A stretch of DNA of 64,000 nucleotides from Protoeuglena noctilucae (lineage: Eukaryota). The position numbers and the translations under genes are program-made. Shown piece after piece: positions 1-64,000 of the stretch (within the stretch, counting starts at the first letter, position 1; every line of letters begins with the position of its first letter). Below the pieces are notes generated by a model. That model searched no databases and was not told the origin of the DNA. It worked only from the letters and a program-made list of their open reading frames with translations. Location: NCBI GenBank assembly GCA_958009085.1, contig OY253685.1, positions 806,001 through 870,000 of the forward strand, in the 5' to 3' direction.

Positions 1-1548
1 CGAGCGCGTCGCGGGCCAGGCCGGCACCACGCCGCCGCCCGCTCGATGGGAGCGCTGTTGGTGGCGCAGCAGGGTGCTCCAGCCCCGCTGGACCACATTT
101 GCACCCGGGGCCGCGCGGCGACGTCTCGTGTGCCGCGCGCAACCCTGCCCCGGGTAGCCGGCGCTCCCATTTTGCCCGAAAAGGCGCAGATTCCTCCGCC
201 TGCCACCGCTCTGGCCTGAGTCTCGCCAGGCAGCCCTCGTTTGGTCCCTCCCCTGTCCCCGTTCCCTCTCGCCCTTTGCGAGACCCCACTGCCGCGCTCG
301 AGGAGGATTGCTAGCCACCGTCCGGCCCCCAGCACTGCCGGGCTGTCCGAATGGGGCGCGCTTGGCGTGGGGTGCCCTCGCTCGCCGCCCTGACGCAGCT
401 GCGCCAGAATGGGCCCCAGTATCCTAGGGTATCCATACCCTCGCCGTCTCCTTGTCTTCGCGTAGCAGCCACCCATGGCGTTCCCCGCCATGGCTCCGAC
501 TGGCACCCCCCGGTGGTGACACGAATGCAGAGGCCGCCCTGTCGCCGAGTTGAGGCTCGGCAATGTGTGCGCCTGTCGCTTCGCGGCACGCCCTCCTGCC
601 CCGCAGCCGCCCGGTCCGCCGCCGCGTTCCGCCGATGCACCTCCCCGTTCGATTGCCCCGTTTCGCGCCCTGCAAGCCTGCGTTTGTGCCCTCACCTACC
701 GCCCGGGGGCGCCCTTTAGCCTGTTCCGTCGCCACGACCTCGTTTCGGGACCTAATCCGACGTGCGCCCTTTCCGGTGCGTAGCTGCTAGCCTTAGGACG
801 GAGCTGGCGGCCTCCGGGCCCCCCTGCCCGCCCCTCCCGATGGCTCTACGAGCCGCATCTTTGCACCCCTCGCGTCTCGCCCCTGGCGCCTCAGCTGGCC
901 GGCTTGAAGTGCGGAGAGCACGATACGATCGCGACTGGAATCGCAGATGCAACCGGGAAGGCCCTAGATGGCAGAACAAGCGAGCGAGGGTGCAGCTCTG
1001 GCAGTGGACGGGAGGAACTCGACGAATCGATACTAGTACTGTGCAAGGGATCGCGAAACCCCGGAAAACAGCACGGACGTGGCAGGTGTCAACCACTGGG
1101 GACGCAGCGGGCGCTTCGGAAGGGTCGCGATGTACGGCCAACCCAGCCGACTCAGACCACGTCCCCAACGTCCCTCCTCGACACCACGCTCTCGCCCGTC
1201 CGCGGCCGCGCCGGCGACGAGCCCCCGCCGTCGTCCTGCACCACCGCTCCGGGCAACGCCCCCGCCAACGACCCTGGCCCGTCCCGTGGCCGCCCCCGCC
1301 CCTCGCCATCCCCCGCCGCCCCGCCGTTGCCGCCGCCATCGCCGCTCGCCTCGCCTCCCGCCCGCCCGCCCCTCTGGACCTTTGCCCGGCACTCGCCCCC
1401 GCCGAACGTGATGTGCTAGACATCTCCACCACGTCTCCCGGCCCAATCACGACCACCCCGCTCTCGCGGTGCTCGCGCGCAGTCGCGGTCGGGGCCTCCG
1501 ATGGCTGCGGGGAGAGTCCGAGAAGCGGGACGCGTGTGAAGTCAAGCT

Positions 1549-4078
1549 TCACTCATTGTGAAACCCATCCCCGTCACGCCTGCCTCCTCTGCCGCTATCC
1601 CTCACCTGTCTTGCCCTCCCTTCCCTTTCCCCCGTCCCTCCCTCCTCCCCGCCCTCCCCGCCCCCCTCGTTGGGCTTCTCCTTCACCTCCCGCACCTGCG
1701 CATATGACACGCACACGATTGCTGAATTTCAACGAACAATCATTAGCTACTGGTGAGTGGCTAGGGTCCTCATACCCTCTGCCCCTCTCGTAACCACCCC
1801 TCACCAACCCCACCCAGCCCCTCACCTCCACCGCCGCCCTCATCCACTCCCCCGCGTCATCCGTCCCCGCATGCGGCAGCACCACCCCCAGGTACAGCGG
1901 CACGTCGTCCCCATCCCCTTCACCCTCGCCCTCCCCGCCCGCCCCCTCCATCCTCTCCCTCCGTTGCTGCGACAGGATCATGTTGATCGACTCCCGGATC
2001 CGCGTGTCGTCCAGCTCACCCACCAAGTCGACCCCCAGGCGTGGCTGCTGGAAGAAGGCCTCGAATGTCGGCAGCTCCATCAGGATGTCCCGGGGCGGGA
2101 AGACGGCGGGGTTCATGCGGGGGCTGCGGAGGGAGGTGGGTGGTGGCAGCGTGGGTGGCATGGCAAGGATGGGTGGGGCGACAGGGGAAGCTGGCGTAAC
2201 GAGGGTCAGTAACACTGAATGTGGCAACAGTGGGTGGGCGGTGAGTGTCGGTGGGGTGGCAAGTGTCTACGGGGTGGCAACGGCAGAGGTGGCTGCGCTC
2301 ACCGGAACACGAACATGCATGAGGTGAGCAGGAGGTAGTCGAAGATGTCCTGGAGCAGCCTCGCGAGCCACGGCTCCTGTGTCTGGAACACGATGGCGAA
2401 CTGGCGCACGAAGCGGCTGGCCGTGTAGATGCACAGGATGGCGAGGAGGGCGCGGTACATCTGCGGAGGAGAGACGTACAGTGTCCTTGCGGTATCTGCT
2501 TTGCTTGGCCCTGTTTCGAAACACAATTGCCATCGTATGCACGCGTAAATACACGTACCCACAGTACATGCGAGGTACACAGCCACGACTGTGTTAATCA
2601 CAGCCCAGCATGCCATGTGCTCACCGCGTACTTGGCGAGGACGGGCAGGGTGCGCAACACAGCGGGGTCTGCGCGTCCGTGGTTCTGCTGCTCGACCAGC
2701 ACCACCAGCCTCTGGCACGCGCGCAGGAACCGCGTGTTACGGTTGACGCCGTGGATGAGCACCCCCATGAGCACAATGAAGAGGAGATAGACGATGTATA
2801 AGAGGAAGCTGTCGTTGCCGATGAACTCGATGCCGGCCATGACGGCAAAGATGTACGACATCATGAGGGCCACTGGGGGGACGGGCGGAGATGGGGAGGT
2901 GAGGTGGAGGGAGCTGAGGGAGCTGAGGCAGGGACGGGGAGGTACCCGAGCGCATGCCTTGACATACCCCTTAGGCGCAGACCGGAAGCCGCAGGCAGAA
3001 GCACGAAACTACAAGACACTGCGCTCGACTCACTCAGGGTCCACTCGTAATTTCGCAGGTAGCCCCGCGTGAGGGAGAGTCCCTTGCAGATGAGCAGTAT
3101 GGTGGAGAAGAGGAGAGTGTACACGAGCACCGTCACGAGCCCGGCCCCCTCCGCCACGCCCCCGGGCACCAGGCCCCGACTGGAGAGGATCTGCCAGTAG
3201 GCGTGGCGCAGCGTGAAGTTCCCCACGTACCCGGCGGACGTGGCCACGAAGCCCCAGTGGAGGTACACGCGCCTGCGGTCGTGGTGCCAGAAGATAAAGG
3301 CGAACGCCGAGGCCGTCGTGCTGACCCACAGGACCACGAAGGTGAGCGTGATGAGCGGCATGGGGAGGTCCGTCGTGCTCAGGTTGTCGCCGTCCGCCTG
3401 CGTCAGGTGGCCGTCGTAGGACATGACCAGGTTGTCCGACGAGCAGTTCAGGCCGCCCAGGTAGTACTCGCCAGGGCTGTGTGGGGCAGGGGAACAGGGG
3501 CAGGGTCATAGCTGGGGTTCGGGTTGAGCACGCGGCACATGTGCAACCCTTTGGCGCAATGATGCAGCCCCCCGATCGTTGCCTGGCACCGGTCCCTGTA
3601 CCAAACGCAGCAGCACGGGGGTCGCTGGACCCACTGTGCTCGCTGCGGCTCACCGTGGCTGCTTCGTGCCGTCGTTGAACTTGGAGAAGGTCACGTTCCA
3701 TTTGTAGGGCGTCATTTGCGAGACGAGGAGGTCCTGGCGCGACAGCTGCGTGCCCACGCAACCCTCCGGCACGGGCTGGAGCCCCCGGCAGAAGCTCGCC
3801 TTCCCGCGGTCGCTGGCATAGGCGAGCTGGGAGTACGCGGACAGGTCGCACACGACCAAAGCGATCGAGTCGTCGGTTGAGACGGAGCTGTTGAGCAGGG
3901 AAAGCTGCACGCGGGCCGTGGCGTTATCGCCAAAGCCGAATACCGCGAAAAATGCCACGTCGTCGCTCCCGAACGCCGCCGTGCCCGATATGTAGATCCC
4001 CCAAGCGCCCGTCACGAGCGCGAGGAGCCCCACCAGCGCGACGACGGCCCGCAACGGGGCCCCAGATGGGCCACACAT
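1549..4078 (-). CDS. GPR107/GPR108-like (GOST / lung seven-transmembrane receptor family) protein
   Basis: Exons 4078-3654, 3476-3034, 2872-2625, 2460-2303, 2123-1826, 1695-1549 join in phase at GT-AG sites. Signal peptide (VVALVGLLALVTGAWG), luminal FGF motif, G.Y.L...NC segment, NLSTTDLPMP before TM1, several hydrophobic helices and FVFRP after the last TM, as in GPR107/108. The last exon is uncertain: the tail could splice further towards about 1150-1420. Confidence 0.7.
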
Positions 4079-4617
4079 GACAGAGACGTCCCCCCTCGCC
4101 GCCGCACGTCCCACAGCGCGAGGGCCGCGCTGGTCAGAGGGAAAACTTCAACCTGCAGTGCGAGTGGAACCACAGAATCTCGCCCCCGCGTACGGAAGCG
4201 CCCGCGGGGGCTGTGCGTGTCCACTTGCAGCGCACCCCGCTCCACGCGAGCCTCGCGCCAGCCCTCGCCTGCTACTCCCCCGTCGCTGCCAAGCACGCAC
4301 TCTCGTGTGATAGGTCGGCCGCGTAAATCGCTCGGCGACGACAGGCCAGCGTTTTTTCCGGGACTGGCCCGCTGGGCGGGAACGGGAACCCGCGGTGGGG
4401 TTAGCTAGAAAAACTTAGTCGTGCCTGGGTAGCGGGGCAGCATTTCGATGGCTCTGCGGCGTGCGGTAATTGACCCCAGGTTTCCATCCCGGGTTTTCCC
4501 CCGTTTTGCTTTCTTGATAAATACTGCGGCTGACATGTCCATCTGTTCAACATGGGGCCGCTGGAGACGTAGGGGTGCCGCAGGGGTGGGACAGGGCTCG
4601 AGGGACGCGGCGTGCCA

Positions 4618-7600
4618 ATGTCTTCGCCGTCCGGTGTCGTCTGTGATGCGGTGGTGACGTGCCACGTCGGTACTGGCAACAACGTGTGTCCTCCTGGTGC
4701 GATGCACGCCCACCCTGCCGCGGAGACCCGCGCTGCGCGGCGCAGCAGCGTGGTGTCCGCTCGCGTCACTGGGGGATCGCCATCGCCGCCTGGCCATCCT
4801 TGCAGGCTCCGGGCGCCTCTCTCTGCCAGCAAACCTTCTCGCAAAACTCGGTGGGACGTTGGGCAGCGTTCTCCGCGTCAGCTTGCGCCCCGCGCCGACC
4901 CCTGGGCCTGCGACCCCAGCCGGCCCGGGCGAGCCCGCCGAATGGGTCTTCCTCTGCGTGGCGGGTCCCTTTCCCCAGCAGCACGGCGCCTCGAGCGCCC
5001 GGACGGCGCCTGCACTCCTGGACCCTTCTGTGCAGCTCCCAGACTCCCTCGGGCGCTTGGCCGACCCCGCGACGCTCGCGCGCGCGCCCGCAAGCGGCGG
5101 CCGACGCCCCCCGCTCGTTCATCAAGCTCGTGTCTCGCTACTCGGCCCTCCGGCGACCACCGCGGCGGCCAGCTGCACCGTCGCGGCCCCGCCTGCGCTG
5201 GCGGCGTCCCCAGCGTTGCCTCTGCAGCTCGCCGGCCGCCTCGTCGCCGCCGGGTGCCGCGTACTCCTCGATCCTTCACGCGGTGCGGACGCTGCCATCG
5301 ATGTCCTAACGACGGAGCCGCCCTCCAGTGCCGGTCGGGGTCATGCCGTCCGCATTACACCCTCCACTCACATCTCGGTCGTTGGGGGTGCCCCAAGGGG
5401 CGCAGAACTGCCGAACGACGCGGAGCCGGCAAGCGGTGCGGGCAGCTTCCGGCGATTCGCAGGAGAGGCAAGAGAGGGCAGCGAGGGGGGTGGGGCAGGG
5501 GTGGGAAGGGGTGTCGATGAGGGAAGCGGGGGTGAGGAGGATCAGCTGGGTGAATCTTTGGGGAAGCTGGCGCTCACGGAGGAGCCAGGGGACGCGAATG
5601 GGGAAGAGAGGGCAGGCGGAGCTGGGGAAGCGGCAACAGGGGCGACAGGCGCGGCTGTCACGGGGGAGTGGGCGAGCGATGCCACGCTAGCGGGGAGCGG
5701 CGAGGCCATGGCCTCAATCAGGCGAGTTTGCATGCAAGAGCAGAGTGACGATGGGAGGCCGTGTTTGCTTAAGCCAGAGGATGAGTGCCTGACAAGCGAC
5801 TGTCGATGCGCTTCGTCCCCACAGGGAGGTGGTGGTGTGGCCGGTGCAGTACGCCCGAGAGGCAGCGGAGCTCGGGGTGCGATGGCCGACGGGTGCTTTG
5901 GTGCACGGGCCACCAGGAGTGGGCAAGTCCACCCTCGTGGCTGCGGCAGCACGCGAGGTGCGATCCAGGCGTGCAGCCACGGCACCATCCTGTGCCTGCG
6001 CGTGTGTGAACTGTTCTGGTCATGCATATCGTGCTGGACTCGTCCTGTCTAATTCAAATCTCCCAGACCCTCCCCAGGCTGGTGCGGTGCTGGTGACGGT
6101 GACGGCGGCTGCGGTGGCGGGGGCGTTCGTCGGGGAGACCGAGGAGCGGCTGCGGGCGTGCTTCGCGCGCGCGAGAGAGGAGACCCTCCAGGGCCGTCCC
6201 GTTGTGGTCTTTTTTGACGACGTGGACACCCTGTGCCCCAAGCGCGGCTCAGCACGGCAGCACGAGACGCGGGTGGTGGCGCAAGTGCTGACGCTCCTCG
6301 ACGGGGCAGCGTCCGTGCGCCCGCCCGGGGCCGGGCACCTCGTTTTCGTCGCGGCCACGAGCCGCCCCGGCGAGGTGGACCCAGCCCTGCGGCGCCCCGG
6401 TCGGCTCGAGCGTGACATCGCGGTCCCGGTGCCCACGCAGCGCGAGCGACTGGACATGCTCAGGTGAACAGTGCCTGAACATCGTTGCATGTACCAGACA
6501 CGTGCCAGATGTGCTAGATGCAAAGCCCTGGCTGGTCTGTTGTAAACACACAGGCTTCGCACGCGCCGATTCCCCCTGGCACACGACGTGGATTTGGAGA
6601 CGGTCTCCCGTCGTTTGCACGGCTTCACGGCCGCAGACGTCGCCAGCCTTTGTCGGGAAGCCGCCGTGGCGGCCATCGCAGACGCAGCCGATGCAACGCA
6701 ACAAGGTGCGTGCCGGCTGCGACACCACTTGTGCCGCAGCAGGGGTGCCGTTGCGCACGATGCAACTTGCCCTCTTGCAGCATGGGGTCTGCGTGCGATC
6801 GAACCGGTGTCAAACACGGTCCGCTCGCCACGCCCTCGCTCGCCACAGGCAGCACAGCATCCCTCCACCCCACCCGCAGCCCCGCCCGTCACGGCCCTCT
6901 GCTTCGAGCAGGCCCTCGCCCGCGTGCGACCCAGCTTGGCTCGCGGATTCGAGGCCCCCGTGGCCCACACCACGTGGGACAACATCGGTGGGGCGGATGA
7001 AGCCAAACGGAGACTGCGGCAGACCGTGGAGTGGCCCCTTCTGCACCCGGACGCCTTCGCGCGCATGTCGCTCGCCCCTCCCCGCGGCGTCCTGCTCTAC
7101 GGCCCCCCGGGGTGCTCCAAGACAACCCTGGCACGCGCAGCAGCAACCGCCACAGGTGTCGCCTTTGTGCCCCTCTCCTGCGCCCAGCTCTACAGCAAGG
7201 TGACACGGCTGGCTGTGAAGCTGACCCTTGTGGTGAGCTTCGTCATCATAAGCAATTGCAATATTCAAGCTCTCCTTCTCTCCACCATCGCAGTACTTGG
7301 GGGAGGGCGAGTCCCTTCTGCGAGATGCCTTTCGCCAAGCGCGGCTGGCAGCCCCCAGCATCGTCTTCCTGGATGAGGCGGATGCGGTCGCGGCCAAGCG
7401 GACCGAGGACGACGCCGCGGGGGGATCCGAGGCGGGGCTGAGGCTGCTGTCCACACTGCTCACTGAGATGGACGGACTGGAGGTGAGGGACGCGGGGCGG
7501 CGATGCGGCAGCGGTGTTCTGAACTGGTGCCGACACTCTGCTGCCTGCGATGTGCGGGGAGTCAGCGACGGGATGGCCGTTTTGTGCTTTGGTAGTGTCG

Positions 7601-8163
7601 TGAGATGCTCTCCGCACTCCCTGTGCCGCAGCTGGCCACGGGCGTGGTGGTCCTTGCGGCGACCAACCGTCCCTGGGCGCTGGACTCGGCCCTCCTGCGC
7701 CCCGGCCGTTTTGACCGCCTCGTCTACGTCCCTCCGCCCGCCAAGCGCGACCGGCTCGACATCCTGCGCATCCACGCCGGACGCTCCCCCCTCGCAGAAG
7801 ACGTCGACCTCGACGCGCTCGCCAGGCAAGTCCCAGTGCCTTTTGGGAGATGCCAGGACTTGATGCCGGGCTTGGATTGCCAACCAAGGCGAACATGTCT
7901 GGCCAGCCTGCGCGAGCTGTCTCGCCGCGCGATCCCCCCATGCGACCCGGCGTTTTGTTCGCAGCCGCACGGAGGGTTTCACGGGCGCAGAGCTCCAGAT
8001 GCTGTGCCGGGAGGCGGCGCTCGCAGCCCTGCGCGAGGACGGCCCCGCCGCGATTCACCAGAGGCATTTCGACGGAGCGCTGCGATGCATGCGGCCCGCG
8101 TTGGACGCCGGGAAGATGGCGGAGTTCGAGCGCTTCAACGCCTCTCGCCAGCGGGCGAGCTGA
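4618..8163 (+). CDS. Double-AAA ATPase, AFG2B/SPATA5L1 (plant CDC48B)-like
   Basis: Exons about 4618-4696, 4746-5721, 5825-5957, 6078-6463, 6554-6705, 6880-7199, 7294-7482, 7632-7825, 7965-8163. D1: [27 protein letters not shown]2: [41 protein letters not shown]. Two GC donors (5722, 7826). The start codon is tentative. Confidence 0.85.
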
Positions 8164-8444
8164 CGACCCTTTGGTTCTGGCATGGCGGCGAGGGGTCGTG
8201 GTCCATCGTAGACGCCCGAGCGCGTGCGGAGCTGATAGAACACATCGTTGTCTGTCGATGCGCTCGAAAAGGTGGCATCTTCGATCGTCGATCCTGCCCC
8301 TCACTCCAACCCTAGCCTCCGACGTGTGACGCCCTCCACGAGCTTGCTGCGAGCTCGAGAGGCCCACAGAGTCGCCGAGCGGTCGCAACATCGTACGCTC
8401 CAGTAGTGGGGTGCATCGACGCGATCGGGGAGATCGTGTGCCGG

Positions 8445-10070
8445 ATGCGACCTGTGGCGCAGGCGTGCGATGCGAGGGTGTGCCTCGCAGGCATCCAAAG
8501 GGGATCTGTCGGGACGAGTGCCGGTCGCGGTGAGTCCATGTCACTTCAACTGATGAGACGATCCGAAGCGAGGCTCTTTGTCCGGTGATTTGACGAGCTT
8601 TCGTTTGGCAAATCTCGACTAGGCAAAAAAGTCGATCGGCATGCATCGGGATCCGATGACTTGGTTTTAAATAGATCGTTCGTCGCGAATTCATGTCGAG
8701 CCCTGCTCACGGCACGATCGGCGACGGGCTGGTGGGCCCGGTCCTCCCCAGGCCTCCTCTGGCGCGCCTCGTCCCCTTCCACGCGCCATCGTGTGCGGCG
8801 CCCAGCGTCCGTGGACACCAGCACCGCGGGGGATCGGCAGACGCGGTCGTGGCGGGGCACGTGGGCGGCGCCGGAGGCAGATGGGCTCCGGACCATCAAC
8901 TTGGCCGTGAATCTGACGATCCTTGCCGGGCTGGGCGCCGCCGCACTGGGTCACGCGCTCACGGTCGACGCGGACATCTCCCGTGGATGGACGGTGTGGG
9001 AGACGCTCCGCAACGTGCCATCGAGCAACCGGGAGCATTATGAGCGGCTCCTCGACACCGATCCTATCTTGGCGAAGGCATGCATCTCGGGGTTCGTGTA
9101 CTTTTTGGTGCGTGCCTCATGAACAGCGCTGTGTGACGAGCGGCAGCACGTGGTGCTCGGCATCACGTGCGCACGTGCAAGCCATGCCAGGGCCCCTGGG
9201 TCCCACACACCGGTCACGCCTGCCTGTCACCGAGCCGCCCCGCGCAGGGAGACCTCACCGCGCAGACATACGAGGGCCGTGGGCTGGGAGACTACGACCG
9301 CCTGCGCATGCTGCGGTCGGCGACGTGTGGGTTCATTGCCCACGGGCCCCTGAGCCACGCTTACTACATTTGGATCGACGGCCTCGCCTCTTCCATCGGT
9401 CTCGAGCAAGGTCGCTGGACGACCACGATTGCGAAGGTCGCGTTCGACCAGACGGCCTGGAGCCTGTTCTGGAACAGGTGCGTGCATGTGTATGCCATGC
9501 GTGTGGTTCGCCAGACGCTGGCAAGCAAGGCTTATCTCGCAATTCAGCCCAGCGACATCCTGCACGCTTGCCGTTATATGCAGCACGTACTACGCCTTGC
9601 TGGGCGCCATGAAGCTGGAGAGTCCGGCGTCGATCGTCCGGACGGTGCGGGACACCTGGTGGCCCTGCCTGTCCGCGGGGTGGAAGCTGTGGCCCGCAGC
9701 ACACCTCCTCACGTACAGCGTGATCCCACAGGAGCATCGCCTCCTGTGGGTCGACACAGTCGAGATCGTCTGGGTCACGCTCCTGTCGTACATGGCATCG
9801 AAATACCAGGCGCGCGAGGCCGGCGCCGGCAGCGCCCCGCGCGACGGCTGCACCCCTGGCGAGGGCATGGTCGCCCAGGTCAGCCTCCCCGGCCCGGTGT
9901 CCGGCGGCAGCGCGGTGGAGGAGCTCATGCACGCGGTGGAGAACCAGGACAAGGTGTCCTTCGTGGACGCCGAGGGCCGGGAGACGGTGCACGAGGCGAG
10001 GGAGGTGTGGGAGCACGAGTCGGAGCAGGGCTGCGCGGAGACGTCCCGCCCCTGCAAAGTCGCTAGCTGA
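8445..10070 (+). CDS. Mpv17/PMP22 family membrane protein, probably plastid-targeted
   Basis: Exons 8445-8529 (tentative), 8752-9107, 9248-9477, 9584-10070. Motifs PILAKACISGFVYFLGDLTAQ, HGPLSHAYY, KVAFDQTAW and GWKLWPAAHLLTYSVIPQEHRLLWVDTVEIVW. Arg/Ser/Ala-rich N-terminus. Confidence 0.88.
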
Positions 10071-10862
10071 GGCTGCCTGGGGGCCACGTAGACATCGCCC
10101 GTGCAGCAGCTTTCAGACCCAGTCGCAGCAGACAGTCTGGGTCGCTTTCATCTGGGGCTCTGAAGACTTGAACTCTGACTTCTGAACGCTAGCTGCGGTT
10201 GCCAGTGCAGCCGCTTTCTCGCTCCTGCGCCTCGGCGAATCGGTCAATCCGCATGCTTGGCGTTTGAAGTGTTTGATGGAGGCTGGACGGCCAGGTTCGC
10301 GGCAGCCGTCGGGATCTCGCGCCCGCTAACAACGGAGGGCGCCCCGGGCCAAACTCGCGTGCGGAGCACCGTGAGAGGATCGCGGTCATTGCCTATTCGA
10401 ACTAGCGTTGCTGAGGTGACCCGCTCGCCATTTTCTGCCGCGACAGGTGCCCCGGCGCCGCGTACGCAACGCGCACCGATGCGCACCCCGAGCTACGTCC
10501 GCTCGGGAGGCCCGGACAGGGCATCTCGAGAGATGCGCGACACCACAAACGTTCAAAACTTCTCAGATCAAGAGAATTTGGAGGGAAATTTGGCCTCCGT
10601 GGCGCAGGGTGGGTGGCGACGCAGAGCGATGGCTCCTCCCGATCCTCTGCTCCCGGCTCTCAACGTCTTTGCCCCCTCGTGCGTGCAGGGATCCAGGGCC
10701 TGAACCTGGGCACTCCGGCGTGCCAGTCCCGCAATCTGCGCAGCCTGCTGAAGTCGCCAGCGGCGAAGTTCTTCGACCTGGAGGCAAGGGCGCGGCAATC
10801 GTTTAGTCGCAATCGCCTCTGCATTGGCAGACCCTTCATCATGGCTCGTATGATGCTGTGGA

Positions 10863-13800
10863 ATGCTTTCTGCGCTCGGAGACCCGAAAATGGGGTGGTC
10901 TGCAGCGGCGCAACGGAAACGCCCTCATGTGACGCCCTCACAGGCGACGGTGGAGAAGAGGAGAGGCGCGGAAGCAACGGCCCACGCGCTTGAGGACGAC
11001 GAGGAAGATGACGGCACTGACTCGGATGCGGGTGAGACTGGGTCAGGGATACCCTTACAAAAGCACACGCCGCATCCCGCGAACGGCCAGCCAGCTGCCA
11101 GCGCTGCTCTCGCCGTCCCGCAGGAGGCTTCGTCGTCCCGGACGACCACGTCGAGTACAGCGCGGGTGCCGAGCCCCCGGAGGATGACGGCGACGAGAGC
11201 CAAGGCTCAGAACGTGCTGCAACCGCGGCCTCGGACGCTCCAGGCTCCAGCGTGAGCGCCCTGGCTCATTCCCCCAACGACAGCACCGCGTCCGGACCAA
11301 CACAGGCGTCAGAGAAGCGGCAGTACGCCCTTCGATCGACGACAGTGCGGACGCGAGGTGACAGTCGGCCACAACACGCTCTTCCTTGTGGGGTGGAGTG
11401 CGCCATGCGCAATGGGTCCCACCAAGCGGTGGCGCTTTGACGCCGCAGGTGGGCCGAGGCTGACGCGCGGGCAGATGCGCGCGCTGGAGGACATCCGGGC
11501 CCGAAGGCGGGGGGAGCGGGGCGCCCGGCGGTGCTTTGTGCTGCAGTCATCCAGCGAGAGTGAGGGCGGCAGCGACCACGACAGCGAGGGTAGAGACGAG
11601 GGCAGCGATGCCGGCGCGGAAGAGGGCGCGCGTGGCGGGTCCGAGGGCTGGCCGGGGGCGGATGCAGAGCACGAGACGCAATGCACCGCGTGCGACACCA
11701 GCGCCCGCACGCGCACCAGCTCCGGTGCCGACCGCGCGGAGGCCTCGTCCGCTACCTCCTCCGGGGTATCGGTTTACGGCAACGCCCTGATGGGCCTCGA
11801 CGAGCCCCCCAACACCGTCACAGTGACCAGGCGCCATCGACCCCGCCCACCGCGCAACTCTCCAGACACCCAACCCTCGAGCAGCGACGAGCGGCCCGGC
11901 TCGAGGGGATCTAATAAAGGCAGCCGCCTGCGTCGTGTGGGTCGGAACGGGTCGGTGCGCCTCTCCCCGCTGTCCCTGGGAGATGCCATGGGCAGCCCGG
12001 GGGCCGCCACAGCGGGGGCGCACTCTCAAGAGGCCTCGTTCGGGCAGCCGGGGTCGGGCATATCTTTCCGTGCCTCCGAGCTCTCCTTCGGCAACGCTCT
12101 GGGCCCCCGGGACGACCCCAGCGCCCACGGCGACGTCGGGGAGGTGTCGTCGGGGCTGCGTGCCCAGGGCGGTGACTTCAGCTTCAGTTTCGGCGGGGGT
12201 TCTCGTTCAGGACCCGCGGAGCGCAACTGGGTGGTCGGCAGCGGTCCGTTGACGTCGCGGCTGGGCAGCCAGTCGACAGGGCCTGGCACGGGCGGGTCTT
12301 CAGGGACGGACGGGACAGAAGAGGGGTCGTCTGAGGTGGCAGTAGAGACGGCCCGGGGGACGCAGTCGGGGTTGGAGTCACAGGAAGCATCGATGGGCGC
12401 GGAGTCGGCGTCAGAGGAGCTCTCTGGGACCTTGGTGGGGCGTGGCGACGGTGCGGGTACGTGGCGCGAGGAGAGCGATGGTGGGTCAGGGGACTCGTCG
12501 TCGGGAAAGGACGGGGCACAGGATAACGTGGATGGGGCGGCCTCGTCTGGAAGCCCGTCGACGTTCGGGTCCACCCGGCGCGCCCTTAGCTTCCAACGGT
12601 GAGATGAGATAACGCATCACGAAGGGGCGTGGTGCTGAGCCCTGAGTGTCGCTTCTTGTGAATGTACCCACACCCGTGCCCTCCACCCCGCACGCAGGGG
12701 CACCAGCCAGGCCTCCCAGGCGCCCAGCACAGCGTCGCGCACCTCCCACGCGCTCGCAAACAGCCCCGCCGCGCACGCTGCCTCGCCTCGCGCCCCCAGC
12801 TCGACCCACCCGGCCGACGCCCCCGCCACGCCTCAAGCGATGCACCCCGCCACCCCGGGCAGCATCCCGAGGACCATGGTCCTCTCCAGCCCCGGCCTCA
12901 GCCTCGCGAGCGCCGGTGGACGCAGCCCGCTGATGTCCCCCCAGGACTCTGAGCTCAGTGCATTAGCCGAGTCGCCATGCGTAACCTCGCATGCCCCGGG
13001 GGGTTCCACGACAGCCCAGGCAGCCGCGGGGCCGTTTCCGTCGCCCCCGGCGCCCTCGGCGCTGCCGCCGCCCGCATCAACGTGGCTTGGAGGCGACGGG
13101 GCAGCGGGAGGTGATGCGATGGGTCCCCTGCATGGTTGCCAGCACAAGCATGCTGCAGGCGGGGTCAGCGGCGGGGTGACGCTCGCGGCGTTGTCTGGGG
13201 AGGATTGGCTGAGGGAAGTGCTGCATGAGACGGCACACGGAGCGAGGCCGGATGCCAGAGCAGCCGGCGGTGGCAGTACGGGTGTGGGGTCGGCGGTGGA
13301 TGCGCCTGTGCTGGAAGCAGGGAAGCGCGACAGGCCCCTGCGGGAGCTGAAGCTCTTCGTCAACGACCTGCTTCAAGGCAGCGGCGCAGTCGACGGCTCT
13401 GACGCAGCCAGCGCCACGGATCCCAAGGTGCGTAGCCAGTGGCTGCTTGCAGTGCCAGAGTGTGCGGTGCGGCGCCCCGGTTGGCTGCTATTCGAATGGC
13501 GTCCAATGTCCTTGTTGACGTATATCGATTCCCCTCTCTTTGGGTTTCGATCCCTCACTGGTCACCAGCGTCGGTCTCTGCAGGGCGGCAAAGCATCACG
13601 AGGCGCCAAGGGCAAGAGGGGCGCGAGGGCGGCCCAGGCTAACACAGGCGCAACTCACGAGGGGCTAGCCGCAACTGAGGGAGCGCAGGATGAGGGGCGC
13701 ACAGGCGACGGCTCAGTAGGCGGGACCCACGCGCCCTCTCAAGCGCCCCATGGCGGGGCGGCGGTTGGGGCCGCGACGGAGCCCAAGCCGGGAAAGCGCG

Positions 13801-15184
13801 CCGGCGGAGGGCGCAGGCCACGCGGCAAGGCCGAGCCTGGCTCGCACCCCGCGACGTCGCATGGCGCCGCGACCACCCCGACCCTCGCCCCCGTCCCCAC
13901 CCCCACGTCCGCGTCTTCGCGCTCCCCCAGCCCCGCCACCCTCGCGGCAGCCGCGCCGCACCTGGCCGGCACCCCCCTCACCGCCGCCGAGGATCGTGCT
14001 CTGCTCTCCGAGGACCCCCGCGGCACGTCCTTTGTGCGGTGCCGCGAGGTGCTGGCCCGCCGCCTGTTCCTCATGTTCCGCCGCACGGTCCTGGACGAGC
14101 GAATCTCCGAGGACCTGGAGCTGCGGTGGTCGCCCAAGCTGCTCACCACAGCCGGCCGTGCGCACGGCAAGCGTCGCGTGGCGGGTCTCGCGCTCCGCGT
14201 CGATGCCCACGTGGAGCTCTCCACGAAGGTCCTCGACTGCTACAGCCGTTTGCGATCCGTTCTGGCCCATGAGTTATGCCACGTGGCGGCGTTCGTGGTG
14301 GACCAGTGCTTCAAGCCGCCCCACGGCACCGTCTTCCACAAGTGGGGCGCCAGATTCACCCGGGCGTACCCGGACATCCAGGCGAGGAGTGCAGAGGGTG
14401 GCGTGGGGGGTGATGCAGCTGCAGGTGTGTGTGATTGGGGATGCATGGGTGGGTTGGTGGTTCATGCCTTGGGGTGACGTGACTGCGGCAGTGACCATGG
14501 CAGCATGAACTGATCAACGGGTGCATAACGTTGCATCGCAGGTGACCCGCTGCCACGCGTACGAGGTGCACCGCCCCCACTCCTGGGAGTGCCGGGGCTG
14601 CGGGCAGGTGTACAGCCGGCACTCCAAGAGCATTGACGTCGAGAGGCACCGTTGCAGCGTGTGCCGGGGCCAGCTGTCCTACCGGGGTGTCACGCGCGCG
14701 GACGGGACGCCCGCCAAGCCACGCCAGGCCACCGCGTACCAGAGATTCCAGAAGGAGCACTTTGAGGCCGTCAAGGTGATTATGTGATTGATAACGCGAC
14801 CATCAACTATGCGATACGGGTCCTAGATGACTGCCACTGTCACTGCCAGTCACTGACCACGACAAGTGGAGATGTCATCACCACTGCCGATCTGCCGACC
14901 CTTGTTGTTCCCCAAGTGTTGTAATTGCCTCTCACATGCAGGCATCTTTGGGACCTCATGCGACGCTGGGCGAGGTGACGCGGGAGGTGGCGCGGCGGTG
15001 GAGGGAGGCCAAGGAAATGGGTGGGGGTGGCGCGGGGGCTGAGAGCGCGGGTGGGGTTGAGGGGGCTGAGGGGGAGGGGTCTGTGGTGGGTGAAGAGAGC
15101 GGGGTGGAGAGCGACGGGGGCGAGGGGTCGGAGGGGAGTGGGGCTGAGGGGATCGAGCGCGGCATGCGTGCCATGGGAATGTGA
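10863..15184 (+). CDS. GCNA: GCNA/ACRC-like SprT (Spartan-family) metalloprotease: long acidic disordered N-terminus, SprT domain, zinc finger, HMG-box-like tail
   Basis: Exons about 10863-11031, 11124-11357, 11449-12598, 12698-13427, 13584-14381, 14542-14775, 14942-15184. Motifs LRWSPKLLTTAGRA, VELSTKVLD, LAHELCH (HExxH), PHGTVFHKW, VTRCHAYEV, WECRGCG..YSRHSKSID...RCSVCRG, AYQRFQKEHF and EVARRWREAK. GC donor at 14382. Confidence 0.85.
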
Positions 15185-15499
15185 GGTGGTGGAGAGACGG
15201 GGCTTGGTATGAATCGAGTGTAGTAGTGGGTAGCGTCTGCCGTAGTGTTGGTGCAATGTGAGGGAGGTTGGGGTGCATGGCGTCGGGGCATTGGTCATCG
15301 GTGTCGCCACTCCATCGTGATGTTCGTGTTTCAAGAGCATGTGATGGAAGCGGGTCCACGACAGCGACACGCGTTGTCGCGCCAGAGTGGCGGTCGGCAT
15401 TGATGATGAACCGTCGTCACCCTCTTGGTCGTATTCATTCTATTCACTACCCTCTTCCATGACTCCTGTTTCAAACGCGGTCACCCCACCACCCCCGCC

Positions 15500-18400
15500 T
15501 CATTCCAGCGTCAGCGCGCGCGCCTTGTCTGCCCCCGCCACGCGTGCCACCGCCTCCCCCAGAGGCACCTGACCCATGTCACCCCCGTGGTACGTCCTCA
15601 ACGCCACCATCCCGGCCTCCTCCTCCTTACCCCCCAGCACCACCATCACCGGCACCTGAGATGGCGACATGAGTGAGGAGATGAGAGGAGATGAGATGCG
15701 CCCAAGAGCCCCTTAGTCTTATTCCCCATCCCTCCCTACCTCCATTCATCCATCATTCACACCTCTACCCATCTCCCACCCCTCCTACCTACCCCATCCA
15801 TCGCCACACATCACCACCCCTCCACACCCTCCCCACCTTGGCCGTCTCTGCGTTGCGGATGAGCTTGGCAATGCGCTCGCCGCTGTGGATCTCCGCTCGG
15901 ATGCCCGCCGCCTGGAACTGCCTGCGAGGGGCGACAGGCACAGCCACGCTGGCATCGAAAGCACCGCAACAGCAAAACCTTATGCGGATTGCTACACCGC
16001 TGAAGTCACTTCTCATTCACCCCACCCATCCCACCCCCACCCTGTTCCCTACCGTGGGAACCCCACCCTTACCACGCCCGCCCCACCCCCACTACGCCCC
16101 TCCCACCCCAACCCCCGTCCCCCGGTAATGATATCCCTGCCACTCGCTCACTCGAGCACTTTCTTGGCGTATCCGTCCTGCTTGTCCGTGATGGGCAGGA
16201 TGCGCACTTGCACGGGCGCCAGCCACAGGGGGAATGCCCCGGCGTAGTTTTCCGTCAAAACACCGAAGAAGCGCTCAAGCGACCCAAGGATGGCGCGGTG
16301 GATCATGATGGGGCGCTCCCTGAGGGAGAGAAGCGGATGGTATGTGATATTGATACTGTTATTGGTACTACAATGGGTGAGTAAATCACGGGACCCCAGG
16401 ATGGCGCGGTGGATCATGATGGGGCGCTCCCTGGGAGAGAGACAGGTAGATAGTATGAGATATCAATACAAGTCCCATCAGCATGAGAGTAGTCTTTGTT
16501 AGCCAACCAACCCCACAACCTCCATTCATGTGTCTGCCATCACTCCGCCACCCACCCACTCACCTCCCGTTGTCCTCCGTCACGTACTCGAGGCCGGACC
16601 TCTCCGGCAGGTTGAAGTCGAGCTGGATGGTCGAGCACTGCCACTTGCGACCAATGGCGTCCAAAATCTTGATGTCGATCTTCGGGCCGTAGAAGGCACC
16701 CCCGCCCTCGTCCACACCGAACTCCCAGCCCTGGGGAAGCGACAGCGACAGCGACGGTTCGGCAAAAGGGTCAATGGGTGGGGTAAGCACGGAGCTGACA
16801 ACTTCGCAGGATTGATGCAGCACTTGCAATGCCAATAGTACTACTCATCTCCCGATCCTGTTCCGACGTGGCAGTCCACGCCATCACCCACCCCACGCCC
16901 TCTCCTCGCCACCACCTCGGCAGTCCGTGCACCCACCCTACTCCCTCAACAACCCCACTCCCCACCCACCTTGGCAATCCATAACATCACCCACCCCACT
17001 CCCTCAACCACCCCCGTCCGCTAACATCACCCACCTTGGCCGTCAGCGCCTTCCTGAGCGCCGACTCCGCCCTTTCCCATATGGCGTCATCCCCCACGCT
17101 CTTCTCGGGCCGAGTGGAGAGGTTGATCTCGTAGCCACGGAACCCAAACGTCGACAGGACCTCCTCCACCAGGTCCAGCACGCCAATGATCTCACCCTCG
17201 ATCTGCAGAGAGAGAGATGGGGTGATGTTAGCTGTTGCCAGTCAGCGGTGAGGGATGGACTGCGGTGTGCCTGGCACTGGCCAGGACTGATGACCGTGGC
17301 GTGTGTGGCGCGGGTGAGTCGCTAACCCTAACGTTCCCAACGCGCATGCCTGTTCCCCCAGCACAGTCACACTACTTGGGTAGTTAATGCAGTTAACTGA
17401 CCATCACGTACATGCCTGCTACACACATCACTGTCCCACCTCCACACAACTACCCCTCTCCCCCCCTCGCCTGGTCGGGCAGGCAGAAAATGTGCCCGTC
17501 GTCCTGCGTGAACCCCCTCACGCGGAAGAGGCCGTGCATCGTGCCCGAGCGCTCGTACCGGTACACCGTGCCCAACTCGGCGAACCGCACGGGGAGCTGG
17601 CGGTACGACACGGGCGCGTCCTTGTACACCGCGATGTGGAAGGGGCAGTTCATGGGCCGCAGCTGGTACTGTTCGTCCTCCACGTCCATCTGATCGTACA
17701 TGTTCTCATGGTAGAAGTCGTAGTGGCTGCAATGAGGGGGTGTAAGAGTCGTGTCGCACTGCGCGAATGGCCAGCATGTTGGGAGACTCTAGACCACTGC
17801 CCCACCTCATGCACCATCCATCGGTGTTCTCACCCCCAATGCCCATCCTCACCCTCACCACCACCACCAACCTCACCCTCACTGTCACCCTCACCACCAC
17901 CACCACCCTCACCCTCACCCACACCCTCACCCTCACCACACCCACCCTAACCCCCTCACCCCGACGTCTTCCACAGGTCGACCTTGGCCACGTGGGGCGT
18001 GTAGACCAACTGATACCCCCGCCGCAGGTGCACGTCCTTCCAGAAGCTCTCAATCACGTGGCGCACCATGGCGCCCTTGGGGTGCCAGAACACGAGACCA
18101 CCCCCCGCCGTCTCCTGGATGGAGAAGAGCGATAGCTCCTGGCCCAGCTTGCGGTGATCGCGCTTCTTGGCCTCCTCCTTTACGTGCAAATAGTAGGCTG
18201 GGTGACGGGAAAGGGGGACAGTTGGGACTTGTAGTCTATCGATAGACGGCTGGTAGATGTCGGCTATCTGCGACACCCATCCCAGCTGCTCAAGCGTCTC
18301 ACACACCTCAGCAGCACCCATTCCCCACTCACCCAGCTGCTCTGGCGTCTCCCACACGGTGCCGTAGATGCGCTGCAGCATCTGGCGCTTCTCGTCCCCC

Positions 18401-19999
18401 CGCCAGTACGCCCCCGCGACCGTCTCCAGTTCCAATGCGTCCGTGTTGATGTCCGACGTCTTGGACACGTGAGGGCCCGCACACAGGTCCCACCAGTGCT
18501 GCGGTGACAAACACAGAGTGAGAGATGAGACGATGAGGGCAAGGAGGGTGGCGTGCCATCTCCCATAGTGCAAGTCTGTGTGCACCCTAGACTGCGTGGC
18601 TGCCATTACACAGCTTCTATGTGTTGGCAACCGCGCTCACTGCCGACTAGCTCCCCTCCAACCCGCACCTCCGGGTGCCCCGGCTCCCCGATGTGGTAAA
18701 TGGTGATGGGCGCCGAGGGGTCCTTCTCCACAATTCCCTGCAATATCTCCAGCTTGTAGGGCTCGCCCAGCGCACGGATGCGACTCTCGGCCTCGTCCTT
18801 CGTCACCTCCTCCCGGATGAAGGGGAGGCCCTTGCGGCTGCGGGAGCGGGCACGAGGGGGTCACACACATGAGCGACCCAGAAGGTCAGGGTTATATGGT
18901 CGATGCGAGCATGGACGAGTGTCCCAGGCTCGGAGTCCACGCAAGTAGACCTAAGAAACGGCCAGATAGATACGACCGTGCTGATGCTGGCATGTTGTGT
19001 TCCGAAAGCGCCTGGCCAGCCACACGCCCGTCACCAGATGCGCCGCATCTCCTTCTTGATGGCCGTCAGGTCCTTGTCCGACAGCTGCTCCGGGATGTCA
19101 AAGTCGTAGTAGAAGCCCCGATCGATCCAGGGACCGATGGTGACCTGCGCGTTCTTGTGCAGCCGCTGCACCGCCATCGCCATGATGTGGGCGCACGAGT
19201 GGCGCAGCCGGAGGAGCGCGTCCGACTCGTCCGACGTCGGGAGAGGCACCGGCGCCACGGTCTCCGCTCCCTTCGACGTCTCGCCGGCCCCGCGGCCCTT
19301 CCGCTCCTGCACCTCGAGCTGCTGCGCGTGCGCCACCACGTTGACGTTCACGTGCCGGCCCTGGGGCCCCGCGCCGACCAGGCCCCCGACCACGGCGGGG
19401 TGCCGGCAGAAAGCTGGCGACAGCGCCGCCCTGCGGACGCGACAAGCGGGTATGAATCGCTGCGGGCGCGGCCCAGGGTTGCGGATGATGCCCACGGGCG
19501 GCAGCCACCCGGGGGCCCCGCGCGCGTCCAGAGGTTCGTCAGAGGGACGTGTACAACTCAACAAGTCATCGTCTGCATGCGCGCCCCCCTCGGATGAAGG
19601 ACGGGCGCCGAATGGATGGCTGGCCGAGCTGCCCGCGCGCCCGGGCCCAACGCGCGGGCGTCGCAGGATAACTGAAGCGAAACGCACGCGCTCACGCACA
19701 ATGAGAGACGCATTTGCCAGGTAAACCGCTCAGCGACCGCGAATGCGACGCGGCGGACGCGGGCACTTCGCAGCTGCACCACCTCGCGCCACAGCACGTC
19801 TAGCCCGCTGGAGGTCGCCCGTGCCCGGGCCCATCCACCTGCCCGCGACGCCCACGAGCGAATTGTGCAACGCGGGAGGCGGGGACGCCGCGTCGGGCCT
19901 TGGAGCCGAGCTTTCGTGGCCGCGCGCTCACCTCCCGGCCCCAGCCGCGGCGCGCGGGGCGCAGCGCCTCGCATTAGCAACCACACGCATCGCCGGCAT
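15500..19999 (-). CDS. thrS: Threonyl-tRNA synthetase, organellar (bacterial-type) with transit peptide
   Basis: Exons 19999-19932 (tentative), 19430-19035, 18837-18669, 18498-18333, 18197-17960, 17726-17471, 17202-17035, 16730-16564, 16319-16152, 15921-15837, 15655-15500. Motifs [107 protein letters not shown] and [10 protein letters not shown]. Confidence 0.95.
17851..17945. repeat. Intronic (CACCCT)/(CAC)n low-complexity repeat
   Basis: Lies directly after the ThrRS donor at 17959 and reads as (GAGGGT)n on the transcript strand. Confidence 0.7.
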
Positions 20000-20247
20000 G
20001 CACCGCTGGATCATCGGCCCGCAGCGTCGGTGGCGCCCAGCGCTCTTCGACCCCGAGACCCCGGCGCGCGGTAAATCCACGCTCCCAGCCAGGTCACCGG
20101 ACAACAACAGGGATCGCGGCACCGAATGCGCTCGTCAGGACGCGATGCCGACGAAAAGTGAGGTCGACGACTGGCGTCCCCGGTCAGACTGACCCGTTGA
20201 GCGCCACATTGGCGCGTCTTCGAGCACGGCACGGCCCTCACCGAGTG

Positions 20248-22897
20248 ATGGTCAGGTGAGGTTGCTCGTCTGGTTTTCGCTGACGCTGTTGGGAAGGCCC
20301 CGCGGCGCGCAGGTGCAGCCGGTGGCGCTGATTGCAGGCATTCCACTGCAAGAAGCCACACCTTTGCCGCAGGAGGTATGGCGCTGCGGGTCACGGGGGA
20401 GGGGCGCTCGCTCCTCAGCGCCCTGGGCCATGACTGGGGAGGGCCCAGCGCCCACGCCGCGCCGCCGACGCCCGCCGCGACGGCAGACGTGACGAGAATG
20501 GCGGAGGGCATGTCTGCCATCGACCGGGTGAAGCAGTCCTTCGGCCTGCTGACCAGGAAGACCAGCGAGAGCAGCGCGGTGCAGAAGATCCTGGTGGGCG
20601 CCATTGGATGCGCGCATCGTCCTCTCGCGCATGCAACAGAGCCTTACTCTCGTACGGAAGCTATGGCCATGCTTTCATCCCCCACAGGAGCACAGGCTCG
20701 CGCAGTCGGATGAGAAGGTGCAGAACCTGACCAGGTTGCTCCAGGGCGAGCGGGAGGTGAGGATGGCGACTTGCGCCTCGATCTTCGCTCAGAATCCTGA
20801 TTGACACCTGCGGAGCGCCTCCTCGTCGCGTGCGTGCCCTCACCGGCTCCCGACGCGAGCAGGGCCCTCTCTTGACGCGCAGCACTCGACTCGGCTCAAG
20901 CAGCGCATCGGCGAGGACCAGAAGGTGCTTCAGAACCTCATGAGAGATGTGAAACAGATATCGGAGAAGCACGCCGTGCTCCAGGAGGTCATTGACGCCC
21001 TGAAGGCGAGCCGGCGTGGTGCACGCGCCTGCAGCTCCTCCCGGCGACGCGCGTCAGTGACCAGCGACGATAGAGCCGTCGTCGCTGCCGCAGAAAGAGC
21101 AATCGGAGGCCAGGTCGTATCAGGAGATGAGCAACAGGGAGCTGCGGGAGCAGATGTCGTGGTGCGACGAGGTCGTGGCCAAGGCCGAGGCCCTGCGCGC
21201 CGAGAGGGACGGGCTCCGGGAGACTCTGGCGGCGCGGGAGAAGACGTGGAAGGCAGAGAATGCGGCCGTTCACCAGGTGCCCTCGCGCGGGGCCAGGAGC
21301 GGCACTGCCAGCGCAGCAGAGGCACTGCAATCTGTTCCCCAACTCGTTTTCATCTTCTCCGCAGAAGACGGAGGAGCTTGCGGGCCTGCTGGAGTCGCTC
21401 CACGCGCAGGAGCAGGAGCAGGCGGAGCACGCGCGGGCCATGGCGCAGCAGGTGGCGGCACTGCAGGGCCTGGTGCGGGGCGCCAACGAGGCGGTGGCGG
21501 CAGCAGAGAGGCAGCTGGAGCAGGCGGCGGAGGACGCGGAGAGGCACCGGAGCAACCACGCCCGGGCGGCGCGGGAGGCGGCGGGGCTGGCAGAGGAGCT
21601 GGCGGCGGCGCGGGCAGCGGCAGAGGAGGCGGCGGCAGAGGCGGAGACCCGGCTGCGAGAGGCGGAGGCGCGGCTGGCCGAGGAGCGGGCGGAGGCTGCG
21701 GCGCGGGCGAAGGAGCTTGCCGACAGCGTGTCGCGGGAGCGCGAGGAGTGGGAGTCGCAGCGGGCGCGGTTGGCAGCGGACGTGGAGGCAGCGCGGGGGG
21801 AGGCAGCTGCGGAGCGGGAGCGCGCCGCGGCGGCGGAGGCGGCGCGGGCGGAGGCGGTCCGTGACGCGGAGACTGCGCGCGACGCGGCGGCGCAGGCGGA
21901 GCGGCGCCTGGCCGAGGCACGGGAGCGGGCCCAGGGGCAGGCGGAGCGCAACGCGCGTGCCCTGGACGATCTGCGGGTCAAATTCCAGTCCGAGCGAAAC
22001 GAGCTGTGCCTGGGACACGAGAAGCGCGTCCAGGAGCTCGAGAGCGCGCGGCGGGGTGCGCTGGGGGGACAGCGGCGCACACCCACAGGCAGCGTGGCGG
22101 GCGGCGTGTCAAACTGGCCCTTGCTGTGACGCAGCTCTCTTTTCGCGACGTGCAGCGACAGCCCGCGTGATTGTTCCCCTGCCCTGCCCGCAGAAGCGGA
22201 GGCAAGGGCCACACAGGCGTACGCGGATGGGGAGCGCCTCGCCGCGCAGGACGCGCGCGAGAGGGCGGCTGCGGGGGCCCGCGCCCTGGAGCACGCGGAG
22301 CGGAGGATCGGCGAGCTTCAGGCGCAGTTGGAGGAGGCGACGGCGCGGAGGAAGGGCGCGGAGGCCGCACTGGCGCATGCCAAGGTGTGTCAGGGGACTG
22401 CACTGTACTGCTGAGCGCGCTTCACGGGTTCTGTGGTTGCCGAGGACGTGCTGTTGAAACACAAGGTCCTCTCGCCTTGCTTGCAGAAGGACCTGGCAGA
22501 CCTCCGGCAGGCGGTAGAGCGCCACAAGCGCCACCCGCCCCACGCAACCGCGGCGCACCTGCCGCCCCTGCCCACCAAGCCAGTCCCGGCGGCGGGGCTG
22601 CCCAGCACTGGGCCCGCGCCGCTCCCGCTCGTCGCTGACGCCGGCAAGCCGCGGTCCCGCCGCGCCAGGCGCCCCAAACGTCACCGGTCCCAGTCTGACG
22701 AGGACGAGGCGCCAGTCCGGGGGGCGCAGGGGCCGACGGCGGGCGCTGTGGCGGCCCCTCCGCCGCGGCCGGAGGTGCCTGCCGGGGCGCGCGGGAGGCG
22801 CTCGGACAAGCCGGGCCCTTTGCCGCTGGCGGCGTCAGCGGCACTGTTTGGGGGGACGCCATGGGACCCCTACTCTTTCGACAACGGGTCGCCCTGA
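20248..22897 (+). CDS. Uncharacterised long coiled-coil protein
   Basis: Exons 20248-20255 (tentative), 20338-20593, 20688-20756, 20883-21005, 21094-21276, 21365-22055, 22194-22384, 22487-22897 join in phase. A/E/R/Q-rich heptad-like sequence with a Pro-rich tail. No family recognised. Confidence 0.65.
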
Positions 22898-23768
22898 TGC
22901 GTGGGTCTCTGGCGACCACGGACACAGCGCCGCAAGCAGCGCGAGGCGCGGTCTCGACGCGATTGCATGTGACTAGCATGTGACTGTATGTGACGAGGGA
23001 CTTCAACATGGTCACGGGAAACGGGAAGTGTCCAAGCGCGGTGCTAGATCAGGCGAAAAACGAACCAGCAAGCCAGCATGGGCTGAGCCCGTGGGAGGGG
23101 CGCGTGACGGCCCGCACGAGAGCGGGCCTCGCTGACTTAGGGTCCGAGTCTCTGGGCGACATGCTTCGCCATAGCATGTGAAAGGGAAGGCGCGCACAGG
23201 CGGCGGCGGCCTCGCATCCATGCAAGGCCGTCGTGGCAGCTATCCATCATGCAGCATCTGCACTGAAGTCGGGGTCGGTGTGTGGCGCTAGGCTTGCTCC
23301 GGCCATCACAGGCCGAGCTCCGCTCAAACGAACATCAACCATCGTGGCCCCGCCTTGGCGGAGCTGTGTGCTGGCACCCGGGGGGCCAGAGGGAAGACAA
23401 AAGGCCTCACTGCGAGGGGTTGATCCCGCACGTCCAGGACTGGGGTGTTGGGAGACGACCCCGGCCACAGGAATCAGGAGGCATGAGACTCTGAAAAGTG
23501 TCCCTAAGGCGAGGTGAGAGCCTCGCGACGGGAGAAGAACGGAGGGCGCCCCGGACTGGCGCAGGGCTGATGCACAAGAGGAGGAGGCCCGCAGCAGCAG
23601 TCCGGGGATGCGACCCGGCGCGGCGTGGCCCGAGCCGCGGTGATAAGTGGTACGGCTTTCGGCGCCCGGGTGGGGCGGGGACCAAAAGGGGCCATGCGTT
23701 AGGCATGGCGATTGCGGACGCAGGCCCAGCAATCGTGGACACGACAGCGTCCCATTGGTTCCGCGTGC

Positions 23769-26410
23769 TCACGACGCCATGGGCGCTGTCCGGCGTAGGT
23801 CGACGCTACGCTTGGAAAGCACGTCAGAGTTGGCGATCGATGTGTCCTGTGCAGGCCTGCGGGAACGGGCGGGAGGCGGGCGACCTCGCGAACTGTGCTG
23901 GTGTGCATGTCTCACAAGCACATTCCAGGCAACGCCAGCACCATGCCGCATCCGCATCGCTGCCCACCTCCTGCAGAAGATGCGCTGCCAGAAGCCTGGC
24001 TGGGCGTTTTTGGTCCCCGACCCCTTGGGCGTGGCCGACAGCCCGCTCCGCCCCTGCCCCTTGCTCGGCCCCTTGCGCGTCGCATCCGACGTCGACGCCC
24101 ACCGCCCTCCCCTTCCTGCAGGGTTGCAGAGCAAGGTTAGGTGAGAACGAAACAGTCGGCAACGCATTTGACAGTCATGGAGTCTCCGTGGGTTGTCGAA
24201 GAGGACGAGGGGCGTGGGGCGCTCACCAGGCAGGCTGCTGGCCATGGAGTCCCGGACCTCGATGGGCACCGTGGTGGGGGTGTCGGTGCCTTGGTCGGTG
24301 CACGCGCGTCCCCGGCTGGGTGCGTCGCTCATCGCGAGGCTCTGCATGGTCTGGAGGGGGAGCTGGGCGTCCATGCTGTGCACGCCGCGCCGGGACGATG
24401 CTGGGGGAGCGGCCGTGTTTACGTGCAGGCGCCAGACGGTGGTGCCGCTGTCGCTGACGCCCCCCTCCTTGACGCCGCCCGAGGGTGCCGCGTCGATCGC
24501 CGCGCTCCCGTCCGTCGAGGACGAGTTCATGGTCGCGTAGTGCTTGGTGCCTGCGCTGCTGCGCATGGACTGCCGCCGCGTGGCCAGCGATAACTGCCGC
24601 GCCGGGGCGAGCTCGCGCCACTTGACGGGCCGGGTGTTCTGGATGATGAAGGGATGGTTGTACAGCTCCTCCGCTGCGGGGCACGAGGCGGGTGCGTGGG
24701 GTCGCAAGGCCCGTTGCGGCATCCGGCAACCCTGCCACCCGCGACCGTCTTGTGAGCCCAGCGAGCTCTTGCGTGCTCAGCGAGACACTGCGCAACCGCC
24801 CCTTTCGCGGCTCACCGGTGGCGCGGACGAGGTCATCCCAGCACAGGCACTGCATGATGAAGGACTGGGCCAGGGGGCTCAGGCGCTGGAACTCCTCGCG
24901 CGTCTCAGGCCCCTCCTTGACGAGGGAGTGCAGCACGTCGCGTTCCTTCTCCCCCGAGAAGAGCCCCGTCCCCGTCAGCAGCTCCCACACCATCACGCCC
25001 AGCGACCAGATGTCCGAAGCGGGGCCGTAGCTGCGGCGCTGGGTCCGGGGCACCTGCGGCGCGAGATAGGAGGGTCAGTTGAAACGTGCAACGGGGGCAT
25101 CGGCGAGTCGCGAGCAGCGACGGGCGGGCAGGCGCACCTCGTGGCGCAAGGGGCCCTGGGGGTCGGAGGGGTCGTCGAGGAGGACCTCGGGGGCCATCGC
25201 GACGAGGGTGCCGAGCTGCGTCAGGGCGCGGTCCCGCCTCGCGATGTCGATGGCGAACCCGAGGTCGGTGAGCTCGACGTGGCCGTCCTCGTCGGCGAGC
25301 ACGTTCTCGAGCTTGATGTCGCGGTGCACGATGCCCCGCATGTGCAGGTACCCGAGCGCGCTGAGCATCGGGAGCACGACCCGCGACGCGATGACCCGCT
25401 CGTCCCGCGTCATGACGCGCAGGCAGGACGCCAGGCTCCCGCACCGCGCGTAGGGCATGAGGACGCACAGGAACTCCCCGTCCCGGAAGGCCGCGCACAG
25501 CGGCGTGATGTTCGGGTGGTCCATGGACGCGTGGATGTCGATCTCGCGCTTGAGTGCCTTGTGGAGGCCCGAGGTGAGCGATGGGAGGTGGTAGACCTTG
25601 AGAGCCAGCGTCATCTGCGTGTGCTTGTCCATGACCTTGTAGACGCGGGACACCATGCCCTCTCCGATCCTGCGGGCGTGTGGAAAGGGGCGCAGGTCGA
25701 GCGATGCGAGAGTGTGGGAGCGGGCGCGGGTCGAGCGGTGGGGCAGGGCGCGCGCTGCGGGGTGCAACAGGGGAAGTCAACGTCGGGCCCCGTCCCGCTC
25801 AACGACGCCGGGAGCGGGGGCGCAAGTCGGCAGGCGCAGAGAAAACAAGACAAACTGAGGGGCGATCGGGTCGGATTCCCATTAGTCCGCCCCGGATGCG
25901 CGCACGAATGGATTCACGCCCCGGTTCACGTTTCGCGCCCCCCGCGAAAATGCGCATCCGGGGGGGCTGAAAATTGCGGCTTTGAAAATGAGGAGCGAAA
26001 GAGGAGCTGGGAGGACCCTCCGTTGAGGTCAGCAGTCCCATCGACCGGTAAAAAGAAGGCGGGGAGGCGGGCGCCACATCTCCGAGCACCATGGGAATTA
26101 GGGGGTCAAAAGTGCTCTCTTTTGATTCATTTTATCCGTGGGCAGCACCGGCGGGAATGATACCCCACAGGTGCGGCGCATGGGCGTGCCTGACAAGGCC
26201 CACGCTTCGCGCACACTAGGACGCAGGCTGCGCGTCCCCAGACGTCCCCAGGCCGCCCGACGCACTCGCCGCTTACCTCTTATCCTTGACGAAACGCTTG
26301 ATGCAGAGAGTGCTCCCGGTCGTGACCAATTGGTGCGGGCATCGGCAGCCCACCACCACGGAGCCGTCCGGGAGGGCGCTCTCGATGTCCCACTCTGGCT
26401 CAGCCGCCAT
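23769..26410 (-). CDS. Aurora-like Ser/Thr protein kinase
   Basis: Exons 26410-26277, 25669-25138, 25053-24816, 24673-23769, with a probable in-frame intron at 24226-24116. Motifs IGEGMVSRV, LALKVY, REIDIHASMDHPNI, HRDIKLEN, DLG (DFG position), GTLVAMAPE, DIWSLGV and HPFI. The 3' end is uncertain. Confidence 0.85.
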
Positions 26411-26722
26411 TTTATCCCCAGATTCCCTCACAAAGCAGCGCGGAGTGGGCGAGGAGAGCGCGGGGACGCCCAGAGGTTCAAATACTCTGGGGGGTGCTCG
26501 AAATGCCTCTTCGACCCGGCCGACGGGGGAGTTATGACGTAAGTGAGCGAAGGATGCGGAGGCTCGTCCGTGATGCTCCGGGAATTTGGAATTCCGGCCT
26601 GGTCGGTAGGACTGGCGTGGGGGCACTACCCGAAACAGCCAACGGCCGGCCAGTCACTCGGACGAGCAGATTCAATGCGTACATTACGAGGTACGCAGGC
26701 CCAGGCCAGTTTACCCCTCGAA

Positions 26723-29409
26723 CTAGGCGAGTGCGCCGATCACTGGCGCCTCGCCGCGGGCCACGCACACCGCCGCGCTTGCCACGACGCGCGCCCCGAA
26801 CGCCAGCAACGCGGGCAGGCTGCGCAGGTCACGCAGGCTGCGCGCCAGGCACCGCCAGCCCACCAGGGCCAGCCGGCGCGCCTCGACCCGTGTCAGCGAC
26901 AGGCCCAAGCCGCTCCCCAGGAACCCCGACCCCGGCCCCGCGCGACGCGTGGCCCACCGTCGCAGGCCGGGTACCGCCCGGGCCAGGGCGCCGGCCAGCA
27001 AAGCCCCGCACGCCGCCGCTGCGCGCGCTGCGGCGGGGCCCCAGGCCAGCGCGGAGAGGGCAGCCGGCAGCCCCGGCATCATGGCCAAGGCGCGCCGGGC
27101 CCCCGCCGCCTCGCGCGCCGCAATCGTCTTGACCAGCCGCGCCAGCCGCGCCCCCGCCGGCACCCCCCCGGGTCCCGCGCCCTCGCGCCTCTCCACCACC
27201 GCCCTCAGCTCCCCCTCCACCAGGTCCCTCAGAGCGGCGCGCGCCTCGGGCCTCGGATCCAGCGCCACCAGGCGCAGCAGGGGCGGCAGGGCCGCCCGGT
27301 ACAGACGGAAGCCCGGGTCCGCGGCCGCCGCCACGCCCTCGAGGGTGGCGAGCGAGCGCACGACGAGCGTGTAGTAGGGCGGGAGCCGGAACTTGTGCTG
27401 CAGCGCGGTGCGCGCCAGGGCCTTGGTCACGTCCCCGTACGACATCTCCCCGACGTCGAGGCCCCCGTCCGCGGCTCTCCCGCAGTAGAGGGCGAAGTTG
27501 CGGGCCAGGTCGGCCTGCAGGGCCTGCCTGTCCGTGCTGGGCTTGAGCAGGTCCATGGCCGCGAGGTCGTCGGCGAGGCGTGGCCAGTCGCCGAAGACGA
27601 TGTGCACGAAGGAGGTGAGCATGGCCAGGCGGTGCTTGTCCGACACGCGCGTCAGCATGCCGAGGTCCAGGTACACCAGGTTGCCCTCGGCGTCGACGAG
27701 GAGGTTGCCGGGGTGCGGATCGGCATGCATTACCCCCGTCTGCATCAGCTGCGTCAGGCTGCACTCGATCCTGCGGGGGACGCAAGGAGGGCAGCACTCT
27801 CGGCACGGTCGCGTGCCTGGCGCTCACTAAGCGCTCTGGCGCACGACCGCCACGTACCCGAGGTTCACCATCCGTAAGAGCCGCGCCCGCGCCCACTCAG
27901 GCGCTTCCCGCGCACCGAGGCCCTCCGGCACCCGCCCCGACACGCTCGCCAGCATGGCCGCATCCCGCCTCTCCTCCTCGGATGTGGTTGCCAATGACGT
28001 TGCCGGCACCGACTCCGCCTCCCCCCCGGCATGCTCCTCCGTTCCCGCGCGCATCACGGCCATGAGCTGCTTAGGACCCATCCCCTGCACCCACACCGAC
28101 GTCAGCACGCGCCGGCTTGTGTAGGTCCAGAGGATGCGCGCCGTCGACACCCCCCGCACACGCGCGTGCGCCGCCGCGAACTCCTCCGTGTTCCTCCCCT
28201 CGCATTCGTAATCCAGTTCCTGAAACAGCGCCTCCCCTACCGCGTCGGCAATCTCCCTGCGAAAAGCAGTCGGCGACTCATGCCACGTGCAACATGCCAC
28301 GCGACCCACCGCGTGCAGCGCGGCTGGTAGCACCGAGCACATCGGATTCTCGCGGCTCACCCGAGGTCCCTGGACATGCCCGCCACCATGCGTACCGCCC
28401 CCAGCATCTTGCGCAGCAGGTAGACATCCAGCGCCACCGCATCGACCGCCCCCGGCCGCTGCACCTTGACGGCCACCGTCTGCCCGCTCGACTTCAGCAC
28501 CCCCAGGTAGACCTGCCCCAGCGACGCGGACGCCACGGGCTCCTGCGCAGGCACCAACAAGGGAGAGGCCCTAGATTAGAGAGCCTTCGTGAGCAGCAGA
28601 GTGACTGTGTGCGAAGCCAAGGTAGCCATGCCGCCCCTCGCCTGGCTGAGGTAGGAGAAGACGTCGTCCAGGTCCCGCCGCAGCTCCTCGCGCAGCATCT
28701 GCCGCGCCACGTCGCTGGGGCAGGGCGGCGCCCCGTCCTGCAGCCGCGAGAGTGCCTCGGCCACCGTAGGGCCCACCACGTCCTGCCGCGTGGCCAGCAC
28801 CTGCCCCAGCTTCACGAACGTGGGGCCCAGGCCCGCGAGCGTCTCCGCCAGAGACTCGGCGTCAGAGCGCGACCGCTCAGACGCCCCCGCGGCCCCAGGC
28901 GACCCCTGGCCCTGCGCCGACACGAGGGCCGCCGCGCGCGCCAGCCCGACCCCGCTCAGGAACGAGCCCAGCCGCGCCCCGATCTGTGCGAGGCGCCGCA
29001 GGACCAACTCCGGCCTCTCGGAGAAGTACAGGTCGACCGCGGCACGGTCGTACACGCGTGGGAGCTCCGTGGCCTGCGAGGAAGGCCGGGTTGCCAGGTT
29101 AAGTCATGGAACGCGAACGTCGCAGTAAGTATTTGCGATGGGAATGACGCTCGCCTTGTACTCCCGCTCGAAGAAACTCGAAACGCGGGCCTCCTCCCAC
29201 AAAGCAGGCACAGCGCCGCCCCTGCCTGGTCCCTGCGGGCCGGGGACGCGGGGCTGGTTATATTCGGCATGCACGGACACGCGCATGAGGTCGGCTGAGC
29301 CGGGCGCGCGGGTGAGGCCCTCGCGTTTTTGTGGCCACGCCGGCACCGCATGCATTGGCGCCGCGGCGGACCCCCGGCGACGCGCGTGGCCACGAGCCTG
29401 GCTCAGCAT
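26723..29409 (-). CDS. ABC1K/UbiB (aarF-domain) atypical kinase
   Basis: Exons about 29409-29155, 29073-28642, 28542-28361, 28256-27858, 27770-26723. Motifs LGPTFVKLGQVLATRQD, LQD, PVASASLGQVY, VAVKVQRP, ELDY..EG.N, HADPHPGN, YLDLGM and FRLPPYYTLVVRSLATLEG. GC donors at 29154 and 28641. The start is approximate. Confidence 0.92.
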
Positions 29410-30110
29410 ATTGACGTCACTCGTTTGCATTCGCGGACGCCCCTCCGGCCGGCGACAGCGAGCTCGGCGATGTGCGGCGCGCTTTTGATCGATCGACACC
29501 GGCGTCGACTTTCGACGGCGCGGGGGACGCACCTTTGGGCCAGACAATGGTCGCGGCATCCGAATCTCATCGGAGTGATGACGCAAGGCCAGATTTGCGC
29601 ATCGCCGGGTGCGAGGCAGCGCGGAGGGCTTCTGTCCGCCCAGCGCCGCACATCCCGGCCCCGGCGCGGCGCTCCTCGAGGAGCTGGCCCGACATGCATC
29701 AGAGCACAGCTGCCCCATCGTCCCACAAGCTGCCGAAATTGGATATAAAGCAGCGACTTTGGCACAAGAAGTGGATGTTTCTTCGGCAGCGAGCAAACAA
29801 GCACGCCACCGCCTGCGTCTCGATGAAGACGACGCTGCAGATGTTCAGGATCACTGGACATCCCAGACTAGATCATCAGCTGCCAGAGTGCCAGCCCCGC
29901 GTACTGGCGGCTCCGTGCCAGCTGCACCCGCCGCGGCCTAGAGGGCGGAGAGGGCATCTACGCGACGACATGGCATTGATGGATCGACTGGCAGTTTCTT
30001 TCAGGGCGTCTGGACGGGAACCGCGACGACCCAGCGCGTAACTGCCTCCTCAACCTCAAAAGGCCGCCCACGGGCCGAACGCCGGCTCTGACCGGCCTCC
30101 CGTCGTCAAG

Positions 30111-30783
30111 ATGGACATGGTCATAAGTTGGCATTACAAAACGCAAGTCCTCTTCGGCTGGCTTCGCACAAAGAACCCGTTTTCCTATCTCGGCCTGCTC
30201 GTGCTGCTGGCGCTCGTGGCCTACGCCACCGAGGCCCTGCACATGCACAAGCACATCGTCATCGCTCGCGCACGCGGCGTCGAGAGGTGAGACACACTGC
30301 GGGGGGCCTTCCTGACCACGAGGCTGGGAGCGTGTGGTGGGCTTGGGGCAACGTACAACCAGGAGCTTTTCCCGCTTTGCAGGGTGGCGGTGCGAGACGA
30401 GGGCGGCGAGGGTGGTGAAGCCGAGGAGGGCGCCCATCGCCCTCTGCTGCCCGGGGAGGGGGGCAGGACGCTGGGCCAGGCCTTCATGGGCAGGGGGTGG
30501 CAGAGCGGCTGGAAAGCGGGGGCGAGGTCGGCGGTGAGACGGGGCACTCCTTGCGGCTGTCGGGCAGGGCCTCTTCATGATCGCAGCCCGCGCTTGCCTG
30601 ATGCGACGCCGCCCTCCCCCCCCTTCGCCGCAGGTGCTGTGTGTGAGCTGGGCCGCCCACACCCTGTCGCTCATGCTCATGCTGGCCGCCATGAGCTTCA
30701 ACGCGGGCGTCGTCCTCGCCATCGCGCTGGGCACGGCGGCCTTCCACGCCACGGCCCTGCCACGCACCCTCACGGCCTGCTGA
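30111..30783 (+). CDS. Ctr/COPT-family copper transporter (divergent)
   Basis: Exons 30111-30286, 30383-30533, 30634-30783. The first exon is too short to appear in the ORF track and reads MDMVISWHYKTQVLFGWLRTKNPFSYLGLLVLLALVAYATEAL (MxM, LF.W, TM1). The TM2-TM3 segment LMLAAMSFNAGVVLAIALG contains MxxxM. Confidence 0.8.
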
Positions 30784-30845
30784 GGGGCCCGAGCCTGCTG
30801 TGAGTTCCCCCGCCGGTTTCTGAGCCTGCTGAGCTGCCCACCGAC

Positions 30846-30850
30846 TGTAA
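30846..30850 (+). promoter_or_regulatory. Possible UGUAA polyadenylation signal of the Ctr gene
   Basis: TGTAA about 60 nt after the stop codon. UGUAA is the main chlorophyte poly(A) signal, but it was not seen consistently after the other genes here. Confidence 0.3.
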
Positions 30851-31789
30851 TGCATTCCAATCCTTTGCACTTTCGAGCACCTTTCCCTGTTCCTTTGCGC
30901 CCATTGCGCCCAGTGCTGCGCGCGCCTGCAGTAGCGCGCTGTTGCGTCGGATGGATGGTCCTTGGCACCGCAGCGCTTTGCCGCTTGAACGAGAAGGCAT
31001 AGGCCCACAGGGAGAGCACTATTTCCAGTTCCAGTTCCAAAAACCTAGCGCCTGGCAGCTGGCTCAGCGCTGCCAGCGGGCCTAATCCGTCCCGGCAGCC
31101 CTATTTCGCATAAGACCGGCCCTGACGTCTCACCAGAGGCAGCTCGCTTGCCACCTGCGCGGTCGCGAACCGTCTCGACCATCCCGGGGCTCCCCGAGCG
31201 CCGCCACACAGCGACAGGTGCGCATACAATGCGTTCACGAGCCTGTGCCCTGCAGACGCGCATTCAGCCGTCGAACGCGACTCCAGGCTCGGGCGATCGA
31301 CCCTGGCCACGGCAGAACCCTGCCAGCCGAAGTTTCCGAGTAATACGCGTCTTCTGCGAGACTTTCGTGCTATCTGCTCGCCTCAAGAGGCCAAGTGATG
31401 TCGACCGTCCGTGTCGATTGGCGTGTTTCGGCCCGCCCGTCGCCCGCAGGCTTCTGCGAGCGTTCCCCGCACCTGCTCCGGGTTTCTGGATCGCTCTCCT
31501 CGCTGCCAGCCCAGCCACGGGCGCCCTGGGGCCCGGCAGGAGCGGGGAGGCCCAGCGGCGTTCCCGGCAACAGCTCCCGTGCCCGCGTGCGCGTCCCTGG
31601 CGGTTCGTGGTGGCCGCACCGCTGCAGAGGCGGGTGGCATCTCCACGCACGGCGCTAGGAACGGGTGGATTAGCCCGGGACCCGACCCGCGCGCCGCGCG
31701 GAGGGGCCTGGACTGTTGATCCGTCCCCAGGGCTTCCGCGGCGCGCCGGGGCCTCCTCCCCCATCGCGAGGTCCTGATCCGCCCGCATT

Positions 31790-34700
31790 ATGTCATCACA
31801 TCCCGACAGAGCCGCGTCGCCAGGCTCAACGGGCGCTCCGATGGCTCGTGACGGTTCCCAGGTGAGCGCGGGAACGGTCGCTGCCGCCCCGCCGCCTCGC
31901 GCGCCGCGGCCCACGCGCGCCCCCGCGCCCCTTCCGCAGGATTTCTCCGCGCCATCCGCGACGACCCCGGCGAGCGACGCCGGCGCGGCCGCGTCGCAGG
32001 ACCCCCGGTTCCCGACCATCGCGGCCCATGGCGCGGACTCCGGGCCGGGCCTGCCGTCCGCGTCCGACTCGCAGCCCCGCGCCGCTCCGTCCGACGATCT
32101 CCAATCGTCGGGACCCCCCAAGCTCCCGCACCTGAGCTCCCTGATGCCGCCGCTGTCCTTCTCGGGCCAAGCGTCGCCCATCACCCCCGCGCCCCTCCCA
32201 CCCTTCCCCGTCCCCCCGAGCATGGCCCCGGTCGGCCACTCGGGCCCGGACCCGTGGGCCATGGGCGTCCCGGGCATCGCGTCCCCCTCCCCCTCCACCC
32301 GCACGCGCGAGGCCACGTCTCGCACCGCGGCGCTGCTGGGGCGAAGACGACCCACGGCGGAAATCACCGAAGAGGAGCTGTCGCGGGTGAGACGAGGGGC
32401 GATAAGATGAGACGGGTGGGTGGGCATATGAGATGAGGTGGGTGGGCAGATGAGATGGGGTGGCTGTGCAGGTGACGCAAGAGATGACCTCACCTGTCCC
32501 GTGCCATGTGTGCCGTTGTCCCTCCCTCTCATCCCTTCATCCCTTCATCCCCGCACCCCCTCTCCCCCTTCCTCAGTACTTCCACCTGCCCAGCGAGGAG
32601 GCCTGCAAGCGGCTGGGCGTGGGCCTGACAGTGCTGAAGCGCCAGTGCCGCAAGTACGGCATCCTGCGCTGGCCCTACCGCAAGATCAAGTCGCTGGACA
32701 AGCTGATTGAGAACGTGCGCAATGGGCACGTCCCCGGGGATCGATCGGCGGACGTGATCAGCCGCAAGGTGGACGAGCTGGAGATGCAGAAGGCGCGCAT
32801 GCTGCTGTGCCAGACGCACGATTTGGACGAGGAGACGAAGCGGCTGCAGCAGGCGTACAGCAAGGCCAGCCACAAGCTGAGGAAGGCCCGGGGGACGGCG
32901 GAGGTCAGGGCCAAGGACAGGCCCGCCATACAAGTGCAGGTGAGACGTGGGGTGGGGTGGGGGTGGGGGTGGAGGTGCAAGTGCAGGCGAGTGAGAGGGG
33001 GGGTCGGGGGGTCGGGTGGGGGTGGTGGTGGTGCAAGTGCAGGTGCGGGGAGGTAGCCTGGCACAAGGGCCAATACCTTTACGCGTTCCCTGCCTGTTCG
33101 CTTCCGGACGCACAGGCACACCCACTTCTCCCCTCCCCCCTCCCCAGGTGCCCCTGACCGGCCCCGATGGCCAGCGCGCCTACGTCAGCGTGTCGGTGGT
33201 CAAGCCCCTGGGGCAGGGGAGAGGCGCACCCCGTCCCCGCGACTTAGACTCCTCGAGGATCCTGGCGGCGATGCAGGCGGCGCTGCCGGAGGCACTGGCA
33301 CGCGCGGCAGGCGAGGAAGGGGGGGGGGGGGGGGTGACTGGGGTGGTTGGGGTGACTGGGGTGAAGGGGGCGGGTGGGGTGGACTTTTACAAGTGGGGCG
33401 AGTCCTCGAAAGTGAGTTTGCATGCACTGATCTCCACCCTCCCCTCTCTCACACACACAGAGAAGCACGAGCGTGAGGCGGCAGAGGCGGCGGCGACGCT
33501 GGGGACGCTGACGGCCATGGGTGCCCCCGTTCCCGTGCCCCCCTCTGCCGCCGGCGCATCGACGAGCCGCGCGTCGCAGGGGGCGGACCGGGACCCGGTC
33601 AGGGAGGGGAGGACCAGGGCGGCCACGGCGCTGCTGTCGCGCACGAGGAGGTGGGGCGGTATCGGAGAGGGGGGGTGGAAGGGTGTAGTAGTGGCCAGCT
33701 GGCGATGGATGATGATGACCACACCACGATAGATGACTTTGACCACACCACGATGCCGACTAGGGTGTATGTGATGTGTGTCAACGTCGTGGGTGACTTG
33801 CGCGACGTGAGGCATGGGTTCACCCACTCCCGCAGGCAACTGGAGGATGCGAGGATGGGGGTCTCGAGCTCCCAGGGGCCGCAGGAGTCGCGGTCGGCGT
33901 CCACCCCTGCTGACGCGGCCGCCGCCCCCAGCAAGTCCGAGTTTGAGGCGGTGGTGGCGGTGCTGCAGGGGGCGTTCGGGGGAGGCAACTTCCCGCTCAT
34001 GCTGTGGGACGACGTGGGGATGGGCGCGACAGGTGCGGGGCGAGAGGTAGCCATGCCACGTGTATTACATGCCATGTATGGCTGTGCGGGGGAGAGGGTG
34101 CCTGACCACATGCCATGCATGGGTGCATCTAGGTGCGGGGCGAGGGAGAGGGTGCGTGCGATTTCATGTGCGGTGCGAGGGTGCTGACCACATGACTGGC
34201 TGACCCTGCCACCCCATCGCATGCCACCCCGTCTCGCCCGCCCGCACCCCCATTCATCCCAATCATGTCCTTTCTGCGCCCAGACATGACGGGTGACTCC
34301 AGAGACCCCCACGCCTCCCTGCCTGCCGCCATGTCGCCGTGGGGAATGCACCTCAACAGCCCCGACGCACGCTACCCAGGTGAGCGCACGTGCATGTATG
34401 CGTGACTGTTCATGACTCACAATTGTGCTGACGGGTGCGACTCTGCTAGTGCCAGTGCAGTGCCACATACGAACCATCTCCCTCAGCCCACGTCCCACTC
34501 CACCCCACCCCCTCAGGCCCCCTCCCCGCCCTCTCCAGCGCCACGAGCCAAGCGCACCCCTACTCCTTCCCCCCCAACGCCCCCCTCATGCCACCGCCCA
34601 TCTGGCCCCCCAACGACGTCTCTGCCGCCTTCGCATCCCTCCCCCCCATCCAAATGGGCGTCTCGCCGTCCGGCCTGCCCGTCCCCCTCCCCATGCCCCT

Positions 34701-35187
34701 CCCATCCCTGCACATGGGGCCCGCACCCCAGCCCCACGCAACCGTGCCTGCGGGTGCAGTCCCCGCCACTGCAGGCCCTGCCAATGCGATCCCTGCCAAT
34801 GCAGTCCCCGCCACTGCAGTCCCCGCCAATGCAGCCAATGCAGTCCTTGGCAATGCAGTGCCCGCCAATGCAGTCCCTGCCACTGCGGTCCCTGCCAGTG
34901 CAGTCCCTGCCAATGCACCACCGGTGGGTGTCATGGGTGTGATGGGCGTAAGCGTCCCTATGGGCGTGAGCGCCCCATGGCCATCCACCAGCGGCACTGG
35001 CAGCGCAGGGCCACCGCCAGCGGCACTGCCGGACGCGGGCGCAGCCGGGCGGGCGGGGGAGGGGGAGGTTGCCGTGGATAAACCCCAGGCGACACCGACG
35101 CCGTCGCCGCCTCTGGGAGCGGCCATGGGGGCCGACAAGCCCGGGGGGGCGGGGTGGACGGTGCACGTGCAGGGTAATGCCGTGTGA
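31790..35187 (+). CDS. RWP-RK transcription factor, RKD subfamily
   Basis: Exons 31790-32386, 32577-32939, 33148-33310, 33461-33650, 33836-34032, 34284-34379, 34517-35187. RWP-RK domain ITEEELSRYFHLPSEEACKRLGVGLTVLKRQCRKYGILRWPYRKIKSL, then the RKD-type motif LDEETKRLQQAYSKASHKLRK. No PB1 domain, so not an NLP. Confidence 0.9.
34741..34917 (+). repeat. Coding 15-bp minisatellite, (A-V-P-A-N/T)n pentapeptide
   Basis: About 11-12 degenerate copies of gcagtccc(c/t)gcca(a/c)t in the last RKD exon. Confidence 0.85.
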
Positions 35188-35703
35188 GATGTGAGACAGA
35201 CGCGGGGTTATGCATTCACGTGAGTGAACCCAGTCACGCATCTGTCCCTCTCTAGTGCAAGAGGGGCAGCTCAAGCGCAGCCAAGCATCGCACGCTGGCA
35301 CCCCGCCCCTAGTCGCAACCACCACAGTCACACGCACCGGGCACCCCCCCTGTCTCCGTTTCCCCTATCGATGTATCTATGCGAGCTCTGCGATGTCGGA
35401 ACCAGAGCCCTGTTCCGCGTTGCCCACGGCCGTGCCAGTCTGCGCCAGTGAGTCTGTGTCAGTATGTGACGGGGGCCGCTGCCGCGATGGCCTGGCCAGT
35501 AGGGCTGCGTCGGCTGCCCCACCTCAACCCCCTTTAGCTGTCTGTTGCCTATGCCTTTCTCCCATGCGCTGAGTGTGAGTGGGGGGGCGCTGGCTGGCGT
35601 ACCCTTTGTGTCTTGCATGTGCGTTGGGTCTCGATGCTTTGTCCGCCTGCCAGCGCCCCGTCTTTGTTTGAAGGGAACTGAACCAGAATTTTTTGTTGCC
35701 AGC

Positions 35704-35757
35704 CATGATGGCATGGCATGGCATGGCATGGTTTGGCATGGTTTGGCATGGGATGGG
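35704..35757. repeat. (ATGGC)n-type microsatellite
   Basis: catgatggcatggcatggcatggcatggtttggcatggtttggcatgggatggg, between the convergent RKD and SNF2 genes. Confidence 0.7.
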
Positions 35758-36136
35758 ATATGTGAGACCACCATTGCGTTGCGGGCACAGCGCGTGAGTG
35801 GCATGGCGACTTTAAGCTTCGCATGTGAGAGATGCAGGGTGTTGATATCTACTGAAAGGGACAGCATAGGTGGCAGCAGAGGAGCGCAGGTACACTACAG
35901 GGGAGGCGTGCATAGTAGGCACCACTGCCGTGCCACCACTGGCATCGCATCCCCCATTTGACATGCCTCTATGCACGCCACGCGCAAAGCAACGATCCAA
36001 ACAGCAAAGCAAGCGCCTCGCAAAACAAAGCAGCCCTGGCCTGGCTTCTTGGCACATGCTGATGCTATGTGCACAAACCCACCATCTCCCTCACTGCAGC
36101 TCTTGCCCCATCGCCCACACCACCCCTCTGTCCCCC

Positions 36137-38378
36137 TCACTGCAGTTCCGGCTTGCTGAAGAGCACGTCCAGTTCCGCCACTCTCAGGTTTTCTTTGTCA
36201 GAGCGGATGGCCCCTGCCACACGCGGGGCGGCCACGGGGGGACGGGGGGCGACCCTGAGGAGGGGAGGGGAGGTGGTGAGTGAGGGTGGGAATGAGGGTG
36301 GGAGTGAGGGAGGGAGTGTGGGTGGGAGTGAGATGAGGTGGGGGTGGTGGCGAGTGCAGAGAAGAGGTGGGGAGGTTGAGGTGCTAAGGTTGCGGGGAGG
36401 ACTCATTATACACAGTAATAACCACCCNNNNNNNNNNNNNNNNNNNNNNNNNNNNNNNNNNNNNNNNNNNNNNNNNNNNNNNNNNNNNNNNNNNNNNNNN
36501 NNNNNNNNNNNNNNNNNNNNNNNNNNNNNNNNNNNNNNNNNNNNNNNNNNNNNNNNNNNNNNNNNNNNNNNNNNNNNNNNNNNNNNNNNNNNNNNNNNNN
36601 NNNNNNNNNNNNNNNNNNNNNNNNNNNCAGGTGCTCGATGGTGGAGGTGAACTGGCTGAACACCAGCGCCTTGCCGAGGGGTCGCGCTGGCGCATCTCCG
36701 ACAGCTCCTGGGGGGGGGAACACAAGCAGGGGGGTGAGGGGTGAGGGGTTTGAGGTGAGGGGTGGGGCGTTGGGGGCTGGGGGGAAGGTTGGGGTTGTTG
36801 CGCAGCAATGGCACCCCACTGCACTCCTTGCCTCCCCACTGTCCCCACCACCATCACTCTCACCCTCATATGCGCCTGCACCACTGCACCCCACCACTCT
36901 CACCCATCACCACCACACCCCTCACCCTCATCCGCACCCACACCCTTCACCCCTCACCCTCATCAGCGCCTGGAGCTTCGCCTCGCACTGAACGTCCCCA
37001 CTCCCCTCCCCCTCCCCGCTCCCCTCCTCCTCTCCCTCAGGTGCCACCGTGGCTGGCAGGCGGCCCCTCACCAAATCCCTGCCCATCAGCTGGCGACTGG
37101 GGGGAGACAGAGGTGGGGGATTTGAATATGAGAGACTCATGAGATGAGGAGAGATGGATGTTTGAATGTGAGAGATGAGGAGAAACGAGGGGAGGTGTTG
37201 AATGGATGAGTGGACGGAGAATGGCTGGGGGTGCGCTGGGCAGGTGTGTGCTTGGCAGTGCACACGCCCGCCCATCCCTCGCTAGGCCACCCCTCTCACG
37301 CGCACCTGTACCATCCCCATCCTGCATAACTGTGTTTATATGACAGTTAATACACTCACCGGCATAGGGGACACTTAGGGTTGTTCTCGATGGCGCCCAT
37401 GATGCACTCACACATCATCACACTCATGCCATCTATTCATATTAATACAACATACTCACCGGCATAGGGGACACTTGGGGTTGTTCTCGATGGCGCCCAT
37501 GATGCACTCGAAGCAGAACCAGTGATGGCAGGGGGTGCGCATGGGGGCGTCAAAGTCATTCAAACAGATGCTGGGGGTGGGGGAGAGAGAGGTGATTTGA
37601 ATATCTGTCATCATTTGAATATCTTTCATGAACGCAGAACCAGCCCTCACTTGCTCCCTCGCTCACCACACCCATGCAACACCTGCACCCCCCTGCACCC
37701 ACCCTGCACTCCCCCAATCATCCGGCAGCACAATACACACATCATTCCCATCCCATCCACACTCAAATCCACATCCACACACCCCCCCCCCCCCCCCCCC
37801 CAAGTTCACCTGCACTCCCCCACGTCGTCCGGCAGCACGGGCGCCCCCCCCTGCTCCCCCCCCATCTGCGCCTCCCCCACCACATCCGGCAGCTGCATGT
37901 CCTTGGCCGTCAACGTGCTTCCCGAGCATATCTTGCGCAGGGGCAGCAGCAGCCGCATAACCTGCAGCATCTTCTTCGACACTTGCTGTGTCCCCATCTG
38001 CCGCAGCTGCTTGTACTGCTGGCTGGCCTGGTGGTGCAGGCGCAAATACGCGGCCTTCTCAGTGGGGGAGAGGACCACCTGGGGGGGGGGGGGGGGGGGG
38101 GGAGGGGTAAGGGGGGTGTTTGGGGGTGGCAGTGAGGGTGGCAGTGAGGGTGGCAGCGAGGGTGGCAGTGAGTGAGGGTGGCAGTGAGGGTGGGGGTGAG
38201 GGTGCGGGTGGGGGTTAAGGTGGTGGGTGAGAGGTGGTGGCTGTGTGGGGTGCGGGTGCAGGGCGGGGATTGGACTGTGCGGGGGGTGCAGAGAGCTTGT
38301 GTTCTCATCAGAGCACAAAGCATGAGCAACCCCACCCTCACCAGTCACACCTCCACGTCGTGCTCTCACCAACACCCA

Positions 38379-38416
<38 letters not shown>

Positions 38417-41400
38417 ATCACCCACTCTCACCTCCACGTCGTGCTCCTCCTTGTCCGGCAGCTGCAGGATCTGCTCCCCCGCGATGTGTTGCGCCTTGGT
38501 GTGACGCACCACCACCTGCTGCAGCACCTGCACGCACCACTGCCGACTCGACTCCCCGCGAACCACCCAGTCCCTGAGGGAGGGGGGAGATGGGGGAGAT
38601 GAGAGGAGATGGAGGGAGATGGGATGAGATTGAGGGAGATGGTGGGGGAAGTGAGATGCAGGGAGATGCAGGGAGATGAGGGGGGTGTGTGACATTGACA
38701 TGTGAGGTGCATGTGGCAGTGAACATGAGGGGATCAACTACCCATCCCGTGCTCCCAATCCCCCACCCACCCATACCCCCATACCCACCCTCTCTCCCCA
38801 CCACTACACCTACCCATCCCACTCCACTCCACCCCCACCCACACCCCCACCCACACCCCCCATCCCCCTCACCTCCCCGTCCCCGCGAAGGGCCCCCGGA
38901 TGAGCGCCTCGAATGCGGCGGGGTTGTCGAGCGGCGTCATGCGCAGTGCGGCGAACTGCCCCAGCAGGTCGCGGATGTCGGTGTTGACGGGGGTGCCAGA
39001 GCAGCACCAGCGGCGGTCGGCCTCGAGCAAGGCGCAGATGCGGGACTGGGCGGTGGAGGGGGTCTTGACTGGGGGCGATGGGAGGGGGGGGGGTGTGGGA
39101 GTGTGTGGGAGTGAGTGAGTGACAGAAGAGTGAGTAAGGGTGATCGGTGAATTGATCAAGGAAGTGTGTGAGTGCCCATGTCATCACCATCCCCACCCCC
39201 ACTGCCCCCCACTGCCCCTCACCGTTGTGGCTCTCGTCAAACACCACGCGCCGCCACTTGATGCGGCCGATGGCGGCCTGTGGGGAGGCAGAGGAAAAGG
39301 GGGGTGACTCAAATGAAATGGAAACACCCGAAAACAGCGAATGACACTGTTTTGCCGGCCCTGTTTCAGTCACCCCCCCATCTCCTACCCCCCCACCTTG
39401 GTGACTGCTTTCCCCTCCCTCCCCTCCCTCTCCTCCCCCTCCCCCTCTTTTCCCCTCGTCTCCTCTTCGAGTCTCCCCATGGCTGCTTCCAGAGATGACA
39501 GGGACGTGGGGTGCAGCAGGCCGTAGCGCTGGCCGTACAGCTGCGCACTGCATGTAAGGGGGGGGAGGGGAGAGGGGTGGGGCAGATGAGAGGGGGACTT
39601 ACAGGGAGAAATGGGAGTGATTGGTGACTGTTATTAATATAAGCACTTGCATGAGTCGATGGCCCACTTGCATCAAACTCACACACACACACACACACAC
39701 ACTCACCCCGGGTACAGCACATCCATGGCCCCCCTGCGGTACCCCCTCTGCCGTGACCCCCGCCCACGCCCGCCCCCACGGCTGCCACGCCCCCTGCCAC
39801 GCCCACGCCCCCTCCCCCTCCCACCCTCATCCCCGTTCTCATCGCCACCCTTATCCGCCTTGTCACCCTCAGCCCCGCCCTCCCTGTCACCCCCATCACC
39901 CTTATCCCCCTTATCCGCCTTATCCCCCTCCCCCCCCCTCCATCTTCACATCCCCACCCGTGTCACCACCCCTACCCCCTTCTTTCTCTTTCCCCTTATC
40001 CCCATCCTCGCTCCCCTCCCACTCTTCTTCAGACTCATCTGTGTCACCCTCACCCCCCTTGCGCCCCCTCCCTCTCCCCCTCCCCCCTCCCCCGCCCCCC
40101 CCCTCCCGCTCCCCTCCCCTGCACCCTTGCCCTTCCCCTTCCCCTTTCCACCCTTGCCAGTCAGACTGCCGTCTGCTGCTCGGAAGTCAGCCACCAGTGT
40201 CTGGTAGGTGGTGATGACGATGTCCTGGCACGCCAGAAAGGCGACGTCCCTGGGGGGACGGGGAGGATGAGGGGGTGAGGGGTGGAATGGGAGATGGTTG
40301 GATCGTTGGTAGTGTTGGCAATGGTAATGGCGATGGTATGAGATGCATATAGAGATTGGCATTCACCATTAGCGCCCAGTCGCTGCACCAACCGCCCCCC
40401 ATGCCTCGCATTAACACGCGCATGCACAGCACTACCCAACCACACTCGCCTCTTCCTGCTCTGTCCGTGGTACTCGTAGATGCGCACGTCCTTGTCCACC
40501 ACCTTGCTCCTCGCCTCCTCCGCCCACTGACCCACCAGCGACACGTTGCACACCACCAGCGTGGCGTGGGAGAGCAAGAAGCCGTCGCCTGCATGTGTGG
40601 GCGTGAGTGAGTGAGTGAGTGAGGGAGGGAGGGAGGGAGGGAGGGAGTGGGGAGCGCGTGTGACGTGGCAGCTAAGCATGGCTGTCACCCACAGCAACAG
40701 TGATCATCGCAACCATCACCTCGCCATCCACTCACACAACCCCCCCCCCCCTCTCTATCACCAACCCACACACCCAACCCACACCCCCACACACCCCCTC
40801 ACCATTCACCGCCAGCCCCGTCTCCCCATCGAACCCCACCGCCTCCGGGTACGCCTCCCTTGCCCTGTGCAGCGCATCTGCCTCCTCGTCGGTGCCCCTC
40901 TCCTCATCCTCGATGATTGGCAGTGGGGACAGGCACGCGCGGTCGCTGAGGATGAGGGCCAGGATCTCCACTGCAGGGGGGTGGGAGTAAAGGAGTCGAT
41001 AGTGATAGTCAAGGTTGATGTCTGCATTGGCATGACGAGTGACAGGCACGGGCGGTCACTAAGATTGAGCGCGAGGATCTCCACTTTGGGGGGGGGGGGG
41101 GAGGGGAGAAGAGTGGAGGGGTTGGTATTTGTAATTGTTACCATCTCCACTGCGATGAGAAGGGGGCAGGCAACACGCACAATCATACACTCCAGCATGT
41201 CAATCGAACTCCATCACCATCCCCCTCTCACCCGTCTTCCCAGCCCCATCTCATGCACACATCTCTATCCATTTCCACTTACATCAATAACATCCACTCT
41301 CACCCGTCTTCCCCAGCCCCATCTCCTCTGCCAGGAACCCCCCCCTGGGCGACGATGGCACCGTCAGCGCCAGTCGGTGCATCATACCGCTGTACCAGAG

Positions 41401-44400
41401 CACCTGGCCGGACACTGCGGGAGGGGGGATGGGGCTGAGGATGAGAGAGACGAGGGGGGGTGTAGTTAGTATCGGATGAGAGATATCAGGGGTAAAGTAT
41501 GGGTGCAATGCGGGCAGAGCATCGGTGCATTGCAGGTACTACCAACCGCCATTGCCGTCACTGCCGCTCCATGCACCGATCATGCATGTGCCACTCCCAT
41601 GCCCCCACCGCGCATGTCATGTCTTCCACCCACCCTCTCACCCGTGGTGATGGGCAGCCAGAGCACGGACCGGCACCCCCCCTCCCTCTCCTCGGCCTCT
41701 TGCATGGACGCCAGCGACTGGAGCTGGTACGGGCGGAGCATGACGCTGGGGGGGAGGGAGTGGGTGAGTGTGATGAGAGTGGGTGACTGAGAGTGGGAGT
41801 GGGAGTGGGTGAGTGTGATGAGGGTGAGATGGGAGTGGGAGTGAGGGATGAGGTGCATGGGTGCGAGTGGCACACCTCCCTCTCCCTGTTCATCGCGTAA
41901 CAACCAACCATGCATAGCAATTTGTCGTATCCAGCCCCCCCATTCTCACCTCAGCCCTTCTGGCTGCTCTGCGGCGTCCCTCTCCGGCGACTGCAGCGCA
42001 TCCAACTGCGATTGGGGGACAGGGAGGGGGGCGCTGTTGCAGACGTGCCGGCAACCATGATAGACATACCATCAAACAACACTCATCGTCATCGTCATAT
42101 CATTCTTCGCACAACCCTCACCAGTGCCTCCAGCGACCTCTCCCTCAGCTTCGTGGCCTTCTCCTTGGCATCGTCGACGCTGCGGAAATACGCACGCACG
42201 TCCGCACTGGGGGAAGGAGGGAGGGGGGGTGGGTTGTGAGACATAGGGAAAGGATGGTATCGTGAGATAAAGAGATGGATAGGATGAGTCAAAACCAGTC
42301 CTCAGTCACCCCAACCACAGCAGCAACACCACACCCCATCCCCCACTCACCGCCCCTCCATGGCTGCCCTCCTCAGCAGTGCATCCATCACTGTCTGCAG
42401 CTTCAGCGCCGGGAACTGTGCCTCAGTGATGGCCGCCTTCTGACCGGGCCTGGGGGGGGGGGGGGGGAAGGGGGGACAGATGGGGTGGGGTGGGTGTGGA
42501 GAGAATGCAAGAGTGATGGTGATGATCGTCTATCAAAAACATGCGAGTGATGGTGGTGCTCGTCTATCAGACTCAACAGACGCAGAGGGTCGACATGACA
42601 CCCATGGCATTGTAACCTTTACATGCAGAGCAGCCATCACTCACACTCCCACCAACTCCCCTTCAATACCCTCACCAGTGGTTCACCACTCATACCCCCA
42701 TACCCCTCACCAGTGGTTGGGCCTGCCGCTGAGCACCATCACGGCGCTGTGCGTGGGCTCTTTGGCCACAAAGACCCTCAGCACCGCCTGCCCCCTGCGC
42801 CCGCTCCCCTGCAGCTCCACTCGCACGCGCAGGGGGGGGCGGAGGTCGACGGTCGTGACGGCGCGGGGGGGCTCCTCCCCCTCAATCATGTACAGCGAGG
42901 AGAGGACCGTGGGGGGAAGGTCTGGGGGGGAGAGGGGGGAGGGGGGTGAAGAGGGGTGGTGGGTGGAGAGAGGTAGTGAGTGATGGGTAGCATCGACAGG
43001 GATAGCAGAGCACAGACGTGCAAGCATACTGCTCTCCCCTCCCCTACATCCCTCATCCCCACGCCACCTCCCCTCACCTGCCGGCTCCTGCCCCCTTCCG
43101 CCACCCCCCCTGCCCCCGCCTCTCCCCCCACCCCTCCCCCTCCCCCTCCCCCGCCCCTTGCTCAGAATGGCGTCCCTCACTGCGTCCAATTCCTCCTTCG
43201 TCGGCCCCTTCATCCAGCTAGACAGCGCGCGCACCGAGTGCAGCAGGGCGGTCGTGTCGCTCATCTCCCTCCGCAGTGCCTCCCTCCTCATGCGCATGAC
43301 CTTGGTGACCAGGGCGTCACGCATGACAGCCGCGCGCTCGGCGGCGGAGTCGGCGACGACGCGGGACACGCGGGAGGCATCCACGCCTGAGGGAGAGAGG
43401 GGGGGTGGGGGTAGCAGTGGGGGTAGCAGCGGGGGTGGGTGGGTGGTGTTGTGGGTGATGATTGACGTGTGTGCAAGTGTGGCTGGGATGCGTTGGGAGG
43501 GTCGATGAATGATGGATGGCGGCTGATGTGAAGACACAGCACAGGCACACAATGGGTCAGCATCCCTAACGCGGCATCTCCCATCCCCACCCCTCACCCG
43601 ACTCTGGCATTAGCAGTGCGTTGAACTCGATGAAGGTATCCAGGTCTCTCGCGCGCGACAGCACCGCCGTCAGGTCGAGCACGGTGGACGACTCGGGCGT
43701 GACGCCCCGCGCCCCATCCCTGAATCTGTCCAGCACCTGGCGCGCCGCGTGCATCTGCGCAGACTGCGCAGAGCCGCCGCCCACCCCGCTCGGCCCCCCC
43801 GGGCCCATCGCCATCGGCGGCATGTGCGCCACGCCCCTCATCTCCGCCCCCGCCCACCCCGCCGCCCCCTGCGCTCGCTCCAAGCAGTGTGCCTCCGCAA
43901 ACGCCTCCGCGGTGGGCCGCTCCGTGCCGTTGCGCGCCAGGAACACCCGCACACGCGACGGCTGCGACGGCTGCGACGGCTGCGGTCGCGGCGCCCCCCT
44001 CCCCCGCTTGGGGGGGCGGGTGGTGGCAGCATCGATGTCAGTTGCGTCGTCACCCATCGCGTGCGACAGCCACCGCAGCACCTCGGCCTCGATCTCTGAC
44101 TGCGGGGTTGGAAGTGGGCAGAGGGAGATGAGAGGAGATGAGATAAGAGGGATGGAGTGGAGTCGTGATACTAGAGAAACAATCGATTGCATGTACAGCA
44201 TCGCAGCGCTTGGCCATGAACAGTAAACGCTGTACAGTAATCGATGCCAACCAAACGCGTCCCCTCTCTCACACCTGCAGCTGCCTCAGCTCCCCCATGC
44301 ATGCCATCTCACCTGCAGCTGCCTCAGATCCTCAATCGACATGCCGTCTCTTACCTGCAGCTGCCTCAGGTCCACCACCGCCCCCTCCCCCGGCTGCGTG

Positions 44401-47400
44401 ACCGGCACCAGCAGCGGCAGGCCCAGCCGCACCGGGCATTTGTCCTGCAAGTAACTGTCGGGGCCCTTCAAGTCCTCCACCACCTGCCCCGCCCACGCCA
44501 GGCGCTCCTGGGGGGTAGGGGGGAGGGTATATTGTGGGTACATGGTGGGTACTCGGTGCACGGCGAAGTGGGATGGGATTTGGATGCACAGCTGTGGCCA
44601 ACACAACATGGTTTACGGCCCACCCCCGCACGCACCCACCCCCGCATCACTCACGAACGCATGGCATGCACTCGCACGCACACACCCGCACGCACCCACC
44701 CACCCCCCCCTCGCCCCTGACCTCGGCCGTGCTGCCCCGGATCTCCGCGGCTATCTCATCCAACGCCCGCAGGGGTGGCCGCCCCATAAACGCCCTCGGT
44801 GGCCCCCCAAACACCCCGAACCCGATGCGGATGTAGGCGCCGGGGTAGTCATCCGAGTCATCCCCATACGAGTCGTCATCATAGGGGAGGTCGAAGGGGG
44901 GTGGGCCCATGGGGGAGTTGCCTGGCGACTGGTAGTAGTCCCACATGGCAGAGTCGTCCTCGTCCCATTCGTCGTTGTAGCCGTGGTGGCCCCCGCAGCA
45001 GGGGCACCGGCCCCCGCGCCCGCCCTCCCCCCGCTCCGCCCGCTCCTGCATGGCCTGCCGCTCCCTCTCCCGCTCGTGCAGGCGGGGCTCCACGGCGCGC
45101 AGCACCGCCCGGCGCATCTCCGCCACCTCCGCGGGGCTGCAGGGGAGAGGGTGGGTGGGTGAGGGTAAGGGGAGCGATGACGGCTGGGTGAGAGGAAAGG
45201 AGAGGAAGGGGAGCGATGATGGCCGGGTGAGGGGAGGCACCCGCATTGCATCTGGACACGGGCGCCGGTGTGTCTGTGTCGGCATGGCCAGGGCACGTCA
45301 TATGTAACAATATCACCGACTGCATTCTTTCATATCCGCATCACCCATTGCCAATGCTCCCATCTCCGCATCACATGCTCCCACACCCACACCCCCCCAT
45401 CCCCCCTCGCCTGATCCCGACCTCCACGATGTGCCCCGCATCCGTCAGCGCCGCCTCCGCCCGCATCTGCCGCTGCACGAGCAATGGCGGCGGCCTGGCA
45501 CCCGCCCCGGGCCTGTCGTGATAAGGCGTGTACCGACGCATTGAAGACTCACGGCGCCACGCCCCCACCCCACCCAGCCGGTTCTCATATGCCACCTCCC
45601 CGAACTCCCTAGCGAACGCCGCGCCCTCCTCCGTCACCCGCCGCATGCACCGCAGCGTCGTCGTCCCGATGCTCATCCCCATTCCGGGCGTCTCCTGCAG
45701 CTCCCAGGCCCAGGCCTCCCCCGCCGCAGCCTGGGCGGTAGCATCGCCATCACCGCTGCCATTGCCATCGCCACCCTCCTTGCCATCACTGCCCTCCTTC
45801 TGCTTGGGCCGTGAGGCCGCAGCATTGCCCCCCGGTGCCTGGCCTGGGGTCACTGCTGGCTTCTCCTCCACTGCAAGCAACAAAGAGAGACAGAGACGGG
45901 GGGTGAAGGGAAGTGAGGCAGCATGGACGCAGATCGCAGATTGCAGACTGCCGCCGATGCTGCCCAGACTAGTAAGACCAGAGCACCGCTGCTCGTCCAG
46001 CCCTCGCTACCACGCACCGCCACTCACGGCCTGATCCCCACCCCACCCGCCCCACTCCTCTCAACCCTCACCCCCGGATCCTCGACGCCGCTTCGACCCC
46101 GCTCTCTTGCCCCCACTGCCGCTGCCCTTGGCCCCATCGCCCTTGCTGCCACCCTCGCTCCCCCGTCCCTGCACCCCCGACGGCCCCGCATCGCCACTCC
46201 CACCCGGATCGCCAGGCTGGGGGGAGGAGAGGACTTCCACGGTGATGCCCTGCGCATCCTGGATGAGCCCTGCACAGGAGACGAGGCACAGCAGTGCATG
46301 CGACATGAAGAGAGAGAGATGAGGCACAGCAGTGCACGCGACACAAGCCACGACAGTGCATGCGACATGGAGAGAAACAGACGAGCCACGGCAGTGCATG
46401 CGACAGGCACCCGGCAGCGCACGCGACGGGACACAGCACCTGCGACCGCCCCCATCGCCCCCACCGCCCCTCACCCTGCACTTGTGCCGGGGTGAGCATG
46501 GCGTACACGTTGACACAGACCAGCACGCGGTCATCGGGACGCACGGGCTCTGCCTCCTTCAGCCACTGCTTGTTGGCCTCGGGGCAGTACTGGCGCCAGG
46601 GCACGTGGTCAGCTGCGGCGGCGACATGACCAGAGACACAAGTGAAGAGGTGAGCAGTTGCGGTGTGGCTAGGCAACAGGCGTGAGGGTGTCAGCTAGCA
46701 CATCTTGGCCAAGGCGGGTACCCTACCCCATCCAAAGCAGCATCGGGCCAGCACAGGTGCACGCTTGCTCCCAGCCACAGATGCTGCAATGCATCTCTGC
46801 CTGCCCCCCCCTCACCGTTGACGCGGTATGCGACGTAGGCGTGGGCCAGGGGGAAGGGCCGCACGGGCTCCTTCAGGTCCCGCAGGAGCGTGTCGGGGAG
46901 CATGGTGCACCGCCCCCGCTCCTTGCCGCACGGCACCGGCACCGGCGGCCCCATGCACGTGTCCCTCGGCTCGGGGATGCGCGTGACGAGCAGCACCTCC
47001 CCCGCCCCCCGCTGCCCCCGCTCCCGGTTGCGAGCCCTGACCAGCGGCCGCCCCTGCCCGGCCAGCCACTCCTCCACCGCCACCTCCACGTCCCTCGTGG
47101 TAAAGCCCCACTTGATGGGCACCATGATGCGGTGGGGGATGATGCCCGGCTCCACGACAACGACAGAAAGGGAGGCGCGGGCGGGGATGGAGGACCAGGA
47201 GGTGGGGATGGGGGGGCAGAGCTTCAGGGCGGTGGTGAAGAGGTTGTGCACGGCCAGGCGATCCGCGGGGGGGTCCGACTGAGACAATCGGGGAGGGATG
47301 GTGAGGGCAGTGATGGTGGTTGGGTGAAGGTGGGGGCAGAGAGGGCGGGGAGTGCGTGCGTAGTGCATCAAGTACAACTCATCGCTGCAGTGCGGTGACG

Positions 47401-48399
47401 TCTCACACCTCAGGTGCCCTGCCCGACACACAGAGACGCGCAGAATGTGTCCCTCACCTGCACGCTGTGCGGCACGGGCGAATAGAACCCCCACGGCACG
47501 AGTCTCTCTCGCAGGGTCTCCATCGTGGTCCCCTCCTCCGCGGCAATCACGGGCACCGAGAACCGCGTCAGCTCCACCAGGGTGGGGTCACCGGCGGGGT
47601 CGTCGAGCTCCTGGACGGGCACGTTGCACTGCGGGGGCAGGGGAGGAGTGTTGGCTGAGACCGACCAGGGGGCAGGCAACGAGGGTCATACGCTCGCATG
47701 CATACCGGCGGGCCCTTCATCACCTCCTGGATGTCGGGGTAGAGGTGCACCAGGCGGCTCCTGCGTTGCGCCGGCGGGGCGTCGAGGCCGCAGTTCCACC
47801 CGTAGGGGTGGACAAAGTGCTGCTCGGCAAAGCCCACGCTGAAGTAGTCCTCCATGCCGACGCTGGCCTGCTCGCCGTCCGCGAGAGCCGCGAAATGGCG
47901 ATCCGACATGTCCTTCACCATCCACTCGATGCGCGTTGCGTCGCTGCGGCCGCGGTCGCGGGCAATCCCGGTCGGCATGCTGCGGGCGCTGCATGGCCCC
48001 CAGCGCGACCGGGCGAGGCCTGCACCCACCTGACGGGGCCATCCGCGTCTAAGATGAGCTTGAAAACCTCCGCGGAGCTCCGGCAGGTCACGGGCAGCGC
48101 CTCGGGCTCGCTGACCGGGCCGGCGCCCTCGCTGGGCGCAGCTGAGGGCCCCGCTGCCCCGGGCGCGGGCGCAGGCGCGGGAGCGGGTGCGGGCGCGGGT
48201 GCGGGCGCGGGATCCCCTAAGATCTCCACGTCATCGTCGGACTGACCGGCGCGGGCGCCCGGGCCGACCTGCGAGCACAGCGGGGAGCTGGCTTGGAGCG
48301 AGCCGCCCTGAGCGCACCGTCTCTGCCAGGCCCGGCTCCGCGGCACCGAGAAACGCCAGCAGCACTCACTTCCTCCTCGCTGTCGTCAGCGCCCGTCAT
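36137..48399 (-). CDS. Very large Rad5/Rad16-like SNF2 helicase with C3HC4 RING (HLTF/Rad5/Ris1 group), spanning an assembly gap
   Basis: About 29 exons from the ATG at 48399 to the gap, plus a terminal exon 36254-36137. Motifs LRPYQ (41745), GGFLAEEMGLGKT (to 41304), TLVVCNVSLVGQW, YHG, DIVITTY, WRRVVFDESH, RWCCSGTPV, RHTK, the RING CSICLNDFDAPMRTPCHHWFCFECIMGAIENNPKCPLCR, then KLQAL and KALVFSQF. Helicase motifs V-VI would fall in the gap. Apparent frameshifts near 40100, 39935 and 36680. Confidence 0.85.
36428..36627. other. Assembly gap (200 N)
   Basis: A run of 200 n characters inside the SNF2 gene. Confidence 1.
38123..38192. repeat. Intronic 12-bp tandem repeat (GGTGGCAGTGAG)n
   Basis: About 5 copies in an SNF2 intron, next to a G22 run at 38081-38102. 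Confidence 0.75.
38380..38413. repeat. (CA)n microsatellite
   Basis: Perfect CA run in an SNF2 intron. A second, shorter run lies at about 39680-39702. Confidence 0.9.
46281..46405. repeat. Intronic minisatellite, about 4 copies of (g/c)cac(a/g)gcagtgcatgcgaca
   Basis: Copies begin at about 46285, 46324, 46347 and 46385 in an SNF2 intron. Confidence 0.7.
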
Positions 48400-48968
48400 G
48401 TCGACGAGTCTCGCGTCCCCCGAACGCATCGTTGCGACGACCTGTGCGAACCAAGCGAGCCACGAGGCGATCCATTTGCATTCTAGGCGAATGTGTGATA
48501 CGCAATAACTGGCTTGCGAGTGCTGAGGCGTCAGGCAGGCGAGGGAGCGGACGCAGCGGGGGTGAGCAGACGCCCTAGGGCAGATGGGCGGGAAGAGCCG
48601 CTGGGACTTGCCGTTCAGGACAGCCGCGGCGCTCTCCGAGCCTCCTCTTCAGATTTCTCCAATCTAGGCCCCCGCAATCGCAACTGCGTCATTCAGCGAG
48701 GGCAGGCCGAGCGGACTGAAGCAATTGTGTGGTCCACGGAGGCATGCACAGGTCATGACGCCATAAATCGTCCTTGTACCTGTCAAAGCTGCGCCTCTTG
48801 ACCGCAAGACTGGCACGGCAGGGACTGGCAAACTGGATTGGTCACGCTAAGCAGCGAACAACGGTCCCACGGATGCCACTTGTGTCGCAGAGAGTGGCCC
48901 GCTCGGCAGATGCATCGATATCGGGCCTGCAATCGCGCGCACTGGGGCGGCACGTTTGCCTCGATGGC

Positions 48969-50988
48969 ATGGCGCCGCCACGCGAGCTGCCGGGTTTCGT
49001 CTACGATCCTGTGACGGACCGCTACTATAAGCAGCAGAGTAGCGCCGCGGCGGATGCGCGCCTGAGCTCAGGTAGGCGTGGTGCGGGGCCACCTTCATAC
49101 TGCACACTCAAGCAGCTGAACCCTTGTCTTCTCCCCTGTGGTCCCAGGTACGCGACCGCAGGATGCTGTCGGGGCGCGGGTGGACACCAGGCGGCCGCCG
49201 CGCGCCCGCAAGCGGCCGCGGGTGGCAGCTGCGCCCGTCGGCAGCCCGTCGGCCGAGCCTCGCCGCTGGTCCGTGCACCGCTGGCTCGTGCGGCGCGAGG
49301 TGCGAGACCGGAATGAGCCCACGAGTCGGCTTAAGCGGCCACGGGTCACAGCCTACCCTTCCTGCTGCCCTGCGCACCACTCTCGCGCGAGCGGAGATGC
49401 ACGCCCCTTCTCCCCCTCGCCTGCAGACGCGGGCCGCGGCTCGCTGGGACGGCGCCCAGCTCGACTCTCTGGTGGCCGTCATGGAGGTGGAGCGCACGCT
49501 CGACTTGACCCCCACAGTGCGCCCATCGCCAAGCAACCCCGGGTGGCTGTCCAACCTGGCGCTGTCCTTTGACCCCGTGGACCGCGTGCTGTGCTGCGGT
49601 GCGTCCCCAGCTCAGCACGTTCCACAGCCCCCTGCCTTGTCGGCGTCGGCGACCTTCCCTTCCCTCTCCCGCGCAGTGGGATCCGGACACGACTACTCAA
49701 AGACTTACGCCGACACGGGCAGATCTTACCGGCGCTTCACGACAGCCGTATCGGACATGGTGGCAGGCCCTGGCATCTTCGCTGTGCACGAGACGGATCC
49801 CCGGCCCAGGGTGGCCCTGTATCAGGGAAGCCCCTATGGGGAGGAGGGTGGCAAAGTGTGGCAGGTGGAAGAGGTGTGGCAACTCGCGCTCGCGGTGGCC
49901 ACTACGCCGGGGAACACGGAGGATGTCAGACACATCCGCATCGCCGTCGCCCAGCCAAGCAGGCTGCTGTGCGTGTCGGTCCACCCTCACGGGATCACGG
50001 TGCGACCATATGATGAACTCCGCTCCTTCCCGTCCTCTTCGGACGTGCTGTCCGTGGATCTCTCGACGAGCGGGCGATTCGCCGCCTGCGGCCTCCGCAA
50101 CGGCTGGGTGCGGGCACTCGATGTCGGCGACTTCCCCCGGACCACCCACGATGCCAGGGAGAAGGGGGCCGTCGTGGGTGTCTCTCTGGCAGACGGCCCT
50201 TCCTCGCCCTGGAGGGGTCGCTGGGCGGCTGCGGGGGGCAGGGTGGCGAGCAGGTGAGAGCCGGCGGCAGTGCGAGGGGGGACGGGCGTTGCGGCGTGGC
50301 CGTGACACCATTTGCGCCCCCTCTCTCTTGCAGTTTTGAGGCGAAGTATTGGACCGGTCGAGTGGATAGCGCGGCATGCAGCGTGCGGTTCGTGCCGGAT
50401 GACGGCCCCTCGAATGCCATGCCCACACGCGTGGTGGTGGGGTCCATGGACGGTGCCATCACTCTCTTCGACACACGCATGTTCGGGCACCTGTGCCGAC
50501 TGCGGAGGCCACTGCCTCGGGGGGAGCTCTTCTCGGTGAGGACTGCGCCTGGGCTGGCGGGGAGCAGATGAGGGGTTGGTGGAGACTGGTTGTGGTCATG
50601 ACCGGGTGGTGCGCATCGGTGTCTCCTGCCCCCCCGCCGCTGCCCCGCACGCCCCGCGCCCCCCTCTGTGCCTCTGCAGTTCCGCATGAGCGTCAGCGAC
50701 TGCGGGAGGATGCTGGCGGCGGGCGACACGGGCGGTGGGCTCACGCTGTGGAGCGCCGCCACAGGGCACACCCTGCGGCGCATGCCACTCCCTGTCCCCA
50801 GCCACCTCGCCGGCCCCGCCTCTGCCATGCCAGTCCCCTTGCCCGTCTCCACCCCCGCCACGGCCTTCACCGCCGCCCTCACCCCGCCGTCGCCCACCTT
50901 CTTCGTCGGCAATGGGGGCCTCGTTTGGGCGGTGGGGGTGCCCAGCAGCCGTGGGCCGTGGGGGGTCATCTCGTCGTGGTACGGGTAG
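48969..50988 (+). CDS. DCAF4/WDR21-like WD40 protein (putative CUL4-DDB1 substrate receptor)
   Basis: Exons 48969-49071, 49148-49299, 49427-49598, 49677-50253, 50334-50535, 50680-50988. The N-terminal RELPGFVYDPVTDRYYK matches the DCAF4-type ELPG.YYD....RYF motif. WD-like blades SDVLSVDL..GLRNGWV, GSMDGAITLFDTR (DxR box) and GLTLWS. Confidence 0.72.
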
Positions 50989-51282
50989 CCAGACTCGTCT
51001 CATTAGATCCACGTCACTCCTCTCATTCGTCCATGCCGGGATATCGCCGGCTCAGCACCACGCAGTCGATGCCTGCATTGCACGCCCCTCACAGAGTGCC
51101 CAAGAGCCGGGGCACGGGCTTTGCCGTTGCACCGAGCCGAGAGTCCCACGTTGCTTTCACTTCCGACCTGGCTAGGCCCTTTCCTATCGAGGGTGCTAAC
51201 AACAACCCCGCCGCTGGCAGCTTGCAGCGCCGCGTAGCTCCCCACCAGCCCCATTGCGCGTCACTGTTGGTCCACGGTTGCT

Positions 51283-52348
51283 TCATTTGAACGAGGCGTG
51301 GATCTTTAGGCCCAGCATCGGCTTGGACACACCCTGCGTGGGAGAGTCAACCCAAGGCATGTCTGCTTTTGCATCCCGTACTGCAAAGGCGGCCACGTGT
51401 GACAAAACCATAGCACGGCACGTTCTACGCGGATGCCGCAGCGACCCTCGCCTGCCCCGACGCGGCAGCGGACGCCACGGCTGTCAGCCCCACGCCCACC
51501 CTCTGCTCCCCGGTCCCCGTCTCCACCTTACCGGGCAGGCGATACTCGGCATCCACCAGCACAGGCTGGCCACGCATGACCTACGAGGTAGAAAGGGATA
51601 GAAAGGGAGAGGTCATAACACGTATTGCTCTAATCCTCTCACATGCCGTGTTGACTCTGCCCCAGTCATGGAGGACGCCTGCCTTCGCGTATGCTTTTGC
51701 ATGCTGCCTCGCCTTGTGGGAGAGCTTCAGCTTGAGGTTGCGGAGGGAGGTGTTCTCCAGTCGCAGCGTGCACCCCTCCTGGGTGCACACCGCAGCGCCC
51801 ACCAGCGTGGAGGCACCCGGGATGCTCAGCTCCCCCTTCACGGTCCCTTGCACGCCCTCCACGCCGCCCACCCTCCGGGCCGTGGCGGTGGCCTTGGCGC
51901 CGGAGCCCTTGAGGGTGACCGACGCGACGCTCCTCTTGCTGTAGAAGCACTGCTCCAGCTCGACATCCACGTGGTCCCCCAGGGCGTGCTGGTAGATAAG
52001 CGTGGGCGTGGGGATCTTGCCGAGCTTGCCGGCATCGAGCCGCTGCCGGACTGTCAGATGCTCGCCCTTGCACTGCGACGGGCCATCGCAGCGGGTAAGG
52101 GGGGCGATGGAGAGGCCGGGCGGGGCGGGCGGGCAAAGGACGAAGCACCATTATTCCGCACCTGCACGTGGCCGCTGAGGGCGCCTCCCTTGTGCCGCCG
52201 GTCGATCACAAATTCCCATGGGCCGTCCTCGACGCCCAGCTTGACGCCCTGCAAGCCGCCCTCGATCTTCACCTGGGAGCGGGGAATGAATTACAAACAT
52301 CTGGTTGTCGCGGCTCCGATGCTCGTGCGATGCCACCGCAGTATCCAT
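51283..52348 (-). CDS. About 220-aa beta-strand-rich protein, candidate OEP24-like plastid outer-envelope pore
   Basis: Exons 52348-52337 (tentative), 52272-52162, 52072-51713, 51580-51452, 51333-51283 are all phase 0, with two GC donors (51712, 51451). Alternating hydrophobic/polar strands (GVKLGVED, WEFVID, TLIYQH, VDVELEQ, SVASVTLK, LKLKLSHK, MLGLKIHASFK). Confidence 0.5.
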
Positions 52349-52869
52349 GGATGCGATTTGCAAATACAATTGAAGCGCTGGAGATGGGGTTTCGGTTGAA
52401 TCCTTTTCCCTGAGAAATGCAATGGCCAACCATGGCTGCACCCCGGACATTGCTTCTGCTCGTGCCCCAGGGTCACAATCAAGCAGCACTGCAGGCTCCA
52501 CATGGCTTGCAGCGAGCGAATGAGCACATCGCGTCCTCGCGATGTTCCCCAGGGGCCCCAAATGGGGGGATTTAGCTCGAAGCTAGAGGCACCCACAGAC
52601 CTTCTGCCCCTCGGCGCGGAGGGCCGCGGACGATGACCGGAACCCGACCGGGTGGACAGACGCAAAGACTTCCGCCGTCGCTTCCATTCTCGCGCCTGTC
52701 GGCAGCTGCGCGCCTTTGCGCCCCTATCTAAACGTCACTTCAACGCTATGCCTTAATGCGGGGGCTCAACAGCAAGTGAGATCACAGGAAACTATGCGTC
52801 GCAGCTGGCGGGTCCGGCGCGGGTGAGAACGAGGAGCGCAACACAGCAGCGGGGCATACCCTGGCGCGC

Positions 52870-55800
52870 CTATGCCAGGTCGTCCTGCATGAGGAGGCAG
52901 ACGCTGGCGAGGACCCACTTGGAGGGCGCCTCGTTGGTGCGGAGGGTGAAGACGCTGACGAGCGGCGCGTAGTTGTTGGCCCTCTGCATGTTGGTGTAGA
53001 CCGGGCACTCGTAGTACCCGTCCAGGTTGTACTGGTCGGCCGTGACGGGGCGCAGGAGGATGACGGGCATCGTCGGGTGGAGCTCGTTGGGGTGCGAGTC
53101 CGCCACGGCCCCCGACTCCTTGTCCCACCGCGCGCCCTCCATCACGAACCCGTGCACGTAGCACCCCTCGGGCGCCGCCTCCGTGACCTGCGCGGACGTC
53201 TTGGCCGTCACGTCCGTCATGAACCGCATGACGTCAAGGGGGAGCTTGTGGGCGCGGGCGTACGCCTGCATGACGGCGGTGATGAAGGCCTTGGGGTTGA
53301 AGAGCCCCGGCAGCCACACGCTGTGGGGCGTAACCACTGCCCCCGCCGTCCACGCCCGGAGCTGGTCGACGCGCCGCCGCACGTCCTCGACCCACGTGGA
53401 GAGCGAGTAGACCTCCTGAATGCGCGTCGACATGGCGCCCATCCACCGCGCGGGCACCGTGTTGGTCGAGATGCCCCGCGCCAACAGCTCCATGCGCTCC
53501 GACATGTTCAGCGCCCCGTCCAGGCCCAGCTGCAGCTCCTCGAGCGACTGGAGCATCTCGCTCAGCAGGAAGTTCATCCTCCCCGCCTCCTGCAGCGCCA
53601 CCATGACGTATGGCGTGCGGTCCTTCACGCGCGCCTCGATCTCGACCATGTTGAAGGGCTCCGGGAGCGTCTCCAAGAGCTCCTGCACCCCGCGGCGCAC
53701 GCGCTCCTCCGTGCCGCCGCCCGACCCGCCGCCCCCGCCGCCGCGGCCCCCAGACGACCCCGACACCTCCATGATGGTCTTGAAGAGCGTCTCCCCTTGC
53801 GCCGTCAGCAGCGACAGCTGTGCGTTGGGGTGCATGCCGTACATGAGGGGGCTCTCGTCCGGCAGCGTCTCCTCCACATACTGCTGCAGGTAGGCGTAGG
53901 ACTCGGGGACCGGGGCGCGGAAGCCGGGGGCGAAGAAGTGGTCGGGGGGCGCGCGTTTGCCGTCCGCCCCCGCCTCGAGCGGGATTCGCATCTCCGGGCG
54001 CAGCAGCACCTCCAGGTACGTCATGCACGTGCGGCGATCCATCTCGTCGACGATGTGGCCGCCGTAGATGATCTGGGGGGGGTGAGGGGGAGGGTACGGG
54101 TGAGATTGATGGGTGCGAGGTGGTGAGAGCAATGTGAGGGGGTGACTAGGTGGGGGTGCGGGAGGCGGCAAGGAAGATATCATGGCGAGAAAGACAACAT
54201 GGCACAGGCATGGCACAGATGAGCACCCACGTGCCTCTTGCTGCTACAAACAAACACGTCGCGCATTCCCACACCCACAAATCCGCCTCACCTCCCCGAA
54301 CATGTACCGCAGGTCCGCCCACGGCACGCCCTCGTTGCCCTCAAGGTAGTTCCTGAGGATGTCCGCGCAGGTGGTCAAGTCTCCCATGTTGAAGGAGTAG
54401 GAACGGCAGAATCCCATCCCGGACCCCGACCCCACGCCGATCCCCACGCCGAACTTCTTGCGGCCCAGCAGCACGCCGTGGTAGAAGCACAGCCCGAATA
54501 AGATGGACTTGAACGCGTCCTGCTTCTCGGGCGTGGTCAGCCGCGAGATGTCGTCGGGGGAGAATGCCGCGAACGCGCGCCTCATGTTGGACTTCATGTC
54601 CGAGGGCGGCTCGTTGGAGATCTTGATGCAGCCCTGCAAGATGCTCTCCGGGATGATCTTGGCGTGCGGCGCGCCGTTGATGGGCTCCGCGCTGAAGAAG
54701 CACCGGAAGTCGGCGTGCGCCGACTCGGCGGCCACCTCCAGCTTGCGCTCCAGCACGGGGATCCAGTCCTGCATCAGGTGCACGTTGTCCAGGAACACCC
54801 ACCCGCCGGACGCGATGTACTTGTCCAGGCAGTCCTGCGCGGGCTCCTCCTGCCCCTGCCCCATGCTCAGGATGGTGAGCTTGCCGTTCTCGCGCGTCAT
54901 GCCGTAGTCCGCCGCCACCTCCTCGATGTCCCGGCTGGGGCTGTACCCGGGGAACAGGATGAAGAAGATGGGCGTGGAGGGCGCGGACTCCTCCACCACC
55001 GTGGCCGCGCGGAAGGCCGGCTGGTTGGTGTAGTCGTTGCCGAGCGTGCCCTCCACGAACCGCTGCATCGCGTTGGTCACGCGGTCGGGGCGCAGCACAC
55101 GCAGGATCAGCAGTCGGCGGAACTCCGTCGCCTTCGCCCACTCCCCGGGCATGGGCGCCTTCTCGCACGCCTCCTGGTCGCACCACTTGCGCCACGCCTC
55201 GGACTGCTTCTCCATGTCGCGCGCCAGGCTGGACATGCTCGGCACGGACCCGAGCGGCTCCAGCCCCGCCCACTGCGCGTCCGCCATCCAGTGCGACAGC
55301 TCGTCCGTGATGGGCGCCGGCTGCGCGCTCCGCCGCCCCTCCACCAGCGCGTCGTACTCCTCGGGGGCGATGGCGCCCTCGCTCAGCAGGATCTTGAACG
55401 CCAGCATCGACGCCACGATGAGCTTGTCGCGGTCGAACAGCCCCCGCCGCGTGTACTCGAACACCGTGTACGTGCACGTGCGCAGCAGCGCCCCCAGCCG
55501 CGCCGCCAACGTCTCCGGGTCCAGTTCCTTGGCCTTGAGAGATTCGATGTCCACCTGGACCGTCTCCTGCTCCTCGGCCTTGCGCCCGAGCGTCGAGTGC
55601 ATGCGCGAGAGGGAGCTGATGCGCGACGAGCCTGAAAGCTCCGCGATGAGGTCGCGGTTCCAGTCGAAGGACTTGCCCGTCATGACCTTGCGCCCAATGG
55701 CCATGAACCGCGCCTTGGCCGACGCCTTGGGCTCCTCGTCCTTGCCGCCCGTGGTGCGGTCGATGCCGCGCGTGAAGACGGTCACGAACGCGTTGAGCGA

Positions 55801-58800
55801 GAACTGGTAGAAGGCGTGGACCTTGTTGAGGGAGTTGAGGAGGAAGAAGAGCATGGACCCCCGCGCCGCCACGGGGCGGTACTTCTCCCGCGAGTCGTTG
55901 ATAATCGCCTCGGTCTCCCGCGCCTCGTCCACTTTCGCATTTATGTCGTCGGCCACGCGCTTGGACTCTTCCAGACTCTCGATCAGCTCCACGTCCTCCG
56001 TGATGTCCCCCTCCGCCGTGGACAGCTTGAACAGCAGCGAGTCCTCGATCTCCTTCAGCCGGATCGTGAACTCGTTGTTCTGCACGATCAGCTGCGTCTT
56101 GGTCGCCTCCAGCTCCGGGCGCTCCTTGTTCACCACCAGCGCCAGCAGCTGGTCCTCCAGGCCCTTCTCCGTGACGGTGAAGTTGATCAGCGTCGTCTCC
56201 GCCTGCACCTCGGGGGGGAAGTGCGGGTTGGAGAGCTTGGTGTGGAGGAAGAGGCGGAAGTTCTTGTTGTACTCGACCTCCTTGTCCCCCAGCTTGACGT
56301 AGAAGCTGCGCCCCTTCTTGAACGTCGAGCGCGTGATGACCGGGTTGAGCACCGCGTCGATCGACTCGCCCATGTTCTCGATCAGCACCGAGTGCCCCGC
56401 CTCGATCGCCCGCTCCATCTGGTCCAGCATGCGCTTCTGCCCCATGCGCACCACCTGCAGGTTGTTCTGCGACTCCTTCTCCTTCACCCACGCGATGCCC
56501 TGCGGGTCCATCATCAGCGGCCACCGCTCTGAGTTGGTCAGGATGGCCCCGTTCTGCACCGACGTCGGGTCGCTGGGGAGGCCCTGCGACACCCACGACG
56601 CCACCAGCGCGTCGTCCACCAACACCTTCAGGGGGTCGGACAGCCCCTCCGTCATGGGCAGCTTGCGGTCCTTCATCCACGCCACCCACGAGGCCACCAG
56701 CTTGCCGCGGTACTGGCTCGTGAAGGGCCCGGCGAACGAGACAAACGCGGACGCGAGGAGCATGTCGCCCACGAGCACCCGGTACGACGCCTTGAGGTCC
56801 ACCACCGTGCGCTCCCACCGCTCGCCCTCGCTGGCCAGCGCATTGATGAGGCGGTTGGCCAGGCCCAGCTTCCGGTCGCAGCGCTCCTTCTCCTGGATCG
56901 CCGCGTCCTTCTCGCGGTTCGCCTCGTCGAACTGCCGCTCCAGCTCCGCCACCTGCGCGTTGAGCTCCGCCACCTTGGCCTGCACCTCGGTCAGCGTGCG
57001 GTTGGCGCGCTCCAGCTCCGCGTTGGCCTCGGCCAGGGCGTTGCGCAGCGGGTCGACCTGCACCACCACGTCGTAGTACTGGATGATGGCGTTGGCCCAG
57101 TCCCGCAGACCCGCAGCTGCCGCCGCCTTCTGCGCCATGTCGAACTCGGGGTTGAACCACTCGAGCTCCAGGATGGGGCGGCATGCGTCCACGGTGCGCT
57201 TCGACACCTCCCCGCGGTCGATGCGGTCCTTGAACTCCACCAGTCGCTGGATGAGCTTGGGCGCCGGGATGCTGAACAGCAGCTTCTGCGCCATCGCCCA
57301 CCCGTCGCGCGCGATCTTCGGGTCGCCCTCGAGCAGGATGAGCACCACGTTGGTCACGTCGTCCACGCCCGTCGGGGGCTTCTTGAGGGCCTTGCAGACC
57401 TGGAGGTCCTTGGGGTTGAGCGTGTCGAGCGCCTTCATGGCCGCCTCCAGCAGCGGTTCGGCCTTGGCCAGCTCCACCTCCGCCTCGGCCTGCTTCTTGC
57501 TGACGTCCGTCTGGATCGCCGCGCACTTCTCCGCCTCGATCTGTGCCGCGTCGTTCTCCTTGTTCACCTTCTCCTTCTCCACGCCCACCTTCTCTGCAAA
57601 CACGTTGGCGTCGGCCACCTTCTGCTCCACCTCCATGGCCTTCGCCTTGGCCTCCTCGATCAACACGTCCACCTCCGCCTTCGTCTTGTTCAGCTTGTTC
57701 AGGCCCACCTCCAGGCGCTCGATCGCCTCTTTCTGGAGGTTGCGCTTGCGGGCCAGGATGCTCTTGTACAGCTTGATGAGCTCCAAAAAGGACTTGGGCG
57801 TCGTGTAGTTGTACCGGCGCTCGCGCTCCAAAAACACCTTGGACATGGCGTTGACCTCGCTGAAGGAGTAGGGCATGAAGTCCACGACCGACGCGCGGAT
57901 CTCAGCCGTGTCGAGCTCCACCTGTGGGAGAGGAGAGGGAGAGGGGGAGGTGAGGGGTGATGTCAGGGGTGATGTGAGGAATGAAAGTGGTGACACGAGG
58001 GGTGAGAGGAGGGCTGAGAGGGGTGCAGGGGTGCAGGTCAGGACGTGGGCGGTGTGGTGGTATGGTGGGCGGGTATAGCTACGCAAGCAAGGGAGAAGCG
58101 TGGGCGTTGTATGCGAGGCAGCCGCTCATGTCGATCGTGTCTCACCTCATCGATGAACTTCTTAGCCACCGAGTGGAGGGACTTCTCCGGCCACGGCTGG
58201 AACCAGTCGATGACGGTGCTGTTGATGGTGGCGGGGAAGCGCTGCGATCGGACGCGGAAGGCCTCGCCCACCGGCGACGCCGTGAAGCAAACATGTAAGT
58301 TCTTGCGCACGCGGCCGATGAAGGTGCGCCAGCAGTTGTCGTTGGTGTCCGGCAAGCCCATGGCCTTGGTCTCGGACCGCATCTGGTTGATGATCTCGTC
58401 CTTATCCTCCTGGGCGAAGAGATCCGGGATCTCCCCCGACGACAGCAGGTCGTTGAGGTACACGAGCATGCGCTCGTCGACGATCTGCGAGTCGGTGAAA
58501 AGGAACGACACGCCCTCGCCCTTGACGCCGGACTTGCGGTACATGCGCTGGAGGTCGTCGCGGAAGTTGGTGAGGGAGTAGGAGCCGGAGATGACGATCA
58601 TCTCCGTCGCGTAGCCGCAGATGAAGGCGGCCAGGCGCGCCAGGCTCTGCTTGCCGGACCCGCCCACGCCCACCAGCAGCGCGTGGCCGCCCGTGTTGCT
58701 GATGATGCGGCTGATGCGGCACACGTGCTTCATCGCGTCCTCGAACAGCACCAGGTCCATGACCGGGTTGCTCTCGTTGTACTCTGCTAACGCATCCGTG

Positions 58801-61800
58801 AGGATCTTGGACAGGGAGTCGAACGAGGCAACCGCGTCGTACACCGCCTCGCCCATGCCCTTGGCGAAGTGGGAGAAGATGAGGGGCTTGGGGTTCTCCT
58901 TCTTGAAGAAGTCGTTGATGTCGTCGACGTCGAACTTCTTCGCGATGCCCTCGACCATCTTGGCGTACGCCGCCAGGTGCTCCTGGGACACGAGCCGGTC
59001 GGCGTACACGCGCTCCGACTCGTGCAGCCACAGCTTGACGAACTTGTTGGGGCTGCCGAAGGTGTCCGGGTCGGACATGAGCAGGCCCTGGAACACGTTC
59101 GCCAGGTGCCGCACCGTGAACTCGTAGTGGAAATTGATGGCCGTCTTGCGGAAGGTTGCCGACACGCGCTCGTGCAGCTGCAGCGCCGCCTGCAGGAGCT
59201 TCGTCTCCAGCTCCTGCACCGGCGGGGGGAAGTGCTGCAGGTGGCCCTTCAGGAAGGAGCCGTAGATGGTCATCAGCGACTCCTGGGAAGGGAAGTCCAT
59301 GGCGAGCGTCATGAAGAGCCGCTGCAGGCGGGGATCGATGATGAAGGACCCGGCCGTGGGGTTCATGCAGGCCACGTACTGCGTGTTGTTGATGTTCTTC
59401 TGCGCCAGCTTGCTCCGGTCGAACCAGTGCCCCCAGCCCAGGTGCTGCCGGATGAGCGAGATAGGCATGGCCGTCTCGTACGCGTCCAGCTTGGGCATGT
59501 TCATGTCGTCCACGAAGTACACCAGGCGCTTCTGCCCCGGCGGGGCAAAGTTGATGCCGCCGGCCTTCTCCAGCGGCGACTCCATGATGCGCTGCGTCAC
59601 CGTCACGTCTGTGAAGTAGTTGAAGTTGAGCGTGAGCGTCATCATCGTCTCGGGGTCCAGCGCCCCCAGCTTCCCCATCACCAGCTGCGTCTTGCCCACG
59701 CCCGCGCCGCCCACGAACATGATGGGCTTGCGCAGGGCGATCATCATGTCCAGGAAGAAGCTCTGGCTGGCCGTCTCGGCCGTGGGCACGAACACTGAGC
59801 CCATCGGCGTGCGCTGGGAGTCGAAGGTGATGGTCTCCACCAGGTCCGGCCACCCGGAGAGCTTCCCCTTCTTGACGTCGACGTAGAAGTCGAAGACGAG
59901 GCCCTTCCCCGGGAACCGCACCGCCGCGTACTTGGCCTTGAACCACCGGTCGAAGTTGCGGCGGTAGTCTACGCCGTCCTTGGTGCACAGCGCGCCGCCG
60001 AAGGCCCAGATCATGGCGAAGACGAGGCACGTCTCGAAGATGGCGGGGTCCGACCGGGGGTTGACCGACTCAGGGTCCAGCAGCCCCTCCATGATGTTGA
60101 CGACCGACGTGACGAAGTTCATCGTGTTGAGCGGCGTGATGTGCTGGTAGCGCGCCTTCATCTCGAAGATGGCGTCGGGGAGGTATCGGTTGAACAGGTT
60201 CCACATGCCCTTGGCCTGCTCCTCCGGGTCCTTGAACTTGGCGGCGGCCGCGAAGGGCTTAAACACCCGGTCGACCCACGAGCGCACCATGTTGCTCCAC
60301 TGGGTGGCCTCGGAGATGTACAGGATGCCGGCGCGCGTGGCCGTGGCGGGCGTGGCGAACTTGAGGTCGCGAATCTCGAACACCAGCTTCATGTGGGGGA
60401 GCACCCGGATGCGCTCGTTGGACGGCAGCGTGAGCAGGCGGTTGTCGTCCATGACCGAGTTCATGCTCTCGATCCAGTTCGCGTCCAGGTCGCCGTCGAG
60501 CATGATCCACTTCGGGTCGTCGCCTGGCTGGTCCTGGAACTCCCGCATGAACTTGCTCAGCAGGCCGTCCTTCCACTCGCGCGTCGCCATGTTGACGTAG
60601 CCGTACAGCTCGTAGGTCGAGATGGACTTGGGGTTGATGTCGCGGATGTACACCTTCTTGCGGTTCACCATCTTCAGATAGTCGTTCTCGGGCTCGTCAG
60701 TGCCCTTGGTGATGGCCTTGGCCAGCACGCGGTAGCACTCGGTGCGCCCGGTGCCCGTGGGCCCCATCAGGAACACGCAGTGGCGGATGGCCAGCAGGTC
60801 CGCCAGCTGCGTCACGCGCAGCACGAAGTCGTCGTCAGGCGTCAGCCCCATGTCCTTGGCCACGCTGGCGATGACGCGCTCGAAGTCCGCATCGCGCTTG
60901 CGGGGGGGGTCGACCCCCGGGAACAGGTCCTGGAGCAGCCCCATGAAGATGGGCATGTCCTGGGCGAGGATCTTGGGCACGTTGAAGTCCCGCAGCGCGC
61001 GGTACAGCACGTCCTGCTCCACCTGCCCCGCCTGCGCCCGCAGCAGCGACCCGGCCACCACCAGCACCGACTTGATCGCCCGCAGCCCCCAGTCGTAGTG
61101 CTTCTGGGGCGAGAGGAGGTCCTCCAGGAGGTAGTAGAGCGCCGCGAACTTCTTGGCCAGCATCTTGGCGTCCACGAAGCCCTCGGCCATGAGCATGTTC
61201 TCCATGATGAGCTGCCGGTCGGGCACCACGACCGTGATGGGGCGGAAGAGGACCTTGAGGGACTCGGGGAGCTCCGCGCGGCCGATGTACCCCGGGTTCA
61301 TGGTGATGAACCCGGACGTGCCTTCCTCCAATGGCATGGTGGTGCCGTCGGCCGCCACGAACGACCAGCTCTCCACTGCCGCGTGCTTGACACCCTCCTT
61401 GTCGATGTACTCAAGACCGCGGCCGGGCAGCGCCGCCTTCTGCCGCTGCGAGTCGCACACGGCCTTGTACTGCACCGAGCACACCGACAGCACGGCCGGC
61501 ACCAGGCGGTTGAACTCGTCGAAGCAGCCCCAGGAGCCGGACGCGGCCAGGCCCTTGAAGATATCGCCCATGGTGCGGTAGTCCATCTCGGGGCCGCAGT
61601 TGAACACGTAGATGGACTGGGGGGGAGGTGGGGGTTGGGGGGGTGAGTGGGGAGGTGAGGGTGGGTGCGCAGGCGGGGGCATGGCTAGGGGCTGCTAGGG
61701 AGGGGTGTGCGTGGTGTGACGGTGATCAAATGTGTGTGAGAGAGCAGCGCTTCGAGAGAGCGTGAAAGGGCAGCGGGCGGATGTGTGACCGGCCAAGTTG

Positions 61801-64000
61801 CCACGCATACCCCGACTCTCCATCTTCCCCACCTGTGCTTAGATTTCTCCATACATCACCATACATCACCCTTACTCCCCCCATTCTCCCTCACCTTCCC
61901 CAGCTGCGCGGAGAGGTCCTTGGTGGTCTCGGTCTTGCCCGTCCCCGCCGGCCCCGCGGGTGCGGTGCCCATGGACAGCCAGCACGCCTGCGTGGCCGTG
62001 ATGTAGATGCGGTCGGTGAGGGGGGTGATGACCAGGCGAGGCCCGTTGCCCAGGTACTCGTAGCCGTAGGGGAAGAAGGCGTCGCAGATGCGGATACGGC
62101 AGTCCTGCACCGACTGGTCCCAGTACGAGCGCAGCTGGGGGGGCGGAGAGAGAGATGGGGTGAGGGATGCCGAGGGAGTGGTGGCGGCATGTGAACGATG
62201 AGGTAAGAGATGCAGTGAGCGATGCCATGGGGCATGCAGGGTGGTGGTGGTGATCACGAGCGATGTAAGAGAGCGGTCCATGCATCATGTATGCCACGTG
62301 CTGTGCCCCCTCCGCCATTCTCACCTGGATGGTCCAGAGGAAGGCGTCCACGCGGTCGCACCCCTCGTCGACCATCTTGGCCACGATGTCGCGCGAGTGG
62401 GCGTCGATGGTGATCATGTTCATGACCTTCTGACGGTCCGGCTTGCTCAGATTGGTGCGCGTGACCTCGATCAGCCGCGTCAGCTGCTCCACCTGGAAGG
62501 CGTTGTACGTGCGCAGGGCGTCCTTGTCGCCCGAAGCGACCTTGGCCAGGGCGCTCTCCACCTCCTGCGAGAGTGGCAGGCGAGGGGGGGTGTGGGTGCA
62601 TGGGGACGTGCGGAGGGGGAGCACGGCACATGTGTACACTGGCGGGGGTGCGCATGGGTCCACATGCAGTGTGGGTGCGTTTGGGTGCGCAAGCAGCGTA
62701 GCCACTCGCCTGGCACCAGAAGATCTGCGAGACGACGAGGATGAGCTGGGAGGGCCAGTCGAAGAGCCACTCGTGCCTCTTCTTGACCCCGTAGGCCTTG
62801 ATGGAGTCGGACAGGATGGCCCGCAGCTCCGTGCGCATCTTCTGCACCATGTCCGACATGTACGACTCGACCTTGTTCTCCAGGGCCAGCTCGGACTGGA
62901 AGGGCACCTCCTCTACCCCCACGCACGACACCATGCCGCGCGCGCGGGGCCGCTTGCCCGGCTCGGGCGTCTCCGTGTCGAGGGTGAGGCGCTCGATCGC
63001 CTGGAAGCACTTGCTCATGTGGCGCATCACGCGCACGGGGTTGTTGCCGTTGGACAAAATGTCCAGGAGGTCATTGCGGGACACGAAGTAGAACCTGGAG
63101 TGAGAGAGGGGGTGAGGGGTTCGGGGATTGGGCCGGGGGTGCGTGAGTAGTGGAAGTGGAGAGGAGAGTGTAAGGGCGAGTGCAAGCGCAGGCGAGAGGC
63201 GGTGCTGAGCAGGTGCTGATCAGCCGCGAGTGTGATGCTAATGCTACAACGATGTAAAGCAGGCGACAACACGCAAAGCGAGTGCCAATAAGGTGCCGTC
63301 GAGTCACACACAGTGCGTCGCTACCCCCCAACCCACCCACACCCACCTGGGGAACGCCCGTCGCTTGGACTCCATGTAGTCGGACAGCGCCTTGTCGCAC
63401 AGCTCCAGCTCGCTCTGCAGGTTTTCCAGCTGGGCCATGAGCCCCTCCTTGTTGCAGCACGCCACGCAGTTCTTGACCGCGTGCATCTCCCGCAGGATCT
63501 CCTTCACGCGCCGGTCGATCTCCGCGAACCGCGTGGCCGTGTCAGGCAGCTCCTTCTTGACCTCCTCCGAGTGGATGAAGAGGCTTTCGAGATGCGACCA
63601 CGACCGCTGGATCTCCGTCAGCAGCTGGTTGACGTCGTACACGTTCATCAGCTTGGCGTTCCACCCGAGGATGGCGTCCCGGAACGTGTTCATGTACCGG
63701 TTGGCCATCATCCCCTGCACCAGCACCTGGTTCTCCTCCAGGGCCTCGAAGTCCTCCTCCTTCATTTTCACCATGTGCACGTCCGTCTCCTTGAACCGCT
63801 GGAAGTCCAGCTCCGCCACCGCCCACAGGTCCTCCAGCTTGCGCAGGTTCATCTCCATCTTCTCCTCCTTCTGTGCACGGTCCACGATCTCCCCCACGTC
63901 CTCCTCGAACTTGTGCAGCTCCAGCGCGAGCAAGTCGCCCAGCCGGAAGGACTCGTCGATCACGAACTGCTTCTGCGTGGCCTCCATCAGCAGCGCCCAG
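52870..64000 (-). CDS. ODA11: Axonemal outer-arm dynein heavy chain, alpha type; 5' part lies outside the window
   Basis: Exons 64000-63347, 63094-62710, 62564-62325, 62134-61895, 61616-58146, 57921-54292, 54072-52870. P-loops [24 protein letters not shown] and GVGGSGKQ, followed by stalk, AAA5-6 and C-domain. The AAA1 insert LPGRGLEY...[15 protein letters not shown] and the GTGRT P2 loop are as I recall them for the Chlamydomonas alpha chain. Confidence 0.9.

Follow-up and report, generated by a model that had tools for sequence, protein, structure and literature searches.

Introns in part of the genome of Protoeuglena noctilucae, a GC-rich marine alga, contain diverged copies of their own splice sites together with the adjacent exon edge. 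These echoes raise the question of whether introns grow by copying their own ends or whether duplication occurs throughout the intron and sometimes includes a junction. The analysis covers one window of 64 kb, to which all statistics apply. Within it, the copies are tandem, far above chance, equally frequent at interior intron positions, and confined to three genes. The echoes are probably the junction-straddling share of a general local tandem duplication (30-115 nt) in the introns of ThrRS, RKD, and SNF2.

15500..19430, minus strand: organelle-type threonyl-tRNA synthetase (ThrRS) gene, 10 model exons and 9 introns of 135-304 nt
31940..35187, plus strand: body of an RWP-RK transcription factor (RKD-like) gene, from RNA-contig joints, ends checked
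32387-32576, 32940-33147, 33311-33460 (GC-AG), 33651-33835, 34033-34283, and 34380-34516, plus strand: RKD introns, from RNA-contig joints, with 32940-33147 taken from the RNA contig's length arithmetic and the gene model
36628..47628, minus strand: SNF2/RING (RAD5/16-like) helicase gene, about 26 model exons, truncated on its 3' side by an N gap (36428-36627)

The gene models hold 88 introns and 176 junctions, and the junction positions given in a sequence-only reading of this DNA match them. Most SNF2 junctions come from the gene model and not from RNA; RNA-contig joints back the introns of RKD and two of those in SNF2 (36708-36957 and 39069-39222). A search with an SNF2 exon matched only P0001, a genomic read-through protein from this species in which PF00176 is present, and one 77% relative (P0002), neither of which informs splice usage. 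The ThrRS junctions also match an ungapped protein alignment to intronless homologues, in which residues 44-651 of the spliced protein align as one segment. Scanning metagenome data with a ThrRS exon gave 80 loci, of which six were examined. The best four of these six (L001-L004) are the intronless homologues, with 64% protein identity and 45-48% GC, and the remaining two (L005 and L006) give one-segment alignments at 50-54%. The ThrRS exon protein search gave no match more than 83% identical among 120 listed proteins. An atlas search with a dynein fragment matched generic eukaryote clusters only, and Pelagomonas is an unlikely source of this DNA, as 0.45 introns per gene are reported for it (PMC9481584).

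The echoes and the junctions that they copy are the following.

16275..16331, minus strand: real acceptor junction copy (exon edge plus CAG) of ThrRS intron 16320-16563 (family D14)
16386..16442, minus strand: echo of acceptor 16320, at 16431; period 111, 57 nt, 91% identity, CAG kept
16917..17046, minus strand: two tandem ThrRS units of ~65 nt, aligning over the whole 65-nt unit; unit 1 (16982-17046) holds donor 17034 plus 12 exon nt, and unit 2 (16917-16981) is its echo at 16969, with an identical donor 10-mer
18281..18357, minus strand: ThrRS donor 18332 plus 25 exon nt (18332-18357), echo at 18281-18306; period 51, 88% identical
32931..33050, plus strand: CAAGTGCAGG plus donor, three tandem copies in RKD, core 12-14 nt (family D7)
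34031..34144, plus strand: RKD donor 34033 (34031-34044), exact 14-nt repeat at 34131-34144; a weak case
36916..36970, minus strand: SNF2 donor 36957 plus 13 exon nt (36948-36970), echo at 36916-36938; period 32, 91% identical, with an identical 10-mer donor
37354..37509, minus strand: SNF2 donor 37459 plus 50 nt of the RING-finger exon (37454-37509), echo at 37354-37409 (family D11)
37700..37845, minus strand: SNF2 donor 37809 plus about 30 exon nt, echo ~107 nt into the intron (core 37703-37716)
38341..38446, minus strand: SNF2 donor 38431 (38422-38446), echo at 38341-38365 (38350); period 81, 92% identical
40928..41098, minus strand: SNF2 acceptor 40971 plus about 45 exon nt (40928-40985), echo at 41041-41098 (41084) (family D10)
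41222..41313, minus strand: SNF2 donor 41303 (41294-41313), echo at 41222-41241 (41231); period 72, identical 10-mer donor
42669..42718, minus strand: SNF2 donor 42710 (42704-42718), echo at 42669-42683 (42675); 15 nt exact, period 35
44267..44377, minus strand: SNF2 donor 44354 junction, three tandem copies (family D12)

The sequence-only reading had listed 13 echo pairs, and all 13 were recovered at those positions or within a few nucleotides of them (11 clear, two weak). Two more, at donors 37809 and 36957, were added to that list. The copies are head-to-tail duplications of whole 32-113 nt units, and at 10 loci the similarity extends into the intron-derived part. As had been claimed, they have diverged by substitutions and indels. 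They have unique flanks, and identity spans 73% to 100%. At the upper end, the 37459/37359 pair (period 100, 56 nt) is 98% identical and has GTGAGT at both donors. Lower down, the 40971/41084 pair (period 113, 58 nt) is 81% identical, and its echo reads AAAG instead of GCAG. In the RKD array, the real donor (32940) reads GTGAGA, and its echoes read GCGAGT (32987) and GTGCGG (33043). The 44354 array is made up of the real copy at 44347-44377 and echoes at 44305-44335 (44312) and 44267-44297 (44274), with periods of 42 and 38. A tandem-repeat finder reports both arrays, at 32931-33024 (period 47, 2.0 copies) and 44272-44377 (period 38, 2.7 copies). Related repeats of period 58 and 103 occur in the ThrRS 16917..17046 region. 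At 34033/34133, only 2 of the 14 repeated nucleotides are exonic, so the intron start is repeated there and not the exon.

Chance origin of the echoes is excluded. Each query, consisting of 25 exon nt and 8 intron nt, was searched in its own intron with a cut-off score of at least 15, and the null was drawn from shuffled exon/intron pairs (n = 4349), a comparison that the sequence-only reading had proposed genome-wide. Across the window, 10/176 junctions have such a copy, against 0.28 expected. With the null limited to ThrRS, RKD, and SNF2, the count is 10/82 against 0.38. The reported absence of echoes from other genes also holds in the window (0/62 junctions). Borderline echoes in those genes, at donors 5877 (score 14) and 61894 (score 13), were rejected, as they are within the 1.4 chance matches expected at a score of at least 13.

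A preference for junctions, or a causal role for them, is not borne out. Pseudo-junctions were random points inside the same introns, judged by the same copy criterion. In the three genes, copies occur at 10/74 junctions (13.5%) and at 155/1398 pseudo-junctions (11.1%), some of the interior matches being further copies of the junction arrays at 44354, 32940, and 17034; the points are autocorrelated, so this comparison has no valid p-value. By gene, junctions and pseudo-junctions score 2/18 and 25/224 in ThrRS, 0/12 and 15/80 in RKD, 8/44 and 115/1094 in SNF2, and 0/62 and 0/1314 in the other genes. The echo rate in the three genes is thus essentially no higher than the background of tandem duplication in their introns, an outcome that the sequence-only reading had named as refuting its proposal. 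Under a strict criterion, 8 of 22 duplication events cross a donor, 2 cross an acceptor, and 12 are interior, against 4.7, 4.7, and 12.6 expected from uniform placement (chi-square p = 0.14). An annotation-free scan of the whole window places 19/24 short-range duplications in ThrRS or SNF2, and the tandem-repeat finder gives the same clustering. The proposal that introns here grow by junction-spanning duplication therefore stands in one part, as each duplication lengthened its intron, and falls in the other, as the junction is not special.

The introns of the three genes are low in complexity and polar. Between the 5' and 3' ends, the share of G drops from 55% to 10-18%, while that of C climbs from 9% to 41-55%; the 5' part has GGTGAG-like and G-quadruplex-prone runs. 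Sense-strand G-quadruplex motifs number 32 in the 9.7 kb of these introns versus 4 in 9.5 kb of other introns, and duplication events number about 20 versus about one. Replication slippage or unequal exchange between G or C runs may duplicate a unit at an essentially random position, a mechanism for which the support is correlative, and the repeats could themselves have made the G-runs. A unit that straddles a junction would be harmless as long as the spliceosome keeps the exon-proximal site, i.e., the donor furthest 5' or the acceptor furthest 3'. The additional copy would then turn into intron and decay. Its exon-derived half is proposed to stay recognizable longer because selection holds the functional copy constant. 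The 8:2 donor bias may reflect purging of acceptor decoys.

A bolder version, which we entertain only tentatively, is that a subset of genes lengthens its introns mainly by local tandem duplication (30-115 nt) driven by 5' G runs prone to G-quadruplexes and by 3' C runs, with donor copies accumulating, acceptor copies purged, and decoys feeding boundary shifts. With a spliceosome that uses whichever donor it encounters first, donor-side copies would be free to accumulate, and the purging of acceptor-side copies would produce the 8:2 bias. If this were true, full-strength decoy donors would be a standing source of intron-boundary shifts, with in-frame decoys available at 44312 (+14 codons) and 16431 (+37 codons).

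A rival explanation, in line with the sequence-only reading, is duplication triggered or favored at the splice junctions themselves, e.g., by splice-site-associated breaks or by R-loops at the G-rich 5' intron end, with introns growing mainly by copying their own ends. This is unlikely, although some of the data lean toward it. Donor-spanning events exceed expectation (8 versus 4.7). SNF2 junctions exceed interior points, at 18% versus 10.5%, and at 17% versus 8.4% or 16% versus 6.7% (up to 2.4-fold) once short-period queries are removed, so there may be a modest junction excess. The donor-like motif GGTGAG is 2.5-3.8 times as frequent as in shuffles in the introns of SNF2 (14 versus 5.6) and ThrRS (9 versus 2.4). 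However, uniform placement is not rejected, 12/22 events are interior, and several of these are far from junctions (e.g., 46271-46343, 45161-45196, and 42511-42535). Acceptor junctions are rarer than expected, not commoner, and slower decay of the exon-derived half alone may give up to a two-fold excess in detection.

The duplications do leave decoys, as had been predicted. Donor strength was scored with a matrix from the 88 model introns, which puts the 10th percentile of genuine donors at 4.1 bits; 12/14 scored echo donor positions reach at least 6.7 bits, and four echo donors are identical 10-mers to the real donor. The suggestion that decoys act as alternative sites is not supported by the RNA contigs, which take the exon-proximal donor in 3/3 informative cases but are blind to rare isoforms and inform on three of the 13 junctions with echoes. 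RNA joints use the outer donor at 34033 and 36957, and the RNA contig's length, by length arithmetic and the model, fits use of the outer donor at 32940. At 44354, RNA run X10 has an unspliced 309-nt contig over 44237-44545, so donor choice cannot be read from it. Intron gain or sliding, also raised by the earlier reading, left no sign: intron ends compared with opposite exon flanks in the 88 introns (the 3' end with the end of the upstream exon, the 5' end with the start of the downstream one) gave best scores of 8 and 12, against a null 99.9th percentile of 12, and the signature of duplication-created introns is absent.

Selection of the inner copies as working elements, either as alternative splice sites yielding isoforms (such as +14 codons at 44312 and +37 codons at 16431) or as extra U1-binding sites defining the intron, is very unlikely. 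It would account for the usable-looking state of most echo donors and for two echoes that are in frame and free of stops, the 42-nt step of the 44354 array and the acceptor 16320 echo, whose 37 codons are within an open frame at 16148-16462. Against it, retention of GT or GC is about what ~90% identity would predict in the absence of selection, and echo offsets are divisible by 3 in 5/14 scored cases, at 5/11 donors, as chance predicts. A 10-nt gap has removed the GT from the 18332 echo, RNA contigs take the outer donor in every informative case, and the range of identities fits steady neutral decay.

An assembly artefact, with extra copies made by haplotype merging or mis-joined overlaps, is highly improbable: the window does contain a 200-N gap at 36428-36627, and at 36672 it differs by 1 nt from three runs, which indicates an imperfect assembly, but the copies are diverged within unique flanks, and single DNA contigs of one marine metagenome run (X5), assembled separately from the window, cover all copies at 32940, 34033, 36957, 41303, 42710, and 44354, with no differences listed and the same copy number wherever arrays are covered. 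X5 is not the run that best represents the stretch. This comparison applies to RKD and SNF2 sites, the ThrRS echoes being outside the stretch compared with reads.

The echoes match known systems in structure: boundary-spanning intron minisatellites and their silent pseudo-sites have been published before, as has the proposal that they contribute to intron gain. The "mirages" of amphioxus are tandem units across the exon-intron boundary and inside the intron, affecting both 5' and 3' boundaries. Units are 10-72 bp in Adh3 and 150-160 bp in the globins, and identity is 81-100% for BflGb6, the sole gene with figures. Many units keep AG/GT, and normal splicing is reported to be undisturbed. Length polymorphism and somatic instability are reported as well, and mirages have already been proposed as a route to new intron positions. 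The algal echoes share the head-to-tail arrangement, in which the unit at one end includes the genuine exon edge with its splice site, the others being intronic. The host is a unicellular GC-rich marine alga instead of a cephalochordate, and copies number mostly 2-3 instead of 3-6. Unlike mirages, the algal echoes are a demonstrated subset of equally frequent interior intron duplications.

In human F7, the first unit of a 37-bp VNTR in intron 7 crosses the exon 7/intron 7 boundary (PMC1557585). Behind the authentic donor, pseudo-donors of identical sequence follow in tandem but remain silent, with the most upstream site alone used. To this extent F7 resembles the alga, where the outer donor is taken at 32940, 34033, and 36957. 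F7 is a single locus with perfect 37-bp repeats, and site choice was tested there by mutagenesis (PMC1557585). The alga has many loci, diverged copies of 32-113 nt, and RNA evidence at the contig level.

The original model of intron gain by AGGT duplication is reportedly that of Rogers in 1989. In later work, a tandemly duplicated exon segment bearing AGGT gives rise to an intron (Lehmann et al. 2010, PMC2891723), and the same theme appears in Hellsten et al. 2011 (PMC3265369) and Ma et al. 2016 (PMC4974935). In the model as in the alga, a second splice signal arises through local tandem duplication, and one of the copies ends up in the intron. The model yields a new intron with a length equal to the period; in the alga, an existing intron is lengthened.

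The transposon mechanism of introners is said to come from Huff et al. in 2016. Introners also place repeated sequence in introns of GC-rich marine algae, and those of Micromonas and pelagophytes are mentioned in PMC9481584. Introners are about 200 nt long and occur as many dispersed copies, whereas the copies described here are strictly local and tandem. No introner-like family of near-identical dispersed elements was found in the window, where only low-complexity families (D2-D5) are common to introns.

As it stands, the echo set opens no new question, junction copies being at the random-placement rate in the window. Of greater interest is how sharply genes differ in intron duplication. Found at about 11 donor junctions within 14 kb of two genes plus a neighboring one, the echoes are a dense natural set of tandem donors of equal strength. 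They could serve as a natural test of spliceosome choice among identical sites and as a measured example of intron growth by local duplication.

Pairing between the 5' and 3' ends of the same intron was considered as an intron-specific feature and rejected. Own ends pair at -56 kcal/mol and swapped ends at -53, values close enough that the complementarity is generic. Among SNF2 introns, 7/21 rank in the best 9% of swaps for end pairing.

The introns of three genes contain diverged tandem copies of their own splice sites together with the adjacent exon edge, here called echoes and written as real site/copy. All 13 echo pairs listed in the sequence-only reading are found in the sequence, and two further donors, 37809 and 36957, have copies about 107 nt and 32 nt downstream, respectively. 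Aligned over the full unit, the similarity extends into the intron-derived part, where mismatches and indels are more frequent. The echoes therefore arose by tandem duplication of entire units of 32-113 nt and not by insertion of a junction fragment. The youngest duplication is taken to be 37459/37359, at 98% identity. As an echo of an exon, 34033/34133 is a weak case, with an exact match of 14 nt of which only 2 are exonic.

Genes with echoes, selected echo pairs and assembly gap (window positions)
15500-19430, minus strand: ThrRS
31940-35187, plus strand: RKD (RWP-RK)
36628-47628, minus strand: SNF2 helicase
36428-36627: 200-N gap
16320/16431, ThrRS acceptor: 57 nt, 91% identity, period 111
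37459/37359, SNF2 donor: 56 nt, 98% identity, period 100
40971/41084, SNF2 acceptor: 58 nt, 81% identity, period 113
44354/44312/44274, SNF2 donor with two copies: among the clearest cases

The window comes from the nuclear genome of an intron-bearing eukaryote and is rich in GC (55-71% across 2-kb bins). Between 36500 and 45000, 94% of sampled words occur in runs labelled with one organism and up to 87% in marine metagenome DNA runs, with parts in marine metatranscriptome runs. Gene models were built with a dynamic-programming finder that scores a 3-periodic model of coding sequence against one of introns, allows GT/GC..AG introns, and was trained on long dynein reading frames and 11 introns with RNA-contig support. 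The ThrRS, RKD, and SNF2 models were then hand-curated. After filtering (donor GT or GC[GA]AG, acceptor AG, length 45-760 nt), 88 introns were kept. A GC[GA]AG donor starts about 14 of the 88, a high share if the models are correct; one such GC-AG intron, 33311-33460 (CAG|GCGAGG), has a supporting joint in an RNA contig.

For RKD, the finder recovered five of seven RNA-supported introns exactly (32387-32576, 32940-33147, 33311-33460, 33651-33835, and 34033-34283). The two it missed, 31862-31939 and 34380-34516, were taken from RNA joints, and a misplaced RNA-supported intron elsewhere (27771-27857) was corrected in the final model. Residues 44-651 of the spliced ThrRS protein align as one segment with intronless homologues, which supports all ThrRS junctions. 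In SNF2, RNA joints cover introns 36708-36957 and 39069-39222, junctions 37809 and 37459 yield an unbroken C3HC4 RING pattern, and intron 40971-41303 falls between GLGKT and VEILALIL; these sequences agree with the consensus for RING and for SNF2 motif I. The other SNF2 junctions are those of the gene model. The junction coordinates of the sequence-only reading agree with these models throughout. Two RNA runs and one DNA run yield contigs with an additional G after window position 36672, and with that base the SNF2 helicase-C exon reads ...KALVFSQFTS...; the window as written has a frameshift there, 45 nt from the 200-N gap.

Chance does not account for the echoes. Each query of 25 exon and 8 intron nt was searched against no more than 158 nt of the intron at that junction. 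At a score of at least 15, a copy is present at 10 of 176 junctions, where shuffling of exon/intron pairs (n = 4349) predicts 0.28; this is the comparison that the sequence-only reading had proposed, made here on the window. With a null limited to the three repeat-rich genes, the figures are 10/82 and 0.38. Lowering the score to at least 13 gives 15 of the 176 junctions against 1.4.

An assembly artefact is unlikely. Separately assembled contigs of X5, a marine metagenome DNA run, cover all copies at six sites with no differences listed (32940/32987/33043, 34033/34133, 36957/36925, 41303/41231, 42710/42675, and 44354/44312/44274). The 37359 echo and its unique flank are covered by one X5 contig that ends within the repeat. 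This check bears on RKD and SNF2 sites; the ThrRS sites lie outside the stretch compared. X5 is not the best match to the stretch and is therefore probably, though not provably, independent of the source sample.

Splice junctions are essentially not special as sites of duplication. Pseudo-junctions were placed every 5 nt within introns and searched with the same query and target scheme, a match requiring an offset of at least 30 and a score of at least 15 that also exceeds by 3 or more the highest obtained with 20 foreign intron targets.

Copies at real junctions and at pseudo-junctions
ThrRS: real 2/18, pseudo 25/224
RKD: real 0/12, pseudo 15/80
SNF2: real 8/44, pseudo 115/1094
All other genes: real 0/62, pseudo 0/1314

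Pooled over the three genes, copies occur at 10/74 real junctions (13.5%) and 155/1398 pseudo-junctions (11.1%), a comparison that carries no p-value because the points are autocorrelated. When short-period self-similar queries are left out, the SNF2 ratio rises to about 2- to 2.4-fold (7/41 versus 75/891; 6/37 versus 41/608). A modest excess at junctions would be expected anyway, as selection fixes the exon-derived part of the copy in use and the echo alone diverges. Counted as events (ungapped segments scoring at least 14, period 25-130, short-period arrays excluded), the three genes hold 22 duplications. Of these, 8 lie across a donor, 2 across an acceptor, and 12 in the intron interior, the last including one further copy of the 44354 array and events at 17034 that share an array with its echo. 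Uniform landing of units of the observed period on viable intron positions predicts 4.7, 4.7, and 12.6 (chi-square p = 0.14), and the 8:2 split of donor and acceptor events has a binomial p of 0.11. Growth of introns by junction-spanning duplication, as the sequence-only reading had it, therefore stands as to lengthening by tandem duplication but not as to junctions as the driver, the echo rate being essentially that of background duplication within introns, the outcome that the sequence-only reading had itself named as refuting.

The evidence supports lengthening of these introns by tandem duplication, with decoy sites as a result; the decoys had been anticipated from the sequence. On a donor matrix from the 88 model introns, real donors have a median of 9.5 bits and a 10th percentile of 4.1, and 12 of 14 scored echo donor positions reach at least 6.7 bits, with four identical 10-mers. 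The 18332 echo has lost its GT, and the 37809 echo is shifted by one base. Offsets are divisible by three in 5 of 14 scored echoes, at 5 of 11 donors, which equals chance expectation. Acceptor echo 16431 (+111 nt) is in frame and stop-free (16148-16462, minus strand), as is donor echo 44312 (+42 nt; 44289-44612, minus strand), which the gene finder itself picked. If used, the inner acceptor would add 37 ThrRS codons and the inner donor 14 SNF2 codons.

The exon-proximal donor is used at 34033 and 36957, as seen in RNA contig joints. A contig of the RNA run X8 contains precisely 1009 exon bases from 32577 to 34516. This length fits splicing from donor 32940 to acceptor 33147, and the inner donors would add 47 or 103 bases that it cannot accommodate. 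None of the joints listed falls at the other echo junctions, and contigs drop rare forms.

The echoes are a marine-alga instance of known boundary-spanning intron minisatellites. In amphioxus (PMC3087553), such repeats, termed mirages, have units of 10-72 bp or 150-160 bp, with identities of 81-100% in the globin gene BflGb6; AG/GT is kept in many units, and regular splicing is described as undisturbed. In human F7, the first unit of a 37-bp minisatellite lies across the exon 7/intron 7 boundary, and the identical pseudo-donors, although functional, stay silent because splicing selects the site farthest upstream (PMC1557585). Internal tandem repeats at exon-intron boundaries are also described as reshaping human paralogues (PMC2812944). 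No algal report of boundary-spanning intron duplications was found in the open-access literature.

PMC3087553 sets out explicitly how mirages could give rise to new intron positions, and PMC2891723 describes intron gain through tandem duplication of proto-splice sites. A route to intron sliding or gain, raised in the sequence-only reading, is not supported here: the window introns lack the signature of a duplication-created intron. Nothing resembling a dispersed introner family occurs within the window.

The echoes arise as an expected side effect of a burst of short tandem duplication in particular genes. Scanned in full without annotation, the window yields 24 short-range duplications with a score of at least 16: 14 in SNF2, 5 in ThrRS, 1 in RKD's repetitive final exon, 2 in low-complexity coding sequence at 21.5-21.9 kb, and 1 each at 25671 and 56587. 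A tandem-repeat finder shows the same clustering. Intron totals are comparable (9.7 kb in the three genes, 9.5 kb in all others), so the contrast is roughly 20-fold; the absence of echoes from short-intron genes, noted from the sequence alone, holds at all 62 junctions of the other genes.

On the sense strand, the introns of the three genes go from 55% G and 9% C in their first fifth to 10-18% G and 41-55% C in their last, a gradient that is weaker in other genes' introns. Sense-strand G4 motifs number 32 in these introns versus 4 in the others. GGTGAG is enriched in SNF2 (14; shuffles 5.6) and ThrRS introns (9; shuffles 2.4), and acceptor-like C[CT]CAG is not (SNF2 9 versus 11.1 in shuffles; ThrRS 1 versus 3.3). 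The driver may be slippage or unequal exchange between G-runs and C-runs, which fits this pattern and the donor-like enrichment as a correlation. The difference between genes and the polar, G4-rich make-up of these introns merit a genome-wide view.

The 70-nt ends of the three genes' introns can pair (mean -56 kcal/mol; -53 with ends swapped between introns), and 7 of 21 SNF2 introns fall within the best 9% of end swaps. The largest interior duplications, 46266-46405 (period 62/38, about 140 nt) and 45161-45235 (period 39), lie well away from all junctions, and a single X5 contig covers both. Within the RKD last exon, a 15-nt repeat of about 11 copies (34755-34917; higher-order periods 54, 69, and 84) is covered contiguously by RNA contig 34514-35675. 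An axonemal-type dynein heavy chain (52870-64000, minus strand) has very long exons of 3471 and 3630 nt, with a GC3 of 0.95 versus 0.70-0.83 in the many short exons of SNF2, ThrRS, and RKD.
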